DNA of 64,000 nt. Origin: Deinococcales bacterium (GTDB taxonomy: Bacteria > Deinococcota > Deinococci > Deinococcales > JAAFIG01). The stretch covers positions 128,001 to 192,000 of the forward strand of contig JANNVX010000098.1 in NCBI GenBank assembly GCA_031414595.1, written 5' to 3'. Positions 1 through 64,000 of this stretch are shown here, piece by piece; within the stretch, counting starts at the first letter, position 1, and the number at the start of each line of letters is the position of its first letter. The position numbers were made by a program, and so were the translations under genes. The notes under the pieces are model-generated. The model saw only the letters and a program-made list of their open reading frames with translations, ran no database searches and was not told where the DNA came from.

Positions 1-669
1 CGGATAATCCTCGAGTTTCTGCACCGCCCTCGCCAAATTACGAATTGTGCCACCCATAGCGATTAAAGGTGCAAGGTCTTTTTTCATCCGTGCCAGTGTT
101 GGCTCGAGTTGCTTAAGAACAAACTTCTCGAGTTGCTTCACTTCTTGCTCCGAGGTGCGTGCGCCTTGCAAGAACTGCTCGGTCAAACGCACATAACCAA
201 GTGGAAATGCCTGTCCGCCCATAAAAAGTCGGTTCTCGAGCCGAGAAATCTGGGCGCTGCCGCCACCTAAATCCATCACCCAAGCACTTGAGACCTGAAA
301 AGAATTGGCGACGGCTAATGCTCCGTACTGGGCTTCTTCTTCGCCGCTTAGAATGCGAAAATCTAAGTTAAAACCTTTTAGTTGACTTAGAAAATCTTGG
401 CTGTTGGCAGCTTCGCGCACCGCACTGGTGGCAATCACGGTTAATTTCCCGAGGTTGGTAGCGACAGCATAATCGGCATACAATTTTATGGCATCTATTG
501 CCCGTGTGGTGGCGGCTTTTGACAATTTACCTGTGGCTGCAAAACCCTCGCCGAGCCGCACACTTTCACGAATTTCATCAGTCAAACGAAACCATTGACC
601 CGCTTCAAAGTCATAAACCACCAAACGGGCTGTACCACTGCCCATATCCACAATGCCAATGCGCTTCAT
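1..669 (-). CDS. ppx: Ppx/GppA family exopolyphosphatase (runs off window start)
   Basis: Manual translation from ATG 669: MKRIGIVDMGSGTARLVVYD...VRLGEG...IATSAVREAAN...LSGEEEA...MDLGGGSAQ...MGGTIRNLA (ASKHA Ppx motifs); not in ORF track because no stop falls in the window. Confidence 0.9.
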   Translation of the reverse strand, partial: MKRIGIVDMGSGTARLVVYDFEAGQWFRLTDEIRESVRLGEGFAATGKLSKAATTRAIDAIKLYADYAVATNLGKLTVIATSAVREAANSQDFLSQLKGFNLDFRILSGEEEAQYGALAVANSFQVSSAWVMDLGGGSAQISRLENRLFMGGQAFPLGYVRLTEQFLQGARTSEQEVKQLEKFVLKQLEPTLARMKKDLAPLIAMGGTIRNLARAVQKLEDYP

Positions 670-708
670 CTTGGATAGCTTAACAGGCAATAGGCTCGAG
701 AACCTATT

Positions 709-1122
709 TTAACGGGTGAACAATTCGTCTGTACCACCCGCGTGACAATCTTTGCACAGGGCTTGCCCATTAACTCCGCCAGCCCCAATGCTGTACTTGC
801 CATTTCTTGGAAAATATTCTTCGTAATACCAACCGGTAGAGCGTTTATACATTACTGCCACAAAACTTGGACTCGAGATTTTGCCACCTGTTTTAATAAC
901 AATGCTACCAATCGGCAACTTGCCCGATTTTTTCCATGCCGTAGCTGCGATTTTATTGGCAAAAACTTGTTTGGTTTGCCCACTGTGCGGTCCACCAGTA
1001 TCTAAGTTCTTGGCGACCACTGTCCATTTTTCAAACCCCGTTAAGGTTTTGGGTAAACCCACCAGCCCAGTTGCGAGTGCCACGCCGCCCAATACCAAGA
1101 CTGCCAGAATGTATTTGGTCAT
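709..1122 (-). CDS. Secreted c-type cytochrome, cytochrome P460 family-like
   Basis: Signal peptide; VFAN..A, LPIGSIVIK, VAVMYK..GW and C-terminal CKDCH heme motif. Confidence 0.75.
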   Translation of the reverse strand: MTKYILAVLVLGGVALATGLVGLPKTLTGFEKWTVVAKNLDTGGPHSGQTKQVFANKIAATAWKKSGKLPIGSIVIKTGGKISSPSFVAVMYKRSTGWYYEEYFPRNGKYSIGAGGVNGQALCKDCHAGGTDELFTR

Positions 1123-1154
1123 GCCCTATTGTACGTTACGGATTGAGCGAAAGT

Positions 1155-2339
1155 TCAAAAGCGCGTAAAAATAAGCGGCACAAGCATTTCTTCTTTAGAT
1201 AAAGCCCCGTGTGAACCTCGGTGTGGGCGGCTTGGATGCTTACCCGAAAAGGTATAACACAATTGTGCGCCGTCTCTGGGCATAGCAATTAAATCCCCGA
1301 CACGATTGTAAAACGTCTCTTGGGCTGGCAAGCCACCAAAAAGACCGGCTTCCCATGCCTCGGTTGCCAAAACGGTATGCGAAGTCACCTCGAGCATATC
1401 GCGCACCTCCTCGAGCATATTTGGTTTAACCCGAAAAGTACGACAAACCCGATCTCCGGCTGGCGCACTGAGCAGTAGCGGCATCAGGTCACGCTGCTGC
1501 TCTAAGTAAACTGTGTTCTTCTCGAGTAAATCGGTCTGTCCGTGGTCGGCAGTTAAAACAAAGGCGGTTTTCCCATTTTTTGGAATGCGTTTGAGTAATC
1601 TTGCCACCGCGTTATCAAGAGCGTTAATTTCATCCGAGGCTTCTTGGCTGCTGGGTCCGTGCTTATGGCAAACCGTGTCGTAATCTGCCCAATACACAAC
1701 AACCATTTTTTGGTCTGGACTTTGCAAAGCTGGCATGGCAACACTGGCGCAGGTATTGGCACTTAAGTAGCCGTACTGCATGGCTCTTGCCCAATACCAT
1801 TCATTTAACCAAGTAAAACGGTACTCGGTAGGTGCAACCGAAAAAGCACTGATGCCCTGACGCTCGAGTTTGGCGTAAATACTCTGAAAAGTCTTTAAGA
1901 AATCTGGTTCTTCTAGTTTTTTTTGCTTGACCAAATCGAGTTGCCCAATCATTTCTGTGACTGCATTCACTTCCTCGAGCCAAAGCGTGTAGCCAAGCCA
2001 GCCTGTTTGGGCGGGTGTAGCAGCCATGTGCATTCCTGTAATCGCCGCCATCGTGGTACTGGGAAAAACACTGGTCAGGCTGCTTTGCAGACTATCGCCT
2101 AATAATGCCTTGACATTGGGCATATCACCATCAGCGATGTGTTTCTCGAGTTGCCACTGCCCAAGTCCATCGGCAATAAAAAGCACAATCGTTTCGACAC
2201 CCTCGAGCGCTAAAGACTGACGCAAGACTGGCGCAGAGGTAATCACCCCAAAATGCCGAGCGAGACTCGAGGTCAAATTAACAATACTGCCACCAGCGTA
2301 ATCTGGGCTAATCATTGAACTGGGTAATTGAAGTGCCAC
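1155..2339 (-). CDS. Alkaline phosphatase superfamily / type I phosphodiesterase
   Basis: LFIADGLG, SVFPSTT, DTVCHKHG, TADHGQ, GSHGALS motifs. Confidence 0.85.
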   Translation of the reverse strand: MALQLPSSMISPDYAGGSIVNLTSSLARHFGVITSAPVLRQSLALEGVETIVLFIADGLGQWQLEKHIADGDMPNVKALLGDSLQSSLTSVFPSTTMAAITGMHMAATPAQTGWLGYTLWLEEVNAVTEMIGQLDLVKQKKLEEPDFLKTFQSIYAKLERQGISAFSVAPTEYRFTWLNEWYWARAMQYGYLSANTCASVAMPALQSPDQKMVVVYWADYDTVCHKHGPSSQEASDEINALDNAVARLLKRIPKNGKTAFVLTADHGQTDLLEKNTVYLEQQRDLMPLLLSAPAGDRVCRTFRVKPNMLEEVRDMLEVTSHTVLATEAWEAGLFGGLPAQETFYNRVGDLIAMPRDGAQLCYTFSGKHPSRPHRGSHGALSKEEMLVPLIFTRF

Positions 2340-2370
2340 GGCTACAGACTATCATTCAAAAGGAGGTTTA

Positions 2371-3426
2371 TTAAACCATTGGCAACATAATTTGCAGACT
2401 CTGTACCGAAATACGCCCAGCGATGGCTCGAGCCACATCGGTTAGTGCAAGGGCTTCTTTGGTTTCGGGGTTAGAGACCACCACAGGCGCACCATTATCG
2501 CCAGAGATACGCACCTCGAGACCGATTGGAATTTCACCCAGCACTGGAATACCGAGTTTATCGGCTTGGGTTTTCGCACCACCATGACCAAAAATATCGT
2601 AACGAGTCCCCGTGTCTGGGGCAATAAAGTAACTCATGTTCTCGACAATTCCCAAAATCGGCACATTGGCTTTGCGGAACATATCCACGGCTCTGGTTGC
2701 ATCTATCCACGCCACATCTTGCGGTGTAGAAACAATCACTGCCCCGGTAATCGTGACGCTCTGGGTTAGGGATAACTGCACATCGCCAGTCCCCGGCGGC
2801 AAGTCAATCACCAAGTAATCTAAGTCGCCCCAAGCAGCATCGTGCAGGGTCTGACGCACAAAACTATGGAGCATTGGTCCGCGCCAAACGGTGGCTTGAC
2901 CGGGTGCAACCAAGTTGCCCATGCTAATAAATTTTAGTCCGTGTTTCTCGAGCGGCAGCATTTTTTTGTTCTCATCGGCAAACATCCGTTCATCGGTCAT
3001 GCCAAACATATGGGCGATGCTTGGTCCGTAGACATCCGAATCGAGCAGTCCGACTTTAGCCCCGTCTTTTGCCAGCGAACAAGCAATATTGGCTGCCACC
3101 GTACTTTTTCCCACGCCGCCTTTACCGCTTCCCACCACAATCACATGTTTGACCCCCGGAATTGGGTTCTCAGTTGGCGGACGAACCTGAGCGCCAAAAC
3201 TGACATTAACATGCTTGACTTCTGGGACTTTCAGCACGGCTGCCACCACATCCGATTCAATTTTGCCTTTGAGCGGACAGGCTGGGGTGGTCAGTTCAAC
3301 TTTGACATGAACGATGTTGCCTTCGATACTCATTTTTTCAATCATCCCGAGTGACACAAGGTCTTTGTGCAGTTCGGGGTCATCCACAGTTCGCAGGGCA
3401 TTCATCACAGCAGCTTCTGAAATCAT
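2371..3426 (-). CDS. apbC: Mrp/NBP35 (ApbC) Fe-S cluster carrier ATPase with N-terminal DUF59 domain
   Basis: DPEL..DLV, TTPACP, GSGKGGVGKST, DLPPGTGD, ENMS; ATG 3426 has TATCCT 6 nt upstream (leaderless start). Confidence 0.92.
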   Translation of the reverse strand: MISEAAVMNALRTVDDPELHKDLVSLGMIEKMSIEGNIVHVKVELTTPACPLKGKIESDVVAAVLKVPEVKHVNVSFGAQVRPPTENPIPGVKHVIVVGSGKGGVGKSTVAANIACSLAKDGAKVGLLDSDVYGPSIAHMFGMTDERMFADENKKMLPLEKHGLKFISMGNLVAPGQATVWRGPMLHSFVRQTLHDAAWGDLDYLVIDLPPGTGDVQLSLTQSVTITGAVIVSTPQDVAWIDATRAVDMFRKANVPILGIVENMSYFIAPDTGTRYDIFGHGGAKTQADKLGIPVLGEIPIGLEVRISGDNGAPVVVSNPETKEALALTDVARAIAGRISVQSLQIMLPMV

Positions 3427-3461
3427 GAAGGCAGGATAACGTCTTTGGGTTAAAACTTGCG

Positions 3462-3592
3462 GGACTCGAGTCACACAACCGATGCAGGACTCGTTCACAC
3501 AACCGATGCAAGGCTCGTTCACACAACCGATGCAAGGCTCGTTCACACAACCGATGCAGGACTCGTTCACATAGCCGATGCAGGACTCGAGT
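3462..3592. repeat. Five tandem 24-bp units (TCACACAACCGATGCARGRCTCGT)
   Basis: Units start at 3471, 3495, 3519, 3543, 3567; array bounded by GGACTCGAGT at both ends. Confidence 0.95.
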
Positions 3593-3620
3593 TGGTGAAT
3601 GGTTTATACTTTGGCGCACG

Positions 3621-4631
3621 ATGCAAAAGAAATTTAATCTGGTTCTGGTCGGTTGTGGCAATATGGCGCACACTTGGGTTGAATATGCCAAAACACGCGA
3701 CGACACCGACATTGTTGCCGTGGTGGATATTCAGCCCAGCACGGCGACTGCCCTGCTCGAGCGGCATGGTCTGACCTGTCCTGCTTTTACCAACCTCAGC
3801 CAAGCCTTAAATGCCACCAATGCCAATCTGGTCTTTGATGTGACTATTCCCGAGGCACACGAGGAAGTGGTGCTAACGGCATTAAAATTTGGCTGTGATG
3901 TCTTTGGTGAAAAACCCTTAGCGGCTTCTTTAGCAGCAGCCCAAGGGATGGTCAAGACCGCCATCAAAACTGGGCGGACTTTTGCGATCATGCAGAACCG
4001 GCGTTATAACAATCAGATTCGGGCATACCAAGATTTGATAAAAGTTATTGGCGAAGTTGGTTTTTTAAGTGCCAATTTTTTTATTGCGCCACATTTTGGG
4101 GGTTTTCGGGAAGCCATGCAGAGTCCGTTGTTACTCGATATGGCAATTCATACCTTTGATGCAGCCCGTTTTTTATCGGGGGCGGATGCGGTATCAGTTT
4201 ATTGTCATGAATTTAATCCCAAGGGTTCTTGGTACGCAGGTCATGCCAATGCCATCTGTATTTTTGAAATGTCGGATGGTTCAGTTTTTTCGTATAACGG
4301 GTCATGGGCTGCCGAAGGTGCTTTTACGGCTTGGGAAGCCGAATGGCGGGTGCTTGGTTCTCGAGGTACAGCCATTTGGAATGGCAAAGACGCGCCGTTT
4401 GCCGAAATCGTTAAAACCCCAGAGCAGCAAAGTTTTATTCGAGACTTCACAAAAATAGAAGCGGTTGTACCAAACTTACCAGAAGGACACCATGCTTGTT
4501 TAGAGGAGATGTTCGCGGCGGTGCTGAATAACCAAGCCCCACAAACCATCTGTACCGATAACATCAAAAGCCTAGGCATGGTTTTTGCTGCCCTCGAGAG
4601 TTCGCGGCTTGGGCAAAAAGTGATGCTTTAA
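3621..4631 (+). CDS. Gfo/Idh/MocA family oxidoreductase
   Basis: LVGCGNMA Rossmann motif, EKPLA, DMAIHTFD. Confidence 0.92.
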   Translation: MQKKFNLVLVGCGNMAHTWVEYAKTRDDTDIVAVVDIQPSTATALLERHGLTCPAFTNLSQALNATNANLVFDVTIPEAHEEVVLTALKFGCDVFGEKPLAASLAAAQGMVKTAIKTGRTFAIMQNRRYNNQIRAYQDLIKVIGEVGFLSANFFIAPHFGGFREAMQSPLLLDMAIHTFDAARFLSGADAVSVYCHEFNPKGSWYAGHANAICIFEMSDGSVFSYNGSWAAEGAFTAWEAEWRVLGSRGTAIWNGKDAPFAEIVKTPEQQSFIRDFTKIEAVVPNLPEGHHACLEEMFAAVLNNQAPQTICTDNIKSLGMVFAALESSRLGQKVML

Positions 4632-4690
4632 CCCAAGCAGACTCGAGCTTCAGCAATTGAAACAAAAGTCATCAGCCCGTATGCTGGGCT

Positions 4691-6292
4691 ATGTTAAATC
4701 CAACTCGAGCCTTGGCAGTCCAAATGGTCGAGGCTGCCAGCATCACCAACACGCAAAGCGAACGGGATTTCCCAGATGTACTGATGCGCTTGATTGGGCA
4801 AGAAAGCTACTTTCAGACCCATCCAGAATTGCTGTGGTTGCCAAGCATTGCTCACGACCCACATGAGCGGCGCAATGTTTGTGCCTTGGTACGCGGTTCG
4901 GGACGCAAAACTGTGGTCTTGACTGGACATTACGATGTGGTCAGCACCGATAATTACGGTCCTTTGCAGCCTTGGGCGTTTTCTCCCGAGCTACTACAGC
5001 AAAAAATAATCGAGGATTTGCGCCAAAACGCCCGCAGTCAAGCCGAACACCGCGCCCTGCACGATTTAGAAAGTGGTTTGTATCTACCCGGGCGGGGCTT
5101 GTTGGATATGAAAGCTGGTTTAGCGGCTGGCTTAACCGCTTTGTACGGCTTTGCTGCCCTGAATAATCGGGTTGGCAATGTTCTATTTTTGGCTGTCGCC
5201 GACGAAGAAGACCGCTCCCATGGCGCTCGAGTTGCCTCGAGTATCCTTGGCGGACTTGATTTAGAGGTGGTGGGCGTAATCAACCTTGATGCCACATCGG
5301 ACACAGGGGACGGCTCGACTGGACAAGCCTTGTACTTAGGCAGTGTTGGTAAACTCTTGGTTTCGGCATTGGTGATTGGTGTGGATACCCACGCGGGTTA
5401 TGCACTGGACGGCATCAACGCCAATTTCTTAGCCAGTGCTTTAAGTATGAATTTTGAAGTCAATCCGCGCCTGACTGACCAGAGCTTTGGTGAAATTGGC
5501 ACACCGCCGACTTCCTTAAAACAAAGCGATCAAAAACAACAATACGATGTCACTACACCGGCTCGAGCATGGTTGTGTATGAATGTACTGACCCATGGTT
5601 TAAGTGCTACAGAAGTTCTCAAAGGGTTTACTCGAGAAGCAAAACATGCTATTGATGGCGCTTTACAGTTTTTGCGTAACCGAGCCGAAAAATTAGGCGA
5701 GAAATCTGCGGCACATGGGGCAAGTCCATTGGTGTTGACTTACCAAGACTTGTTGCAGCACTGCCAAAAACAAACTGGCTTTGACAGCCAACTCGAGCAG
5801 TTCTGCAAGCAACTCGAGCCAAAATTAGATTTACCCAGTCAGAGCCAACTGGTTCTTAATTGGCTTTGGGATAAGAGCGGCTTACTTGGACCAGCCGTGG
5901 TGCTTAGTTTTGCTTCGCTGCATTATCCAAGTACCTTTTTGCCGCAAACCGACCCATTTGTGCAAATTATTCAAAAAACCCTCGAGCAAGTTCAAACAGA
6001 CTTGGGTGTGGCGGTGACTGAGCGCCGTTTCTTTCGGGGCATCAGCGACATGAGTTGGTTTGGTCACGCCGACCCTGAAGATATTGCTTTTGTCAATGCC
6101 AACACTGCCGCGCCACTTGCTCGAATTCTGACCATGCCAGCCCAGTTACCTGTGGTTAATCTTGGACCGTGGGGACGTGATTATCATCAGTGGCTTGAGC
6201 GGGTCTATATGCCATATGCGTTTGAACATCTGCCTGAAATTCTTTACCGCATTCTTGTGGATACCTTGGAATCTAGCTTGAGCGGCGTTTGA
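4691..6292 (+). CDS. M20/M25/M40 metallohydrolase, RocB-like
   Basis: GHYDVV, GRGLLDMKAG, DEED, GISDMS, NLGPWGRDYHQWLER. Confidence 0.85.
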   Translation: MLNPTRALAVQMVEAASITNTQSERDFPDVLMRLIGQESYFQTHPELLWLPSIAHDPHERRNVCALVRGSGRKTVVLTGHYDVVSTDNYGPLQPWAFSPELLQQKIIEDLRQNARSQAEHRALHDLESGLYLPGRGLLDMKAGLAAGLTALYGFAALNNRVGNVLFLAVADEEDRSHGARVASSILGGLDLEVVGVINLDATSDTGDGSTGQALYLGSVGKLLVSALVIGVDTHAGYALDGINANFLASALSMNFEVNPRLTDQSFGEIGTPPTSLKQSDQKQQYDVTTPARAWLCMNVLTHGLSATEVLKGFTREAKHAIDGALQFLRNRAEKLGEKSAAHGASPLVLTYQDLLQHCQKQTGFDSQLEQFCKQLEPKLDLPSQSQLVLNWLWDKSGLLGPAVVLSFASLHYPSTFLPQTDPFVQIIQKTLEQVQTDLGVAVTERRFFRGISDMSWFGHADPEDIAFVNANTAAPLARILTMPAQLPVVNLGPWGRDYHQWLERVYMPYAFEHLPEILYRILVDTLESSLSGV

Positions 6293-8729
6293 CTGCCCCG
6301 CGCACAGCCGTGGCAGTGTATGGGTCTTCTGCCCATGAATGCTTTGGATATTTGATTTTCAGTTCACGCCGCACACTGGGATAAGTGTTTTTCCAAAAAC
6401 TACCTAAATCTTGGGTCACTTGCACAGGGCGGTAGGCTGGACTTAATAGATGCAGCAGCACGGCGGTGCGTCCATCATTGACTTTTGGAGTCTCGAGCAA
6501 ACCAAAAACCTCTTGCAAGCGCACCGCTAAGACTGGCGCAGCACCATCTAAATAATACTCGAGACGAATTTGACTGCCACTTGGCACTTGCATTTTGGCT
6601 GGCGCAAGTGTGTCTATTTGGCGCTGTGTTTCCCAAGGCAAGCTCGCTTCGAGAATGCCACGCAAGTCTAGCCGAGCAAAATCAGCTTGACGACGCACAG
6701 CCTCGAAATGCGGAACAAGCCAAGTCTCTAAGGTCTCGAGCAGTGCCAAATCCGAAAAATCTGGAAAAGCAGCCCCACGCCAAACATGCAGGCTTTGAAC
6801 TCGGGCTTGGTAAGCTCGTGCCTGTTCTGACCACTCGAGCAGATTGGGATTAGCACGAATAGCACTGCATAAAACACGATTCTTTTGGTCAGTTGGGATG
6901 TTTTGAAGCGGTTTAGATTCTAGGATGATTTCACCAATTCGGGTTTCGCTTCGGGCAATCAGTGTACCTTCTCGAGTATCCCAACGCAGCACATCCAAAC
7001 TGGTGCAAAACGGCTCAAGGTCTTGGACTTCAAGTGGAGCGCACAAAAAAACCTTGCCTTCTTCGCTACCCGCATCCAATTGGGCAATCGCAAGGTACGG
7101 CGTGCCTTGTAAAATATCGGCTGGCGGGAGTTGGACACCGCGCCCAAGGGCAAGTTTGTACTTACGGCTCTCCCCTGTTCGGATTTGGGCAATTCGGTCT
7201 GGGTAAGCCAAAGCAATCAGTTTACCAACATCGGCATGGTTAAAAGCACTGGTCTCGAGTTTGGTTCTTAAAAGTTTCGCCCATTGTGCAGCCACCCGTT
7301 CGACTCGAGCCAGACGTGATTGGTCAGCTTCAAAAATCCGTTTGCCTGTTCGAGCAGTTCTTAGGACTTCGACGCGGATGCCAAGGTCGGTGCTGTCAGA
7401 TTCCAAAAAATCGCGTTCCTCGAGAATCGCGGCAACATCGGCAGCCAGTGGTGCGAGTCCTAAATCTTGGGCTTCAAGTGCCAAATGTGCCAAACGCGGA
7501 TGGGCTGGAAAACGCAGCATTGTCTGTCCTCGAGACGTGATTCGGTTGTTCTCGAGTGCGCCCAAACGGGTTAAGAGGTCGCGGGCTTTTTCCAGTGCCA
7601 CAGGGTTTGGTGGTGTGACCCATTCAAGCGAGGATGCACCCCATGCTGCTAGTTCTAAACAAAGTGGCGCGAGGTCGGATTCAAGAATTTCTGGTTTGCG
7701 TTGGCGCTCGAGACTGGCTTGCCCGCTTTGTGTCCAGAGGCGGTAAACAATTCCAGCTTGGGTTCGCCCAGCCCGCCCAGCCCGTTGTGTGGCTGCATCC
7801 ACAGTCACCCGTACAGTCTCGAGCCGTGTCAGACTGCTTTGTGGGTCAAAGCGTGGCACTCGCGCCACACCGCTATCAATCACAATGCTGACCCCTTCGA
7901 TGGTCAAGCTGGTTTCGGCAATACTTGTGGCAAGTACAATTTTGCGTCTGCCATTTGGGTCTGGCAGAATTGCTTGGGTCTGGGCATCTAAACTTAATTC
8001 ACCATAAAGCGGCAGCACCACTGCCTCACAACCATCCAGTAAATCCAGACAGCGCAAAATTTCGCCAGCCCCCGGCAAAAACACCAGAATATCGCCAGTC
8101 TCGGACTCGAGGGCGCGAAAAACACTCATGGCAACTCGGTTTGGAATCGGAGTCTCTAGTTCACGGGCAGCATAGCGAATTTCAATTGGAAACGAACGCC
8201 CTTCGGCTTTTATCACTGGGGCATTCAGGACACTCGAAAGATTTTGGCTGTCGAGTGTGGCACTCATGATGATAATTTTTAAGTCTGGACGGATTTCGCG
8301 CTGAATCTCGCGGCACAGTGCCAGCGCAAGGTCAGCATGAATACTGCGTTCGTGGAATTCATCAAAAATAATACAAGCAATTCCGTCTAAGGTTGGGTCA
8401 TCCTGCAAACGGCGGGTTAAAAGCCCTTCAGTTAGCACCTCGAGTTGGGTCTGGCTCGAGATGACTTTTTCAAAACGCACCCAATAGCCAATCCGTTGCC
8501 CGACAGCTTGACCAATTAAACTTGCCATGCGGCTTGCTACACTTCGGGCGGCCAAACGCCGAGGCTCGAGCATGATAATTTTTTGCATTTTCTCGAGTAA
8601 AAAAAGTGGTAGGAGCGTAGATTTTCCTGCACCAGGAGGGGCTTCTACAATAATTATAGCGCTTGTTTCGAGATGCAAAGTAAGCTCGGAGAAAATTTCT
8701 TTGATCGGGAGTTGAAACTTATCAGACAC
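6273..8729 (-). CDS. hrpB: ATP-dependent helicase HrpB
   Basis: APPGAGKST, DEFHERS, MSATL, QRAGRAGR, HrpB C-terminal LLSPA.RPVQVTQDL.SFW..YPKH.W. Confidence 0.96.
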   Translation of the reverse strand: MSDKFQLPIKEIFSELTLHLETSAIIIVEAPPGAGKSTLLPLFLLEKMQKIIMLEPRRLAARSVASRMASLIGQAVGQRIGYWVRFEKVISSQTQLEVLTEGLLTRRLQDDPTLDGIACIIFDEFHERSIHADLALALCREIQREIRPDLKIIIMSATLDSQNLSSVLNAPVIKAEGRSFPIEIRYAARELETPIPNRVAMSVFRALESETGDILVFLPGAGEILRCLDLLDGCEAVVLPLYGELSLDAQTQAILPDPNGRRKIVLATSIAETSLTIEGVSIVIDSGVARVPRFDPQSSLTRLETVRVTVDAATQRAGRAGRTQAGIVYRLWTQSGQASLERQRKPEILESDLAPLCLELAAWGASSLEWVTPPNPVALEKARDLLTRLGALENNRITSRGQTMLRFPAHPRLAHLALEAQDLGLAPLAADVAAILEERDFLESDSTDLGIRVEVLRTARTGKRIFEADQSRLARVERVAAQWAKLLRTKLETSAFNHADVGKLIALAYPDRIAQIRTGESRKYKLALGRGVQLPPADILQGTPYLAIAQLDAGSEEGKVFLCAPLEVQDLEPFCTSLDVLRWDTREGTLIARSETRIGEIILESKPLQNIPTDQKNRVLCSAIRANPNLLEWSEQARAYQARVQSLHVWRGAAFPDFSDLALLETLETWLVPHFEAVRRQADFARLDLRGILEASLPWETQRQIDTLAPAKMQVPSGSQIRLEYYLDGAAPVLAVRLQEVFGLLETPKVNDGRTAVLLHLLSPAYRPVQVTQDLGSFWKNTYPSVRRELKIKYPKHSWAEDPYTATAVRGAVKRRSS

Positions 8730-8834
8730 AGAACGCGTAGAATACCTCGGGTTGAACGAAAATAATAATCTGAAACTTATCAGACAATTAACGCGTACAA
8801 TAAGCGCGGGTTTACCCTAAGAAGGAGAAATACT

Positions 8835-9236
8835 ATGGAAGAAGTCAAGAATGTGGTTGCAGACGTAACTGACCAAGCAAAAGCGGCTGCTGGAACAGCC
8901 CAGAATGTAGCAGCCGATGTGGCTGGTCAAGCCCAAGCTGGTTTAGAAGGGGCTAGTAAAGCCGCCGAGGACATCGGTGCAAAAGCCGCCGATATGGCTG
9001 GCGATGCGCTCGAGCAGGGCAAAGATATGGCAGCCGATGCCGCCGCAAAAGCCAAGGAACTCTTAGGCGATGCGCCAGAACAAGCCAAAGAATTTGCCGA
9101 AAATGCCTTTGAAACGGTTAAAGACGTAGCCGAAGATGTTGCCAAAGGTGTCTCGGATGCTGTAGGCGGCGCACTCGAGGGCGCAAAGAACCTCTTGGGT
9201 GGTTTATTTGGTGGCGGCAAAGACAAAGACGCATAA
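8835..9236 (+). CDS. Ala-rich 11-mer repeat protein, LEA-like
   Basis: AAGGAG RBS; acidic/Ala-rich amphipathic 11-residue periodicity; own terminator. Confidence 0.7.
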   Translation: MEEVKNVVADVTDQAKAAAGTAQNVAADVAGQAQAGLEGASKAAEDIGAKAADMAGDALEQGKDMAADAAAKAKELLGDAPEQAKEFAENAFETVKDVAEDVAKGVSDAVGGALEGAKNLLGGLFGGGKDKDA

Positions 9237-9245
9237 AGAACCAAT

Positions 9246-9276
9246 AAAAAAGCGCAGCCAATGGCTGCGCTTTTTT
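9246..9276. terminator. Bidirectional intrinsic terminator
   Basis: AAAAAAGCGCAGCCA-A-TGGCTGCGCTTTTTT between convergent genes. Confidence 0.9.
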
Positions 9277-9288
9277 ACAGATTACAAC

Positions 9289-9927
9289 TTATAGTTTCTC
9301 GAGCAGCCTGTACTTATAGGCTAAGTGAATCGCTTCCGAACGACTTTTTGCCCCGAGTTTGGAAAAAATATTATTGGCATGGAATTTAACGGTCGGCAGT
9401 GCCACTTTAATCTCGTCAGCAATATCTTGATTACTTTTGCCTAGTGCCATATGTTGTAGTACCTCGCGTTCTCGAGCCGTTAAGTCCTCGCCAATGCCAT
9501 CGTTTTGTACGGCCTGAATCAGGGCTTCGGTGGCTTCAGGAGCAAGTGTGCGCCGACGTAAGACTGCATTGCGAATTGCCTCAAGAATTTCAGCAGCCCC
9601 AGAGGTTTTAAGTAAATAACCAATCGCCCCTGCTTGCATCGCGTTCTGTACCAGATTAGGGTCATAAAAAGCAGTCAGCATGATAATTTGCACATCGCGG
9701 TTGGTACTGCGAATCGCGGCAGCCGCCGTTGCGCCGTCCATGCCTGGCATTTTTAAGTCCATCAGAATAACTTGTGGTTTTAAGGACTCAGTTTGTTCAA
9801 TCGCCTGTTTACCACTGCTGGCTTCGCCAACACATTCTATTCCCGAAGCGTTCTTAAGCATCGTGGTTAAACCCGCCCTGACCATTGGGTGGTCATCTAC
9901 AACCAGCACTCGAATTGGGGAGTTCAT
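9289..9927 (-). CDS. NarL/LuxR family response regulator
   Basis: VDDH, MDLKMPGMDG, GYLLK, LTARERE...TVKFH HTH. Confidence 0.95.
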   Translation of the reverse strand: MNSPIRVLVVDDHPMVRAGLTTMLKNASGIECVGEASSGKQAIEQTESLKPQVILMDLKMPGMDGATAAAAIRSTNRDVQIIMLTAFYDPNLVQNAMQAGAIGYLLKTSGAAEILEAIRNAVLRRRTLAPEATEALIQAVQNDGIGEDLTAREREVLQHMALGKSNQDIADEIKVALPTVKFHANNIFSKLGAKSRSEAIHLAYKYRLLEKL

Positions 9928-10201
9928 GCTCTAACCCCTAAAAATGGCAGGAGGTTCATCGCTGCCTCCCGTGTCTCCCACGAACAGCCATGAACCTGCC
10001 ACTCCCATGCGCGGTTGCTTGTTTCAACCGTGACAACAGAATACAAATTAGTACCCGAACCTGAAATCATCATAGGATTAGCATACAATTAAAACCAATG
10101 GCTAGGTAAAGCCTAACTAAAGTAATGGTTAATAAGTTGTTTAAGAGCTTGGCGCTTGCTTAGATTTGAAAACTCTGGATACTCGAGAATAAAGTCCTGC
10201 A

Positions 10202-11179
10202 TTACTCGAGCAGCATGTCTTGCGGAATGCTGTAGCCCATGTGGTCATAAGCAAGTGGGGTTAGTACCCGCCCCCTCGAAGTGCGCTTCATAAAACCAAG
10301 TTGAATCAGATACGGCTCGTATAAATCTTCGATTGTTAGCGCATCCTCGGAAATTGCCGTGGCAAGTGTGTCTAAACCAACCGGACCACCCGCGAACTTT
10401 AGAATCATCGTCTCGAGTAATTTTTTATCGCGGTCGGTTAAACCGACCGTATCTAAACCAAGTTTGTCTAAGGCATTTTGGGTTCTGGAAGCACTGATAT
10501 GGTACTCGCCCTCGACTTGGGCATAGTCGCGCACACGGTTCAGTAAGTTCTTGGCAATTCGCATTGTGCCTCGAGACCGCGCCCCAAGTTCAAGGGCGGC
10601 ATCTGGCGCAAGTTCTAAGCCCTGCAAAATTGCTTCTTTCTCGAGGCTCTGAGCCAATTCTTCGGGAGTGTAATACTCGAGGTGTTCGATAATCCCAAAA
10701 CGGCTTCGCATCGGTTGGGTGATTAAACCCGGGCGGGTGGTCGCGCCAATTAAGGTAAAACGCGGAATTGGCAATTGAATACTGCGTGCCGCCGGACCTT
10801 GCCCAATCACAATGTCCAATCTAAAATCTTCCATCGCAGGGTACAAGTGTTCTTCGGCAACCCGCCCTAAACGGTGAATCTCATCTATGAAAAGCACATC
10901 GCCTTCCTCGAGCGAATTGGTCAGAATTGCCGCCAAATCACCGGGTTTTTCTATTGCCGGACCCGAAGTCGGACGAATCCCAACCCCCATTTCGTAGGCA
11001 ATAATGTGTGCCAAGGTGGTCTTACCCAGTCCGGGCGGACCAAACACCAACACATGGTCAAGTGCTTGATTGCGCCCTTTAGCGGCTTGGATATAGACCC
11101 CAAGTTTTTGTTTAAGTTTATCCTGACCAACATAATCTTTAAGGGTCTTCGGACGATTTGCACCAGCAGCTTGAGTCAT
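10202..11179 (-). CDS. ruvB: Holliday junction branch migration helicase RuvB
   Basis: [38 protein letters not shown]...RT.RGR. Confidence 0.98.
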
Positions 11180-11256
11180 GGGATTCCTAGGAGAGAGGCG
11201 AAAGGCAAAAGGCAAAAGGTTTTAAGTTCGCCCTGTTAAGCGATGATTCTATTCTA

Positions 11257-11273
11257 TTCGGTTTTGGGCGTAA
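11257..11273. promoter_or_regulatory. RDRM-like (DdrO-type) operator upstream of ruvB
   Basis: TTCGGTTTTGGGCGTAA, abutting minus-strand -10 TAGAAT (11251-11256). Confidence 0.5.
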
Positions 11274-11309
11274 TTTCCAGCACCAAATTGGGCGTAATTT
11301 CTCGGCACT

Positions 11310-11341
11310 AAAAAAGCCGAAAGGGTTGAACCTTTTCGGCT
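11310..11341 (-). terminator. Intrinsic terminator of rpmF
   Basis: AGCCGAAAAGG-TTCAA-CCCTTTCGGCT followed by T-run on minus strand. Confidence 0.85.
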
Positions 11342-11358
11342 ATACGGGACGAATTACT

Positions 11359-11550
11359 TTAGGCTGCGGCTATCGCTAAAACCTGACGACCATCGTAGTA
11401 ACCGCATTCAGCACAAACTACGTGCTGTGGTTTCTTAGAGCCACAATTCTTGCAAGTGGTCAAATTAGGGGCAACCAAGGCATGGTGCGAACGACGCATA
11501 TCGCGCTTGGACTTGCTGGTCTTCTTTTTTGGAACGGGGTGCTTTGCCAT
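11359..11550 (-). CDS. rpmF: 50S ribosomal protein L32 (Zn-ribbon form)
   Basis: [22 protein letters not shown]...CKNCG...CAECG; GGAGG RBS. Confidence 0.98.
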
Positions 11551-11721
11551 TTTTATTTCCTCCGAGCGTGTGGGATAAGCCCAGTCAGCCACTTTTTTTA
11601 CTGTTGTTAGCGTGAGTAGCCTCACGGCAGCCCAAGGAGTATAGCAAAAGCTAAGCAGATTGCAAGGGGGCAAAAGGATAGCACGAGGTGTCTCTCTCAT
11701 TTTTCACGGTAGACTGCAAGC

Positions 11722-12750
11722 GTGTTAAAGGGTTTTTTTGATGCGGTTTTTAACTTAACCGACCCTCGTCCAAATTATATTGGAGAGCGTTGTTTGCTCG
11801 AGAAGAACGCCGTCGGTGGCTGCGATAAGTGTATGCAGGCATGTCCGCACGAAGCAATTTCTTTGGGTTTTAAGCCAGAAATCTCGGAAAGCTGCACTGG
11901 TTGTGGTTTGTGTGTCCAAGTTTGCCCAAGCGCTGCCCTCGAGTACGATATTCTTAAACCTTTGGGGCAATTAAAAGCCCAAGGCACAACCCATGCCAGA
12001 GCTACCGAGTCCGAGCGCCTACCAAGCAGCCTAAAGTGCAGCAAAGTAGCGGGCGATTCTGCGACCATCGAATGCCTTGGGCGGGTCACACCAGCCATGA
12101 TTCTGGCTTCGAGTGCATGGGGGCAAGAACTAACCTTGCTACGCTCAGACTGTGCCACTTGCAAACTGGGTGGGGAGACCGTACCAGAATCTTTAGAAAA
12201 TGTGATTGCCATAGCCCGTGAGTACAAAAAGCACCTCGAGCAACCCGAAATTGCAGTGCAGGTGATAGTTGGCACTGCCGAATCTAGCCCTCGAGCCGAT
12301 GTTGCCGCTTCGGTCTCGAGACGCGGCGCATTGCAAGCCTTGGGACGCAACACTCGAGACAGCACCGCACGGCTAATTCCCGAGAAACTGATTCCGGGCG
12401 TGGATACCAAGATAGATGCACCGCGTATCCCCGAAGAATGGGCTTGGCGCAAAAAAGCCTTGCGTCCGATTCCCGAACCCGAAGCGCTGCAATACTGGGT
12501 GATTCCAAGTATCAATGAGGATTGTATTTTTTGTCCAGTCTGCCAGAATGTCTGCCCCACCGAAGCGATTATCAGAAACCGTGAAATAGACGGCACATGG
12601 AAAATCACCCTCGAGACTGCCGCTTGTACGGGCTGTAATGCCTGTGTTCTAAGCTGCCCACCAAGTGCCATGAAACTCGAGCCAGAGATACTGTTCTCGC
12701 AACTCGAGCAGGTTTTGTTATTGCGCGAAGGCGATGGGTATACTTCTTGA
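11722..12750 (+). CDS. Multi-4Fe-4S ferredoxin-type protein
   Basis: Several CxxCxxCxxxCP motifs at both termini; TAGACT 6 nt before GTG. Confidence 0.88.
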   Translation: MLKGFFDAVFNLTDPRPNYIGERCLLEKNAVGGCDKCMQACPHEAISLGFKPEISESCTGCGLCVQVCPSAALEYDILKPLGQLKAQGTTHARATESERLPSSLKCSKVAGDSATIECLGRVTPAMILASSAWGQELTLLRSDCATCKLGGETVPESLENVIAIAREYKKHLEQPEIAVQVIVGTAESSPRADVAASVSRRGALQALGRNTRDSTARLIPEKLIPGVDTKIDAPRIPEEWAWRKKALRPIPEPEALQYWVIPSINEDCIFCPVCQNVCPTEAIIRNREIDGTWKITLETAACTGCNACVLSCPPSAMKLEPEILFSQLEQVLLLREGDGYTS

Positions 12751-12857
12751 CTTCTTGACCCGCCCTTGTGCTAATTGACTGTATATGCTACCCTTCTTCG
12801 GCTGCCTCGAGATGGGGCTTGAAAGTGCCTCGAGATGGGGCTTAAGGGGTTTTAATC

Positions 12858-13142
12858 ATGTTTGCAATTGTTAAATCTGGTGGTAAACAACACCGCGTTG
12901 AAGCTGGTAGTGTTATCCGAGTCGAAAAACTGAACGCCGAAGCTGGCGCAAGTGTTGAGTTGCCTGTGCTGATGTTGGGTGGCGACAGCGTTACTTTTAA
13001 TACCGGTAATGTCAAGGCAGAAGTTCTGCGTCACGTCAAGGGCGAGAAAATCTTTATTGACAAGTACAAAAGCGGTATTCAGTACCGTCGTCGTAATGGT
13101 CATCGTCAAGCCTACACCGATGTCAAAATCACCAGCTTATAA
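12858..13142 (+). CDS. rplU: 50S ribosomal protein L21
   Basis: [14 protein letters not shown]...GHRQAYT. Confidence 0.98.
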
Positions 13143-13170
13143 AGCTGATTGCTCGAGGAGTTGAAAAAAT

Positions 13171-13443
13171 ATGGCACATAAAAAGGGCGTGGGTAGTACC
13201 CGCAACGGACGCGACAGCAATCCAAAGTACCTTGGTGTAAAACGCTTTGGTGGCGAACTGGTCAAGGCTGGGAATATCTTGGTTCGTCAACGTGGCACAA
13301 AGTTCAATGCTGGCAAGAATGTTGGCATGGGACGCGACCACACGTTGTTTGCGCTCGAGACCGGCTTAGTCAAATTCCAAGACAAAGGCGCTTTTGGGCG
13401 TTTTATTCACATCGAACAACTGGCTGCTGCGGCAGACGATTAA
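13171..13443 (+). CDS. rpmA: 50S ribosomal protein L27
   Basis: [24 protein letters not shown]. Confidence 0.99.
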
Positions 13444-13471
13444 GTAGCGACTGGCTGTTAGCAACTAGCTC

Positions 13472-13512
13472 AACCCTCACACCTGAGCGCGACTCGAGTG
13501 TGAGGGTTTTTT
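13472..13512 (+). terminator. Intrinsic terminator after rpmA
   Basis: AACCCTCACAC...GTGTGAGGGTT plus T-run. Confidence 0.8.
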
Positions 13513-13570
13513 ATGGTGTAGGCTGTTTAAGCTAGAGACTAAAAGCTAGAAGCTAAAAATGAGGAGCTTT

Positions 13571-14881
13571 ATGACCAAGTTTCGTGATGTTCTCGAGGTC
13601 GAAATAACGGCGGGTAAAGGCGGCGACGGCAGCATGTCGTTTCTGCGTGGTTCGCATCAACCCAAAGGTGGTCCTGATGGCGGACATGGCGGTAAGGGCG
13701 GCAGTGTTTTCCTGCGCTCTATTCAAGGGGTCGAAAGCCTAACCAACATCGTTGGTAAGCGCAAATTCAAAGCCGAGAATGGTGGTTACGGGGCTGGGCG
13801 TTTAATGCACGGGGCAGATGGTGCAGATTTTACGGTGGATGTTCCTGTCGGTACAGTCTGCATAGATTTAGCGACCAATAAAATCATTGCCGATTTACTC
13901 GAGGTTGGGCAAGTTCAATTGGTAGCCAAAGGCGGCTTAGGCGGTCGTGGGAATTCGGCATTCTCGAGCAGTACCCGCCGCAGTCCACGTTTTGCCGAGC
14001 TTGGCACGATGGGCGACGACCTAAAAGTTAGGCTCGAGTTGCGTTTAATTGCCGATATTGGTTTGGTCGGTTATCCAAACGCGGGTAAATCGAGTTTACT
14101 CCGAGCCATGTCCAATGCTAATCCCGAAGTGGCAGCCTATCCGTTTACGACCCTCAATCCGATTCTTGGAATCATCGAACGTGGTGATGACGAGTTAAAC
14201 CGTCTGACCCTCGCCGATATTCCGGGGATTATCGAAGGGGCGCATGAAGGTAAAGGCTTAGGTCTAGAGTTTTTGCGGCATATTTCGAGAACGCGCCTTC
14301 TGGCTTTTGTGCTTGACGGCAACGAAGCGCCGCGTGAGCATCTCGAGGCGTTGCGATTTGAATTGCAAAGTTATGACCCGACACTGCTCGAGTTACCCGC
14401 GATTATTATTGTTAATAAGCTCGATTTAATAGACGAAGAAATCAGAACCATGATTGAAGCCGAACTCTTTGATTTTGGTTTGCCTGTGCTTTGTGTCAGT
14501 GCCTTAGAGGGTATTGGTTTAGATACCCTGCGTGAAACCTTATTTCAAGTGTTGCCCGCTAAGATGCAGCGAGCCAGCCTTGTGGTGCGCGACACGATTT
14601 CTGGACCTGAACCAGTACGTGTAACAGCCGACACCGATTTTTATGCCGATGGGACACGCCTGTGGAATGTGACGGGTGGAACGTTTGGCGCTCGGATTGA
14701 ACGTTTCTCGAGACATTTAGAAGATGCTGCCGATTACTTAGAAAAACTCTTTAAGCGCGAAGGGCTAAACGCCCAGTTGCGCCGCGCAGGGGTTAAACCG
14801 GGCGATACGGTTAAAATTGGTGAATTTGCCTTTGAGTTTTTTGAAGATGAATTCTCGGATAGCGAACACAAACAAGTTTAA
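13571..14881 (+). CDS. obgE: GTPase ObgE/CgtA
   Basis: Gly-rich Obg fold, [25 protein letters not shown]-terminal OCT domain; GAGGAG RBS. Confidence 0.97.
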
Positions 14882-14942
14882 GTATCTACCGCCAGTCTTG
14901 ACCAGACTTTTCCATGACCAAATCGGCGTAATTTTACGACAA

Positions 14943-15938
14943 ATGCTAAATTATGAATTGGTGATCAATGGTCTTGACCACGCTTGGCAAAAAGAATTTG
15001 GTTGTCACTGTGCGCGTTGTCAAGATAATGGGCGCACTGCCAATACCTCGGTTTCGATTTTGGGATGGCAACAACAGCAACTCGAGCAGCACATTTTGGT
15101 AGATGCGGGTGGTGGGGTCTGCGAGAGTTTAATTGCTAATCCAGATTTAGTGAAGCAACCGCGTTTAGATGCAGTGCTTCTGACCCACTGGCATCCAGAC
15201 CATGTAGCAGATTTGAACCGAATTTTGGTTGGTTTTGGGCGCTCGAGTTGGCGTGAACGGCAAATGGCAAACCGCCCGTATTTGTGGATGCGTGAAGGCA
15301 GCCACATGTGGTTAGAGCGGCAACAACCCAATGTCTTACGGCAAGTTAGCCTGATTTCTTCGCTTGAATACTTTCCACCCGGTCAACTGCTCGAGCCAAT
15401 AAGGATTTTAGGGCTGGATTTATTGGTCACACCCGTAACCATTGCCCACTCGAGCGCCGATTTATTTCCACCTTTTGGTGAGGAGCGCCTTGCCACCTGT
15501 GCTGGTTTTATTGTTCAGACAAATGACTTTAGAACTGCGCTGCTCTGGGATTTGGATGCCACCAATCTATGGTTGGAAAATCCTAACAGCACCCAACAAG
15601 CGGCATTTGATGCGATAGCGGGTTGTGATTTATTGCTGATTGATTGTAATACTTGGGCATACCATCAACATGCCAATGGCGAACCGACCAGTCATGTTTC
15701 GTTTTCTTTGGTACAGCGTTTTGCTAAAGCCTTAAAACCCAAGCGCACAGTCTTAATGCACATCAGTGGTCATGAGGATGCGATTGGTGATGGTTTTGGT
15801 TGGACAAACGAGATTTGGCAATTCGAGGCGACTAAGGCGTGGCAAACCGCAGGTCTAACGGGTGAAGTGATTGTGCCGCAGATTGGTCAGCGTTTTGCGC
15901 TCCAAGGTTCGGATGTCGCACTCGAGATGGTGCATTAA
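14943..15938 (+). CDS. MBL-fold metallo-hydrolase, PhnP-like
   Basis: GCHCARC, LVDAG, THWHPDH, MHISGH motifs. Confidence 0.8.
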   Translation: MLNYELVINGLDHAWQKEFGCHCARCQDNGRTANTSVSILGWQQQQLEQHILVDAGGGVCESLIANPDLVKQPRLDAVLLTHWHPDHVADLNRILVGFGRSSWRERQMANRPYLWMREGSHMWLERQQPNVLRQVSLISSLEYFPPGQLLEPIRILGLDLLVTPVTIAHSSADLFPPFGEERLATCAGFIVQTNDFRTALLWDLDATNLWLENPNSTQQAAFDAIAGCDLLLIDCNTWAYHQHANGEPTSHVSFSLVQRFAKALKPKRTVLMHISGHEDAIGDGFGWTNEIWQFEATKAWQTAGLTGEVIVPQIGQRFALQGSDVALEMVH

Positions 15939-15997
15939 GTTTTGTCAGGGTTTTGTGATTGACAAACCCTTGATACTCGGTTCGTAGATTGCCCCTT

Positions 15998-16918
15998 ATG
16001 GAAAGCACCTTAGCCAGTTCAGTCAAGCAAAAACGTGGGCATTGGAAACCACGTCCAGATTGGCTCGAGATGCTGGTTTTGCTTGTTCCTGCGGTGCTGC
16101 TTTTAACAGCCTTTGTCATTTTACCAACCATCGAAGCCTTTGTGATGTCGTTTCAACGCGAAGGTCTATTAGGGCGCAACCGTGTTTTTGCTGGGTTTGA
16201 GAATTATCTCGAGGTCTTCTCGCGCCCCGAGAATCTACAAAGTGCTTGGCAGAGTATCTACTTTGCCCTGATTGTCGCGCCGCTCGAGATTGTGCTGGCG
16301 TTTGCAGCCGCCCTGTTAATCTCACGTCCATTTGTTGGTGTGGCAATCTACCGCACATTATTTTTTCTGACCACAGCCGTTCCCACTGGCGTTGCCGCGA
16401 TTGCTTGGAGTTGGTTCTTGAATCCGCAAACGGGTTGGGCAAATTGGATTCTCGTTTCGCTTGGTTTAGAGCCTAAGCAGTGGTTACTTGATACCAGTAC
16501 GGCGCTTCCGACCCTAGCAGTGATTACGGCATGGGCTGGGGTTGGTTTTGCGGCAATTTTACTGACCGCAGGTTTGCAACAAATCCCCGAAGATTTATAC
16601 GAAGCCTCACGGATTGATGGTGCAAATGGTATTCAGCAATTTTGGAATATTACCATTCCACTGATTTCACCTACGCTTTTTTTGGTCACACTGCTGGTTT
16701 TTTTGCGTTCCCTGACTACTTTTGGTCAGATTCATTTGCTGACCCAAGGTGGTCCAGCCGACTCAACGATGGTCTTTATTTACCGCATTTACCAAGATGC
16801 CTTTTTTAATTTTAGGCAGACGTATGCCGCCGCCCAAAGTGTAATTTTATTTTTGGTGTTACTGATTCTGGCATTGCTGCAATTTAGGTTTATTGGGCGC
16901 AAGGTACATTATGAATAA
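15998..16918 (+). CDS. Carbohydrate/glycerol-3-phosphate ABC permease (UgpA-like)
   Basis: TM helices, EAA loop LYEASRIDGA, TQGGP. Confidence 0.88.
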   Translation: MESTLASSVKQKRGHWKPRPDWLEMLVLLVPAVLLLTAFVILPTIEAFVMSFQREGLLGRNRVFAGFENYLEVFSRPENLQSAWQSIYFALIVAPLEIVLAFAAALLISRPFVGVAIYRTLFFLTTAVPTGVAAIAWSWFLNPQTGWANWILVSLGLEPKQWLLDTSTALPTLAVITAWAGVGFAAILLTAGLQQIPEDLYEASRIDGANGIQQFWNITIPLISPTLFLVTLLVFLRSLTTFGQIHLLTQGGPADSTMVFIYRIYQDAFFNFRQTYAAAQSVILFLVLLILALLQFRFIGRKVHYE

Positions 16919-17726
16919 AACCCTTTCTCGAGTTTTGTTTTACGTGGGCATCAGCTTTTATGCGGCGCTCTTGGTCTTACCGCTTTTAACCATGCTTTCG
17001 GTCAGTTTTCGTTCAGACGGGGACGTTTACAACCCCAGTTTTTTCCCACCCAACCCAACTTTAGAGCCGTACCAGATTGCCCTCGAGAAATTCCCTGTGC
17101 TGCGTTTTTTAGGCAATAGTTTTTTGGTCTCGAGCCTTGTGACCCTTGGGGTGATGCTGATTTCAAGTTGTACAGGCTACGCACTGGCACGGATTTCTTC
17201 GCCAGTCAGTAATTTTATTTTTGCAGTGGTGATTGGTTTACTGCTCGTGCCGGGCGAAGTCACCTTTTTACCGCTCTACATCATGATTAACCGCCTTGGT
17301 TGGATAGATTCTTACCTTGCTCTGACTTTGCCATTTATTGCCAGTCCGATTGGAATTTTTTTGATGCGCCAATTTTTTAAGAGCCTACCCCAAGAACTTT
17401 TTGATGCCGCTCGGATGGATGGGGCTGGACACCTAAGGATGCTCTGGCACATTGCCATGCCGTTAGCAACTCCCGCCCTTGGCGCACTGGCTGCTTTAAC
17501 CTTTCTTGGCACTTGGAACATGTACTTATACCCACTTGTGGTCACAAATTCCGAGGAATTACGCACGGCTCAGATTGCCTTACGTTTTATTAGCGCCGAC
17601 GAAGCAGTGCGCTATAACATTGTGGCTGCCGCCGCCGTGATTATTTTACTACCCACGTTAATCGCTTTCTTATTTGCTCAACGCGCCTTTGTTCGCGGTA
17701 TTGCGATGGGCAGCTTAAAAGGGTGA
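16911..17726 (+). CDS. ABC permease (UgpE-like)
   Basis: IFLMRQFF..LP.EL.DAARMDGA. Confidence 0.88.
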   Translation: MNKTLSRVLFYVGISFYAALLVLPLLTMLSVSFRSDGDVYNPSFFPPNPTLEPYQIALEKFPVLRFLGNSFLVSSLVTLGVMLISSCTGYALARISSPVSNFIFAVVIGLLLVPGEVTFLPLYIMINRLGWIDSYLALTLPFIASPIGIFLMRQFFKSLPQELFDAARMDGAGHLRMLWHIAMPLATPALGALAALTFLGTWNMYLYPLVVTNSEELRTAQIALRFISADEAVRYNIVAAAAVIILLPTLIAFLFAQRAFVRGIAMGSLKG

Positions 17727-17830
17727 GTGGCTGCTGGTCTTAGCTTTACTTCTCGAGAATAAATTTTTTTACTTGAACAACCAACAACAATTAACTTATT
17801 TCGACCATGAATGGTTTCACGGAGGAACGT

Positions 17831-19144
17831 ATGAAAAAACGGTTTTTGGCTCTTGGTTTGGCAGTGTTAAGCGCAGCAACACTGACTCTGGCACAAGGTG
17901 GACGCACCACCGTCACCTTCTGGTACGCACTTGGCGGCAGCATCGGCGAACAAATCGAACTCTTGGTCAAAAACTACAACAGTAGCCAAGACAAAGTAAC
18001 CATCAAAGCCGAATTTAGCGGTAATTACGACGATACCCTCAACAAAATGCGTGCCGCCCTACAAGCTGGTAAGGGCTACCCCAACGTGGTACAGGTCTAC
18101 GACATTGGCACACGCTTTATGGTGGATTCTGGGGCAGTTGTGGCACTCGAGGACATGGCAAAAAAAGAAAACTTTGACATCTCTAAACTGGTTTCACAAC
18201 CACGCAATTACTACACCGTAGACGGCAAAATGTACAGCTTGCCGTTTAACTCGAGTAACCCACTTCTTTACTTTAATGCCAGCGTCCTCAACAGCAGCAA
18301 TATCGAACAACGCCCGTTTTATAACCTCGCGCAACTCGAGGACACGATTAAGCGCTTAACAGTTAAAGACGCAAGCGGTAAAACCAGCCGTTACGGCATT
18401 ACTTGGCATGCCGATTCTTGGTTTGTTGAACAATTTGGCTACAACAGTGGTCAAGCCTACTGTAACAACGAAAACGGACGCAAAGCCCGCGCCACCGAAA
18501 CCACCTTCAACAACCCAGCCGCCGTTGCCTTCTTAGAGATGATGGGACGTTTGGTGTCTGGTGGATTTGCTGCCCCAGTCGGACGTGACGGCACTGCCAG
18601 CTTAAACACTTTTGTCAACGGACAAGCCGCTATTTACGTTTCCTCTACCGCCAATTTGTTTGGTGCAACCCGGGCTGTTGGTGGAAAATTCCCAATCCGT
18701 ACATCTTTTTACCCGTTCCTCAAAGAACGCAATGGTGTCGCTATTGGCGGCGCAAGCCTCTGGATGCTCAAGGGTTTTACTGAGACCGAACAAGACGGCG
18801 CATTTAGCTTCATCAAATGGATGCTTGAGCCAACCACCCAAGGACGCTGGCACTTAAACACGGGTTACTTTCCAGTCATTCAAGGTGTGACCAAACGCCC
18901 AGAAGTACAAACTGGTCATACCAAAAATCCAAATTTTATCACCGCTATTCGTCAACTCGAGACCAGCAAAGTCAACACCACCAGCGCTGGTTGCTTGATG
19001 GGACAATTCACCGAGATTCGTACCTATGTGGTCAGTGCATGGGAAGAAGTCCTCAAAGGCAAACCCGCTAAACAAGCCTTGGATGAAGCGAAAGTTAAAT
19101 CCGATGCTGCACTGCAACGCTACAACGCGACTGTGGCTCGTTAA
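17831..19144 (+). CDS. ABC substrate-binding protein (UgpB-like)
   Basis: Signal peptide, PNVVQVYDIGT, LPFNSSNP.LYFN, IGGASLW, W...TGYFP; GGAGG RBS. Confidence 0.88.
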   Translation: MKKRFLALGLAVLSAATLTLAQGGRTTVTFWYALGGSIGEQIELLVKNYNSSQDKVTIKAEFSGNYDDTLNKMRAALQAGKGYPNVVQVYDIGTRFMVDSGAVVALEDMAKKENFDISKLVSQPRNYYTVDGKMYSLPFNSSNPLLYFNASVLNSSNIEQRPFYNLAQLEDTIKRLTVKDASGKTSRYGITWHADSWFVEQFGYNSGQAYCNNENGRKARATETTFNNPAAVAFLEMMGRLVSGGFAAPVGRDGTASLNTFVNGQAAIYVSSTANLFGATRAVGGKFPIRTSFYPFLKERNGVAIGGASLWMLKGFTETEQDGAFSFIKWMLEPTTQGRWHLNTGYFPVIQGVTKRPEVQTGHTKNPNFITAIRQLETSKVNTTSAGCLMGQFTEIRTYVVSAWEEVLKGKPAKQALDEAKVKSDAALQRYNATVAR

Positions 19145-19198
19145 GACACCATCATTCTTGGGTGGCTGATACCCCATCTCGAGATTGCAAAAATAATC

Positions 19199-19230
19199 AC
19201 CCCGCTCTGACTCGAGCGGGGTTCTTTATT
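19199..19230 (+). terminator. Intrinsic terminator after substrate-binding protein gene
   Basis: ACCCCGCTC-TGACTC-GAGCGGGGT followed by TCTTTATT. Confidence 0.7.
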
Positions 19231-19356
19231 GGGTCATTCAATTGCCAAAGCCACTTGGATATTCTCGAGAAGGCTGCACTGCCTGACAATTTACATGCAC
19301 CTTGTTTGCTTTATTTTGAGCATTTTTATTAACGGCTCAAGTGGTTCAAGACCAGC

Positions 19357-19382
19357 AAAAACCCCTCGAGTGTCTCGAGGGG
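19357..19382 (-). terminator. Intrinsic terminator of phytase-like gene
   Basis: CCCCTCGAG-N3-CTCGAGGGG plus T-run on minus strand. Confidence 0.75.
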
Positions 19383-19414
19383 CGTAGGAGGGAGGAAGTA
19401 CCCGAGTGGTTAAA

Positions 19415-20659
19415 TTAGCGTCCAACACCTGCGGCGACATTCAATGGTTTCTCGAGTTTCAACCAGATAAACTCGTTGGGGTCTTTGACATCTGCGCCGC
19501 GTCCACCTTTGGCATCAAAGTTATTATCGTTGGCAACCAAAATTGTGCTGCTGTTTAAGACAATTACATTTTCTATTGTTACAAATGGGAAGGCAAAGAC
19601 ACCATTAACGGTGCTTGGCGCAAGTCTATTGGCATCTGAGATGTTCATTAAATCTGCCACCAATTCTTTTTGGGCTGCGCCATTTGCATCTTTTTTGCTC
19701 AGGTCAATTTTATAGATGCGTTTGAATTTTGCAGTTGCGCCAGAGCCGTTGTCGCGCTCAATCACCAAGTATTCGTTGTCGTTAATCACCGTGAAATCAC
19801 CAATCGCATGATTGGTTTCTTCCATTTTGTAAAAGGCGGCAATGCCAACAAATTTCTTAGTTGCCATATCAAATTCGTTAATTCGTAACATCCCAGCCGT
19901 GTCGGTCGAAACACTGCCCTCGAGCAAGCCATAAATTTTTGATTTACTTGGATTGGTGGTCATGCCTTCGTAACCCCTCGAGCCGCCAAGGTTTGCACTG
20001 CTCATTTGTCCGGGGTTTGGCGAAGCTGCGAGGACAGCAGGATTGTTTGGGCTACGCACCAAGTCCTTGCTTGGGTCTTTGCCTGTTCCGTAATCTGGGG
20101 TTGGGATTGGGGCAGACAGCACTTTGCCTGTGGTGTCTACGTTAATTAAGTACGGTCCAAATTCTTCGCCAATCCAAATTGTGCCATCCGCTGCAAGCAC
20201 AAAGCTCTCTGGGTCAAAATCAAAACCAGTCAGGAAACGACTGGCGGAGTTTTCATTAACGATGATGAACGGGACTTTTTTATCTGGGTCACGCAATTGA
20301 ATAAAGCTGTTGACTTTTACCGTACCAGCGCCGCCAGTCATGGTTTTTGCAGCTAAACTGACATTGTACAAACGCAATAAGTAATCAACACTGTTGTACT
20401 TTGTACCAAAACCGTTGTCCGAAAGCATCCAATAATTGCCGTTCGCAGCAAACTGAATGCCACTAAAGCCCTGTACAGGTTGGCTGGCAAAACGTGGAGC
20501 CGCCGCTTTGCTTCCATTGGCATTAAATTGTCCACTGGCAGCCCCTCTCGAGAAGGTATCGGCAGGCAAAACCGCAAAACCAATCAGGTCGGTTTTAAGA
20601 CTTTGGGCGAGGACGGTAGCCGTGGCAAGAATGCCAAATGCAGATAAGATTTTTTTCAT
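19415..20659 (-). CDS. Secreted esterase-like activity of phytase family protein
   Basis: Signal peptide; QPVQGFSG, SDNGFG, DPES, GEEFGPY, SRGYEG, NDNNF. Confidence 0.88.
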   Translation of the reverse strand: MKKILSAFGILATATVLAQSLKTDLIGFAVLPADTFSRGAASGQFNANGSKAAAPRFASQPVQGFSGIQFAANGNYWMLSDNGFGTKYNSVDYLLRLYNVSLAAKTMTGGAGTVKVNSFIQLRDPDKKVPFIIVNENSASRFLTGFDFDPESFVLAADGTIWIGEEFGPYLINVDTTGKVLSAPIPTPDYGTGKDPSKDLVRSPNNPAVLAASPNPGQMSSANLGGSRGYEGMTTNPSKSKIYGLLEGSVSTDTAGMLRINEFDMATKKFVGIAAFYKMEETNHAIGDFTVINDNEYLVIERDNGSGATAKFKRIYKIDLSKKDANGAAQKELVADLMNISDANRLAPSTVNGVFAFPFVTIENVIVLNSSTILVANDNNFDAKGGRGADVKDPNEFIWLKLEKPLNVAAGVGR

Positions 20660-20730
20660 ACCTTAAGTATTCTTGTTTGGCTTAGTCAGGATTAGGTCAT
20701 TGACAAAAACTTGACATGTCAAAAGCAACT

Positions 20731-21744
20731 CTAGTATTCATCAAGTAATTTCTCGAGTTCACTTTGACCTTGTTTGACCGTAGCCACTTTATCTCGGAAT
20801 AAACTGACAATAATCTGGGCGGTTTTGTCTGGCTCGAGTCGCAATTCCTCGCCTATCGAGTAGACATCCCGAGAACCATCAAGCATTTTAATAAATAAAT
20901 TTGCCACCATTCCCGCCGGTGGGTGATAGGCGGCGCTTAAACTCCTGACTCGCTCGAGAATAATCGTGCGTAAACCCATAACAGCAGCAAGCTCGAGTAA
21001 ACCTTGCCGGTACAGCCGCAGCGCCGCTCGGTAGCCACGCAGCCATGAGCCTTGGCTATCAGTCGCATCAGCCGCAAAAAGTTTTAGAACAGCCTGTAAC
21101 GAACGCCGCCCATTGACTGCTGTCAAAATTTGCCACTCGTCACCCGAGAGCGAAACACCACTTAGACTCGAATTAGGACGGCTTTTCAGGACAGTGCTTA
21201 AACCAAGTTCTGAGACACCAATTTCGTCTGCCAATGTGACCGACTCGAGCAGCGCCCACTGCACCGAGACTCGGGTATAGACACTGGGCAGCTTGTCATC
21301 GCGGTAATAGGCAAAATAGCTTTGCTGCTTTAAGATTAACTGATTAACCGACAGTAAAATCTGGGTTTTCATGGCTTCAAACAAGGCTTCACGCGAGACC
21401 CGAAATTGAGGGTTATTCAGCAGCACTTCGCCCAACGGCAGATTGGCAGCAAGTTTCAGGGCTTGCGCCAACTGTGTTTCCGATAACTCGCCACGCCGCA
21501 ACAAAATTGTACCAAGTGGGTCTGAACCATTCGCCCCAATGATGTCACCGTCGAGTAACTGCAAACGAATCCCGCTCGGCTGAAATTCCATCCAACCAGT
21601 AGGATGCAAACCGGGAACGCCATTCAAAAAATCGGCGGTGGCAATATGATTTAAGCTCCCTTGTAAACTTGGGGAACGAGACACCTCATCTGTCTTGGCT
21701 GGACTTGGGATAAAAACAGGGGTTCTCGAGGAAGATAAGCTCAT
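20731..21744 (-). CDS. DUF4388-like (PatA-N-type) domain protein
   Basis: LQGSL...D.L, LGTILLRRG.L...QL..AL...LGEVLL, LS.DEW.IL..V.G.RSL. Confidence 0.65.
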   Translation of the reverse strand: MSLSSSRTPVFIPSPAKTDEVSRSPSLQGSLNHIATADFLNGVPGLHPTGWMEFQPSGIRLQLLDGDIIGANGSDPLGTILLRRGELSETQLAQALKLAANLPLGEVLLNNPQFRVSREALFEAMKTQILLSVNQLILKQQSYFAYYRDDKLPSVYTRVSVQWALLESVTLADEIGVSELGLSTVLKSRPNSSLSGVSLSGDEWQILTAVNGRRSLQAVLKLFAADATDSQGSWLRGYRAALRLYRQGLLELAAVMGLRTIILERVRSLSAAYHPPAGMVANLFIKMLDGSRDVYSIGEELRLEPDKTAQIIVSLFRDKVATVKQGQSELEKLLDEY

Positions 21745-21766
21745 GCCTTATTCTCATAGCGCAAAG

Positions 21767-23125
21767 TCAAGGGCTTGTCAGTGATTGGCTTCGTCCAATT
21801 GCCAAATACAAGAATCCTGCTTCGAGCATGGAGTTTTTAACTAAAGCATTGCGTCCATCGAGGATAATTCTTTGCTTCATTGTCTGCCCAAGTACAGCCC
21901 AGTTTGCGGTTTTGTACTCCGACCATTCCGTAACCAAAATGGCAGCATCGGCATTAGTTAAGCACACTTCAAGACTAGGGTTATTTGGTACAGTTGTAAT
22001 TTTCATTTGTTCAAGCATTGGGTCATGTGCTATAACTTTTGCCCCTCGAGCCATCAATTCCAAAGCAATTTCTAAACCAATAGATTCACGTAAGTCATCG
22101 GTCTCTGGCTTAAAACTCAAGCCCAAGACTGCAATACGCCGCCCGCGAAAACCATTTAAGACCTGCTCGAGCCGTTCAAGCGCTCGAAAACGCTGTTGGT
22201 TGTTGACTTCAATCACGGCTCGCAACAAACGAAATTCATAACCGCTTCTCGATGCCAGTTGATTTAAGGCTCGGGTATCTTTGGGAAAACACGAACCACC
22301 ATACCCCAGTCCAGCTTGTAAGAAATCTTTGCCAATACGTTTATCCTCTGCCAACACCGAAACAATCTCATCAATATCAGCACTGGTGGCATCGCAGACG
22401 TTGGCTATTTCATTGATAAAACTAATTTTCATGGCGAGAAAAGCATTGGCGGCGTACTTGGCAAGCTCACTGCTGGCATTACTGATTTGAAGCACTGGAA
22501 TTGGTTGCATCGGACGAAAAGGCTCGAGTTCAGGCGGCACTGCCAAGGTAGAATGAATGATTGGTGCGTATAAAATTTCTAACTGCTCGAGCGCCCAAGT
22601 TTGGTTTGTGCCAAAGACAATTCGATCTGGAAAAACAGCATCGCGCAAAGCCCGACCTTGACGCAGAAATTCTGGGTTACTGGCAACTGAAAAAACTGAA
22701 TCGGGTGCAAGATTGACCAAAGTAGCCGTGATTTCCTCACTCGTTCCGACTGGCACAGTGGATTTTAGAACAATCACCCGAGGGATTTGGTTCAAAAATG
22801 GCGCGAGTTGCTGCACGGCATCAAAGACTTGGCTTAAATCCACACCTTGAGCGGGGGTGGGTGGCGTACCAACGGCAATCATCACGATACTCGAGGCTTG
22901 AACCGCCAAGCCCAAATCGGCGGTAAAAAAAATTCGGTCTTGCAAGCTGTGCAGAACTGTCTCGAGCAGAGGTTCGGCAAATGGAATCTGTTGACGCTGC
23001 AACGCTTCCAACCGTTCAAGGTTGCGCTCATAGACATGAACTCGGTGTCCAGCCATTGCCAGCGCCAAAGCGGTTGAAAGCCCGACATAACCAGCGCCAA
23101 TCACCGTAAGCTCAAGGGTCTGCAT
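21767..23125 (-). CDS. ugd: UDP-glucose/GDP-mannose dehydrogenase
   Basis: VIGAGYVGL, KSTVPVGT, SNPEFLR, GYGGSCFPKD, FKPETDDLRES. Confidence 0.93.
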   Translation of the reverse strand: MQTLELTVIGAGYVGLSTALALAMAGHRVHVYERNLERLEALQRQQIPFAEPLLETVLHSLQDRIFFTADLGLAVQASSIVMIAVGTPPTPAQGVDLSQVFDAVQQLAPFLNQIPRVIVLKSTVPVGTSEEITATLVNLAPDSVFSVASNPEFLRQGRALRDAVFPDRIVFGTNQTWALEQLEILYAPIIHSTLAVPPELEPFRPMQPIPVLQISNASSELAKYAANAFLAMKISFINEIANVCDATSADIDEIVSVLAEDKRIGKDFLQAGLGYGGSCFPKDTRALNQLASRSGYEFRLLRAVIEVNNQQRFRALERLEQVLNGFRGRRIAVLGLSFKPETDDLRESIGLEIALELMARGAKVIAHDPMLEQMKITTVPNNPSLEVCLTNADAAILVTEWSEYKTANWAVLGQTMKQRIILDGRNALVKNSMLEAGFLYLAIGRSQSLTSP

Positions 23126-23150
23126 AAACGACCAGTCAACTTGGATTTTG

Positions 23151-24002
23151 TCAGGGGAGTGTCTGCTCGAGAACACGACCTAGCTCCGAGTATTCATCCA
23201 TGCTAGGGTTGCGTCCAACACGGCGTAAATGCAGCGCAAAAGGTTGGTCTTGCCAAAAAAACTCTTCCCAAGCGTTATCATAGGCAAAATCCGAGATTGG
23301 TTTTAAGAAACTTTGCTGGGTAAAGTAGCCCTTTTTCTTGGGAATGACACTCCATCTATCGGGCAAAAATCGGATTGGGCTTGCCATAAAATGCGGTTTC
23401 AGGCATTCGTTTGGTTCGTTCCGATATTGCTGGTAGACCCGCCAAGCGGTGTCACGGAATTGTCCGACTTGTAAGGCTGTTCGCAGCCAAACAGGAATCG
23501 GTACTCGAGGATGGCTGATTAATTTGTCAAACCTATTGCCATCCATGTCTGGCAAAAAATTCAGCGCCCCAAGTGGTACTTTCTCGAGGTCAATCATCAT
23601 GCAATGCACCGATGGAAAATAGCGGTATTGGTACGACCACTTCGGATGCCAGACCGAACCAAAAAAATGCAGGTCTCGAGTTATCATCTGCTGCATAACA
23701 GCTTGCATCCAATTCTGGCGGATAATATAAAAATCATGGTCAAGAATCAATACAAACCTAGTTCTGACCAACGCTAAGGCGCTCATGATCGCTTGGGCGT
23801 GGTGCTGACTGCCTTTATCCGAGCTTGGTGGTTTGGCTACGGCGGGTAAAACTTCGGCATTGGCGGGTTGAAAATCGGGGTCGTTGTCGTTATTAACAAT
23901 CAGCCAGCGCACCGCCAGATTGGGATTCAGGGCAGCGCTTAATTGAAGATTTTTTTCTATCCATTGGCTCGAGCCAAATTTGACGCTGATGACGGTCAAC
24001 AC
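23151..24002 (-). CDS. Glycosyltransferase-like protein (GT-A fold)
   Basis: IVNND, H..AI..AL..V.T.FVLILDHDF (DxD); directly upstream of ugd. Confidence 0.6.
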   Translation of the reverse strand: MLTVISVKFGSSQWIEKNLQLSAALNPNLAVRWLIVNNDNDPDFQPANAEVLPAVAKPPSSDKGSQHHAQAIMSALALVRTRFVLILDHDFYIIRQNWMQAVMQQMITRDLHFFGSVWHPKWSYQYRYFPSVHCMMIDLEKVPLGALNFLPDMDGNRFDKLISHPRVPIPVWLRTALQVGQFRDTAWRVYQQYRNEPNECLKPHFMASPIRFLPDRWSVIPKKKGYFTQQSFLKPISDFAYDNAWEEFFWQDQPFALHLRRVGRNPSMDEYSELGRVLEQTLP

Positions 24003-24029
24003 AACCTTTATCCTACACTTGAATTTCGC

Positions 24030-24084
24030 ACCTGACCAAATGTGGTGTTTTCACCTGACCAATCATTGTGTTGTACCTGACCAA
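24030..24084. promoter_or_regulatory. Three direct repeats of ACCTGACCAA
   Basis: Exact 10-mers at 24030, 24053, 24075 in divergent intergenic region. Confidence 0.7.
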
Positions 24085-24113
24085 AAGCTGACATTTCTGC
24101 TCGAGTCTGGGGT

Positions 24114-24881
24114 ATGCAGCCAAAAATCAGTTTAATCACCCCAACCCGCAATCGCGTGGATTTATTGCTTCGCACGATTAACAATGTGCAACAACAGACC
24201 CTGCAAGACTGGGAAATGCTGGTTATAGACGATGGTGACGGCTCTGGTTTAGAAGCGGTACAGAACTTAACCGACTCTCGAGTCAAAGCCTATCCCAATG
24301 CTGGGACTGGACAAGTGGATGCCCGTAATACCGCCGTTCAATTGGCACAAGCCGAAGTGCTGCATTTACTCGACGATGATGATCGTTGGCTCGACGGGCA
24401 GCATTTTGAAAAGGTCTTGGCGCGACTTGGTACACAACCAGCCTTGTTACACCGCACCGGTTGGTTGGTGCTTGAAGCCGCCCAAAATGGCGTTTGGCTC
24501 GAGCAGCAACGCCTAGACTTTCAGCCAGTCACCACTGCCCTGAGTCTGCGTTCGGACAACACCGTTCTGACTTCGGGTGTGGCATACCACAAAGAACTAC
24601 ACAACCAACTCGGGCTATTTGATACAGAATTGGGCAATTATTGGGATTGGGATTGGTTTTTACGAGTCACCCAGCACCACCCACTGATTCAACTCGAGCC
24701 ACCAACCGTGCTGATGAGTTGGCGTGGTAACAACACTTCCAAAGACCCTTTTGAGCCTCAAAAAATGGATTATCTCGAGCGCTTATGCCAAAAGCATCAG
24801 CTTGGTCAAATCCCACCAAAAAACCACTTCACGGTTATTTCACCAGCAACAAACTCTGACATTAGCTTGAGAGATACTTAG
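24114..24881 (+). CDS. Glycosyltransferase family 2
   Basis: ISLITPTRNR, VIDDG, ARN, LDDDD, DWDW. Confidence 0.9.
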   Translation: MQPKISLITPTRNRVDLLLRTINNVQQQTLQDWEMLVIDDGDGSGLEAVQNLTDSRVKAYPNAGTGQVDARNTAVQLAQAEVLHLLDDDDRWLDGQHFEKVLARLGTQPALLHRTGWLVLEAAQNGVWLEQQRLDFQPVTTALSLRSDNTVLTSGVAYHKELHNQLGLFDTELGNYWDWDWFLRVTQHHPLIQLEPPTVLMSWRGNNTSKDPFEPQKMDYLERLCQKHQLGQIPPKNHFTVISPATNSDISLRDT

Positions 24882-26149
24882 AACGCCAGTTGCTTAACGC
24901 TCCAAGCACCCTGCTCGAGTCCGACCAACAGTATTTTGTTGTTTTTGGACTCGAGCAGCCTGTACCCCAAGCCAAACGGATTGGGGATTTCTTTTTCACC
25001 AAAAACTGTATTTAGTTCGCCTGTTGTAGTCAATTTTTGCATTTGAATGGTGGCTGAGGTTACTCCGTGCAAGACCAATCCACCATCGTTCCAAATGATC
25101 ACTTTTTTCAAGGTTTGGCTTAACCAAATCCCTCCATTAGCACTTCGCACTATAGGCATGGAAAAGGGTGGGAAAGTAGGCTCAGAAAGCGGTATTGACG
25201 CTCCAAATTCTTTTTGTACCGTATTTTTTGTATCCAATGACCAGATTCTTAAACCGCTACTGCAATCACCACTGTTGTGGTTCATGAATACAGCCGTGTT
25301 GTCTTGGCGTAACCCAAAATACTGAACCCCACCACCGTTGGTGCAAGTCAGGGATTCAAAACCCTCGGTTTGTTGTTGCGGCTCGAGTTGCCCTTTTTGA
25401 TTAAACCGATGAATCCAAATCGGAGGCTGATAGGTCGAAGCACCGGCTGGACTGTTTAAGTAAGCTGACGAAACCAGTGCTGCACCGCCAGTTGGGGTTG
25501 GTACTAGCGCATCAATTTGCACATTTGGATAGTCTATATCGGTGCTGGCAAAACCTGCTTTGCCAAGGCTCGAATCTAAGCGTCCTTGGTTGGTTATTTT
25601 TATCAGTAGCGGGTTTAGGTCATCATCATCAGAATTTTCGCTTTTTACTCGAGGGCGTTCTAAGAGGGCTGCCCAGACCGAACCATCGGCGTTGAGTGCC
25701 ACTTTTTGCATCGGGAACATTGTTTTTTGTCTGCCTGTCGGAAAGGTAAACACACCTTTTTGCCCATAACTCGAGTCTAGCGTGCCATTTATTGTAAAAC
25801 GCAGAATTTGCTTTGGCTGCACCACCAACACACGACTTTGCGAATCCACCAAAACTTGTCCTAATTGCTCTAATTGCAGTTTTCCAGCTTTGCCAAAACT
25901 CGAGTCGAGTTGTCCATTGGGAAGTAATCGAGCAATTGTCTGAATCTTATTTTGGGTTTCGCCACTTAAGACAATCCGACCTTGGGTGTCGGTGCTGGCT
26001 TTTGGCGTAAATTTTGCCGTTACAGACTCGAGTCGGACTGTACCGTTTTGACCAAAGCTCGGGTCAAATGTTTGATCCTGTGAAATTGCCAAGCCAGTCA
26101 ACCCTAAACCAGTCAGTGCAAGGCAGATAAACCTCAGTCGTGTTTGCAT
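24878..26149 (-). CDS. Secreted beta-propeller protein with delta-60-like repeats
   Basis: Signal peptide; repeated R/K...NG.LD.SFG..G motifs. Confidence 0.75.
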   Translation of the reverse strand: MQTRLRFICLALTGLGLTGLAISQDQTFDPSFGQNGTVRLESVTAKFTPKASTDTQGRIVLSGETQNKIQTIARLLPNGQLDSSFGKAGKLQLEQLGQVLVDSQSRVLVVQPKQILRFTINGTLDSSYGQKGVFTFPTGRQKTMFPMQKVALNADGSVWAALLERPRVKSENSDDDDLNPLLIKITNQGRLDSSLGKAGFASTDIDYPNVQIDALVPTPTGGAALVSSAYLNSPAGASTYQPPIWIHRFNQKGQLEPQQQTEGFESLTCTNGGGVQYFGLRQDNTAVFMNHNSGDCSSGLRIWSLDTKNTVQKEFGASIPLSEPTFPPFSMPIVRSANGGIWLSQTLKKVIIWNDGGLVLHGVTSATIQMQKLTTTGELNTVFGEKEIPNPFGLGYRLLESKNNKILLVGLEQGAWSVKQLAF

Positions 26150-26320
26150 CTCTCGAGTCTAAAAAATTAAATGAATGATTGATGTGAACCTGGTTCTCAA
26201 GGTGAGATTTTGCAGCACATGATCTGAATTCAATCTCTTTGCAGAGAACCCGTCTCGAGACTAAAAAATGAGAATCAGATGAGCTTCTACAGCCATGGCA
26301 TTATATGCTTTCTTGAAGGT

Positions 26321-27391
26321 TTATGCCTTGAGGCTTTCTGCCTCGAGAACCACGGTTGAACGCACTTGGTCACGCCCAGAATTCTTGGCGCGGTATAAGG
26401 CAGCATCGGCTCGAGCCATGACTTGTTTTAGGGTTTCACCTTCCCCGCAAACTGCCACGCCAATACTGACAGTTATTCGCACCCCACCGAGGTTGGCATC
26501 AAAAATGGCTTGCCTTGAACGTTCGCCAAGTAATCTGGCTTGCTCAAGATTGAGGTTTTTACCCAGCATTAAGAATTCCTCGCCGCCCCAACGGGCTGTT
26601 TGGTCGCCTTGACGGGTTTGATTTTCTAAGGTAAATGCCAGTTCACGCAGCACAATATCGCCAAAAGCATGTCCGTACTGGTCGTTGATGTGCTTAAAGT
26701 GGTCAACATCTATGATTAAAAGCGCGTAGCCTATTTGACTGGCATGGGTTTGCTCGAGGTGCATTTGCATTGAACGGCGGTTCTGGATGCCTGTTAAAAC
26801 ATCGGTGTTGGCTTGGTGTTGTACAAATTTGTATTGTTGCTGCATTCGTCCAAAAACAGCAATTAAACCCGCTAAAATCAGATTTGCCACATGAAATTGC
26901 ACCAAGGCATTGATTTGCAGTGTATCAAAGCGATTTTGTGAAACGGTGACTAAGGAGATAAAAATAGCAACCGCGTTATAGCCACCACTAAACCATAAAG
27001 CTAAACCCGGACTAAGACTTAAATGGGCAACAACCACGGTGATTGGAAACCACGGAATACCAATTCCTAACGTTTTTTGAATTTTTAAGACTTCCAACGC
27101 CGAAGTTGCAAAATCAAGCAGCAGAAACGAGCCAGATGTACAAAAGGCGAAGATTTGCAGCAGTTCTACCCGTTGAGGTTGCAGAAAAAGCCAAATAGCA
27201 GCTAAGAAGAACGTAATTGTGATAAAAGGCAGTCCATAGAGGTCAGAAAAAACAATCACTTTGGAATCTTGTAAAAATAACCAAGAAACAAAAGTCGCCA
27301 ATGAACCCAGAAGCAAAGCTGCCAAAGTCAGCCAGACGCGGGTGCGTCCAACCAAATCAAGTGCCTCGAGTTTAGCGTAAAAGGCTTTCAT
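26321..27391 (-). CDS. Membrane-bound diguanylate cyclase
   Basis: N-terminal TM helices; D.LTG..NRR, DVDHFK.IND.YGH..GD, R..D...RWGGEEF, AD.ALY.AK. Confidence 0.93.
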   Translation of the reverse strand: MKAFYAKLEALDLVGRTRVWLTLAALLLGSLATFVSWLFLQDSKVIVFSDLYGLPFITITFFLAAIWLFLQPQRVELLQIFAFCTSGSFLLLDFATSALEVLKIQKTLGIGIPWFPITVVVAHLSLSPGLALWFSGGYNAVAIFISLVTVSQNRFDTLQINALVQFHVANLILAGLIAVFGRMQQQYKFVQHQANTDVLTGIQNRRSMQMHLEQTHASQIGYALLIIDVDHFKHINDQYGHAFGDIVLRELAFTLENQTRQGDQTARWGGEEFLMLGKNLNLEQARLLGERSRQAIFDANLGGVRITVSIGVAVCGEGETLKQVMARADAALYRAKNSGRDQVRSTVVLEAESLKA

Positions 27392-27439
27392 CAGCTTTAG
27401 GCGCAAGCATAGCCGAATTTAAGCCAAAAGAATACAAAT

Positions 27440-28045
27440 TTATAAATAACGACGAGCGCCAAGGTAACGGCTGCTGTAATAGCGTTCGGCAAGACTCGAG
27501 ACAATCACCCCTGTACTTGGGGTGCTGGCATGAACCATTCGGTTGTTGCCAATGTAGACACCAACGTGTCCGACCCCACCACGTCCATTAAATCCTTGAA
27601 AGAAAACCAAGTCACCGGGTAATAAACCGTTTCTCGAGACAACACGTCCGCCACTAAATTGAGCGCGGCTTGAACGCGGTAGGCTAACCCCCATTTGTTT
27701 CATCACATAGCTGGTAAAACCACTGCAATCAAAGCTGGATGGACCCATTGAACCCCAACGGTAATTTGCACCGACTTTGGAAAACGCCACCCGCACGACA
27801 TTGCTGCTCGAGCGGTTGGTGGCTGTTTTGACCGATGGTTTAGCGTTTGTACTATTGCCAAGGTTAATTTTTTGCCCCACGCCTAATGATTCACCAATGC
27901 CGGGGTTAAGTCTGAGAATCTGGGTGGTGCTGATGCCATTTTTCTGGGCAATGCGGTACAAGGTATCGCCAGACTGCACAGTGTAGGTTTTGGCAACTGC
28001 CAAACTCGAGCAGACCAAGGCAGCCACAATTAAACGTTTAAGCAT
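27440..28045 (-). CDS. LysM + NlpC/P60 peptidoglycan endopeptidase
   Basis: YTVQSGDTLYRIA; Y.WG....FDCSG; HVGVYIG...MVHAS. Confidence 0.93.
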   Translation of the reverse strand: MLKRLIVAALVCSSLAVAKTYTVQSGDTLYRIAQKNGISTTQILRLNPGIGESLGVGQKINLGNSTNAKPSVKTATNRSSSNVVRVAFSKVGANYRWGSMGPSSFDCSGFTSYVMKQMGVSLPRSSRAQFSGGRVVSRNGLLPGDLVFFQGFNGRGGVGHVGVYIGNNRMVHASTPSTGVIVSSLAERYYSSRYLGARRYL

Positions 28046-28231
28046 CTTGAAGCTGACCCTAGCAAAGTCTCTAGCCAATTGCCTGTGTATTTTCTGAGTT
28101 ACCCATGTCACCAGCCCAGAAACAACCGAGCCAAAAAAGTGCGTTAAAGCTGTTTGGAAAAGTAAAAAACCAAGCAACTTAAACTCGAGACCACATAGAA
28201 AAAACCGATGTTTTGTACAGAACAAAATAAT

Positions 28232-29251
28232 TTAACGCGCCCTGCAAATCAGACCATTATGGGCTTTGATTGTTCCAGCCCGCAAAACCTCGAGACCATG
28301 TTCATAAGCGTACAAACCCATTTGCTTGGTGTCCATCAGTTCACGGTAGCCATAATTCATTAAGTCGCCCATGACTTTATAAAACAACTGGCTTTTGAAT
28401 TGCTTGCGTGGTGTGGTCATGACCACATAGCCACCGCGTTTTAAGAATTGCCGATGCCATTCGATACACTGTCCTTTCATTTCATCAGGAAAATGCTCGA
28501 GTAACCCGACTGAAAGCACAATGTCAAATTTTTCATCAAAATCCAAGTCCCGAATATCCGAGACCACAAAATCAAAACTCATCTGATCGACGTGCATCAC
28601 ATCCCAAGTGCCAGTGCTGGGGTTTTTACTTAAAAACGGGTACTCGAGTGGAAACTTACCAAAGCGCTCATCCCTACAAAAATCATCATAATCCACCAGC
28701 ACCGCATGACCGCCGGGATACTGGGCTAAAAGCTGCATCGCTTCGTAACCGTCGGCTGCGCCAAGGAACAAAATTCGTGGTTTATGCACTTCTAAACCAT
28801 CAAATAAAGCCCTTTTACCACGCGGGTCCCAAACCGCATCCTCGAGCCGGTGAACCTGATTCCAAACTCGCACCTCTAAGAGTTCTTGAAAGACCTCTGG
28901 GAGACTCGAGAAGTTAAAACTCAGTAGGGTCTGCAAGAATTTCTGAGTGGTTTCCGATTGGGCTTTGGGTAAATCCGTGACAAACAATTCATGGAAGTTC
29001 TTATTGAAATTCTGCCACTGCACCAAGACTGGCATCTCGGTTTGATGCTCGGTTTCCCATTTTTGCCGTGTTCTCGAGTTGGCAGGCACGGTATACGGCT
29101 TGCCAAGTTCTGCCCACGAAAGCCTAGACCAATCGGTATGACTTAAATCCTCAAACAGGTCTGGCGCACTGGTTCGCAAATCAGCACGGTACGAAGGCAT
29201 GAGAAACGAAGTTTCAAGCGGCATCCGCGACATCTCCAAAGTGGCTTGCAT
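28232..29251 (-). CDS. Class I SAM-dependent methyltransferase
   Basis: ILFLGAADG, FDIVLSVGLLEHF, LKRGGYVVMTTP. Confidence 0.8.
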   Translation of the reverse strand: MQATLEMSRMPLETSFLMPSYRADLRTSAPDLFEDLSHTDWSRLSWAELGKPYTVPANSRTRQKWETEHQTEMPVLVQWQNFNKNFHELFVTDLPKAQSETTQKFLQTLLSFNFSSLPEVFQELLEVRVWNQVHRLEDAVWDPRGKRALFDGLEVHKPRILFLGAADGYEAMQLLAQYPGGHAVLVDYDDFCRDERFGKFPLEYPFLSKNPSTGTWDVMHVDQMSFDFVVSDIRDLDFDEKFDIVLSVGLLEHFPDEMKGQCIEWHRQFLKRGGYVVMTTPRKQFKSQLFYKVMGDLMNYGYRELMDTKQMGLYAYEHGLEVLRAGTIKAHNGLICRAR

Positions 29252-29281
29252 GGTCAAAGCAGTCTACGCTTTTATTGTTGT

Positions 29282-30250
29282 TTAGACCACTTCTAATGGC
29301 AGATGCGGCTCGAGTGGCAAAATGACTTTAATCGGGTCGCTCGGGTATACCTCGCCGCCTTCAAGCACAGTCGTCATGATTCCCGCTTTGCGAATCAAAT
29401 TGCCATTTTGGTCGGTCTCTAAAACCGCTTTCAAGAGTCCGTTTTGTAATCCATCTATTTGTAAACAGGGGTTACGCAAGCCAGTCACCTCGAGTTGCAC
29501 CGAGCCGATTTCGAGAATTGTGCCTTTGGGCAATTTGAGTAAATCAATGCCAGAAGTGGTGATGTTCTCACCCATTTGCCCCGGCAGCACCATAAAGCCC
29601 TGAGCCGCCACCTCTTCAAATAATTCGGCATGAATCAGGTGGACTTGGCGCAGATTGGCTTGGCTTGGGTCTCTGGCAACCCTCGAGCGGTGCTTGACAG
29701 TTATACCTTGGTGTGCGTCGTTTTCGACCCCTAAACCTTTGAGAATCTGCAAGCTCTCGACATTGGGTTTACTCATGGTGTGGGTGGCACTGCGACTGAC
29801 CGCCAAAACAGTGGCGGGGGCTGGGAAGGCTTGAGCAAAACCAAAGGCTTCTTGGGTACCGCCGTTAAGCCTTAGTAAATCGAGTTTTTCTTGGGCTTCG
29901 GCTAAGGTTGGAATATGACTGTCTTTAATCCACCACAGCACCGTGCCAGTCTGCTCGAGTGGAATAAACCATTCTTTACGGCGTTTTAAGTAATAACTGT
30001 GACCACTATTAAAAACATAATGCCGTAGGGCTTCTAAATTCTCCCAGGCGCTCATGTTTACAATCAGGCTAGGGTCATCGTAGATTCTAAAAGTGGTGGC
30101 GGTGTTGTTTTCGTCCTTTAAGAGCCAGACAAACCCGGGGCTGTTTTCGGCAAGTAAATTGATGGCGCTCAGTGCCAAGGTAAAATCCTGCATTTCTACT
30201 GACCCGAGCGGATAAGCAATTCGGGCGATGTTTAATTGAGCCAGTTTCAT
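29282..30250 (-). CDS. DUF3291 domain fused to MOSC domain
   Basis: N-half LAQLNIA...PGFVW...NMSAWE...RRKEWF...VLWWI; C-half DAHQG.TVKHRSRV...RQVHL, GENIT, RNPC.QID, AGIM. Confidence 0.82.
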   Translation of the reverse strand: MKLAQLNIARIAYPLGSVEMQDFTLALSAINLLAENSPGFVWLLKDENNTATTFRIYDDPSLIVNMSAWENLEALRHYVFNSGHSYYLKRRKEWFIPLEQTGTVLWWIKDSHIPTLAEAQEKLDLLRLNGGTQEAFGFAQAFPAPATVLAVSRSATHTMSKPNVESLQILKGLGVENDAHQGITVKHRSRVARDPSQANLRQVHLIHAELFEEVAAQGFMVLPGQMGENITTSGIDLLKLPKGTILEIGSVQLEVTGLRNPCLQIDGLQNGLLKAVLETDQNGNLIRKAGIMTTVLEGGEVYPSDPIKVILPLEPHLPLEVV

Positions 30251-30286
30251 GGGGTAATTCTATCATCCCTCGAGTACAATGGGGCT

Positions 30287-30775
30287 ATGGAAAATATTTT
30301 TGTCAGTGCTTTTTTAGGTGTACTACAAGAAGCCTTTGAGGGCGGTAAACCCAATCTGGGTACACATTTTTTGGACAACACCAAGCCAGATGGCTCGAGT
30401 AATCAAGGTTTTTTTGCAGCCCTTGATGGTTTAAGTGCCGTGCAAGCCTCTGCGCCAACTGCACTTGACTCGAGTATTGCGGCACACGCTGCCCATAGTG
30501 CTTTTCACATCGAAGCCACGCTTCGTTTTGCCAGTGGCAACCGTAGCCCTAACGATTGGCAGGCTAGTTTTGAACCTCGAGAAGTCAATGAGCTTGAATG
30601 GGCAGAACAACGTCAGCGCTTAAAGAATGCCTACTCGAGTATTGCCAATTTAGCCCAGAATACCCCTGTGTGGGATAACAACAGTGCCACAGGCATGATG
30701 GCAACCTTGGCGCATGTCACCTATCATCTTGGGGCAGTCAAACAAATTCTAAAATTGGCTCGAGGGTCGGTTTAG
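30287..30775 (+). CDS. DinB-like protein
   Basis: SIAAHAAH, W..SF, H..YHLGAVKQ; TACAAT 6 nt before ATG. Confidence 0.75.
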   Translation: MENIFVSAFLGVLQEAFEGGKPNLGTHFLDNTKPDGSSNQGFFAALDGLSAVQASAPTALDSSIAAHAAHSAFHIEATLRFASGNRSPNDWQASFEPREVNELEWAEQRQRLKNAYSSIANLAQNTPVWDNNSATGMMATLAHVTYHLGAVKQILKLARGSV

Positions 30776-30829
30776 GGCTGCTACTTTGGTATGGCAACCA
30801 TTTGACAGTTGACCTCGTATACTTGGATT

Positions 30830-31462
30830 ATGAAACGATACTTGGTATTGATTTTGGCATTGGTTTTGGTTGGTTGTAATTTACCCGACCCACAAGAAGC
30901 GGCTCGACTGAAAACCGAGAATGAAACACTGCAAGCTCAGGTGACGACGCTGACTTCGGAGCGCGACGCGGCTGTCTTAGAGCGTGATGATTTGCGTGGG
31001 CGTTTAGAAAAAATTAAAACTGCTCTGGAAAATTTGCCAGCCATCTCAAGCATGACTGCACCAAGCCCTGCACCAACCGTACCGGAAACGACTGTGCCAA
31101 GCGTTCCAGAAACCACGACACCAGCCGCCCCAGAAACCACTGCACCAAACACTCCCGAAACTGTTCCAGAGACCACGCCAGACTCGAGTACCCCCGCCTT
31201 ACCGCCTGTCAGTGCTGGAACAGATGCCAGTCTGCTCGAAAAATTACAAGCCTATACCAATGAAGTCTTGACGGCAGCCCAGAATTTTAAGGCGCAAACC
31301 CGCCAAGAAGCGCCCTTAAATTGTACCAATGGCTATGCGGCTGGTGCATACAATGTACAGGACAGCTTAGACTTAAAAGAATGCAGTATTGTCACCGAAG
31401 CCAATGGCGATTACCGTGTTACGGCTCGAGATGCGGCGGGCAATAGCGTTAGCGTTCCCTGA
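30830..31462 (+). CDS. Lipoprotein: coiled coil, Pro/Thr-rich stalk, small two-Cys C-terminal domain
   Basis: Lipobox LVGC; PET repeats; two C-terminal Cys. Confidence 0.75.
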   Translation: MKRYLVLILALVLVGCNLPDPQEAARLKTENETLQAQVTTLTSERDAAVLERDDLRGRLEKIKTALENLPAISSMTAPSPAPTVPETTVPSVPETTTPAAPETTAPNTPETVPETTPDSSTPALPPVSAGTDASLLEKLQAYTNEVLTAAQNFKAQTRQEAPLNCTNGYAAGAYNVQDSLDLKECSIVTEANGDYRVTARDAAGNSVSVP

Positions 31463-31485
31463 TGAACTAAAATCCGTGAATCGTT

Positions 31486-31651
31486 AGGCGAGGCTTCTTG
31501 ACCATAAACGCGCACCTGACGGGCATGGTCGCATGCCTCGCCCCTACGACAAAAATCTCGTGCTAAACCGTAGGGGTTAGGTATGCCTAACCCCTTAAAG
31601 GTCAATGGTGATCCATTCTCAAATCGGGATGTTATTTCTGGACGATTCCTA
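31486..31651. mobile_element. REP-pair / MITE-like non-autonomous element, copy A (partial)
   Basis: Inverted GTAG-REP pair (31486-31547 interrupted; 31570-31595 intact); 31613-31643 matches reverse complement of 60349-60379 at 28/31. Confidence 0.7.
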
Positions 31652-31725
31652 AGAATATCCAAATACATTTGTTGTCCCCAAGGTAGTACCAAATCTACCC
31701 CTCGAGAATACCCTATGCTCGAGGG

Positions 31726-32307
31726 ATGAATCATGATGCCCAAAATATGAATCATTTACCTGCCTCAAAACAATCATTTGAGCTTTTCAAAGCCTTTGCC
31801 CTGATTGGGGCAACCAACTTTGGCGGTGGTGGCAGCGCCCATGTTCAGCACCACATGGTCGAACGCCTTAAATGGCTAAGCATGGACGAATACCTCGAGT
31901 GTTACAGCATGGTTCAAACCCTGCCGGGTCCAGTTTTTTCTAATCTTTGTACCCATGTCGGCGCTCGTTTAGCGGGCTGGCGTGGCGGAATTCTAGCCAC
32001 CATTGGGGTCAATTTTGCTGGCATCATTGCGATTTTAAGCCTTGCCGTGGTGTACTCGAGTGTCGGCAGTAAACCGATTTGGCTCGAGGGATTCCTTAAG
32101 GGGGTGGCTGTGGCAGCCGTTGCTATTTCCTTAGCGGCGACAACCCGAGTTGCCCCAAGTGCTTTTCGGACGCGCCCAAGTGTCTTTTTGGCATTGGCGG
32201 CTTTTATTGCCAATGCGCTCTTACACATCAACATTTTGTATGTGCTATTGGTACTTGTGCCGCTTGGTATGTGGCTCGAGTGGCAGGAGGTAAATCGTGC
32301 TGTTTGA
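31726..32307 (+). CDS. Short-chain chromate transporter subunit 1
   Basis: IGATNFGGG, V...KW....E.....Q.LPGP. Confidence 0.9.
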   Translation: MNHDAQNMNHLPASKQSFELFKAFALIGATNFGGGGSAHVQHHMVERLKWLSMDEYLECYSMVQTLPGPVFSNLCTHVGARLAGWRGGILATIGVNFAGIIAILSLAVVYSSVGSKPIWLEGFLKGVAVAAVAISLAATTRVAPSAFRTRPSVFLALAAFIANALLHINILYVLLVLVPLGMWLEWQEVNRAV

Positions 32308-32818
32308 TTTGCTGCTCGAGTTTTTGCGCTTTGGGGTACTGTCCATTGGCGGTGGACTGGCGATGCTCTCGGAAATGAAACGGGTGTTGGTGATTGAACG
32401 CCAATGGCTCAGCGCTCAGGTCTTTGTGGATGGTTGGAGTTTAGGGCAGTTTGTACCCGGACCAAACATGCTGGCAATGGCATTTTATGGCTACCGCATC
32501 GAGGGCTTTTTTGGTGCAGCCGCCGCTTGGCTTGGGATGTTCATGCCCGGCATGGTTGCCAGTATTGTGGCGGCAAAAACATGGCAACGTGTTCGCCACG
32601 CACCCCTTGCCAAAGCCTTTCGAGCCGCTATTTTACCAATTGGTTTTGGATTTGGGGCTGGTGGGGTCTACACTTTGGCTCGAGTTTCAATCACCGAGGT
32701 GTTTCAAATAATCCTAGCACTAGGACTGCTATTTTTACTGATTCGACTGCGCTTAAATCCAATTGCCACGGTATTTTTGGGCGGTGCAGTTGGCGTTCTA
32801 CTTAAGGTTCTGAATTAG
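32297..32818 (+). CDS. Short-chain chromate transporter subunit 2
   Basis: G.LSIGGG, V....WL...F......Q..PGP. Confidence 0.9.
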   Translation: MLFDLLLEFLRFGVLSIGGGLAMLSEMKRVLVIERQWLSAQVFVDGWSLGQFVPGPNMLAMAFYGYRIEGFFGAAAAWLGMFMPGMVASIVAAKTWQRVRHAPLAKAFRAAILPIGFGFGAGGVYTLARVSITEVFQIILALGLLFLLIRLRLNPIATVFLGGAVGVLLKVLN

Positions 32819-32871
32819 CGGGTTTATCCTCGCTTACAATCTGCAACCAAAAAAACGCATAAGCTCAAACC

Positions 32872-34215
32872 ATGATTCTTGTTTGGCATCGCGCCGACCT
32901 TCGCACCCACGACCATCCAGCTTTGGCAAGGGCTGCTGCTCGAGGGCAAGTGATACCCTGTTTTATCCTTGACCCGAGTTTATTAAGTGCGCCTTACACG
33001 GGCAATAACCGTGTCGAGTGGTTGTACGCTTGTCTGCACGCCTTATCAGAATCCTACCAAGCCCTCGGCTCGAGCTTGCTGCTCTTGGCTGGCACACCAG
33101 AAAATGAATTGCTGCGTTTGGCAAGAGAGTCTGGCGCAAAAGCAGTCTATGCCCTAAAAAGTTATGAACCCATCGGCATGACCCGAGATGCTCGGGTTAA
33201 ACAAGTCTTAGAAGCGGCTGGAATCGAATTTAGATTACTGGCTGGCGATTGTGTTCTCGAGCCAAACTCGGTCTTAAATGGCAGTGGCACAATGTACAAG
33301 GTTTTTACTCCTTTTTGGCACACATGGAGCAGTATTCCGATTCCCCACATTGCTACACCCTTAGAAAAACTCGAGCCACATGGTTTTTCTAGGATTAAAA
33401 TTCCACTACCAAGTAGCACCATTGATTTACCAAAAGCAGGAGAAGTTGCTGCCCAACACCGACTCGAGCAGTTTATTCGCCAAGTTGGACTGCATTACGA
33501 AACCAAGCGCGATATTCCCAGTCTGAACGGGACAAGTCGTTTGTCGCTCGATTTGCACTTGGGGACGCTCTCGCCAAGGGTCGCTGCCCACCAAGCCGCC
33601 CAAGCCGGTATGACCGCATGGGTACGAGAACTTTGCTGGCGCGATTTTTACCGTCATGTTTTGGTGGCACAACCGCAACTCGAGCATTCGGCATTTCGCC
33701 CAGAATGGAATAATTTTCCTTGGCGCGATGACGCACTGGATTTTGAAACTTGGCAAGCTGGACAAACTGGTTATCCAATCATAGACGCGGGAATGCGCCA
33801 ACTGAGCAGCACAGGTTGGATGCACAACCGTGTGCGAATGATTGTGGCGAGCTTTTTATGTAAGCATTTGCTGTTGCCTTGGCAATACGGGGCAGCCCAT
33901 TTTAACAATTTATTACTCGATGGCGACCTTGCTAGTAATAACGGTGGCTGGCAATGGAGCGCTGGTTGTGGGGTAGATGCCGCGCCGTATTTTAGGGTTT
34001 TTAATCCTGTGACCCAAGGTGAAAAATTTGACTCGAGCGCCGAGTACATCAAGCGCTTTGTTCCAGAACTGCAAAACTTAGCCAACAAAGAAGCCCATCA
34101 GCCTTGGATTAGTTTGCGCCCACCAAAGAACTATCCAGCCCCAATGTTGCCCCTGGCTTTTGGCAGAGATCGTTTTCTCGAGACCGCAAAACAGCACTTA
34201 AACTCTTCGCCTTAG
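32872..34215 (+). CDS. phrB: Deoxyribodipyrimidine photolyase
   Basis: W.R.DLR..D, TSRLS..L..G, WRDFY, TGYPIIDAGMRQL..TGWMHNRVRM, SNNGGWQW, RVFNP. Confidence 0.93.
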   Translation: MILVWHRADLRTHDHPALARAAARGQVIPCFILDPSLLSAPYTGNNRVEWLYACLHALSESYQALGSSLLLLAGTPENELLRLARESGAKAVYALKSYEPIGMTRDARVKQVLEAAGIEFRLLAGDCVLEPNSVLNGSGTMYKVFTPFWHTWSSIPIPHIATPLEKLEPHGFSRIKIPLPSSTIDLPKAGEVAAQHRLEQFIRQVGLHYETKRDIPSLNGTSRLSLDLHLGTLSPRVAAHQAAQAGMTAWVRELCWRDFYRHVLVAQPQLEHSAFRPEWNNFPWRDDALDFETWQAGQTGYPIIDAGMRQLSSTGWMHNRVRMIVASFLCKHLLLPWQYGAAHFNNLLLDGDLASNNGGWQWSAGCGVDAAPYFRVFNPVTQGEKFDSSAEYIKRFVPELQNLANKEAHQPWISLRPPKNYPAPMLPLAFGRDRFLETAKQHLNSSP

Positions 34216-34562
34216 CGTTTTGTCAGGGTTTCTTTGCCTGTTTGTGTGTTGCCACATCCCGCCCAAATGCCCTCTAAAGTGCTGCCACGCACTGTATACG
34301 AACTGACACCGCAAGGAGTCCATGCCACAGCCAGATGCGTGCCTTGGAGTACACCAGTACCTTTGTAGCTACTGCCGTCATTCAGTGTCCAGCCAATCAC
34401 ATAGACTTGTCCTGTTTGGCGGATTGTGGCTTTGCCTGTGTAGGTTGTGCCGCTTGCGTGCGAGCCAGTCACTTTGTACTCACCGCTTAGACTGGAATTC
34501 TGAGCCACAACACTGCCAAATAGCAAAGCCATAACTATATATTTCCACAAGCCTTTTTTCAT
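34212..34562 (-). CDS. Small secreted beta-rich hypothetical protein
   Basis: Signal peptide; LSG.Y.V.G...G..Y.G, G.L.G.W...G.E.L. Confidence 0.65.
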   Translation of the reverse strand: MKKGLWKYIVMALLFGSVVAQNSSLSGEYKVTGSHASGTTYTGKATIRQTGQVYVIGWTLNDGSSYKGTGVLQGTHLAVAWTPCGVSSYTVRGSTLEGIWAGCGNTQTGKETLTKR

Positions 34563-34606
34563 GGCTGTAGTCTATCAAAGTTATCTCGAGGTGTGGGCTG
34601 ATTTCT

Positions 34607-35047
34607 TTAGATAAACGCCACTGCCCAAATTGCCTTTTCTCGTACCTCGAGCTTAACGGCTGTCAGTGGGCTACGCGCTGGTCCAGCCTTGACCAAGCCC
34701 AATCCGTCAAATTCGCTGCCGTGACAATCGCAGTAATGCACACCATCGGTTTTAGGTAATTCGGTCTGGCAACCTGCGTGGGTGCAACGTCTCGAGACGG
34801 CACTAAAAGCCTCTTTTTCGACCACCAAAGCCCGTTCTGTTTTTTCTTTTGGCACAGTTACCCGTTGCAGCAGACAAGCCCTATTTTCAAAAGTAAATTC
34901 TAAGGGTTTCCATTTGGCATCAATTTTGTCTAAATCCACCAGTTTGATGGCTTTAACGGCTGCGGTTTGTGCCAAAGCGGTCTCGAGGGCGAAGCTCGAG
35001 CCTAGGGCGGCAAGAGCAAGGGTTTTATTGGCTTCACGTCTATTCAT
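34607..35047 (-). CDS. Tat-exported Rieske [2Fe-2S] protein
   Basis: MNRRE Tat-like leader; CTHAGC and CDCHGSEF. Confidence 0.9.
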   Translation of the reverse strand: MNRREANKTLALAALGSSFALETALAQTAAVKAIKLVDLDKIDAKWKPLEFTFENRACLLQRVTVPKEKTERALVVEKEAFSAVSRRCTHAGCQTELPKTDGVHYCDCHGSEFDGLGLVKAGPARSPLTAVKLEVREKAIWAVAFI

Positions 35048-35189
35048 AAGGGTTTTATTGTCGCAGGATTTAAGTAAAAATTCGTGTCATTTACCACACA
35101 ATGAGAACAACGTAAAGAAATTCTTAAGACAATGGTCTGGTCAGCACGACCGACTTGGACTTAATCCCAAGTCGGGTTAAACTAAACCC

Positions 35190-35498
35190 ATGAACATCCA
35201 AAAAATGATGAAACAAATGCAAAAAGCCCAGTCTGCCCAAGCCGACATGCAGGAAAAACTCGAGGCACTTGAGATTATTGGCAGTGCTGGCGGCGGCATG
35301 GTCAAAGCCACTTGCACAGGCAGTGGGCAAATCAAAGCGCTTAAACTCGAGAAAATTGTGGTAGACCCCGAAGATGTCGAAGCCCTTGAGGACTTGATTT
35401 TGGTGGCGATTCAAGATGCCCAGAAAAAAGCGGCGGATGCCCAACAAACCGAAACCAGTAAACTGATGAGCAGTTTGCAAATTCCTGGAATGAGGTAA
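35190..35498 (+). CDS. ybaB: YbaB/EbfC nucleoid-associated protein
   Basis: MMKQ.QK.Q, G.AGGGMV, DPEDVE.LEDLI..A. Confidence 0.95.
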   Translation: MNIQKMMKQMQKAQSAQADMQEKLEALEIIGSAGGGMVKATCTGSGQIKALKLEKIVVDPEDVEALEDLILVAIQDAQKKAADAQQTETSKLMSSLQIPGMR

Positions 35499-35529
35499 AA
35501 GCAGGGTTAAAAGGTTAAAGGGAAAAAGG

Positions 35530-36129
35530 TCAAAGGGGTTTTTCTAGGTTGATTTGCATTCGTGCTGCCACTCCGCGCTCGAGTTCGCCCTGCTGCTTAA
35601 GTTGGGCAATTACATTTTTTTGGTCGGTTGCACTGCGGTTCTGCGAGAGCTTAAATTTACCCTCGAGCCGCGTGATGGAAATTTCAAAACCAACCAAAGC
35701 GTTCTGCATTCCCTCGAGATATTTGGGCGAATACTTGGGCATTTCGGTTTCATGATCGTGCTGCTGCATTAACGCCTCGAGTTGCGCTCTGGTTTCGGTG
35801 GCGTTCAGAATTCGGGCTGTGCCATACGCATGAACTGTGGCGTAATTCCATGTTGGGACATCGGTTTGTTCGTACCATCTGTTTGAGATTAAAGCATGTT
35901 CGGCTTGGAAAACCACCAGCACTTCTTTATCGTCAAAATGCTGCCATTGCGGGTTGGCTTTGGCAATGTGAGCGCTGAGGGTTTGGGTATCCTCGAGTGG
36001 CGTAAAAGGGATACTGGTGGCAAATGGCAAACCATCTGGGGCAGTAATCAGCAGCGCAAAATTAAATTGGCGCATCAATTCCCAAAGAAGGGTTTGGTCG
36101 GTCACGGCATTGTGCTTTGGAATATACAT
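35530..36129 (-). CDS. FMN-binding negative transcriptional regulator (PaiB family)
   Basis: MYIP, H.A.ANPQW, VPTWNY..VH.YG, K.KLSQNR. Confidence 0.92.
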   Translation of the reverse strand: MYIPKHNAVTDQTLLWELMRQFNFALLITAPDGLPFATSIPFTPLEDTQTLSAHIAKANPQWQHFDDKEVLVVFQAEHALISNRWYEQTDVPTWNYATVHAYGTARILNATETRAQLEALMQQHDHETEMPKYSPKYLEGMQNALVGFEISITRLEGKFKLSQNRSATDQKNVIAQLKQQGELERGVAARMQINLEKPL

Positions 36130-36147
36130 TAACGCAGTGTATAAATA

Positions 36148-36194
36148 AATTGGTGCTAGAAAAAGCACCAATTCTAAATAATTTTTTAGTACCA
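36148..36194. promoter_or_regulatory. Probable MocR-family operator
   Basis: Perfect inverted repeat AATTGGTGCT-N6-AGCACCAATT plus third half-site GTACCA, between divergent paiB-like and MocR genes. Confidence 0.7.
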
Positions 36195-36201
36195 TTAATC
36201 C

Positions 36202-37626
36202 ATGACCGATTTACCACAAATTCACTTAGACCCCACAGCCAAAACCTCACTGCATCGTCAGGTCTACAATACTTTACGTGGTGCTATTCTGAGCGGAGCA
36301 TTGCCGCATGGCACAAAATTACCCGCCACTCGAGCCTTGGCAAGCGCACATGGTATCTCGAGGAATACAGTCTTGGCAGCTTTTGAGGACTTGATTGCCG
36401 AGGGCTTTTTAGAAAGCAAAATTGGGGCTGGAACGTTTATTGCCCACACCAGCACCCCAAAACAGCAAATTGCAGCCCAAGAACTCTCTCAACGCGGCAC
36501 AGAACTGTCCAGAATTGCGGTCAGTATCCCAAGAGAAAACCGAATTGCTGCTTTTCGGCACGGCATCCCAGATTTTAATTTATTCCCGTGGGCTATTTGG
36601 ACACGGCTTTACAGCCAAGCAGCCCGCAACAAACCCAATTTAGGCTATGCCGACCCACAGGGCGAACCTGCGCTGCGTAGCGCAATCGCGGCGCATGTGG
36701 CTGCCACTCGAGCGGTGCATTGCCAAGCCGAGCAAATTATCATCACCAGTGGTTCACAACAAGCCATTTGTTTAGCGGCTCAGCTTTTACTCGAGCCAAA
36801 CGACTTGGTGTGGTTTGAGAATCCGGGCTACTTGGGCGCTCGAGCCGCATTACTGGCAGCCAATGCCAAAATAGAAGCCATCCCAGTGGATGAAAACGGT
36901 TTAGATGTCAGCGCAGGGCAGCAAATTGCACCCAAGGCAAGACTGGCGTATGTCACGCCATCGCATCAATACCCAACAGGTGTGACCATGAGCCACACGC
37001 GGCGCTTAGAACTGCTGAATTGGGCAAACAAAACCAATGCTTGGATTTTAGAAGACGATTACGACAGCGAATACCGCTACGATCATCGTCCGCTCGAGAG
37101 TTTACAAAGCCTTGATTCGCACGGACGGGTGATTTACATTGGCACATTCTCCAAAGTTTTATTTCCCGCCCTACGGCTTGGCTACATGATTGTTCCCAGT
37201 AATTTAAGTGCTGCCTCTGCTGCGGCTCGAGCCATTCAAGACCGTGGTTCAAGTACCTTAGAGCAACAAACCCTGACTGCTTTTATGCAGCAACACCATT
37301 TTGCAAGGCATATTCGCCGTACCCAAAAACATTATTTGGAACGCCGCGAAGTGCTGCGCCACAACTTAGAAAAGCATATTCCCAGCCTCGAGTTACAAGG
37401 TTTTGAAGCTGGGATGCACCTGTGTGCTTGGCTGACCGACGGACAAGACGATAGACGCATCTCGAGAATTGTCTCAGAGCATGGGCTAGAAGTCATGCCA
37501 ATCAGTGCTTACAGCCAAACGCCCTTAGAACGAGGCGGGTTCTTGTTAGGTTATGCGGCTGTACCACCCAAGGCACTCGAGGAAGCCGTGCGGGTACTGG
37601 CAAAAATTATTTCTGCGCCACAATAA
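36202..37626 (+). CDS. MocR/GabR family regulator (GntR HTH + PLP domain)
   Basis: KLP.TR.LA....ISRNTV, TPSHQYPTG, EDDYDSE, GTFSK. Confidence 0.95.
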   Translation: MTDLPQIHLDPTAKTSLHRQVYNTLRGAILSGALPHGTKLPATRALASAHGISRNTVLAAFEDLIAEGFLESKIGAGTFIAHTSTPKQQIAAQELSQRGTELSRIAVSIPRENRIAAFRHGIPDFNLFPWAIWTRLYSQAARNKPNLGYADPQGEPALRSAIAAHVAATRAVHCQAEQIIITSGSQQAICLAAQLLLEPNDLVWFENPGYLGARAALLAANAKIEAIPVDENGLDVSAGQQIAPKARLAYVTPSHQYPTGVTMSHTRRLELLNWANKTNAWILEDDYDSEYRYDHRPLESLQSLDSHGRVIYIGTFSKVLFPALRLGYMIVPSNLSAASAAARAIQDRGSSTLEQQTLTAFMQQHHFARHIRRTQKHYLERREVLRHNLEKHIPSLELQGFEAGMHLCAWLTDGQDDRRISRIVSEHGLEVMPISAYSQTPLERGGFLLGYAAVPPKALEEAVRVLAKIISAPQ

Positions 37627-38437
37627 ATCGCTTGCGCCCCGTTAAATCAGCCTCGAGCCATGCGTTCCAGCCTGTTTGCAACATCTCGGTTTGCAAAATC
37701 GGAGCATTGCGTGGGTCTAACTCGAGCAGCAAAAAACCATTTTTGGTTAAGTAATCTGGGGCTTGTAAAACCAGTTCTCTTGCTAAGCCCAGACCATCCG
37801 CACCAGAAAAAAGGGCTTGACGGGGTTCTTGTTGTACTTCAGGCTCGAGCAGGTCAGTTTCGGGAAGATACGGCGGATTAGAAACAATCACACTAAATTG
37901 AGGAGTCAAGCCGTTTAGCAAAGAAGTTTCTAGGACATGGATATGCAGCTTTAAGCGCTTAGCATTCTCGAGTGTCAAAGTAATCGCACTAGGGTTAATG
38001 TCGGTTGCCCAAACCTCGAGACTCGGGCGTTCAGATTTTAAGGCAAGAGCAATCGCCCCAGAGCCACAACCGACATCCACCACCCGCCCTGAATCACCTA
38101 GCCGATCTAAGGTCAGTTCGACCAAGCGCTCGGTCTCTGGGCGCGGAATCAGCGCACCAGAACACACTTTTAATTCCAAACCATAAAATTCGGTACTGCC
38201 AATAATCCACTGCAACGGTTCTCGAGCCGCACGGCGATGCACCCAAGATTGATAAGTCTCGAGTTCGGCATGGCTCAGGATTCGGTTCGGTTCAAGTAAT
38301 ACCGCTCGAGTCGCACCCAGCGCAAAAATTAGCAGCCACTGTGCATCAAAGACTGGACTCGAGACTTGGGCTACCTCGAGTTGGATAATCGCTGCTTTTA
38401 GGGTTTCTGAGAGGGTGATAAAGTCTCCGCTTGCCAC
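37607..38437 (-). CDS. prmC: Release factor glutamine methyltransferase PrmC (start uncertain)
   Basis: R...EPLQ.I.G, LIPRPETE, DVGCGSGAI, SNPPY. Confidence 0.93.
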   Translation of the reverse strand: MASGDFITLSETLKAAIIQLEVAQVSSPVFDAQWLLIFALGATRAVLLEPNRILSHAELETYQSWVHRRAAREPLQWIIGSTEFYGLELKVCSGALIPRPETERLVELTLDRLGDSGRVVDVGCGSGAIALALKSERPSLEVWATDINPSAITLTLENAKRLKLHIHVLETSLLNGLTPQFSVIVSNPPYLPETDLLEPEVQQEPRQALFSGADGLGLARELVLQAPDYLTKNGFLLLELDPRNAPILQTEMLQTGWNAWLEADLTGRKRFIVAQK

Positions 38438-39942
38438 GTTACAATACTTTTTTGCCCCACATCAAAAACCACACCAATACCAATCACGGTTTTGGCGTAG
38501 CCTTTAGCATACTGCCCGTCTTTGATTTGCTTTAAGGCTGTCTCCGCATCACCACCGAGCTTAAATTCAAATAAAATAATCTGCTCTGGCGTGTCTACAA
38601 CTGTATCTATGCGTCCCAAACTGGTTTGTACTTGGCTTTGAGTAGGAAAACCGGTGCTGACCAACATCAAGTGCATTAAGCTGTGCATATACATTTCGCG
38701 CTTGGGGAATATTTCGTATGGAATAGCCGCAAAAACCCGATTGCAAATCTCAAAAAAAACTGTCCAATCTGGCGCAATTAAAGCATCATGTAACTCGAGA
38801 CCAAAACTGCCGTGTTCATGGATGTTGCGTTCAGCGTAAACCTCGAGCAGACCCTTGGAGAAGGCTTGGCGTACTTCTTCATTGGGATAGGACAATTGAT
38901 AGCGCGTTCCTTGTAAGCTGATAATTTTTTGCTTTATCGTTAAATAACCTGTCTGAAACATCAAAGAAACGGACTCGAGACGTTCGAGGCTTGGGCTTGA
39001 AATGCTCATTTCATCCAGTGCGATTGAGTTAAAACGCAGTGGGTCAAGGGCGGCTTTTTTAATCATTTCAAGCAGAAAGGTTGGTGTGCCAGTCTCATAC
39101 CAAAATGACCTGAATTCTTGTTGTTCTAAAAAAAGTAGGAAACTAAACGGGCAATAGACTTTCTGCACCGAGTCCCATGAATATCCGTTGTACCAATGCT
39201 TTATGGCTTCCCAAAGTTCGGTCATGGGAACAGCAAACTTTTTTTGCAAAGACTCGAGGTGACCCTGAAAATTCGTTTCAATTTCAGTGTGGGTATAACC
39301 ACACAAGACCGCGTATTTATCATCAAGGGAAATATCTTGGAGGTTGTTCAGATCAGAAAATAAACTCAGTTTACCGATTTTAGAAACACCCGTTAAAAAA
39401 ACCAAATGTAAATAGGCATCCATTGGTTTTAAAACACCATATAGGCTTTTGAGGGTCGCTTGATGTTCTGCTCTTTTTTCTGGCTCGAGTAGGTAGTCAG
39501 TGATGGGTTTATCGTACTCGTCAATCAGTACCACCACTTTATCGGTTTTGGATAACTCGAGAATCAAGCTACGAAAAGCACTGGAAACAGTATCACCTTG
39601 GAGTTCTATGCCGTACTCAGCAGCTACGATTTGCAACCACTCGAGAATTCCTTTTTGCAAGGATTGGTCACGAAAACTGATGTTACTAAAATCAATCCGA
39701 ATTACTGGGCGCGGCTTAAAGTCGTGCTTGTCATAAAGCCACAAATCTTGAAATAAGTCTTTGCGCCCTTCATAAATGGCTTTTAAGGTGGACAGCAACA
39801 ATGATTTACCAAAACGCCTTGGGCGAGACAGGAAAAACACACCCGCTCGCAAAAAAGCCTCGAAGTACATGGTTTTATCCACATACACAAGCTGATTTTG
39901 ACGCAGTTTGGCAAAATCTTGTATCCCGATTGGTAAGTTCAC
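38398..39942 (-). CDS. AAA-ATPase-like protein with C-terminal PD-(D/E)XK nuclease
   Basis: LPIGIQDF...YVDKT, RPRRFGKS, LIDEYDKP, WYNGY, QTGYLTI, PN.EV, GRID...FEFK. Confidence 0.92.
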   Translation of the reverse strand: MNLPIGIQDFAKLRQNQLVYVDKTMYFEAFLRAGVFFLSRPRRFGKSLLLSTLKAIYEGRKDLFQDLWLYDKHDFKPRPVIRIDFSNISFRDQSLQKGILEWLQIVAAEYGIELQGDTVSSAFRSLILELSKTDKVVVLIDEYDKPITDYLLEPEKRAEHQATLKSLYGVLKPMDAYLHLVFLTGVSKIGKLSLFSDLNNLQDISLDDKYAVLCGYTHTEIETNFQGHLESLQKKFAVPMTELWEAIKHWYNGYSWDSVQKVYCPFSFLLFLEQQEFRSFWYETGTPTFLLEMIKKAALDPLRFNSIALDEMSISSPSLERLESVSLMFQTGYLTIKQKIISLQGTRYQLSYPNEEVRQAFSKGLLEVYAERNIHEHGSFGLELHDALIAPDWTVFFEICNRVFAAIPYEIFPKREMYMHSLMHLMLVSTGFPTQSQVQTSLGRIDTVVDTPEQIILFEFKLGGDAETALKQIKDGQYAKGYAKTVIGIGVVFDVGQKSIVTWQAETLSPSQKP

Positions 39943-39944
39943 AA

Positions 39945-40526
39945 TTACCTTGGTTTGACAATGATGCGTCTGTCCATGCCTTCGCCGACCGATTCTGTGA
40001 CCACAAAGGCATCTTCACGCAGGGCAATGTGAATAATTCGCCTGTCGGCTGCACCCAGAGCATCCATTTCAAAAGGCTCACCTGTTTTACGAACCCTTGC
40101 GGCTGCGCGGCGGGCGGTCTCGAGCAGGCGTTCTTCATGGCGGCGTTTATAGCCGGCTGCATCTACATTGACCCTTGGGGCATTTTCGCCAACTTCTTTT
40201 GCCAGCACTGTGTTGGCTAAGAATTCGATTGCGCCTAGGGTGCGTCCTTCGCGTCCGATAATTCTGCCAGAATCGCCGCCCGTGATTTCAGCCAAAATGT
40301 TTTCGCCACGTTCTTTGGCGGCAACGCTGTACCCAGGGGCAATGTGAACCAGTAACCCAGTCAAGAAATCCTCGACAATGCTGTCGGCACTGGCGTTTAA
40401 TCGGGGGCTGCGCCCGACTGGACTCACCGCCACAACAGGGGCATTGCGCGGCGCGGCTGGCGTTTTGGTTTGGTTCTCATCCGAGATGCCAAGGTCGGAG
40501 AGGTACGAGTCTAAATTTTTGTCCAT
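39945..40526 (-). CDS. jag: Jag/KhpB RNA-binding protein (KH + R3H)
   Basis: IIGREGRTL KH loop; DRRIIH R3H motif. Confidence 0.92.
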   Translation of the reverse strand: MDKNLDSYLSDLGISDENQTKTPAAPRNAPVVAVSPVGRSPRLNASADSIVEDFLTGLLVHIAPGYSVAAKERGENILAEITGGDSGRIIGREGRTLGAIEFLANTVLAKEVGENAPRVNVDAAGYKRRHEERLLETARRAAARVRKTGEPFEMDALGAADRRIIHIALREDAFVVTESVGEGMDRRIIVKPR

Positions 40527-40571
40527 GTGGCTAGTCTATCAAAATGTAGCCAAGAAACGTAGACTGTAGCC

Positions 40572-41441
40572 GTGCTTTCTATTGCCACCTTTAGTTTCGT
40601 CGCCAAAGACCCAAACAGTCATGACCTTGGCGTGGTGGTTGCCAGTAAATTCCTTGCAGTTGGCAGTGTAGTCCCGTGGCTCGAGGCGGGAGTAGGGGCA
40701 GTTGCAACCCAAAGTTATGCCAATACCAGTTTTGGGGTGCGTTCGCTTGCCCTGCTTAAATCTGGCTCGAGTTTAAGTGAAATTGCCCAGACGCTCGAGC
40801 AATCCGACCCTGAGCATCAGTCAAGGCAGTACGGTGTGGTTAGTGTCAACGGGAATAGTTATAGTTTCACTGGCTCTGAATGTCAGCCTTGGGCGGGTGG
40901 GCGTTACGGGCAAAATTACGCTGCCCAAGGCAATCTTTTAACGGGTGCAGATGTGATAGACACCCTTGTTGAAACCTTTTTGACACACAGCGAATTACCA
41001 TTTCCGGAGCGTTTACTGGGGGCGTTACTCGCTGCCGACAAGATTGGCGGTGATGCCAGAGGGCGACAAAGTGCCGCCCTGTATGTGGCTCGAGAGCGTG
41101 GTGGCTACGCTGGGTTTAATGACCGTTATATTGATTTACGGGTGGATGACCATGCAACCCCGATTCTCGAGTTGCAGCGTTTACTTGCCATGCACCGTTT
41201 GTTGTTTGAACGCCCTAACCCAGACCAATTGCTGCCGATTTCAGGAGATATTGCCACGCGGGTTTTGGCGGTGCTGCATGGGGCTGGACAGAATTTTTAT
41301 GCTTGGTCAAAAACCGCCGAAGTTGCTTTGACAAGGTTAGCTGGTCTTGAAAATCTCGAGGAGCGTTTTACCCAAATTGGGTTTATTGACATCAACGCCT
41401 TGCAGTATCTCGAGCAGAAGTACAACAGAACAAGCCGCTAA
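40572..41441 (+). CDS. DUF1028 family (Ntn-hydrolase-like) protein
   Basis: TFSFVA.D, SKFLAVG, ATQ, QGN.L, GGD.RG.QSAAL, DLRVD. Confidence 0.9.
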   Translation: MLSIATFSFVAKDPNSHDLGVVVASKFLAVGSVVPWLEAGVGAVATQSYANTSFGVRSLALLKSGSSLSEIAQTLEQSDPEHQSRQYGVVSVNGNSYSFTGSECQPWAGGRYGQNYAAQGNLLTGADVIDTLVETFLTHSELPFPERLLGALLAADKIGGDARGRQSAALYVARERGGYAGFNDRYIDLRVDDHATPILELQRLLAMHRLLFERPNPDQLLPISGDIATRVLAVLHGAGQNFYAWSKTAEVALTRLAGLENLEERFTQIGFIDINALQYLEQKYNRTSR

Positions 41442-41488
41442 AAACGGCGTATTGAATTAGCACCAGACCTGTTAGAATAAAAACCGTT

Positions 41489-42115
41489 ATGGCATCCAAT
41501 CTTTATATTGTTCGGCATGGTCAAACGACCTTCAACGCAAGTGGCACAAAAACCTTTACGGGTTGGGTAGATGTTGACATCTCCGAAGTTGGCGTGCAGC
41601 AAGCCACCGAGATTTCCCAGACCTTATCTGGAATTCGTTTTGATTTGGCGTATACCAGTCGCTTGTTGCGCTGTCGCCATACCTTAGATATTCTGCTTGC
41701 GCCGCATTCGTATGGTGTGCCAATCATCACCGATGACCGTATCATCGAACGCAGCTATGGTGATTTAAGTGGGCGTTTACACACCGATATTCAAAAAGAA
41801 CACCCCGATATGTACAAAATTTGGCACCGCAGTTACGATGTCCCACCACCCAATGGCGAGAGTGTCAAAATGGTTGAGATGCGGGTTTATCCGTTTATCC
41901 ACGAACTGCTTCGCAGTGCTGGCGATGGTAAGAACATCCTGATTTCGGCACACGGCAACAGCATTCGTTGTTTGCGGGCATACTTGGAAAATATGAGCGT
42001 TGAGCAGGAAATGAGTTTGGAAGTGCCACAAAATGATTATCTGCACTACAGCTTTGTTGGTGATACCAAGCACTTATTTGGTGGTGAAGTCACAAAACAT
42101 CATCCAGTCGCTTAA
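41489..42115 (+). CDS. gpmA: 2,3-BPG-dependent phosphoglycerate mutase
   Basis: RHGQ, FTGWVDV, ER.YG.L.G, RSYDVPPP.GES, AHGNS.R. Confidence 0.88.
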   Translation: MASNLYIVRHGQTTFNASGTKTFTGWVDVDISEVGVQQATEISQTLSGIRFDLAYTSRLLRCRHTLDILLAPHSYGVPIITDDRIIERSYGDLSGRLHTDIQKEHPDMYKIWHRSYDVPPPNGESVKMVEMRVYPFIHELLRSAGDGKNILISAHGNSIRCLRAYLENMSVEQEMSLEVPQNDYLHYSFVGDTKHLFGGEVTKHHPVA

Positions 42116-42207
42116 TCGTCTCGAGGAGCGGCATCGCGACCCAAGCAGTGCCGCTTGAACTTTCACGGGTTGTGTATTTTAGCAACATCAAACAAGTACA
42201 CTAAGCC

Positions 42208-43707
42208 ATGAATCAACTCGAGGAACTTAAAAACCTACTGGCAGAAATTTCGGATTTAACGGCTGTGGCACAATTAGTCAGTTGGGATAAAGACACCCAA
42301 ATGCCCAAAGGGGCAGCCGCCACTCGAGCCAACCAAATGGCGACGATGGCGCGGTTACTGCATCAAAAAAACACTGCGCCGCGTTTACGAGAATTGATTG
42401 AAGCCCTCGAGCCAGAACTCAAAAATTCGGATTCATTGGATGGTGCGTTGCTGCGTTTATTGCGCTTAGAGTATGACCGCAAATCTAAACTCCCAACCGA
42501 TTTTGTAACTGAGTTCGCCGCCGCTCGAGCCACCTCTGGTTCGGTTTGGGAGGCTTCGCGCTATAAAAATGACTGGGCTGCTTTTTTGCCACACTTAGAA
42601 AAAATGTTTGACTATGCCCGCCGAGCCGCCGATTATTACGGTTTTGAAACCCATCCTTACGACGCGCTGCTCTGGGATTACGACCCGGGCTTAAAAACTG
42701 CTGACATCAAAGAAATCTTTGCCGATGTTCGCGCTTTTACTGTGCCACTTTTAGGGAAAATTGTAGCGGCTGGGGAAAATATAGATTATGGTGTGCTGAC
42801 CAGATATTTCCCACTCGAGGCACAACGAGCTTTTGGTCTCGAGGTGGCACAGGCATTTGGGTATGACCTCAACCGAGGGCGCTTAGATGTGACCGCGCAC
42901 CCGTTCGCCACAAACTTTGGTAAGGATGATGTGCGGATTACCACGCGGTTTGACCCGCATTATTTTCCAATGGCATTGTACGGCACACTGCACGAATCAG
43001 GTCATGCGATGTACGAACAGAATACAGGCGATGAATTGCGCCGCACCCCATTGGCACGCGGCGCGTGGAGTACCGCCCATGAAAGCCAATCGCGGATGTG
43101 GGAGAACTTGGTTGGGCGCTCGAGTGGCTTTTGGCAGCACTGGTTTGCAATAGCCCAAAAACACTTCCCAGAAGCCCTGCATGATGTAGACGCAAGCACC
43201 ATGTACAAATTGGTCAATCGGGTTAAACCCAGTTTTATTCGGGTTGAAGCTGACGAATTAACCTATAACCTGCATATCATGTTGCGTTTTGAACTCGAGT
43301 TAGCCGTTTTTGAAGAAAAAATTAAAATTTCCGAGTTGCCCGAAGCATGGAATGCCAAAATGCAGGAGTACCTTGGGGTCACACCTCCCGATTACTCGAG
43401 TGGGATTATGCAGGATATTCACTGGTCGGCTGGAATGTTTGCTTATTTTCCAACCTACAGCCTTGGGAACATTTTAAGTGTGCAACTGTTTGAAAAAGCA
43501 GGTTCACAAATGGGCGACTTGAACGCCATGTTTGCTCGAGGTGAGTACAAACCGCTTCTGCATTGGCTGACCCATGCAGTGCTGCGCCACGGTAAAACGT
43601 ACTTGCCACCAGAATTGATTATGCGTTCGACTGGCTCGAGTTTAAGCGCCAAACCGTACCTTGGTTATCTCGAGCATAAATTTAGTGGAATTTACGAATT
43701 GAAATAA
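42208..43707 (+). CDS. Carboxypeptidase, M32 family
   Basis: HPF, RITTR, HESGH, HESQSR, IRVEAD, QDIHW, YFPTY. Confidence 0.96.
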   Translation: MNQLEELKNLLAEISDLTAVAQLVSWDKDTQMPKGAAATRANQMATMARLLHQKNTAPRLRELIEALEPELKNSDSLDGALLRLLRLEYDRKSKLPTDFVTEFAAARATSGSVWEASRYKNDWAAFLPHLEKMFDYARRAADYYGFETHPYDALLWDYDPGLKTADIKEIFADVRAFTVPLLGKIVAAGENIDYGVLTRYFPLEAQRAFGLEVAQAFGYDLNRGRLDVTAHPFATNFGKDDVRITTRFDPHYFPMALYGTLHESGHAMYEQNTGDELRRTPLARGAWSTAHESQSRMWENLVGRSSGFWQHWFAIAQKHFPEALHDVDASTMYKLVNRVKPSFIRVEADELTYNLHIMLRFELELAVFEEKIKISELPEAWNAKMQEYLGVTPPDYSSGIMQDIHWSAGMFAYFPTYSLGNILSVQLFEKAGSQMGDLNAMFARGEYKPLLHWLTHAVLRHGKTYLPPELIMRSTGSSLSAKPYLGYLEHKFSGIYELK

Positions 43708-43725
43708 GGAACTGTCCGAATTGAA

Positions 43726-45588
43726 TCAAGGCAAGACCGCCGTGACTCGAGTGCCATTTCCAGTTCGACTCGAGTATTCAAATTTCCCACCTCTGGCTTC
43801 AACCCGTTCACGCATTTGCGATAAACCAAGTCCGCCAGCCGTGGTGACTTTGCCGGTCAGGGCGTTGGGGTCAAAGCCAACGCCATCGTCTTGAACCGTC
43901 AAATTGGTGCTGCTTGGGTAGGTTTGTAAGGTCACGGTCACGATTTTGGCACGGCTGTGCTTGGCGATGTTATTTAACGCCTCCTGCAAAATTCTAAACA
44001 TCACGGCTTCGTTGGTTGGGCTTAAACGCGGTTCACCATGCAGTTCAAGGGTGGTTTTAATGTTGTTCTGCTCACCAAAATCCTTGGTGTATTGGCGGAC
44101 AGTTTCTAAGAATCCAAGGCGTTCAAGGTCAAGTGGTCGCAGGGCAAAAATGCTGCGCCGAACTTCTTTAATTTGTTCACGCAAGGTGGTTTTTGCCAGT
44201 TCAATTTCGGATAAGACCCGTTTGGGGTCTTTCTCGAGTAAACGCCCAGCCAAATCGAGTTTCATTGCCGTAAATGCCAGACTTTGGGCAATCCCATCAT
44301 GGATTTCACGGGCGATGCGGCTGCGCTCATCAAAAATAGCGATTTCTTCGCTATATAAGTATGCCTTGGCATTACGAACCGCCAATGTGACCTGACTGGC
44401 AAGTAAATTCAGTAACGGCAATTCGCGGGTGTCAAAAGCGTTTTCTTGACTGTGACCCAAGATAATCACCCCGACCAATTCCGATTCGGTCAGCATCGGT
44501 AGGGCAATCGCGGCTCTCGAGCCTCCCAGTACAGGATCATCGGGTTGATTGAGTAAAATCATGCCGTGCTTGGTCTCGAGCATTGGTGTGGCTTCAAGGT
44601 CTGGTATTGACATCGGTAAGCGTTGCAAAGCACTTTCCAAGGCAAGATTGCCAGTTGCCCAGCCGTGTTCGTTGCCAGAGCGCACCACTCGCCCTTGAAC
44701 ATCGCGCCCCCAAGCCAAGGTTAAACGCCCGTCCTCGTCGGATAAGTAGACGGCACTGGCTTCGGCGCGGACACGTTCACGGATTCGCGCCAGCACATTC
44801 TCGAGTAAACGCTCCAAGTTAATTTCAGCGCGGATGCTCCTGTCCACTTCAAAAAGGGTTAATAAATCCCTTGTGCGGATATTGGCGGCATCCACTGCCA
44901 CTGCCACTTCGCCGACCAGAATCTCGAGTAATTCACGGCTTTCACTGCGAGGCATCCCCGTAAAGTACAGGTGCAGCGCTCCTAAGAAACGATCCCCAAA
45001 GCGCAAGGGGCTGGATAAGCGGCTTTTGGCGTTTTGAATACTCGAGGGACGGTCTAAAACCGTGCTTGCCACCCGCAACGGCTCGAGGTCGGTCACTTCA
45101 AGCGGTAATTCCAATAAGTTAAAAACCCGCACCACACCACTCTCGAGAATAATTGCACCTGCGGTTGCCCCGACTGCTTCGGCAACACTGGCAATGGCTG
45201 TTTCTAGCACACTCTCTAAGTCCGAAGCCTCGGAGACATTACGGGTAACTCGTTGTACCGCCGCCAAACGCGCATGAGATTCAGAGAGTTCGGTGTATAA
45301 ATCTCTCAGTTCGGTTTCGGCGCGTTCACGTTCACGTACTTCGGCGGCAATCCAAGTTAAAACAAAAAATGTGACAAGAGGACCAATAATCCCGTAAAAA
45401 AGCAGTTCTGCCCAAAATCCTGTGCGTCCGGGTTCGAGTTGCACCACCAACAACTGATACAGCACCACCACCAACACAATGAGCGGCGGCAGAACCGCTT
45501 GGGCGGTACGAACCCGACGGTACGATGCGCCGGGGACTTGAGAAGCCCTGAATCCAATCCGTTCAAACCAAGTTAAAGGCTGATTCAT
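43726..45588 (-). CDS. GAF-domain sensor histidine kinase (HisKA_3 type)
   Basis: 2 TM helices, GAF-like segments, ERSRIAREIHD, QEALNN, DDGVGF, GLGL. Confidence 0.93.
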   Translation of the reverse strand: MNQPLTWFERIGFRASQVPGASYRRVRTAQAVLPPLIVLVVVLYQLLVVQLEPGRTGFWAELLFYGIIGPLVTFFVLTWIAAEVRERERAETELRDLYTELSESHARLAAVQRVTRNVSEASDLESVLETAIASVAEAVGATAGAIILESGVVRVFNLLELPLEVTDLEPLRVASTVLDRPSSIQNAKSRLSSPLRFGDRFLGALHLYFTGMPRSESRELLEILVGEVAVAVDAANIRTRDLLTLFEVDRSIRAEINLERLLENVLARIRERVRAEASAVYLSDEDGRLTLAWGRDVQGRVVRSGNEHGWATGNLALESALQRLPMSIPDLEATPMLETKHGMILLNQPDDPVLGGSRAAIALPMLTESELVGVIILGHSQENAFDTRELPLLNLLASQVTLAVRNAKAYLYSEEIAIFDERSRIAREIHDGIAQSLAFTAMKLDLAGRLLEKDPKRVLSEIELAKTTLREQIKEVRRSIFALRPLDLERLGFLETVRQYTKDFGEQNNIKTTLELHGEPRLSPTNEAVMFRILQEALNNIAKHSRAKIVTVTLQTYPSSTNLTVQDDGVGFDPNALTGKVTTAGGLGLSQMRERVEARGGKFEYSSRTGNGTRVTAVLP

Positions 45589-46343
45589 AGGTCTTCACTC
45601 ATTCTTGGATATGGCACTGTGCCGGGTGTATCCAAGCCCCTATTCTTGCGTGAAGCCCATAAACCCTGACTGAGTAAGCCCCGAATAAACGCCACATCAT
45701 GATTGTTTAAGTCCGAACGGTTAAAAATACTTCTAAAACGCCGTAACGCATGGTCTTTGCGGTCATTGTTGGTGTAGCCAACCTCGAGCATAAACTCGAG
45801 CAGATGGGCGTACATCCCTTCTAAACTGTGGCGCGGCGCAAGTTGTTCTCTTTCTTGCAGAGTTTCGATAACAGGGGTTTGACGTGCCAGCAGCAACTCG
45901 TAAACAATCACTTGTACGGCTTGGGCAAGGTTTAAGACTGGGTATTCGCCTTCGGTCGGAATCGAAACGAGCGCATGACACAAATCCAGTTCATCATTAA
46001 AAAGCCCATGTTCCTCTCGTCCAAAAACCACGGCACTCGAGACTGGGCTGATAAACCTTGGTGCGAATTCCCTTGGGGTCATAATCTGGGTGTAATCTTT
46101 GCGCTCCCTTGCAGTTGTGCCAACCACAAACTCGAGTTCACCGACCGCTTCAAGCAGTGTCTCAAAAATACTGGCTTGTTCAATCAGTTCAAAAGCATGA
46201 ACTGCCATTTTCTGGGCATCCAAAAGATTACAACGTGGCGCAACAATTCGTAAATCCGACAAACCAAAATTCTTCATGGCTCTGGCAACACCGCCAATGT
46301 TGTCTGGACCTTTGGGCGAAACAAGGACAATCGCGGGTTTCAT
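45585..46343 (-). CDS. trmJ: TrmJ/LasT family RNA methyltransferase
   Basis: NIGGVARAMKNFG, FGREEHGL, LNLAQAV. Confidence 0.88.
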   Translation of the reverse strand: MKPAIVLVSPKGPDNIGGVARAMKNFGLSDLRIVAPRCNLLDAQKMAVHAFELIEQASIFETLLEAVGELEFVVGTTARERKDYTQIMTPREFAPRFISPVSSAVVFGREEHGLFNDELDLCHALVSIPTEGEYPVLNLAQAVQVIVYELLLARQTPVIETLQEREQLAPRHSLEGMYAHLLEFMLEVGYTNNDRKDHALRRFRSIFNRSDLNNHDVAFIRGLLSQGLWASRKNRGLDTPGTVPYPRMSEDL

Positions 46344-46414
46344 AGTTTCTAGTCTAAAGAGAAAAGGCGAAAAGCGAAGGGCAAAAGGCGAAGGTAGGAA
46401 GTAGACTGTATTTT

Positions 46415-46918
46415 ATGCTCGAGAAGCTACAAAAGTTATTGATTGAACAAAAAGCCGTGTTGCGTCTTGATAATCCAAAACGTGGATTGCGAATCACTCA
46501 AGGATTTCATCAATTGCAACTGATTATTTTTTTAGCACAAATGCTGATTTTAATAATTTTGCTTGGGCTGTTGCTTTTTTCTGGCTCGACTCGAGCCGTG
46601 GTTGTCTCCAATTGGTTTTTACTGATTGGTATTTCTTTAGCTGGCTTTGCACTTATTTTTTCTGAACGGGCTTTTCGCGAAGAACCCAATTTTTTAGCTT
46701 TACTGCGGCTCTGTATTCTCACTTCCGTCTCGAGTGCCATTCCCGCGATGCTGGCAGCCCTGGCTTGGCGTTTTGAAGGATTAACCCTTGGGGTGCTGGG
46801 TTTATTTGGCTCGAGCCTAGTGGCTTTTTTGGTGTGTTGGACTCGTCTCGAGTTACTGGCGGTTTTAATCCCGCAAAATCAAGACGAGGCTGTCTCACAA
46901 AACCAAGACCAAAGTTGA
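46415..46918 (+). CDS. Hypothetical membrane protein
   Basis: About four hydrophobic helices; TAGACT 7 nt before ATG. Confidence 0.6.
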   Translation: MLEKLQKLLIEQKAVLRLDNPKRGLRITQGFHQLQLIIFLAQMLILIILLGLLLFSGSTRAVVVSNWFLLIGISLAGFALIFSERAFREEPNFLALLRLCILTSVSSAIPAMLAALAWRFEGLTLGVLGLFGSSLVAFLVCWTRLELLAVLIPQNQDEAVSQNQDQS

Positions 46919-46954
46919 GGGATGTAAAAATCAAACTCGTGCTAACATACTTGC

Positions 46955-47485
46955 GTGGCTGGCAAACGCGAAATTATTATCACCACAGGTTTACTTGCGA
47001 TTCTTGGTGGAGCGAGTTTTTTTAGCTTACGCCCCAATGAAATCCCAGCCGCTCAAAATGCCCTCGAGCGTTTACCAATTCGCGTGGCAGTGGCAGGCGA
47101 AATCAAAAAACCAGGAGTTTATCAGTTGCCTTGGGGTTCACGTACCGAAGCGGCGCTGGCTGCGGCTGGTGGAACAACCAGTGATGCCGAACTGAGTTTA
47201 ATCAATCCCGCCCAAATCCTGACCGATGGTGATCAGGTTCGCATACCAAGTAAACAAATCAGTGCCAGCCCAGAAGAACCAGTCTCGAGTAGCACATCCA
47301 CAGGTGAACGCATTAACCTCAACACCGCTACTCAAGCCCAAATCGAGGCTTTACCGGGGGTTGGACCGAAAATGGCAGAACGTATCTTGCAAGCCCGTCC
47401 ATTCTCGAGCCTCAAAGACCTAGATGCGGTTAAAGGAATAGGGACAAGTATGCTTAAAAAACTCGAGCCTCTAGTCAGATTTTAG
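46955..47485 (+). CDS. comEA: Competence DNA-binding protein ComEA
   Basis: TM, SLBB domain (V.VAGE..KPGVY.L), INLNTA...LPGVG and V.GIG HhH motifs. Confidence 0.92.
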   Translation: MAGKREIIITTGLLAILGGASFFSLRPNEIPAAQNALERLPIRVAVAGEIKKPGVYQLPWGSRTEAALAAAGGTTSDAELSLINPAQILTDGDQVRIPSKQISASPEEPVSSSTSTGERINLNTATQAQIEALPGVGPKMAERILQARPFSSLKDLDAVKGIGTSMLKKLEPLVRF

Positions 47486-47559
47486 TCACCTTAGAGTTTT
47501 CATCTTGGTACAGTACAATCGGTCTTTGTGAATTATGCCCAAAGCACAATTGGAGAACT

Positions 47560-49497
47560 ATGAACGAAACAACCCCCGCGCCCGAACAAGAAATATCGCT
47601 ACGTGATGTCTACTTAATCCTCAAACGCAACGCCACAATTATTTTAATCACGCCGATTATTTTTGCTGTTCTGGCAGCGCTTTATGCTTTTTTTATTGCT
47701 GACCCTGTTTATAAATCAGAAGCCAATTTAACGATTCAGACCACGCCAGTCCAGTCCAAAATTGAAGATAAAATTGAAACCAGTGCCATAACGGTTTTTA
47801 CCTCTGATCAGATTGAAACTGTGGCGACCTCCCGACCCATTTTAGATAAGCTGATTGAACAGATTCGCACATCCAACAATGCCCCAACCAGTTGGCGTAT
47901 TGAGCGTTTTGATGCAGGTTCACTCGAGAAAAACCTGAAAATCAAATTTCCCAAACCCAATGCTCGTGGGACAACCGATGCTTCTTTGGTAACATTAGAA
48001 GTCAGTGCGCCAGACGCTAAACTGGCTGCCGAAGTCGCCAATGCGTGGGCGCGAGAAACCAATACAGCTCTGAATTTTTTGCCTCAAGAACGGGTTAAAG
48101 ATTCAATCAACACGCTGCAAGGCGAAATTGATCGTGCGGCTCGAGGGTTAAGCGATGTCGAAAAAAAGTATGAAGAATATGCTAATCGTTCTAACTTGGC
48201 ACTTGAACAAGCTGAATTGGGCAGCGCCACAGGTGAACGGGCTGGACTCGAGCCTTTGATTGCCCAAACCAAACAAAGTGTTTTGCAGACCGAAGCCGAA
48301 TTAGGACAACGCACTTCTGACTTAAAACTGGCGGCACAAACCCTAGGTGTCATCCCAGAAAATTCGGTTATTTTAGGGGTCACGACCAATGGACAAACCC
48401 TTTCACAAGTACGTCAAACCTTAGTCGATCAAGTAGGTGTTGCAAAAAATAGGATGCTGACCGCCAACGAAGCCTTGCGTCAATTTAACGCCACCAATGA
48501 CGCAGCTTTACTGCGTGGAAGAATTTCCCAAAATGAAGCTCGCTTGGTGGAAATTAACACTAAATTACAATCTTTTGATTCCACCCTTAAAACATTAAAT
48601 GCCCAATTGCAACAATCACGCCAAGAAATAAAAACTCAACCCCGCCTACTGACCCTTGAACGGGAATTACTTAGTGACCCAGCCATCAATGCGGCTATTC
48701 AGTCTCGAGACCCCAAATTAAACGACCTGATTGGCTTAAAATTACAGAACCAAGAAGTCAATCCAATCTATCAAAGTTTGCTTCAAGGAATCATTGGGCT
48801 TGAAGCCAGTATACGAACCCTGACAGCCGACCGTGAAGGCATTAAACCCGAATCAGTCAAACGTTTGGCTCAATTAAATGAAGATCGCAAGCGCCTTGCA
48901 TTACTCAATAAACAAGCCGAACCACTGACACTAGAAGTCCGAAATGCACAAACCTTTTATGAAGCAACCAATGCCCAAGTAAGCCGTCTCGAGGGGGTTG
49001 ATCCTAATTTGCTTTCACAAATTCGGGTTGAAAACACCAACCCTGAATACCAGCGCTTACGCACCTTGGTTAATGATTTAAGTTCAAACTTGCTGCGTTT
49101 CAAAGTGACTTTAACTGGTTATGAAACCCGAGCCAAAGAATTAAACTTGCGAATCGAGCAACTCAAAAGCCGTGTTGCTACGGCAACGCTTGAATCGGCG
49201 CGGATTGGACAACAACTCGAGTTGACCAGAGAACAATTTAAGACCTTAAGTCAAAAAATGGTTGACTTGAAAATCGAACAAGCCTCAAGTAAATCCTTGG
49301 CTCAGGTGCTTGTTCCAGCTTTTGCGCCAAGCCGTCCAGCCTCGAGCCGGGCGACGGTGGTCTTGCTGGCAATTGTGGCGGGCTTGCTGATTGGTCTGAT
49401 TATTCCCTTTATTCTCGAGGCGCTGCGTGACCCAAATGCGGTTGCACGGGTCACGCAACGCCGAAGTGCTGTGCCAGCTTTGGCGGCTGAGGATTAA
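47560..49497 (+). CDS. Wzz/GumC-like polysaccharide co-polymerase with long coiled coil
   Basis: EISL.D....L + TM + P.Y.S; A..A..ANAW; C-terminal PA.AP..P + TM. Confidence 0.75.
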   Translation: MNETTPAPEQEISLRDVYLILKRNATIILITPIIFAVLAALYAFFIADPVYKSEANLTIQTTPVQSKIEDKIETSAITVFTSDQIETVATSRPILDKLIEQIRTSNNAPTSWRIERFDAGSLEKNLKIKFPKPNARGTTDASLVTLEVSAPDAKLAAEVANAWARETNTALNFLPQERVKDSINTLQGEIDRAARGLSDVEKKYEEYANRSNLALEQAELGSATGERAGLEPLIAQTKQSVLQTEAELGQRTSDLKLAAQTLGVIPENSVILGVTTNGQTLSQVRQTLVDQVGVAKNRMLTANEALRQFNATNDAALLRGRISQNEARLVEINTKLQSFDSTLKTLNAQLQQSRQEIKTQPRLLTLERELLSDPAINAAIQSRDPKLNDLIGLKLQNQEVNPIYQSLLQGIIGLEASIRTLTADREGIKPESVKRLAQLNEDRKRLALLNKQAEPLTLEVRNAQTFYEATNAQVSRLEGVDPNLLSQIRVENTNPEYQRLRTLVNDLSSNLLRFKVTLTGYETRAKELNLRIEQLKSRVATATLESARIGQQLELTREQFKTLSQKMVDLKIEQASSKSLAQVLVPAFAPSRPASSRATVVLLAIVAGLLIGLIIPFILEALRDPNAVARVTQRRSAVPALAAED

Positions 49498-49498
49498 A

Positions 49499-50140
49499 TT
49501 GTTTGTTGCACAAGACCTTGGGGTTGTGCCGTATCAAAAGGCGTATGCTTTACAACTCGAGGCTCATGCTCGGGTGGCGGCTGGCGGAACACCAGAGCTT
49601 TTGTTACTCGAGCATCCAAGGGTGATTACCCATGGGCGTAAGGATTTGCTAGACACGAATTTATTGTTTCCGCTCGAGACCTTAGCGCGGCTTGGAATAG
49701 ATGTGGTGGCGACCGAACGCGGTGGCACAGCCACCTATCATGGGCTTGGGCAGTTGGTGGCGTACCCAATTTTTAGGGTTGGTCGCAAAGTCCGAGATTT
49801 TCTGCGGCGGCTCGAGAATGTGCAGATTTGGGTCTTGGCACAGTATGGGCTGCAAGCCCGTCCGAACCCCGGTTATGCGGGTGTTTATGTCGGAGACGAT
49901 AAAATCGGCAGTATTGGCGTGGCAATTAAGCAAAACGTGGCGATTCATGGTTTGGCACTGAATATCAATACCAATTTAGCCGATTTTGATTTGATTGTGC
50001 CGTGTGGTTTGCAGGATACCCAAATGACCAGTATGCAAAAACTCTTGGGTTATGAAATCCCGATGCTCGAGGTAAAAAAACAGCTTATTGAGGCGTTCAG
50101 GCTCGAGTTTACAAGTTTTAGAGAAGTTGAAACCGACTGA
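49499..50140 (+). CDS. lipB: Lipoyl(octanoyl) transferase LipB
   Basis: LLEHP.V.T.G, RGG..TYHG.GQLV.YP, KI.SIG, HGLALN, IVPCG; TTG start after GAGGA. Confidence 0.95.
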   Translation: MFVAQDLGVVPYQKAYALQLEAHARVAAGGTPELLLLEHPRVITHGRKDLLDTNLLFPLETLARLGIDVVATERGGTATYHGLGQLVAYPIFRVGRKVRDFLRRLENVQIWVLAQYGLQARPNPGYAGVYVGDDKIGSIGVAIKQNVAIHGLALNINTNLADFDLIVPCGLQDTQMTSMQKLLGYEIPMLEVKKQLIEAFRLEFTSFREVETD

Positions 50141-50208
50141 TTTTAGAGGTACTAATTTTTGACTCCAAAAAAAGCATAAAAACCTCGTGCTAGACGCATC
50201 AATTTTAC

Positions 50209-50253
50209 TTGACTCGAGCAGCTTTTTAGGGTATAATTCTGTGCTGAACGAAA
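50209..50253 (+). promoter_or_regulatory. gyrB sigma70 promoter with overlapping RDRM-like operator
   Basis: TTGACT-17-TATAAT; TTCTGTGCTGAACGAAA at 50237-50253. Confidence 0.75.
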
Positions 50254-50297
50254 TGCGTTAAGCCGATACACGAAAAATTCACGAAAAGAGGAAATCA

Positions 50298-52340
50298 ATG
50301 TCAGAAAATATCAATCCGCTTGAGAACAACGACGACTTTAAGAATTTGCAGCCAATCGAGGATATCGTTGAGAGCGCACCTTTAACGGAAGCCGAACGGC
50401 AAGAAGGGGCTGATAATTACACCGCCGATAACATCAAGGTCTTAAAAGGGCTTGATGGGGTTCGCAAACGCCCGGGCATGTACTTACAAGGTGGTACGGG
50501 CATAGACGGGTTTCATCAGTTGCTCTCAGAAATCATTGACAACGCCATAGACGAAGTTCAAGCCAAATTCGCCGATACCGTGACTGTCACGATTCACCAA
50601 GACGAATCGGTGACAATTACTGACAACGGACGTGGTTTCCCCGTGGATGCAATGGCTTCCGAAGGGGGTCGTCCAGCCGTCGAAGTGACCTTCACCGATT
50701 TACACGCGGGTGGTAAGTTCGACGATGGTGCATATAAGGTCTCGGGCGGTTTGCACGGGGTTGGTGCAAAAGTTGTTAATGCCTTATCGCTTTTTTTACG
50801 GGTGGATATTCGCAAAGGCAAGGATTTGTACCGTATTATGTTTGAAAGTGGTGTGCTGACCGAACCTCTGCATATTATTGGTACAAACGAGGCTGGACGC
50901 AACGGCTCGAGTGTCAGTTTCAAACCAGACCCTGTGGTTTTTAAGGACATTGTGCCGCATTGGGAGTATGCGCGGATTCGGCGTAGGTTACGCGAGTTGT
51001 CGTTCTTGGTCGGTGGCACGAAAATTATCCTAACCGATGAGCGCGACGGACACCACAAAACCGAGACTTTCTTTGAAAAAGGTGGCGTTGCTGCCTATGC
51101 CCGCAGTCTTGTTGGGGATGACAAAATTTTGTATGAACCAGCCGTGTTGCTCAGTGGTTCACACGACGAAATCAAAGTCGAAGTCGGCTTAATTCACAGC
51201 ACTGGCTATACCCCGAATTTACTTGCCTATGCCAACATGATTACCAACCGTGACCACGGTACACACATGACGGGGTTTCGTACTGCATACACTCGCATCC
51301 TGAATAAGTACCTGAAAGACAAAAATATCCTCAAACAAGGCGCAGTTGAACCAATTGGCGATGACTGGCTCGAGGGCTTAAATGTTGTGGTCAGCGTACA
51401 ACTTGGCGACCCACAATTTGAATCAAATGCCAAAGTTAAACTCCTTAATCCAGAAGCGCAAATGGCGGTTAGCCGCGTTGTTTCTGATAAATTATCAGAA
51501 TTTCTCGAGGCAAACCCAAAAGTCGGTAAAGTGATTGCCGAGAAAGCCGCCGATGCAGCCCGCGCTCGAGATGCGGCTCGTAAAGCCAAGGACTTGGTGC
51601 GCCGTCAGAACCCACTCGAGAACGATGACTTGCCGGGTAAATTATCCGATTGCCAAAGCTCTGACCCAGCCGAATCGGAGTTGCTGTTGGTCGAGGGCAA
51701 CTCGGCAGGTGGGACAGCCAAAGGCGCACGCGACAAGAAATTCCAAGCTGTACTGCCTCTGCGCGGTAAGGTGCTAAACGTCGAAAAAGCCCAGATTACG
51801 CAAATCCTCAAGAACACCGAAATCCGCAGTATGATTGCCGCGATTGGCGCAGGTGTCCAAGGCACTGGCGACAATGCCCATTTTGACCTTGCCAATGTGC
51901 GTTATCACCGCATTGTGATTATGACCGATGCCGACGTGGATGGTAGCCACATCAGTGTGCTTTTAATGACCTTCTTCTATAGGTTCTTGCGCCCCATCAT
52001 CGAAGCAGGGTACTTGTACATTGCCCAGCCACCCTTGTACAGATTATCGGTGGGACGCAAAGGCGAGTATATTTTCAACGAAGAGGCACTGAAAAAACGT
52101 TTGGAAGAACTGAATGACAAAACCAACATTTCAATCCAGCGCTACAAAGGGCTTGGGGAAATGAACGCCGAGCAACTCTGGGAAACCACGCTTGACCCAG
52201 CCACCCGCACCATGAAACTGGTCACAATCGTGGATGCACTCGAGGCGAACGAATGCTTTAAGGACTTAATGGGGCAAGAAGTCGCTCCACGCCGAGCCTT
52301 TATTGAAGAGAATGCAGTCTTTGCTAAAGTAGATATTTAA
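50298..52340 (+). CDS. gyrB: DNA gyrase subunit B
   Basis: [57 protein letters not shown]. Confidence 0.96.
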
Positions 52341-52347
52341 GTCTAAT

Positions 52348-52380
52348 AAAAAGCGCACAGCCACAGGCTGTGCGCTTTTT
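52348..52380. terminator. Bidirectional intrinsic terminator
   Basis: AAAAAGCGCACAGCC-ACA-GGCTGTGCGCTTTTT. Confidence 0.9.
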
Positions 52381-52392
52381 CATGGCTCGAGC

Positions 52393-53154
52393 CTAAGCGG
52401 GTTTAGCATTGTCCTCAACAATCGGTTGGTGCAATTCGACTGGCTTAGCTTTGTTACGGGTACTGGCGCGGATGTTCAGGAATTCAACCATCACCGAAAA
52501 GCCCATCGCAAAGTAGACATAACCTTTGGGGATTTTGACTTCAAAGGCTTCGGCAATTAAGGTAAAACCAATTAAAAGTAAGAACGACAACGCCAGAATC
52601 TTGACACTTGGGTGCTTATTGACAAAACCAAAAATCCCAGCCGAAGCAAAGAGCATAATCCCCACCGAAACCAGTACCGCAATCACCATCACTGGAACAA
52701 TCGTGGTCATGCCAACCGCCGTAATTACACTGTCAATGCTAAACACCAAATCCAGAATCAGCACTTGCCCAATCACTGCCGCAAAAGTCGGAGCGACTCG
52801 GCTCGAGACTTCGCCATGTTCACCCTCGAGTTTGTCATGGATTTCTTTGGTGGCTTTGTAGATTAAGAAAATGCCGCCAGCCAGTAAAATCAGGTCTTTA
52901 CCAGAAATACCTTGACCAAAAACAGTGAATAAATCAGCTTTTAATTGCAGAATTAAAGAAATCGAAAATAAAAACAAAATTCGCATTCCACCAGCTACCA
53001 ATAAACCTGTTTGTCTGGCTTTAGCTTGCTGCTCGAGTGGCAATTTGCCTGCCAGAATACTAATAAAAATAACGTTGTCCACCCCTAGAACAATCTCGAG
53101 GGCAGTGAGGGTTAAAAGGGCAGTCCATGCGGCGGGGTCTTGAATCCATTCCAT
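52393..53154 (-). CDS. TerC family membrane protein
   Basis: LEIVLGVDN, D.VFSIDSVITAVG, IPKGY.YFAM.FS. Confidence 0.95.
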   Translation of the reverse strand: MEWIQDPAAWTALLTLTALEIVLGVDNVIFISILAGKLPLEQQAKARQTGLLVAGGMRILFLFSISLILQLKADLFTVFGQGISGKDLILLAGGIFLIYKATKEIHDKLEGEHGEVSSRVAPTFAAVIGQVLILDLVFSIDSVITAVGMTTIVPVMVIAVLVSVGIMLFASAGIFGFVNKHPSVKILALSFLLLIGFTLIAEAFEVKIPKGYVYFAMGFSVMVEFLNIRASTRNKAKPVELHQPIVEDNAKPA

Positions 53155-53239
53155 AAGTTAAGTATACACTGGGAGTTTGCGCCGAAAGCCATGGGGGCTA
53201 AATCACAATTGGCATCGTAAAGAATGAGATAATTTACCT

Positions 53240-54061
53240 ATGCAAATCAGTGTCATCACTCCAACACATAACCGAATGGCACTGCTCGAGAAGTTGCTGA
53301 ATTCACTCGAGCAGCAAACATATACCGATTTTGAAGTGGTGATTGCGGTGGATGGCAGCACCGACGGCACACTGACCTTACTTGAAGTGATCAAGCGCCG
53401 TGCCAAATTAAAACTCGAGGTGTTGGTACTGCCCCAAGGCGGTCAGGCTCGAGCCAGAAATGCCGCCATCAGAGCCGCCAATGGCAAAATTTTACTCTTT
53501 GCCGATGATGACCTGACTTTTGCACCAGATGTACTGGCGCGTCATGCAGCTTTTCATCAGGTCTTCAAGCAATCTATGGCGATTGGGGCGGTGCAGTATC
53601 CAAATGGGAAAATAGATTTTCCAAATAACCCGAGTTGGATCAATTTTACTGGCATGAATACCAGTTTGCCAAAAAATGTGGCGCTCGAGCAGCATAGTTT
53701 TGATGAGGGTTTATCTGGGTATGGTGGTGAGGATTTAGAATTTGCGCTTCGGCTCGAGAAATCTGGGCTTAAAATCAGGCGTTTGGCAGACACCCTTGCC
53801 TTTCATGCGGGTGAACAAATTCGCAACCCAAAAAAGGCATACTCGGCGGGTTATCAGGCGGTGAAAATCGCTCAGAAGTACGGCGACACGGTTGCTATGC
53901 AGCTTGGTGTTCATCCGAGTTTACTAGCTGCCAAACAGCTTTTACTGAATCCAATTGGTGATGTTCTCTTAAAGTCCGTATCCGATTATGCCTTTGAACG
54001 AGCTTACTTAAATGGCGCACGCGAGGCTTGGAAAGAAATCCATAATCAAAAATCAAGTTAA
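53240..54061 (+). CDS. Glycosyltransferase family 2
   Basis: ISVITPTHNR, VDGSTDGT, ARN, FADDD, FDE...GGEDLE. Confidence 0.9.
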   Translation: MQISVITPTHNRMALLEKLLNSLEQQTYTDFEVVIAVDGSTDGTLTLLEVIKRRAKLKLEVLVLPQGGQARARNAAIRAANGKILLFADDDLTFAPDVLARHAAFHQVFKQSMAIGAVQYPNGKIDFPNNPSWINFTGMNTSLPKNVALEQHSFDEGLSGYGGEDLEFALRLEKSGLKIRRLADTLAFHAGEQIRNPKKAYSAGYQAVKIAQKYGDTVAMQLGVHPSLLAAKQLLLNPIGDVLLKSVSDYAFERAYLNGAREAWKEIHNQKSS

Positions 54062-54070
54062 ACTTAGGGC

Positions 54071-55096
54071 ATGTCTGTTCCATTATTTACTCGAGCCATT
54101 TCCAATCAACCCCTTTGTTTAGAAGATGCCGAAGGCTTAATGGGTCTGATTATGGATGGTGAATTATCGGCGGTCAAAACCTCGGCGGTTCTGGCGGCGC
54201 TGCGGGTGCGAGGCGAAACTGTGGGAGAGGTGACGGGTTTTGCCAAAGCCATGCGCTCGAGGGCAGTACATGTTCCCGTAGCCAGTGGCACATTGGTAGA
54301 TACTTGCGGCACAGGTGGCACTGGCACAGCCAACTTTAATATTTCCACCGCCAGTGCTTTTGTGGTGGCGGCGGCGGGGGTGCGGGTGGCTAAACATGGC
54401 AACCGCACTGCTGGTAGACCATCGGGTAGCGCCGATGTTCTCGAGGCATTGGGAGTCAAACTCGAGCTTAGCCCTGAGCAAGTCGCCATGGCAATTGAAC
54501 AAATTGGGATTGGCTTTTTATTTGCCCGTTCGCATCATCCCGCGATGCGAAATACCGTGCCAGTCCGAGCCGAATTAGGCATTCGCACCGTATTTAACAT
54601 TTTGGGTCCACTGACCAATCCAGCCGGAGCAACCCATCAGTTGCTTGGGGTAGCCGATAAAAATATGGTCTTACTGATGGCAAATGTATTACAGCAACTT
54701 GGCATTACAGGGGCAATGGTGGTCTATGGTCAAGCCCCAGATGGCACACGCTACGATGATGTCTGTGTGGCTGGCACAACCCAGATTGCCGAAGTGCGAG
54801 GCTCGAGTATCCGTGAGTACACCATTTTGCCACAAGACTTAGGACTCGAGTTACACCCAAGCAGTGCTTTACTGGGCGGCGATGCCAGCACCAATGCAAC
54901 CATCGTTAAAGCTGTTCTGGGTGGAAACGGTACAACCGCCCAGCGCGATGCCGTCGCCGCCAATGCAGGAGCAGCCCTATACATTGCCGAGGCTGCCAGC
55001 AGTCTCGAGACAGGGGTCAGTTTGGCGTTAGAAATCCTAAAAAACGGTGCGGCACTCCAAAAACTCGAGGCATTGGCGGCTTTTTCACAACGATAA
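54071..55096 (+). CDS. trpD: Anthranilate phosphoribosyltransferase
   Basis: DTCGTGG, FNIST, VAKHGNR, HHPAM, RTVFNILGPL.NP. Confidence 0.96.
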   Translation: MSVPLFTRAISNQPLCLEDAEGLMGLIMDGELSAVKTSAVLAALRVRGETVGEVTGFAKAMRSRAVHVPVASGTLVDTCGTGGTGTANFNISTASAFVVAAAGVRVAKHGNRTAGRPSGSADVLEALGVKLELSPEQVAMAIEQIGIGFLFARSHHPAMRNTVPVRAELGIRTVFNILGPLTNPAGATHQLLGVADKNMVLLMANVLQQLGITGAMVVYGQAPDGTRYDDVCVAGTTQIAEVRGSSIREYTILPQDLGLELHPSSALLGGDASTNATIVKAVLGGNGTTAQRDAVAANAGAALYIAEAASSLETGVSLALEILKNGAALQKLEALAAFSQR

Positions 55097-55145
55097 GGCG
55101 AAAGTCGAAAGGAAAAGACCTTTTAACCCTCAAAGCTCATAGCTC

Positions 55146-55658
55146 TCAGGCTTTGACCAACAACCTGCGTCGAAACTCAAGGAATGCTTGGGCTGTCACT
55201 TCAACATCAGCTAAGGCGCGGTGGCGATTAGTGGCAACTATTCCCAATCGTGTACAAATCGCATCTAGGTTATGGCGTGATTCGTTTGGAAAGGCTTTTC
55301 TGGAAAGTTGCACCGTGCAAGTGGCTCGAACTGGGGCTTCTAAACCAAGTCGGGCGGCGTTGGCTTTGACAAAACCAATGTCAAAACTGGCATTGTGTGC
55401 CACAAGTTGCCTGCCTGCCACAAACTCGAGAAAACTCGGTAGTGCTTCTTCGATGCTTGGGGCGTGTTGCACCATGCGGTCGGTGATACCGTTGATTTTA
55501 GAAATATAAAAAGGAATGCGGCGCTTTGGTTGCACCAGTGTTTCAAAAGTTTCTGAGGTGATGATGTCATTTCGCACGACCAATGCACCAATCTCGAGAA
55601 TTGCATCTCGGTCTGGGCTTAACCCCGTGGTCTCGAGGTCAAAAATAACAAATTCCAC
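55146..55658 (-). CDS. DEDDh 3'-5' exonuclease (DnaQ/Pol III epsilon-like)
   Basis: FDLETTG, AHNASFD, HRALAD; GTG 55658 has TAATCT 7 nt upstream (leaderless). Confidence 0.92.
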   Translation of the reverse strand: MEFVIFDLETTGLSPDRDAILEIGALVVRNDIITSETFETLVQPKRRIPFYISKINGITDRMVQHAPSIEEALPSFLEFVAGRQLVAHNASFDIGFVKANAARLGLEAPVRATCTVQLSRKAFPNESRHNLDAICTRLGIVATNRHRALADVEVTAQAFLEFRRRLLVKA

Positions 55659-55683
55659 AGGGTTTAGATTAACACCCTTTGAC
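55592..55683. repeat. Direct repeat copy 1 (exonuclease -10 box + first ~22 codons)
   Basis: Matches 56526-56616 with 3 substitutions and a 1-nt indel. Confidence 0.95.
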
Positions 55684-55692
55684 TTGACGTAG

Positions 55693-55728
55693 TTGACAAG
55701 CATTTTTGAACTGTTTAGACTGTTCAAA
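55693..55728 (+). promoter_or_regulatory. TA operon promoter with palindromic operator
   Basis: TTGACA-17-TAGACT; TTTGAAC-N10-GTTCAAA straddles the -10. Confidence 0.8.
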
Positions 55729-55736
55729 CGATATTG

Positions 55737-56147
55737 ATGATTCGGACTAGCCCGCAAATTGTTTACCCTTGGCATCCAGAACGCTTGGATCATAAAAATC
55801 CTTTGATTATTGAGGATTTATTGGTCATGTCGCACAGCAAAAGAATCTGCGCCCAGAAATGCAAGCAGATGATTGGGGATTTATGCGTCAATGGTAAGGA
55901 AAGCCGTTACCGTAAACACCTCGGTGGTGTGTTATGGGAACTTAAAGACCGCACTTCAGATGGGGGAGCGCGAGTGTATTTCTTGCAAAATACACTCAAC
56001 CAATTCTTTGTTTATCATGCCGAATGCAAGAACGAAAACCAAGCCACACAAACACTTTTAAGCGATGGCTTAGCCATTAGAAACGCACTTGCCGCGAAAG
56101 TCCCGATTCAGCCCACTTGGTACGGCAAAAGAAAGAGGCAATCATGA
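55737..56147 (+). CDS. Putative type II toxin, RelE/HigB/Gp49-like
   Basis: KHLGGVLWELK...GGARVYF...H...K pattern; ATGA overlap with downstream HTH gene. Confidence 0.65.
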   Translation: MIRTSPQIVYPWHPERLDHKNPLIIEDLLVMSHSKRICAQKCKQMIGDLCVNGKESRYRKHLGGVLWELKDRTSDGGARVYFLQNTLNQFFVYHAECKNENQATQTLLSDGLAIRNALAAKVPIQPTWYGKRKRQS

Positions 56148-56518
56148 AAAACACCCTACTTGATGAAGTCCAAGCCATGCTTGGAACACCCCCTGTTGAT
56201 GTCGTTGTTGCCGAAGGCTCGAGTTTTGTGATTGAGGATTTTGCAACTTTTTCCAGTACCCTCGACCAACTAATTGCAGTTCAAACCGTTGGTGATGGAC
56301 TGCGCCAAGCCCGTAAACGACGCAAATTAACCAGCCGCCAATTAGCAAGCCAGCTTGACCTAAGCCAAACACGAATTATGGAAATGGAACGGGCAAACAC
56401 CGAACTTGAATTAAGAACGGTGGCTCGAGTCGCAGAAGGTCTTGGTTATCGCCTTAAACTCGAACTTATTCCCAATGATGCCAATGAACCAACCATCAGT
56501 GTGACCATGCCAATGTAA
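56144..56518 (+). CDS. XRE/HTH protein, putative HigA-like antitoxin
   Basis: LRQARKRRKLT..QLA..L..SQ.RI..ME......L.T..RVA..LG..L.L. Confidence 0.82.
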   Translation: MKNTLLDEVQAMLGTPPVDVVVAEGSSFVIEDFATFSSTLDQLIAVQTVGDGLRQARKRRKLTSRQLASQLDLSQTRIMEMERANTELELRTVARVAEGLGYRLKLELIPNDANEPTISVTMPM

Positions 56519-56525
56519 AAAGTAT

Positions 56526-56616
56526 TCTTGAGAATTGCATCTCGGTCGGGGCTTAACCCCGTGGTCTCGAGGTCAAAAATAACAGATTCCACAGGGTTTA
56601 GATTAACACCTTTGAC
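56526..56616 (-). repeat. Direct repeat copy 2: truncated 5' fragment of the exonuclease gene
   Basis: Encodes (M)ESVIFDLETTGLSPDRDAILK, then diverges. Confidence 0.93.
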
Positions 56617-56625
56617 CGATGAACC

Positions 56626-59034
56626 CTACTTGCCGGGGCATTTGGTTGGACCGTTCTCAAGTGTGCCTGTTCTCGAGCAGATGACTTGGGTGACATTATC
56701 AAGACTCACTTCGGCGGTGACTGGTGTATCAAAAGTAAATAATCCCCTAGATTCGCCAAGGTCAGAAACATTGATTGTCCCGTCTGGATTGGTGCTGCTT
56801 TCGCGGTAGGCGGTGATGTCGTACTGCCCCGGCTCGAGGTTGTCAAAAGCAAAAGCGCCATTTGCACCAACGGGCGTGTCTGGGTAATTCAAACGGGTGC
56901 GTTTATCGGCACTTTCGACGCGGTAAATTCTTAAGAAATACCCAATTGGATTACTGAGGACACTGTTGCCTTGGTTGTAATAGACCCGTTGCTCGAGACT
57001 GCGAGTGCCGTACACAAGATTGATTCGTCCAGCGAACTGCCCATTGAGTCCGCTTCGGTTGAGATTAACAGTCATGATTTGGGTGGCGTTGGCAGCAAGG
57101 GTGGCTGTGCTTGGGCTGATACTTAAGCCATTTCCGGTGGCACTGATGTTTAGGGTGGCGGCTGTATCGCCGATATTTTGAATTGTAAAGGTAGCTTGGT
57201 TTTGACTCGAGCCAAGGTTGATTTCACTTGGATTGGTTCGCACAATAACTGCCCCAATACTTGGTAAGACAGATGCTTTCTGCATGGCGCTACTTGCATC
57301 GAGTAAACCAGCCCCACAACCTTGGTTACAACGGGTTAAACCAGTTAGACTCGAGCTATCGGTTAAGTACGAACGAATCCGTACCCAATTATTGGGGTTT
57401 GCGTCGCGCAGAGCCGCATTTTTACTCATCATTAGGGCAATCACACCCGCCACATGCGGCGAAGCCATCGAAGTGCCGTGGTACGAGCCGAAGCCAAAAT
57501 TCGCACAGGGCGGGGTTGTTCCACCAGACGGACTGTAATACTGTCCGACATCACCAGTGCCACACCCCAAAGTGGACAAGACCCCATCTTCGGAGATGTT
57601 GCGTTGGGCAAAATCTCCTCCAGGAGCAACCAAGGCAACGGTTGAACCATAATTCGAGTAGCTGGCTCGAGCCTTATCTGGGGCAAGTGCGCCAACTGGG
57701 ATGACACCCTGAAGATTGGCAGGGGTGAACAGCGCTGCATCTATGTTGCTGTTGCCAGCCGCCACAACCACAACGATGCCTTTGGCATTGGCAGCATCCA
57801 CGGCGGCTTGTAAGACTGGGCTTGGGGACTGTTCCCCGCCTAAACTCATGTTGATGATGTTGGCAGGGTTTGGATTAACTGGAATTGTGCCAAGCGGAGA
57901 ACTGCTCATCCCAGCCGCCCAGTACACGGCTTTGGCAATATCTTCAATAGAGCCTCCCGAACCATCCAATGCCCGAATTGGTAAAATCTGGGTTTGCCAT
58001 GCCACACCCGCCACACCAAGGGCATTGTTGCTGCAAGCCCCAACTGTGCCAGCTACGTGTGTACCATGAAAACCAGCGTTGGGGTCTGAATCAAAAGCAT
58101 TATTGTCATTTTGCACAAAATCATAACCAGGTAGGATTTTGGGTTTTCCGGGCGCTACTTCACAATTGAAATCTGGGTGTTGCTTGGCGGGGTCGGTCGC
58201 ATCCCAAAGAATTCCAGAGTCCAGCACTGCCACAACCACTCCCGCGCCCACATCACTACTGCTCGAGAAACCATCCCAAGTGATGGGTAAGTTCAGCATC
58301 CCATAATGCCATTGCTTGGCGTACAACGGGTCGTTGGGTGCAGCTTGGGTTTTTAGAATGGTATTTGGTTCGGCACTAAGAACATCAGGGCGTTGGCGTA
58401 AACTCGAGACAAATTGTAAGGTTTCTAGCGCACTTGTGCCTGTCACTCGAGCATTCGCATTTTGCAGTCTGGCTCGAGTCTTGATGCTTGGGGCTTCAAG
58501 CACTGCCGTATTGCCTGTAATCCAAGACTTAACCGCTAGTTCTGCACTTTGTAGGCGCAAAGCACTGCTGGGGTTCTTAAATTGGACGATTGCTTCGCCA
58601 AGACGCATCTCAGCTTTTTCATAACCACGAAGCGAAGCAAATTGCACCCCCGGACGCACCACACCGCTAATACTCGAGCAGTTCTTGGCTTGGGTATCGG
58701 GTAGTAAATTAACCTTAATCGAGTTGCTTTGCACCACATTCTGCCCATCCGTTATCCGCACCGTAAAAACCACGCTCTGATTGGCTTGGGTGGTGGTTGG
58801 GGTTTGTAACCATGTGGCAGTTGCTCCAAATTTATCAAATGTTCCTGTGGCTGGTGAAGCCTCAAAGGTGTAATTCAAAGCTGCATTTTCGGGGTCTCGA
58901 GCCGTGACAGTTAAGTTGACCGATTGGCAGGGCGAAACCGTGGTACTCGAGATAACAAAATCATCTAACAAAGGCGGTAAGTTCCGAGTGCAAGAAAGCA
59001 GCAAGATAGGCAACAGAAAAATAATGCGACGCAT
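56626..59034 (-). CDS. S8 subtilisin-family serine peptidase, lipoprotein
   Basis: Lipobox LLSC; LDSG, HGTHVAG, AAGN, GTSMASPHVAG. Confidence 0.95.
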   Translation of the reverse strand: MRRIIFLLPILLLSCTRNLPPLLDDFVISSTTVSPCQSVNLTVTARDPENAALNYTFEASPATGTFDKFGATATWLQTPTTTQANQSVVFTVRITDGQNVVQSNSIKVNLLPDTQAKNCSSISGVVRPGVQFASLRGYEKAEMRLGEAIVQFKNPSSALRLQSAELAVKSWITGNTAVLEAPSIKTRARLQNANARVTGTSALETLQFVSSLRQRPDVLSAEPNTILKTQAAPNDPLYAKQWHYGMLNLPITWDGFSSSSDVGAGVVVAVLDSGILWDATDPAKQHPDFNCEVAPGKPKILPGYDFVQNDNNAFDSDPNAGFHGTHVAGTVGACSNNALGVAGVAWQTQILPIRALDGSGGSIEDIAKAVYWAAGMSSSPLGTIPVNPNPANIINMSLGGEQSPSPVLQAAVDAANAKGIVVVVAAGNSNIDAALFTPANLQGVIPVGALAPDKARASYSNYGSTVALVAPGGDFAQRNISEDGVLSTLGCGTGDVGQYYSPSGGTTPPCANFGFGSYHGTSMASPHVAGVIALMMSKNAALRDANPNNWVRIRSYLTDSSSLTGLTRCNQGCGAGLLDASSAMQKASVLPSIGAVIVRTNPSEINLGSSQNQATFTIQNIGDTAATLNISATGNGLSISPSTATLAANATQIMTVNLNRSGLNGQFAGRINLVYGTRSLEQRVYYNQGNSVLSNPIGYFLRIYRVESADKRTRLNYPDTPVGANGAFAFDNLEPGQYDITAYRESSTNPDGTINVSDLGESRGLFTFDTPVTAEVSLDNVTQVICSRTGTLENGPTKCPGK

Positions 59035-59124
59035 GACTCAGCGTACCGCAAAAAATGTTTTTGAAGTGAGTGCAAATTCACCTCACCCTTGGTTTGCAAC
59101 AATGGCAGATGTTACACTCGAGCT

Positions 59125-60333
59125 ATGACCCAAGACCCAGTGTTTGATTTGATTACCTTAGAGCATGAGCGGCAACGCGACGGCTTAGAACTGATTGCCT
59201 CAGAGAATTTTACCAGTGCCGCCGTGCGTCAAGCTGTCGGCAGCGTTCTGACCAACAAGTATGCCGAAGGCTACCCAGGTAAACGCTGGTACGGTGGCTG
59301 CGAAGTCGTGGATAAAATCGAGCAACTGGCGATTGACCGACTCAAAGAACTCTTTGGGGCAGCTTGGGCAAATGTCCAACCGCATTCTGGCTCGAGTGCC
59401 AATATCGCGGTTTACAGTGCGCTCTTAAAACCCGGCGATACGGTCTTGGGCATGGATTTGAGTCATGGTGGGCATTTAACCCACGGCAGCCCAGTCAATT
59501 TTTCTGGCTTAAATTACAAAGTGGTTGGTTATAAAATCCGTCAAGCCGACGAATTACTGCATATGGAAGATGTTCGGGCGCTGGCACTGGAACACAAACC
59601 CAAAATGATTATTTGTGGTGCAAGTGCCTACTCGAGAACCCTAGATTTTGCGGCTTTCCGTGCTATTGCCGACGAAGTTGGCGCGTACTTAATGGCAGAC
59701 ATTGCTCATATTGCGGGACTGGTGGCGGCTGGGGTGCATCCTAGTCCAGTGCCACATGCCCATGTGGTCACAAGCACCACCCATAAAACCCTGCGTGGTC
59801 CGCGAAGTGGGATTATTTTTTCTAACGACCTTGAAGTGGCAGCCCTACTTGACCGCAGTATTTTCCCCGGCACGCAGGGTGGTCCACTCGAACATGTGAT
59901 AGCTGGTAAAGCGATTGCTTTTGCCGAAGCCTTACAGCCAGAATTCAAGCTGTACTCGAGTCAGATTATTAAAAACGCTCAGGCAATGGTGGCAGCCTTT
60001 CAAAAACGCGGCTATAAAGTCTTGTCGGGCGGCACAGACAATCATTTATTTGTGCTTGACATTCGTCCGCTTGGTCTAAATGGCACAAAAGCCAGTCGGA
60101 TGCTCGACGCGGCACACATCACCATTTCTAAAAGTACCCTGCCATTTGACACCGAAAAAATCATGCACGGTGGCGGAATTCGGATTGGTACACCCGCCAT
60201 TACCACCCGTGGGATGCTTGAAGCAGACATGGAAACCGTGGCTGACCTGATAGACCGCACCCTGTGTGGCGCAGACCCAGAAGCCATGAAATTAGAAGTA
60301 AAGAATTTTGTCTCGAGATTTGTGCTGCCTTAA
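59125..60333 (+). CDS. glyA: Serine hydroxymethyltransferase
   Basis: [40 protein letters not shown]. Confidence 0.98.
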
Positions 60334-60340
60334 ACGGCGT

Positions 60341-60556
60341 TAAAACTTGTCCTGAAATAACTTCCCGATTTGGGAATGGTGTTTTCATTATTCCCAAGCT
60401 GGACAGACACAGGGGTCTCTTGACCATAAGATGCGGTCGCCTGTCCCTACAAAATTCATGAAACACGTCAGGTAGGGGCGGACCCCTGTGTCCGCCCTGT
60501 GACCAATCGTATGTTTTTTGTCTGGAAATCAGGAAACTATTCTTAGGCAGTTCCTA
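60341..60556. mobile_element. MITE-like element, copy B: degenerate terminal inverted repeats enclosing a REP pair
   Basis: Ends match 19/31 as inverted repeats; REPs at 60401-60450 (interrupted) and 60472-60497 GTAGGGGCGGACCCCTGTGTCCGCCC. Confidence 0.72.
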
Positions 60557-60567
60557 GGTTCATTGCC

Positions 60568-61182
60568 TTAAAGTGCATTCAAAACTCGAGCTTCTAACGC
60601 CGATAATTCTTGTTTGGCTCGAGGAAAAACCCCAAGGGCATCGTGTAACTCGAGGGCAGAAAAGAGGTCGCTCGAGACAACTTCTCCCCACTTTGGCTGG
60701 CTACCCCAGAATTCGGCGCGTAACATCCATGTGGTTTCTTGTTTATACGCCACGGCATAAGCTGCACCGAGTTCACGCAGCACCGAAAAAGTAGCGGTCT
60801 CTGAACGGGCTTGCTCGAGTCGTACCACAGGCACTCGAGGGCGCAAGCGCAAAGTGGCACTTTCAATCCGAACACGGTGGCTTAAACTGGCATCTGAACC
60901 AATAACAAGGCGTACAGCATCGTACCCTGCTACATTCTTGACGACTTTTCCACCAACACTGACCGTACCGTGAGCCGCCGTATAGGTTAGCCCAAGGACA
61001 TCTTTACGCATTGGTGGCATCTCGAGCAAGCCAAGCCCGCCAGACAACAACCAATCCTCGAGCGTCAGTGGCAAGCGTGGAGCGCGGTACTGCAAGCCAC
61101 TTGGCAGGGCAGCCTCGAGTTGTTCTAGGGTAGTGTCGCCAGATACAATCGCGTATTGGTCTTCGGGGTTTATTTCAATCAT
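60568..61182 (-). CDS. Short FAD-binding oxidoreductase, GlcE-like
   Basis: GGKVVKNVAGYD..RL.IGS, A.LRL.P. Confidence 0.75.
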   Translation of the reverse strand: MIEINPEDQYAIVSGDTTLEQLEAALPSGLQYRAPRLPLTLEDWLLSGGLGLLEMPPMRKDVLGLTYTAAHGTVSVGGKVVKNVAGYDAVRLVIGSDASLSHRVRIESATLRLRPRVPVVRLEQARSETATFSVLRELGAAYAVAYKQETTWMLRAEFWGSQPKWGEVVSSDLFSALELHDALGVFPRAKQELSALEARVLNAL

Positions 61183-61247
61183 GGTCTTAGACTAACCAAT
61201 TTTCATGACCAGTGCTTTTTGCCGCTTGATTTGTGCTACAACAAAGC

Positions 61248-61997
61248 ATGAAACGATTTTTATTGGCTGCCCTGACCTTCTCGAGTTTTATGGCACTGAT
61301 TCCATCTGCGCCGACGGCTGCCACAGTCCAAGGCTTACCTTTAATTCGTGAACAAAATAGTTTTTTGGCAACCGCTCGAATAGATTCCCAAAACTTAAAA
61401 GTACGGGTTCTCGAGTACAACGCAGCCTATAGTGGCATCGTCCATGCGTATTTTATTTCTAAGGATTTCAAAAATTATTATTTTCAGTACCCTGACGAAA
61501 CCGAAAAAGGTTCTTATCTACTACCGTTACCACCGATGGAAGCTGGCACTTATGACCTGATTCTCGAAATTACAGGTGGCAACGGTCATGCCCATAACAA
61601 TCCGCGTTTTGTGCAAGTTTACCCAGTCAATTTTGAAGTGCTGACCAGCAGCCCAGAACTCGAGCCAATTCGTCGTTTGGCATTAAAAGAAACTGTGCCG
61701 AACCTTAAACCAGCAGGACAAGTCTCGAGTTTTGAACTAACAACCCTGCTAGATGGTGCGCCAGTCGCATGGAATCCGTATTATGTGCATCAGTTTATTC
61801 TAAAAACCGATTGGTCATATTTTAAGCACGATCATCCCAACGCTAAAGAACAGGGGCTTGGTTCAGTGCAGAGCAATTTTACCTTCCCAAGCGCTGGTGA
61901 ATATGTGTTGTGGCAATTTCTCGAGACAGGTGTGCGGGTGGCTGGTCAAAAATACAACCCTGTTCTGCGTTACCCAAGTCTGTTTAAGATTAACTAA
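61248..61997 (+). CDS. Secreted hypothetical protein, His-containing, two related domains
   Basis: Signal peptide; H.Y.IS.DF..Y...P / H..I...D...F.H.HP...F.FP..G.Y.LW. Confidence 0.65.
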   Translation: MKRFLLAALTFSSFMALIPSAPTAATVQGLPLIREQNSFLATARIDSQNLKVRVLEYNAAYSGIVHAYFISKDFKNYYFQYPDETEKGSYLLPLPPMEAGTYDLILEITGGNGHAHNNPRFVQVYPVNFEVLTSSPELEPIRRLALKETVPNLKPAGQVSSFELTTLLDGAPVAWNPYYVHQFILKTDWSYFKHDHPNAKEQGLGSVQSNFTFPSAGEYVLWQFLETGVRVAGQKYNPVLRYPSLFKIN

Positions 61998-63043
61998 TTT
62001 GGTCTAACCAATTCAACTTGTACCGAACTGATGGTTTGCGCTGCCACTTCAAGCATAATAAACGGGCTGGTTGGGGTGTTGCTAAAATTATTGCCCGTCG
62101 GTTCGCGTAACTCGAGGGTGATTCTTAGCGTGCCACGGTCAAAGTTCGCGCTTTTATAAGCAAGGCTGTAGCCTGTGGTCGGTTTACGCCCAAGGAAGAC
62201 CGTGACCATACGGCGATTGAAGAAATCTATTTTTGGTGTTACTGGAACTGGGTTTTGACCACCCAGCGCGATTTGCCAAGTGCGGGCGTAATCATCGGCG
62301 GTACTGTCTACCCTTGCCCAAAAATTCGTATCTCGGTGGGTGCTGAATGCACCAACGGCGGTGACATCCAAGACAGGATTGAGTGGCGCTGGCGCATTTT
62401 GTTGTAACCACATGCCCTCATAACCAAATTGGACTGCCAGCACCGAACGCCGTGTGCTGTTCGGGGTTGGGTTAAAACTGGTCTCGTTGCCATCTAAACT
62501 CGAGTCTGGCAGGGTGGCAATTAAAAATGCACCACGAGATTTGAGGTAGCCTTCTAAAGAGGTTGCTTCGTCTTTCCATAAACTACCAGCCCCAAGTAAA
62601 CCATCTCGAGGGGTGGGCAGGGTGTTGAGTTGTTCGCCAGCCTTTAATTTCTCTAAGACGGTAAACCAGCTTTTACCATCCCAAAGGTACACCGAACGCA
62701 AATCGGTGTTGGCTTTGATCGTCATGCGTTCGCCACTGCGTTTGGCACTAAAGGCGGCTAAGTTACTGGTTACAGGCAGTTGCCAACTGCCGTTGCCGTT
62801 GACTTCAAGTGCGCCGCTGACCTGAAACCCTTGGGTGTTTTGACTGGGGCTTTGGATTTCTAAGGTTTGGTTACGCCCAGCCACACTGCCCTCGAGTTTA
62901 CGTTTGAAGGTATTTTCTTGGTCATAAAAGACCACATGACGCTCGCCTAAACCGAGCAGCACAATGTCTGAGACTGTGTAGGACGCTTTATCTTGCGCTA
63001 ATGCAACAGCACCAACGAGCAGGACGGTCAAAAGTCGCTTCAT
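61994..63043 (-). CDS. Secreted protein with C-terminal PrcB-like domain
   Basis: Signal peptide; P.IDF...V.VFLG.KPT.GYS...P...TSPF. Confidence 0.72.
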   Translation of the reverse strand: MKRLLTVLLVGAVALAQDKASYTVSDIVLLGLGERHVVFYDQENTFKRKLEGSVAGRNQTLEIQSPSQNTQGFQVSGALEVNGNGSWQLPVTSNLAAFSAKRSGERMTIKANTDLRSVYLWDGKSWFTVLEKLKAGEQLNTLPTPRDGLLGAGSLWKDEATSLEGYLKSRGAFLIATLPDSSLDGNETSFNPTPNSTRRSVLAVQFGYEGMWLQQNAPAPLNPVLDVTAVGAFSTHRDTNFWARVDSTADDYARTWQIALGGQNPVPVTPKIDFFNRRMVTVFLGRKPTTGYSLAYKSANFDRGTLRITLELREPTGNNFSNTPTSPFIMLEVAAQTISSVQVELVRPN

Positions 63044-63110
63044 GAGTATAGTGTAAAGTATTTCTCAGCCCATTGCATGAGGTGTAACCCAAGGAAAGAG
63101 ATTAAAAAAT

Positions 63111-63797
63111 TTAGGCTTTTAGTAATCCAAGGTCAGCCGAATTTAATTCGCGCCACTCACCGGGGCGTAAATCATGGATTTGTAAGCCACCAATTCGGGT
63201 TCGCATTAAGCGCAGCACCTCAAGACCGACCGCCGCCACCATTCGCCGTACCTGATGCTTGCGCCCCTCAAGCAGCACCATTCGCAAACCATCCTTTGCC
63301 TTAAATAGTGCGTGTGGTTTGGCTTCCCCATCCTCGAGCATGACCCCTGCAAAAAGTGCCTCGAGTTGGTCAGGACTTGGGACTGGCTCAGTCCAAACTC
63401 GGTATTCTTTTTCGTGATGATACCGAGGATGGGTTAATTCTAAGGTTAAAGCCCCGTCTGTTGTCAAAATCAGCAACCCTTCCGAAGCCCGATCCAAACG
63501 CCCAACTGGATGTAACCCTGATACGCTCGGCACAAGCTCGAGAACCCCTTGCCGCCCGAGTTCATCCGAAGCACTGGTCACCACCCCACGCGGCTTATAC
63601 AAGGCAAAAGTCACCTGTCTAGCTAAAAACTCGAGCCGCTTGCCATCCACTTGTACATCATCGGTCTCGAGTGCCGATTGCCCAAGAGTCGCCACCACCC
63701 CACCCACCGTTACCCGACCCTCGAGCAACAAATTTTCGGCTGCCCGCCGCGAAGCCACCCCCGCCCTCGCCAAGAGCTTTTGCAAACGCTCAGACAT
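63111..63797 (-). CDS. rRNA pseudouridine synthase (RsuA/RluB family)
   Basis: RLQKLLARAGVASRR S4 domain; VGRLD..SEGLL.LT.DG; EGRKHQVRRM. Confidence 0.95.
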   Translation of the reverse strand: MSERLQKLLARAGVASRRAAENLLLEGRVTVGGVVATLGQSALETDDVQVDGKRLEFLARQVTFALYKPRGVVTSASDELGRQGVLELVPSVSGLHPVGRLDRASEGLLILTTDGALTLELTHPRYHHEKEYRVWTEPVPSPDQLEALFAGVMLEDGEAKPHALFKAKDGLRMVLLEGRKHQVRRMVAAVGLEVLRLMRTRIGGLQIHDLRPGEWRELNSADLGLLKA

Positions 63798-63808
63798 TAG
63801 CTAGAGCC

Positions 63809-64000
63809 TCATTTGAGTGGAATGTCCGCTTTGAGAATCATGGCTTCGCCTTCGCCGTCGCGCTGCATGTCAATGTTGAAATTCTGGGCATTGGGGAAGT
63901 ATTTTTTTAAGACACTAAGCAGTTCTTCGCGCAGCATTTGTTCCTTGCCGGGTGGTAAACCGGCTCGGTCATACGCAAGCATGACCTGCAAACGATTTTT
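63809..64000 (-). CDS. minE: Cell division topological specificity factor MinE (5' end outside window)
   Basis: KNRLQVMLAYDRA...LREELL.VL.KY...L.A.IP. Confidence 0.88.
   Translation of the reverse strand, partial: KNRLQVMLAYDRAGLPPGKEQMLREELLSVLKKYFPNAQNFNIDMQRDGEGEAMILKADIPLK

Follow-up and report, generated by a model that had tools for sequence, protein, structure and literature searches.

Why should a single palindromic hexamer, CTCGAG, recur every couple of hundred bases along a bacterial chromosome, and what keeps it there? We analyzed a window of 64,000 nucleotides from a Deinococcales bacterium (GCA_031414595.1, JANNVX010000098.1:128001-192000), in which an earlier note had counted 17 CTCGAG sites in the first 3 kb, reported an excess in every reading frame, and proposed a DNA-level process like that behind the HIP1 palindrome of cyanobacteria. 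Recounting gave exactly 17. Over the whole window (1..64000), where we recorded counts, flanks, and frames of the bare hexamer without assigning a strand, CTCGAG occurs 350 times, or about once per 183 bp. The mean of 100 dinucleotide-preserving shuffles was 7.56 (standard deviation 2.68, maximum 16), and none of the 100 reached 350. With respect to the reading frame, 187 sites were CTC-GAG, 53 were nCT-CGA-Gnn, and 69 were nnC-TCG-AGn, while 42 lay outside open reading frames (ORFs). After a synonymous shuffle, the same three frames held 19.5, 5.5, and 5.2 sites (30 in total).

The whole genome (4,488,778 bp, 47.2% GC) behaves as the window does. It contains 23,235 copies compared to a zero-order expectation of 972, a 24-fold excess that amounts to approximately 5.2 sites per kb, or about one per 190 bp. 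Coding sites number 20,420, compared to 2,021 after a synonymous shuffle that left all proteins and the codon usage of every gene intact, and are distributed over the three frames as 12,102, 4,005, and 4,313 (1,319, 427, and 276 in the shuffle). The earlier note had held that a DNA-level excess should outlast a null preserving the amino acids, and a ten-fold excess does. Density is 5.14 sites per kb within ORFs and 5.35 outside them, with gene calls taken as the longest ORFs of at least 100 amino acids, so that small genes such as rpmA are scored as noncoding. Density is flat across gene starts and stops (6.4-6.6 sites per kb immediately 3' of stop codons), ranges from 2.3 to 6.1 per kb on each of the contigs listed, and is accompanied by no preference in the flanking bases. 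Among words that differ by one base, CTTGAG/CTCAAG and TTCGAG/CTCGAA have observed-to-expected ratios of 1.07 and 1.23, and transversion neighbors are depleted (0.17-0.69). A maximal-order Markov null, which expects 19,988 copies, was dropped as uninformative, since its 5-mers are themselves dominated by CTCGAG and absorb the signal. The excess is therefore a property of the DNA, not of codons or peptides, and is independent of frame. As a description, it is almost certain that an uncultured family of the Deinococcales possesses a genuine highly iterated palindrome in CTCGAG, kept as the bare hexamer without wider context at about 5 sites per kb throughout its resident DNA.

The pressure extends into protein composition. 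Of the 20,173 Leu-Glu pairs encoded by the genome, 60% are written CTCGAG; in other contexts, CTC accounts for 7.9% of Leu codons and GAG for 20% of Glu codons. With an observed-to-expected ratio of 2.23, Leu-Glu ranks first among dipeptides seen more than 200 times, compared to 0.98 for Glu-Leu. The pressure for CTCGAG thus suffices to place Leu-Glu at the head of the over-represented dipeptides of the proteome, and a word preference acting on DNA can measurably alter what proteins are made of, with Leu-Glu at 2.2 times its expected frequency.

We examined how far the excess extends among relatives. The closest gyrB matches came from a metagenome-assembled genome labeled 'Deinococcales bacterium' (78%) and another labeled 'Trueperaceae bacterium' (62%), in agreement with the Deinococcota lineage named earlier. 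In all 19 genomes of the family, which span five genera, density is 4.3-6.8 sites per kb. In two related families (f2 and f5; five genomes, samples of 28-80 kb each), CTCGAG reaches 5-10 times its zero-order expectation, with an excess in each frame and also outside ORFs, whereas a third sister family is depleted of CTCGAG and the sampled sister genera have little or no excess. This gradation, strong in one family, weaker in samples of two, and reversed in a fourth, makes it possible to look, by comparison, for genes that follow the density of the motif. The literature search found no paper on CTCGAG hyper-abundance in Deinococcota, with supplementary motif tables lying outside its coverage. 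The stretch itself occurs, whole or in part, in 10 public runs, four of them in full; all hold it as contigs, and no RNA run is listed.

Within the genome, motif-poor stretches have 32-44% GC and 0.8-2 sites per kb and contain a polysaccharide gene cluster, a defense island, and toxin-antitoxin genes; these low-GC islands with fewer sites are imported DNA. Restriction-modification genes are patchily distributed among the family genomes yet sit at native motif density, implying that they too have long been exposed to the process. We also scanned viral contigs for three sites within approximately 80 bp as a way of selecting phages of the family. At least 80 loci matched, but the scan was not selective: the matches listed were mostly phages of 58-72% GC, often with GAGCTC equally common.

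If the sites are maintained, they should be conserved beyond their surroundings in orthologues, the comparison that the earlier note had pointed to. We aligned 174 kb of this genome (G000) with a relative at 90.3% identity (G001). CTCGAG was kept at 788 of 905 coding positions, compared to 61% for other hexamers in matched frames. Retention is also above background outside ORFs, though more weakly (44 of 60 sites compared to 58%; for the noncoding sites of the window, 16 of 26 compared to 60%). Where Leu-Glu is conserved in both genomes, CTCGAG was unchanged in 459 of 500 cases and other codon pairs in 161 of 274 (odds ratio 7.9, p = 5e-27), with 37 changes towards CTCGAG and 41 away from it. 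In a more distant relative (G007, 77% identity), 88 of 104 coding sites were kept against a background of 28%. Comparable sequence is lost 3 to 5 times faster than CTCGAG sites are. Parsimony over 233 positions aligned in four genomes gave 27 gains and 29 losses, a near balance that fits a weak bias at each site. We infer a scaled bias of about 2-3 per site, which alone would roughly predict the enrichment seen. Every site acts as though it conferred a slight benefit in transmission or fitness.

The manner in which sites change is also unusual. Of the 117 coding sites that differ between G000 and G001, 29 differ by three or more bases, compared to approximately 9% in the background; 11 of the 233 four-genome positions show a pattern incompatible with the tree; and changed hexamers lie in small clusters of lineage-specific changes. 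Judged from the alignments, these features resemble signals of recombination. Two Leu-Glu codon pairs within the window illustrate them. In rpmA (13354..13359, plus strand), CTCGAG is present in this genome only, and relatives carry TTAGAA, TTGGAA, TTAGAG, CTGGAA, CTGCAA, or, in one genome, TTGATT; the site exemplifies a recent gain of several nucleotides at once. In obg (14717..14722, plus strand), this genome and three relatives have TTAGAA, a fourth relative has CTTGAA, and three others (G002, G005, and G007) have CTCGAG, which exemplifies a two-state, homoplastic site. A MITE-like repeat is present at 31465-31650, and its copies were considered as a polarized record of gains, but they are too few and too fragmentary.

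Sites are spaced nearly at random, with one departure at short range. The overall coefficient of variation of the spacing is 0.99, and the only periodicity found at spacings up to 400 bp was 3 bp (the longest contig is 305 kb). Short gaps and moderately long gaps are both rarer than in a geometric distribution (quartiles 72/138/250 compared to 55/132/264; 95th percentile 530 compared to 570). Where another site lies at 7-12 bp, 27% of Leu-Glu pairs are written CTCGAG; the figure rises to 43% for a site at 13-18 bp, to 52% at 19-24 bp, to 57% at 31-60 bp, and to 66-68% at 61-400 bp. Avoidance of hairpins, or of slippage between 6-bp repeats that lie close together, could account for this short-range interference. 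In the comparison of G000 with G001, retention did not vary with the distance to the nearest neighboring site (132 of 155 for neighbors within 30 bp, 700 of 810 beyond; p = 0.70).

Since a cognate XhoI/PaeR7I-type methyltransferase and methyl-directed repair had been suggested as the source of the sites, we examined the gene content of the family, which lends support to neither. The XhoI-family endonuclease (PF04555) is found in none of the 19 family genomes and in 6 of 161 genomes of the order. Beside the XhoI homologues of a sister family (six genomes) lies a PF01555 methylase, whose relatives in G000 are only 25-29% identical. No methylase was common to the five family genomes compared, each from a different genus and each 87-94% complete (at least 91% in four): matches to PF07669, PF01555, PF00145, and PF02384 were unlike in length and score, PF02086 having been searched in four of the five and in G000. 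PF01555 is absent from G013, a complete single contig, and PF00145 from G010; none of the seven methylases of G013 has an orthologue in G000, where the best match reaches 33% identity. About 26 genes for DNA methylases are present in this genome, most at native motif density, with specificities that cannot be read from sequence. An Eco57I/TaqI_C methylase on contig C89, considered as the cognate enzyme, was rejected: the gene is cut by the contig end and has orthologues (at least 70% identity) in only two others of 31 genomes, one of them part of a fused enzyme of 1,403 amino acids, with weaker homologues in eight more. A 420-amino acid methylase-like protein on C72 was likewise set aside, with any match at all in eight of the 31 genomes, G000 included. 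Scanning all ORFs for [DNS]PP[YFW] gave 50 matches, of which 20 were checked against Pfam and three without a family were translated; no further DNA methylase emerged. As to repair, Vsr (PF03852) was found in none of five genomes. The putative origin, a dnaA-dnaN spacer with a cluster of DnaA-box matches (C14:88108-88452), has no CTCGAG in 345 bp; its flanking sites are 792 bp apart, and two sites lie in the 330 bp upstream of dnaA.

One explanation, which we favor tentatively, is that CTCGAG is a tag of self-DNA read during DNA uptake or recombination. A dimeric protein would read the palindrome during natural transformation or homologous recombination, tagged DNA would be preferentially taken up, kept, or recombined, and alleles bearing CTCGAG would spread through the population by molecular drive; a methyltransferase shared by the whole family would not be required. 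Uptake sequences are modeled in this way, and HIP1 is now proposed to have such a role. A match to comEC was found in 18 of the 19 family genomes, the one without it being 79% complete, and comEA, the gene for the DNA receptor, lies in the window as the earlier note had said (46955..47485, plus strand), with SLBB and helix-hairpin-helix domains in an ordinary architecture. However, comEA and comEC are also present in control genomes of Thermus and Deinococcus, so their presence does not discriminate, as relatives without the excess have both. Several observations count against a tag. No protein that reads CTCGAG was identified. At five sites per kb, almost any fragment would carry several, and the benefit of one more should saturate. 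Moreover, retention at noncoding sites (44 of 60 against 58%) falls below that predicted from their 23-fold enrichment. Established uptake sequences, described below, are longer, asymmetric, and sparser, and the native density of patchily distributed restriction-modification genes also weighs against a tag.

Other explanations must be weighed against these same observations. Orphan methylation of CTCGAG, with sites kept for mismatch repair, replication control, or methylation-dependent transformation, would follow the example of cyanobacteria, where PMC4390886 describes a matching methylase for HIP1 and for each alternate HIP. The hexamer ranks among the classical type II sites, origin-linked clusters of it go with an orphan methylase in Nocardia (Blow et al. 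2016, PMC4752239), a Halorubrum strain carries m5C at CTCGAG (PMC8112702), and this genome has its 26 or so methylase genes. A hot-spring epigenome preprint (10.64898/2026.06.24.734251), which describes CTCGAG methylation common to 'Group 2' hosts and phages, is no more than a lead. Nevertheless, we consider this explanation doubtful: the family shares no methylase, the two most promising candidates in G000 are patchily distributed, the type linked to XhoI was not found, and the putative origin spacer is empty of sites. Nor was there convincing hypermutation of the central CpG as a sign of m5C; among recent single changes counted by hand, the central C/G accounted for 9 of 20 and the outer C/G for 5 of 20. 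Alternatively, the sites could bind an abundant DNA-binding or nucleoid protein, or act as Chi-like marks of self for a translocating nuclease or helicase, under selection for coverage of the chromosome rather than for individual sites. Uniform density over genes, spacers, and contigs, a weak bias per site, and the interference between close sites, with its shortage of short and moderately long gaps, all suit such a role. We nonetheless think it unlikely, as no candidate protein was found, spacing is nearly random without a period other than 3 bp, retention is indifferent to the nearest neighbor, and the interference may have the alternative origin noted above.

Two further possibilities were weighed. 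Short-patch repair or gene conversion could turn near-cognates or heteroduplex mismatches into CTCGAG, with the palindrome itself having no function. It would act on all cellular DNA, in every frame and in spacers, and would slowly convert imported DNA, whose islands still hold 0.8-2 sites per kb. That Vsr is missing from the five genomes searched, that the neighbors subject to T:G repair are not depleted while transversion neighbors are, and that independent conversion of sites does not predict short-range interference make this quite improbable; in addition, conservation of HIP1 sites beyond neutral expectation is taken in PMC5861425 as evidence against replenishment by biased repair. Finally, the excess could be a by-product of codon usage or dipeptide content, or an assembly artifact. 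Fifty-nine percent of coding sites in the genome do lie in the Leu-Glu frame, and in high-GC relatives a preference for the codons CTC and GAG brings in some CTCGAG. The ten-fold excess over the codon-preserving shuffle, the equal density outside ORFs, the retention of CTCGAG where Leu-Glu is conserved, and the recurrence of the excess in 19 independent assemblies refute this possibility, and the reversed word GAGCTC occurs six times.

How do these sites compare with known systems? Restriction normally selects against its own site, and the BsuM system recognizes CTCGAG, as do XhoI and PaeR7I, whose endonuclease family is the one missing from the 19 family genomes. Vsr repair, which enriches CCWGG in E. 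coli, is likewise a process at the level of DNA that can make the target of a methylase more frequent. That enrichment is few-fold, whereas ours is 24-fold, with neither a Vsr gene nor depletion of the corresponding neighbors. The uptake sequences of Pasteurellaceae (USS) and Neisseriaceae (DUS) are, like CTCGAG, family-wide, accepted in every frame, occasionally paired within the stems of terminators, and accompanied by competence genes; their spread is attributed to molecular drive acting through transformation, as proposed here. They differ in being asymmetric, 9-12 bases long, and present about once per kb, approximately five times more sparsely than the bare, symmetric hexamer without flank preference described here. 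Preferential uptake has been demonstrated experimentally for USS and DUS; for CTCGAG it would be a prediction. For about thirty years HIP1 has lacked an explanation, and work on it has been confined almost entirely to cyanobacteria. Like HIP1 (GCGATCGC) and the alternate HIPs, CTCGAG is a short palindrome that is hyper-abundant across a lineage, independent of frame, and intergenic as well, with sites that are conserved beyond background and scarce in imported DNA, and a part in helping transformation is now under discussion for HIP1. The phylum differs, as does the length (an octamer in cyanobacteria, a hexamer here), and HIP sites are given in PMC4390886 as roughly one per kb, compared to one per 190 bp. 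CGATCG occurs only three times in this genome. HIP1 density is periodic on a scale of 10-90 kb, and the spacings examined here reach 400 bp. HIP1 also has conserved methylases, DmtA and DmtC, according to PMC13756078; our family appears to lack a conserved cognate methylase, the enzyme that one would suspect first. The Nocardia methyltransferase shares the hexamer and a role other than restriction, but there, as PMC4752239 describes it, motif clusters lie next to dnaA and follow one methylase, whereas here the sites are genome-wide, with no cluster at the origin and no shared enzyme.

CTCGAG is thus a second system beside HIP1, independently arisen, denser, and in another phylum. If it possibly reflects methylation-independent tagging of self by a putative CTCGAG reader, with a small advantage per site, then one family, and more weakly much of the Deinococcales, would have written the word every 190 bases or so and recast roughly 11,000 of the dipeptides in its proteome accordingly. 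Highly iterated palindromes would then be general, having evolved repeatedly in naturally transformable lineages, rather than a cyanobacterial curiosity tied to orphan methylases. In practice, CTCGAG can serve as a marker for binning these genomes and for spotting imported DNA within them, and digestion with XhoI is expected to yield pieces of approximately 190 bp unless the sites are modified.

Several individual features of the window had been singled out in advance. Two ribosomal protein genes, rplU (12858..13142, plus strand) and rpmF (11362..11700, minus strand), indeed contain no site, and rpmA has only the one at 13354. Two of the sites said to precede a start codon do so directly: 26152 lies upstream of the start at 26149 (minus strand), and the other, upstream of the start at 31726, begins at 31718 and not at 31719. 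A terminator stem described at 19361..19382 (minus strand) is formed by two copies of the palindrome (19365 and 19374), which pair within a 9-bp stem (CCCCTCGAG-TGT-CTCGAGGGG, -19.4 kcal/mol, z -1.95). This terminator-like hairpin is followed by a T-run on the minus strand and lies downstream of a gene that ends at 19418. A second terminator-like hairpin, read from the sequence at 19201..19222 (plus strand), has the form CCCGCTC...GAGCGGG followed by a T-rich run, contains CTCGAG, and lies downstream of a solute-binding protein gene that ends at 19144.

CTCGAG occurs 350 times in the window (C98:128001-192000), compared to a mean of 7.56 and a maximum of 16 in 100 dinucleotide-preserving shuffles. 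An earlier count of 17 sites in the first 3 kb proved exact. Across the assembly of the window's genome, G000 (4,488,778 bp, 120 contigs, 47.2% GC), we found 23,235 copies versus 972 predicted from base composition, making CTCGAG by far the commonest hexamer. The words ranked second to seventh are its own overlapping words, while AAAAAA is present 5,616 times and GAGCTC, the reversed word, only six times. Density ranged from 2.3 to 6.1/kb on each contig listed. The ten positions on each side of the sites show no base preference, so what recurs is the hexamer alone, with no larger dispersed repeat around it. A maximal-order Markov null predicts 19,988 copies, a figure that is circular in this genome and hence uninformative.

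For a crude separation of coding from noncoding sequence, we took as genes the longest ORFs that do not overlap and reach 100 aa (3,866 ORFs covering 88% of G000), a cut-off under which small genes (<100 aa) count as noncoding. CTCGAG density was 5.14/kb within ORFs and 5.35/kb outside. We compared coding sites with the means of ten within-gene synonymous shuffles that preserved protein sequence and per-gene codon usage. In the CTC-GAG frame, 12,102 sites were observed versus 1,319; in nCT-CGA-Gnn, 4,005 versus 427; and in nnC-TCG-AGn, 4,313 versus 276. Thus, the frame-independent excess proposed in the earlier note stands under a dipeptide-preserving null, at 9- to 16-fold in every frame, and is not confined to Leu-Glu pairs. 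Around gene starts and ends the profile was flat overall, with slightly higher density right before and after stop codons (6.3-7.2/kb) and lower density (3.6/kb) over the initial 20 bases of an ORF.

The excess is visible in codon choice and in proteins. CTCGAG spells 60% of the 20,173 Leu-Glu pairs in G000, although CTC makes up 7.9% of Leu codons ahead of other residues and GAG 20% of Glu codons behind other residues. Leu-Glu is also the most over-represented dipeptide (O/E 2.23, about 11,000 in excess of expectation); Ser-Ser, encoded in the nnC-TCG-AGn frame, has an O/E of 1.50, and Glu-Leu is at 0.98. Among 129 genes, CTCGAG was somewhat sparser where the protein is more conserved (Spearman -0.24, p = 0.006), with 4.5/kb in the quarter of genes with the highest amino-acid identity and 5.7-6.4/kb in the lower half.

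The earlier note had called for examining site conservation in orthologues, and in three relatives sites were kept above background. In 174 kb aligned to the congener G001 (90.3% identity), 788 of 905 coding sites were intact, compared to 61% of the remaining hexamers taken in matching frames. For non-ORF sites the figures were 44 of 60 and 58%; on these small numbers, they seem less well preserved than one would expect from their enrichment. Under the strictest control, positions encoding Leu-Glu in both genomes, CTCGAG was unchanged at 459 of 500 and other codon pairs at 161 of 274 (odds ratio 7.9, p = 5e-27), with 37 changes toward CTCGAG and 41 away. The contrast with background widened with genome distance: G007 (77-79% identity, 22 kb) kept 88 of 104 coding sites versus 28%, and G006 (75% identity) kept 74 of 131 versus 20%. 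When we compared four genomes over the window, CTCGAG was present in all four at 116 of 233 positions. Parsimony on a tree assumed from identity levels, (((G000,G005),G001),G004), gave 27 gains and 29 losses; another 50 positions were ambiguous, and 11 had patterns incompatible with the tree. What keeps CTCGAG in place is a DNA-level bias that is weak at each single site. From the loss ratios and the standard weak-selection formula, we infer a scaled bias of about 2-3 per site, which by itself would predict an enrichment of 10- to 20-fold, near the observed value.

At changed coding sites between G000 and G001, at least three bases differed in 29 of 117 cases, compared to about 9% for other hexamers. 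The usual alternative was TTAGAA, and flips between the two words recur at single positions across the genus; at window position 14717, CTCGAG is found in three genomes and TTAGAA in four, including G000. These flips often lie in small clusters of lineage-specific changes. They fit allele replacement via recombination among relatives, and also a landscape that favors the exact word alone; no special mutational mechanism is required. Single-base differences were mostly synonymous transitions, and in the four-genome comparison over the window the central CpG was not convincingly enriched for them.

The best gyrB relatives among named genomes, a 'Deinococcales bacterium' MAG (78% identity) and a 'Trueperaceae bacterium' MAG (62%), carry 6.0 CTCGAG/kb (in a 6.6-kb locus) and 2.55/kb, respectively. 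We surveyed 161 Deinococcales genomes. All 19 genomes of the window's family, which come from five genera and are incomplete assemblies or MAGs, contain 4.3-6.8/kb. All 40 genomes of family f3 contain only 26-1,193 copies per genome, and the remaining families have intermediate densities. Two genomes of sister genera, G128 and G152, have about 3/kb. From families f2 and f5 we sampled five genomes, at a modest 28-80 kb each. CTCGAG was 5-10 times zero-order expectation in each, 2.6-7.5 times the synonymous shuffle in nearly all frames (the sole exception being the Leu-Glu frame of one genome, G019, at 1.2 times), and 1.5-3.3/kb outside ORFs versus 0.2-0.34 expected. Although the f2 and f5 samples are small, these data suggest that the excess is graded over the order and extreme in the window's family. 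CTCGAG is thus a genuine and strong highly iterated palindrome shared across the lineage, bearing out the proposal of a HIP-like system in a Deinococcota lineage: the excess occurs in every frame, outside ORFs, and in 19 of 19 family genomes. We found no published account of genome-wide CTCGAG abundance in Deinococcota. In the sister family f3 (G020, G084, G092, and G157, among others), both CTCGAG and GAGCTC are strongly depleted, the opposite of the window's family, and no XhoI-family endonuclease was found among the 40 genomes.

What might read the motif? Published work on cyanobacteria reports that HIP1 sites are conserved, with the authors arguing for selection (PMC5861425), and that HIP frequency follows cognate methylases (PMC4390886); in Nocardia, an orphan methylase for CTCGAG is accompanied by clusters of sites linked to the origin (PMC4752239). 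The earlier note had proposed a search for an orphan XhoI/PaeR7I-type methyltransferase. XhoI-family endonucleases were found neither in G000 nor in any of the 19 family genomes. Six of the 161 genomes encode one, adjoining a 340-aa PF01555 methylase whose closest G000 relatives are only 25-29% identical. Intact pairs lie in family f4 at G021:C1:73699-77256 (L383) and G105:C8:34983-38546 (L384); f4 genomes with an intact endonuclease still have 0.7-1.8 CTCGAG/kb, and in G031 two stop codons interrupt the endonuclease gene. G000 has about 26 DNA methylase genes. The methylase sets of five other family genomes have no orthologue in common, and the seven methylases of the complete genome G013 have no G000 counterpart better than 33% identity. 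The putative origin of G000, a dnaA-dnaN spacer rich in DnaA-box matches, contains no CTCGAG. With no shared methylase, XhoI-family endonuclease, Vsr, or origin sites, the methylase part of the model fails these gene-content tests, and we regard a methylase-linked role as doubtful.

Neutral repair biased toward CTCGAG is less probable still, as Vsr was found in none of five genomes, and we consider it improbable. We tentatively favor a third possibility, by a narrow margin over a methylase-linked role: CTCGAG would be a tag recognized when DNA is taken up or recombined. An uptake signal is also the current proposal for HIP1, in a study that regressed HIP1 density on the presence of gene families while correcting for phylogeny (PMC13756078). 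comEA is present in the window and comEC in 18 of the 19 family genomes, and both genes also occur in relatives without the excess. A role of the sites in binding or coverage seems unlikely; gaps between sites are near-geometric (mean 191, CV 0.99), and the only periodicity below 400 bp is 3 bp.

Short gaps are nonetheless depleted. The fraction of Leu-Glu pairs written CTCGAG was 27% when the nearest other site was 7-12 bp away, 43% at 13-18 bp, 52% at 19-24 bp, 57% at 31-60 bp, and 66-68% at 61-400 bp. As neighbor distance has no effect on whether a site is kept from one genome to another, this interference may simply mean that hairpins, or slippage between nearby copies, are avoided. Gaps of 6 never occur genome-wide, because they would create GAGCTC. 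Gaps of 7 (CTCGAGNCTCGAG; N, any base) occur 101 times, several-fold more often than gaps of 8-10 bp, and all 101 copies are in unique contexts.

Other palindromes are avoided to an extreme degree. In G000, 43 of 64 hexamer palindromes fall at or below 0.2 times zero-order expectation, for example GGGCCC (0 copies), TGCGCA (2), CGATCG (3), and GAGCTC (6). GGCC is scarce as well (152 copies versus 13,951 expected). With the Gly-Pro dipeptide at an O/E of 0.32, restriction avoidance also seems to shape protein composition. In G013, a D12-class methylase adjoins a 315-aa protein that matches the SacI endonuclease family only weakly and below threshold (L079, G013:C1:1608708-1611454); the pair is also conserved in G011, with identities of 77% and 51%, and could be related to the near absence of GAGCTC.

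The longest CTCGAG-free stretches and poorest 5-kb segments of G000, which we take to be imported DNA, have 32-44% GC; even in these regions density is 0.8-2/kb. They encode a surface-polysaccharide cluster, toxin-antitoxin genes, and a defense island (L473, G000:C14:17001-26700) with Double-GTPase 1 and 2, a GASH helical protein, a SIR2-like protein, and a large TPR protein. Restriction-modification genes of G000 with a patchy distribution in the family (e.g., C43:7367-10882 and C104:14948-18766) nevertheless have native CTCGAG density (4-9/kb), suggesting that they are exchanged among family members rather than acquired from other lineages. The window also carries a MITE-like modular non-coding repeat (31465-31650) with dozens of partial copies in G000 and congeners. 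On the minus strand at 38401-39942 is a gene for a 514-aa protein with predicted AAA-ATPase (PF09820) and PD-(D/E)XK nuclease (PF08011) domains; this multi-copy family has paralogues on at least five other contigs (64-70% DNA identity) and many copies in each congener.

Follow-up and report, generated by a model that had tools for sequence, protein, structure and literature searches.

Within the 64,000-nt window (the whole stretch of DNA that was analysed), which comes from an uncultured Deinococcales bacterium, the beginning of a gene for a DEDDh 3'-5' exonuclease is present twice, with starts 934 bp apart. One copy of the duplicated segment belongs to the intact gene, whereas the other is a fragment lying 9 nt past the stop codon of the neighbouring protease gene. 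Based on the open reading frames and Pfam matches, the inserted DNA between the copies contains one promoter/operator and two genes, on the strand opposite to the exonuclease gene, and nothing else (Table 1).

Table 1. Features of the exonuclease locus, in window coordinates.
Feature	Position	Strand	Remarks
DEDDh 3'-5' exonuclease gene (RNase_T family)	55146..55658	-	Target gene, intact, GTG start; PF00929, E 5.8e-42
Copy 1 of duplicated target	55592..55683	n/a	Heads the intact exonuclease gene
Inserted DNA, 842 bp	55684..56525	+	Single copy in the genome; missing from empty sites
Promoter-like site, TTGACA-17-TAGACT	55693-55721	+	Consensus promoter scan
Palindrome, TTGAAC-N10-GTTCAA	55706-55727	+	Overlaps the promoter-like site; read from the sequence
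Toxin gene, 136 aa	55737..56147	+	Predicted HigB/RelE-superfamily fold; divergent Gp49 (PF05973) member
Antitoxin gene, 124 aa	56144..56518	+	XRE-type HTH; HTH_3, E 1.8e-6
Copy 2 of duplicated target	56526..56616	n/a	Dead remnant of the exonuclease 5' end, at its native position
S8 subtilase lipoprotein gene	56626..59034	-	Upstream neighbour of the exonuclease gene

A gapped alignment pairs 92 nt of copy 1 with 91 nt of copy 2, with three substitutions and one indel; without gaps, 55592-55679 aligns to 56526-56613 (88 nt, 95%), and the copies have an exact 36-mer in common. BLAST of the 92-nt segment against the whole 4.49-Mb assembly identified these two copies and no others. On the minus strand, the segment comprises 25 nt of upstream sequence, the GTG at 55658-55656, and 22 exonuclease codons. 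Copy 1 has one C more than the relatives at about position 55676, and copy 2 has three derived substitutions, including one that changes CTCGAG to CTTGAG; the reading frame of copy 2 is lost after 21 residues (ORF 56446-56592). A preliminary description of this DNA had given the repeats, their coding content, the state of each copy, and the cargo between them, all of which agree with these analyses. It had also placed a -10 box within the repeat; however, the consensus scan gives no minus-strand promoter there.

The antitoxin start codon overlaps the toxin stop codon (ATGA). Against PF05973, the toxin scores 19.7 bits, under the Pfam gathering cut-off of 23.9, and PF05973 appears in the precomputed annotation of 6 of 14 toxin homologues. 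Neither NCBIfam nor PADLOC assigned the toxin to a family, and a PDB search with the single toxin sequence returned chance matches only. The toxin profile matches HigB 6af3 (E 0.0044). AlphaFold2 modelled the toxin with a pLDDT of 86.9, and the top seven Foldseek matches to this model are all HigB chains (E 1.8e-6 to 3.8e-4), the best being 6af4_C (E 1.8e-6, TM 0.61/0.69); based on the model, the toxin is predicted to have the RelE/HigB fold.

Homologues of the cassette occur in genomes G001 (89%) and G018 (70%). Because the promoter-like site and the palindrome are both kept in these two other contexts, they likely form an autoregulatory operator. Homology among the copies begins at the -35 box and stops within the last codons of the antitoxin gene, so the cassette ends are not defined element ends; the C-terminal tail of the antitoxin differs in each of the three contexts. 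For the cargo, dN/dS is about 0.08 (values of 0.086 and 0.077; range 0.077-0.096), which points to purifying selection. The cargo is thus a functional-looking predicted toxin-antitoxin (TA) pair, as had been proposed.

Empty sites and the occupied allele

Four of seven same-genus genomes have a single-copy empty site, at which the two arms overlap by 91 nt (G005), 92 nt (G004), 78 nt (G003), or 68 nt (G006). In the empty allele, the S8 protease gene lies directly upstream of the exonuclease gene in the same frame, and the 33-nt spacer between the two genes is the insertion site. The joints are 92 bp apart on the target, and therefore the spacer, the GTG, and the 22 exonuclease codons are found on both sides of the insert and the gene survives. 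In run X6, which belongs to a different study, a 555-nt contig has 55595 joined directly to 56530, omitting 934 nt, with 10 differing letters over the 555 aligned nucleotides. Occupied and empty alleles coexist in strains that are 2-3% apart.

The source genome is a short-read MAG (120 contigs, 94% complete, 4.49 Mb), and an assembly artefact or a strain chimera would mean that the duplication and the cassette are not on one molecule. Logan contigs are interrupted within the repeat, and the contigs of run X1 leave the cassette interval uncovered, although a contig gap proves nothing. The two copies nevertheless differ at four positions, and each variant was assembled with its own flank. Read-level evidence, in the form of assembled contigs rather than raw reads, also argues against an artefact: a 958-nt Logan contig of run X3 spans 55621-56578 in the occupied form with copy-specific letters, the shared 36-mer has about double depth in X3 (43.2 vs. 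20.9-26), and the depth of the cassette (20.9) compares with 26 and 24.3 on its flanks. The left joint is covered in run X5 from an independent study (55573-55832); an exact search of metagenome contigs for this joint gave 0 matches, and a protein-guided search of those contigs gave one distant locus. We therefore find an artefact hardly credible. Given that four genomes of the genus and a contig of a separate study have the empty site with a single copy, sequence comparison confirms the locus as an insertion with target duplication and not a mis-assembly, in agreement with the earlier proposal of an insertion that restores its target.

We found no integrase, transposase, or other mobility-gene Pfam family in the insert or in the 11 scanned neighbouring ORFs of at least 120 aa. 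The recombinase-free zone includes the insert and about 8 kb on either side, where the neighbours are housekeeping genes (gyrB, lipB, trpD, glyA, and others); the absence of a recombinase noted in the preliminary description thus extends beyond the cassette.

Bracketed loci and the CTCGAG palindrome

An objective genome-wide scan for repeats identified 40 bracketed loci after deduplication, with TA, restriction-modification (RM), or defence cargo in 20 of them. Of 27 HigB-like loci in other genomes, five have brackets of this type. A second polarised case is cassette B1 (C98:84901-85639), where G003 has a single copy. Sequence comparison thus indicates a general traffic in small cassettes, flanked by duplicated target sequence, both here and in related genomes. 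Such a traffic had been suspected from two apparently empty duplications in the window, but these are an unrelated 32-nt pair, 58 bp apart and 88% alike, at 8713 and an unrelated 17-nt pair, 102 bp apart, at 26151. At other bracketed loci, relatives often lack a clean empty site and have other DNA in its place, and some brackets may therefore have other origins. Two candidates were rejected as clean empty sites: for the MazF locus (C67), the relatives' flanks are on different contigs, or 1.7 kb apart in G005, and for the ParE locus (C75), the cassette and repeats recur in G001 with three repeat copies and an unmatched right flank.

An integrase acting in trans could produce a similar bracket if the 92-nt segment were an att site and the cassette were either a miniature, CIME-like integrative element that is not autonomous or what is left of a larger one. 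It is common for integrative elements to bring along the end of the gene they target and to restore that gene. This behaviour is also discussed in passages of Furuta, Abe and Kobayashi 2010 (PMC2853133). In keeping with such an origin, the bracket at C56 duplicates tRNA genes, as integrases do, and at the exonuclease target G001 has 2.2 kb of other DNA that starts from the same right-hand boundary, after TTTGAC. However, we found no second copy of the segment in G001, the repeats at the other loci are unrelated and have no sequence in common, and the cassette lacks conserved ends across its three contexts. Neither the insert nor the surrounding 8 kb or so encodes an integrase. The locus shows neither the recombinase nor the conserved att cores and ends of an integrase-borne element, and we consider this origin very unlikely.

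The sequence CTCGAG is located at 55593-55598, at the edge of copy 1, and again inside the repeat at 55631, as had been reported; of the two joints, just one has it. The window contains 350 CTCGAG sites, compared to 7.6 expected, and the genome 23,235 (5.2 per kb, or every 193 bp). As it is the commonest hexamer of the genome, one occurrence at a repeat edge means little alone, and we rejected the focal occurrence as evidence by itself. The density in the relatives' loci is 3.5-11 per kb. Genome-wide, CTCGAG is found at 21 of 80 repeat edges, compared to 13.5 expected, a modest excess that lends weak support to the earlier suggestion that the motif assists insertion. Using edges shifted locally by 15-150 nt as a control, 30 of 104 edges are near CTCGAG, compared to 16.6 in the control, with no excess at distance 0 from the edge (11 vs. 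9.1). A null based on random genome positions (6.7% within 3 nt) was dropped, as it overstated the excess relative to the locally shifted control. The profile of the XhoI endonuclease family (PF04555) has no match in the genome and likewise none in 14 control genomes.

A tentative wider reading, which we regard as doubtful, is that in this Deinococcales family CTCGAG marks places where the chromosome is cut and joined, feeding a recombinase-free splicing of addiction and defence modules (TA, RM, and others) into core genes. Whatever lies between two neighbouring cuts would be duplicated, so that the targets would survive, and the focal cassette would be one product. The strongest hints for such a route are three duplications with both ends exactly on CTCGAG: G000:C106:70165-70914, G000:C44:11322-12982, and the 181-nt repeat of G009 in L094.

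Formation and spread of the insertion

Beyond the insertion of the cassette and the duplication of 92 bp of target, which the comparisons establish, we think it probable that the joints were made by host break repair rather than by a site-specific enzyme. The breaks would have been staggered, with one on or next to a CTCGAG, and the joints would stem from illegitimate end joining or template switching. That 40 loci have this anatomy with repeats unrelated in sequence favours such an origin. Moreover, the toxin is predicted to have an RNase fold, not that of a DNA-cutting nuclease; cargo of this kind could not itself make the break, and so the host's own break repair is the likely agent. No break, intermediate, or enzyme was seen at the locus. 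Ordinary homologous recombination, acting via the flanks or via the repeats, may spread the allele among strains or remove it, and loss of the cassette by recombination between the repeats would be countered by the toxin (addiction).

The preliminary description had instead proposed a Campbell-type integration of a circle of about 0.9 kb carrying a host gene start. On this view, a circle of about 0.93 kb, holding the cassette and one 92-nt host segment, would have been recombined into the chromosome by RecA. It might have been excised from an occupied allele in a different cell or have formed when a restriction fragment ligated to itself, and the CTCGAG at one joint is as expected for a ligated fragment with CTCGAG ends. 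A length of 92 bp is sufficient for RecA, and the coexistence of both alleles in closely related strains also accords with a circle. The four differences between the copies, whose pattern counts against host repair in that it also fits a single-crossover integration, are distributed such that copy 1 is ancestral at the first three positions and derived at the fourth, with the reverse in copy 2; a single crossover placed between positions 60 and 84 would yield this pattern. However, when four differences are assigned at random, 5 of the 16 patterns fit one crossover, and three changes in the dead copy are also expected under relaxed constraint. A circle accounts for re-integration at the same site but not for the first arrival of the cassette beside a host segment, and the unrelated repeats at 40 loci would each need their own pre-made circle. 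Because both copies contain the exact 36-mer, contigs built with k=31 cannot give evidence specific to a circle. A circle seems possible but rather unlikely to us, and the explanation by host repair does not need it.

The compact genome can evidently accept selfish cargo in a 33-nt spacer with both neighbouring genes kept. As the lineage contains dozens of such events, many of them polymorphic among close relatives, the mechanism may be inferable from their joint statistics and testable in relatives that can be cultured and are naturally competent (such as Deinococcus and Thermus).

Relation to known systems

TA cassettes of integrons and superintegrons and XerCD pdif modules are small, promoter-bearing, and repeat-bracketed, and are sometimes found in tandem arrays; their attC and pdif repeats are conserved recombination sites served by a dedicated recombinase. 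The focal cassette is likewise small, promoter-bearing, and repeat-bracketed; however, the repeats described here differ from locus to locus, each being copied from the local target.

As in HigB-HigA systems (Gp49/PF05973 branch), the toxin gene precedes the HTH antitoxin gene with overlapping stop and start codons, the predicted toxin fold is that of the RelE superfamily, and a palindromic, here putative, operator lies over the promoter. Unlike the solved HigB proteins (S. pneumoniae HigBA 6af3/6af4 and V. cholerae HigBA2 5jaa), to which it has 18-20% identity, the focal toxin falls below the Pfam threshold and is extended at the N terminus by about 20 residues (PWHP motif), as are its relatives.

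The CTCGAG palindrome resembles HIP1 (GCGATCGC) of cyanobacteria, which is described in passages of Elhai 2015 (PMC4390886) as a short palindrome that is over-represented tens of times and conserved across the lineage. HIP1 has been linked, in excerpts of PMC4390886, PMC5861425, and PMC13756078, to illegitimate or site-specific recombination and to the precise insertion of repeat modules. CTCGAG is likewise short, palindromic, and conserved in its lineage, and it exceeds the >15-fold over-representation that defines a HIP, both genome-wide and in relatives. It differs from HIP1 in sequence and in phylum (Deinococcota), and its association with insertion joints is a weak, statistical one. In abstract-level searches, we found no paper that pairs CTCGAG with highly iterated or over-represented palindromes and, one unrelated mention aside, none that links iterated palindromes to Deinococcota.

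How TA and RM modules move between and within genomes without a mobility gene is an old question. The closest known kind of event is insertion with long target duplication, reportedly described for RM systems by Nobusato et al. in 2000 (Gene 259:99) and a descriptive category since then. According to passages of Furuta, Abe and Kobayashi 2010 (PMC2853133), RM insertions of this kind have repeats of 30-420 bp and no mobility genes, require no circle, and occur mostly in naturally competent lineages, Thermus among them; the authors propose that DNA cleavage by the cargo itself drives the event. As in the RM insertions of that paper, the focal unit is a selfish unit of <20 kb (842 bp) without a mobility gene, the direct duplication exceeds 30 bp (92 and 91 nt) and is of a unique target rather than a multi-copy element, the duplicated segment overlaps a gene end, as is often the case there, and a related genome has a one-copy empty site. 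In contrast to RM insertions, the focal cargo is a type II TA pair and lacks the R and M genes for which that study screened, so its self-cleavage idea cannot apply; the multiplicity is high, with 40 bracketed loci in one genome, and a hyper-abundant palindrome may be connected with the insertions. An abstract-level search of the literature found no description of TA cassettes inserted with long target duplication. The same footprint is seen here for a TA module whose toxin has a predicted RNase fold rather than a DNA-cutting nuclease fold: a recombinase-free kind of insertion previously known for RM genes here carries TA cargo and is common in the genome.

The duplicated gene start and the cassette between its copies

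The cassette lies between two direct repeats (95% identity over 88 nt ungapped; 92 versus 91 nt in a gapped alignment, with three substitutions and one gap). BLAST against the entire assembly (4,488,778 bases in 120 contigs; the window is C98:128001-192000) found two copies only of the repeat and a single copy of the 842-bp interval. The minus strand of the repeat carries the start of a gene predicted to encode a DEDDh exonuclease, with its GTG, 22 codons and the preceding 25 nt. The product matches PF00929 (E 5.8e-42) and, in NCBIfam, DEDD exonuclease and DnaQ-type models. Copy 1 runs on into the whole exonuclease gene, and copy 2 loses the reading frame after 21 residues. The alignment and BLAST search confirm the repeats and their exonuclease 5' end as given in a preliminary description of this DNA; a "-10 box" that it placed within them is unsupported, since a consensus scan found no minus-strand promoter there. 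The extra C of copy 1 brings a cassette-derived ATG in frame, 15 codons upstream of the exonuclease GTG, and the exonuclease may have gained an N-terminally extended form through the insertion.

The predicted toxin scored 19.7 bits against Pfam Gp49, under the 23.9 threshold, and NCBIfam models assigned it no family. In a large protein collection it has 14 relatives, 6 of them annotated with PF05973, and the 14-sequence profile matches the solved HigB of S. pneumoniae (E 0.0044). Its AlphaFold2 model (pLDDT 86.9, pTM 0.82) matches the HigB chains of 6af4 and 6af3 (E 1.8e-6 to 7.5e-5, TM 0.56-0.71), followed by HigB2, M. tuberculosis HigB1, RelE and YoeB. The second protein carries an XRE-type HTH (HTH_3, E 1.8e-6) and matches a Y4mF-family antitoxin model below its cut-off. 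Comparison with the copy in G001, a genome of the same genus, gives the toxin a dN/dS of 0.086 and the antitoxin one of 0.077, indicating purifying selection on both; the addiction cargo proposed earlier stands, as a predicted HigB-fold toxin with an XRE-type HTH partner. The operator palindrome is kept in all three contexts in which the cassette occurs. A HigB/Gp49-like family with an N-terminal PWHP extension is strongly expanded: the window's genome has 12 matches, and relatives have as many as 10. In-frame stops interrupt several of these.

Features of the focal locus and repeat-bracketed loci (C, contig of the window's genome, G000; L, fetched locus)
Feature	Position or locus	Strand	Basis
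Repeat copy 1	55592-55683		Alignment, BLAST
Cassette	55684-56525		BLAST
Repeat copy 2	56526-56616		Alignment, BLAST
Exonuclease gene	from copy 1 to 55146	-	PF00929
Cassette-derived ATG extension	55701-55658	-
Promoter-like TTGACA-17-TAGACT	55693-55721	+	Consensus scan
Palindrome TTGAAC-N10-GTTCAA	over promoter's -10 region	+	Sequence
Toxin ORF, 136 aa	55737-56147	+	ORF call
Antitoxin ORF, 124 aa	56144-56518	+	ORF call; ATGA overlap with toxin ORF
ComEA-like gene	46955-47482		SLBB and HHH_3 domains
PIN or PIN_3 cargo	C104, C30, C50, C14-66324 (with HicAB), C88-6226, C106		Pfam
MazF/PemK cargo	C106, C67, C73		Pfam
ParE cargo	C75, C95		Pfam
Gp49/HigB with HTH partner	C14-4771, C44-11158, focal locus		Pfam; focal toxin by fold
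HicA cargo	C90		Pfam
NYN with HTH partner	C98-104188		Pfam
AAA_15/AAA_21 ATPases	C18, C25		Pfam
Schlafen-AlbA_2 protein adjoining Type ISP gene	C64-33455		Pfam
C5 methylase with partner ORF	C44-14281		Pfam
N6/N4 methylase with partner ORF	C98-76486		Pfam
Bracketed HigB-like loci, other genomes (G017, G005 (two loci), G004, G009)	L074, L078, L080, L087, L094

Occupied and empty alleles

We searched 41 genomes at the DNA level and compared the seven of the same genus further by local BLAST and alignment; the cassette is absent from this site in all seven. In G005, G004, G003 and G006, the protease gene, a single copy of the segment and the exonuclease gene are consecutive, and matches to the window's two arms overlap by 91, 92, 78 and 68 nt, respectively. 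G001 also has one segment copy only, with 2.2 kb of other genes separating the protease and exonuclease genes; G002 carries ~0.4 kb of unmatched DNA at the site, and in G007 the two flanks are on separate contigs. The empty allele has 33 nt between the protease stop TAG and the exonuclease GTG, which is in the same frame; this spacer leaves no room for an insert unless part of the target is duplicated.

Logan contigs of run X3, a possible source sample, include one of 958 nt (55621-56578) that passes from the interior of copy 1 through the cassette into copy 2, and the contigs of both flanks end within the repeat. An exact 36-mer common to both copies has a depth of 43.2, versus 26 for the left flank, 20.9 for the cassette and 24.3 for the right flank. 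In two runs from other studies, a contig of X5 spans the left joint (55573-55832, 7 differing letters), and a 555-nt contig of X6 links 55595 to 56530, omitting 934 nt (10 differing letters over 555 aligned nt); both alleles are therefore present in strains 2-3% apart. Because this evidence consists of contigs rather than reads, a circle and the share of cells with each allele are invisible to it. The X6 contig and the single-copy sites in four of the seven genomes bear out the earlier reading of an insertion that restores its target.

The 2.2 kb in G001 (L013, G001:C428:976-3235) comprises three ORFs, two of them lipoprotein-like. This DNA shares its starting boundary with the focal left joint (window 55683; after TTTGAC, then TTG), and the protease gene there lacks its last ~15 codons. 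This spot may be recombination-prone.

Repeat-bracketed cargo and CTCGAG across the genome

We scanned the genome against itself (blastn) for direct repeats 30-400 nt long and separated by 400-4000 bp, after removing contigs C101, C11, C49, C22, C100 and C103 and the C82 array as CRISPR or tandem arrays. The scan yielded 52 pairs, merging into 40 loci, and 20 of the 40 carry addiction or defence cargo, as a raw share. The remaining 20 comprise tandem paralogues, a tRNA array, repeats within long genes and cargo with no Pfam match. Repeat sequences are locus-specific, and many of them cover part of a neighbouring gene at its start or end. Among HigB-like loci fetched from other genomes, the toxin gene lies between direct repeats in 5 of 27 (repeats of 31-181 nt, spaced 876-1440 bp); the repeat pairs of L089 and L097 do not enclose the toxin gene and were left out of this count. 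These brackets support the general cassette route suggested in the preliminary description, although the "empty" duplications it cited at 8713 and 26151 were wrong as examples.

In each of two arrays, C106:69490-70914 (L031) and C98:84901-86289 (L023:9902-11290), a 35-59-nt repeat occurs three times, and a distinct cassette fills each of the two intervals. The C106 array holds a MazF pair and a PIN_3 gene; the C98 array holds two pairs of a small protein and a retropepsin-like aspartyl protease. Polarity was checkable for a few loci only. At cassette B1 (C98:84901-85639), G003 has a single repeat copy; G007 has B1 and is missing ~660 nt where the window's genome carries B2. At a lipoprotein cassette (C98:82364-83119), G001, G003 and G006 have one repeat copy with different DNA downstream, and two other bracketed loci that were checked gave no clean empty site.

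Pairs of the small protein and the retropepsin-like protease (PF13650/PF13975) occur three times as cassette cargo (G000:C98:85095-86272 and 79036-79527, L023), and they may represent an undescribed two-gene addiction or defence module. At G000:C56:1-2584 (L026), 12 tRNA genes are arrayed on one strand, and a perfect 136-nt duplication (tRNA-Ser GCT and part of the next gene) brackets ~670 bp with no integrase. Within the window, the intergenic region separating the divergent ORFs 6273-8729 (minus) and 8835-9236 (plus) contains a tandem duplication of a 32-nt segment at 8713-8802 (58-bp period, 88%), which looks like a duplicated promoter region.

CTCGAG occurs 350 times in the window, versus 7.6 (sd 2.7) in shuffles. 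Its genome total is 23,235 (5.2 per kb), higher than that of any other hexamer, and 69% of TCGA sites fall within it. The remaining NTCGAN palindromes are almost absent (ATCGAT 89, TTCGAA 29, GTCGAC 26), and GGCC (152) and GATC (2432) are also strongly avoided. With 3.5-11 per kb in relatives' loci (L002-L016, L069-L098) from at least three genera, CTCGAG is a hyper-abundant palindrome of the HIP (highly iterated palindrome) type; our literature search found no report of it as an iterated palindrome. At this density, one site at a repeat edge is unremarkable alone. Across the 52 pairs, 30 of 104 edges lie within 3 nt of CTCGAG, compared with 16.6 (sd 3.6) in locally shifted controls (0 of 1000 controls reached the observed value); across the 40 loci, the figures are 21 of 80 and 13.5 (sd 3.2; 14 of 1000). 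At distance 0 there is no excess (11 of 104 versus 9.1; 284 of 1000, 52 pairs). The excess at repeat edges is real but modest. It could stem from microhomology, CTCGAG being the likeliest shared hexamer, from older repeats whose alignments stop at conserved CTCGAG islands, or from cleavage at CTCGAG. Both repeat ends fall exactly on CTCGAG at C106:70165-70914, at C44:11322-12982 and in the 181-nt repeat of G009, a further relative; at the focal insertion, one joint lies beside CTCGAG and the other (TTTGAC|TTGAC) has no site.

Joining of the fragment and comparison with known systems

The same operon occurs elsewhere in G001 (contig C180, 89% identity); G018 and G016 (another genus; 70-74% identity) carry it at a third location, which is conserved. 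In an alignment of the three contexts, common sequence is confined to the stretch that begins at the -35 box and stops a few codons short of the antitoxin stop; the antitoxin C-terminal tail differs in each, and no terminal inverted repeats or conserved ends were found across them, which argues for illegitimate joining of a fragment rather than a defined mobile element. As described earlier, the insert encodes no recombinase; 11 neighbouring ORFs of at least 120 aa (46955-63797) belong to housekeeping families (including ComEA-like, Wzz, LipB, GyrB, TerC, glycosyltransferase, SHMT and pseudouridine synthase) or to none, and a separate Pfam scan identified TrpD and the protease. The ComEA-like gene fits natural competence in the lineage. 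In G001, 8-mer TAAACGTA arrays flank the operon on both sides (L014; G001:C180:91-131 and 1004-1170), and a second operator-like palindrome follows the antitoxin gene.

A fragment of promoter, operator and two genes is attached to the chromosome through two joints that lie 92 bp from each other on the target; the target stretch they delimit occurs on both sides, and both neighbour genes keep their ends. Host break repair probably made both joints, through two staggered breaks or nicks with fill-in and end joining, through a fragment bridging two genome copies broken at different places, or through template switching. The lineage is known for multi-copy genomes and fragment reassembly, which makes the bridging route plausible. 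The preliminary description instead proposed Campbell-type integration of a ~0.9-kb circle. Compared with six relatives, the three substitutions between the copies are derived in copy 2 (one turns CTCGAG into CTTGAG, 5 nt from the joint) and for the extra C, 8 nt from the other joint, copy 1 has the derived state; the X5 strain has the copy-1 states. Campbell integration with one crossover between positions 60 and 84 would produce this pattern, but 5 of the 16 possible assignments are compatible with one crossover, and the pattern is explained as well by weaker constraint on the dead copy or by errors of synthesis close to the joints. The pattern does not decide for or against a Campbell crossover, and of the earlier interpretation the circle and CTCGAG assistance are unproven.

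The allele would travel between strains by ordinary homologous recombination in its long flanks. Recombination between the 92-bp repeats would drop the insert and leave cells with toxin and without antitoxin, so selection would favour retention. The intact exonuclease gene would now be separated from the protease gene that formerly preceded it, and protease-gene transcripts would enter the dead fragment and then reach the antitoxin gene in the antisense direction.

Insertion with long target duplication was reportedly first described by Nobusato et al. in 2000. In Furuta, Abe and Kobayashi (2010; PMC2853133), it is characterized by a single-copy empty site in a relative, a unique duplication of >30 bp and an insert of <20 kb with no mobility genes, features shared by the focal insertion. 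Their repeats are about 45-420 bp, mostly from naturally competent species, and include a Thermus case involving a tRNA gene; breakage of DNA by restriction-modification (RM) systems is proposed there as a possible driver (PMC2853133). Whereas that screen required R and M genes, the cargo here is a toxin-antitoxin pair, and our literature search found no report of toxin-antitoxin cassettes inserted with long target duplication. The C106 and C98 three-repeat arrays resemble an integron array but differ in having no attC-like conserved site. The kind of event is already known for RM systems; the present case differs in its toxin-antitoxin cargo and high multiplicity, in a lineage with a HIP-like palindrome.
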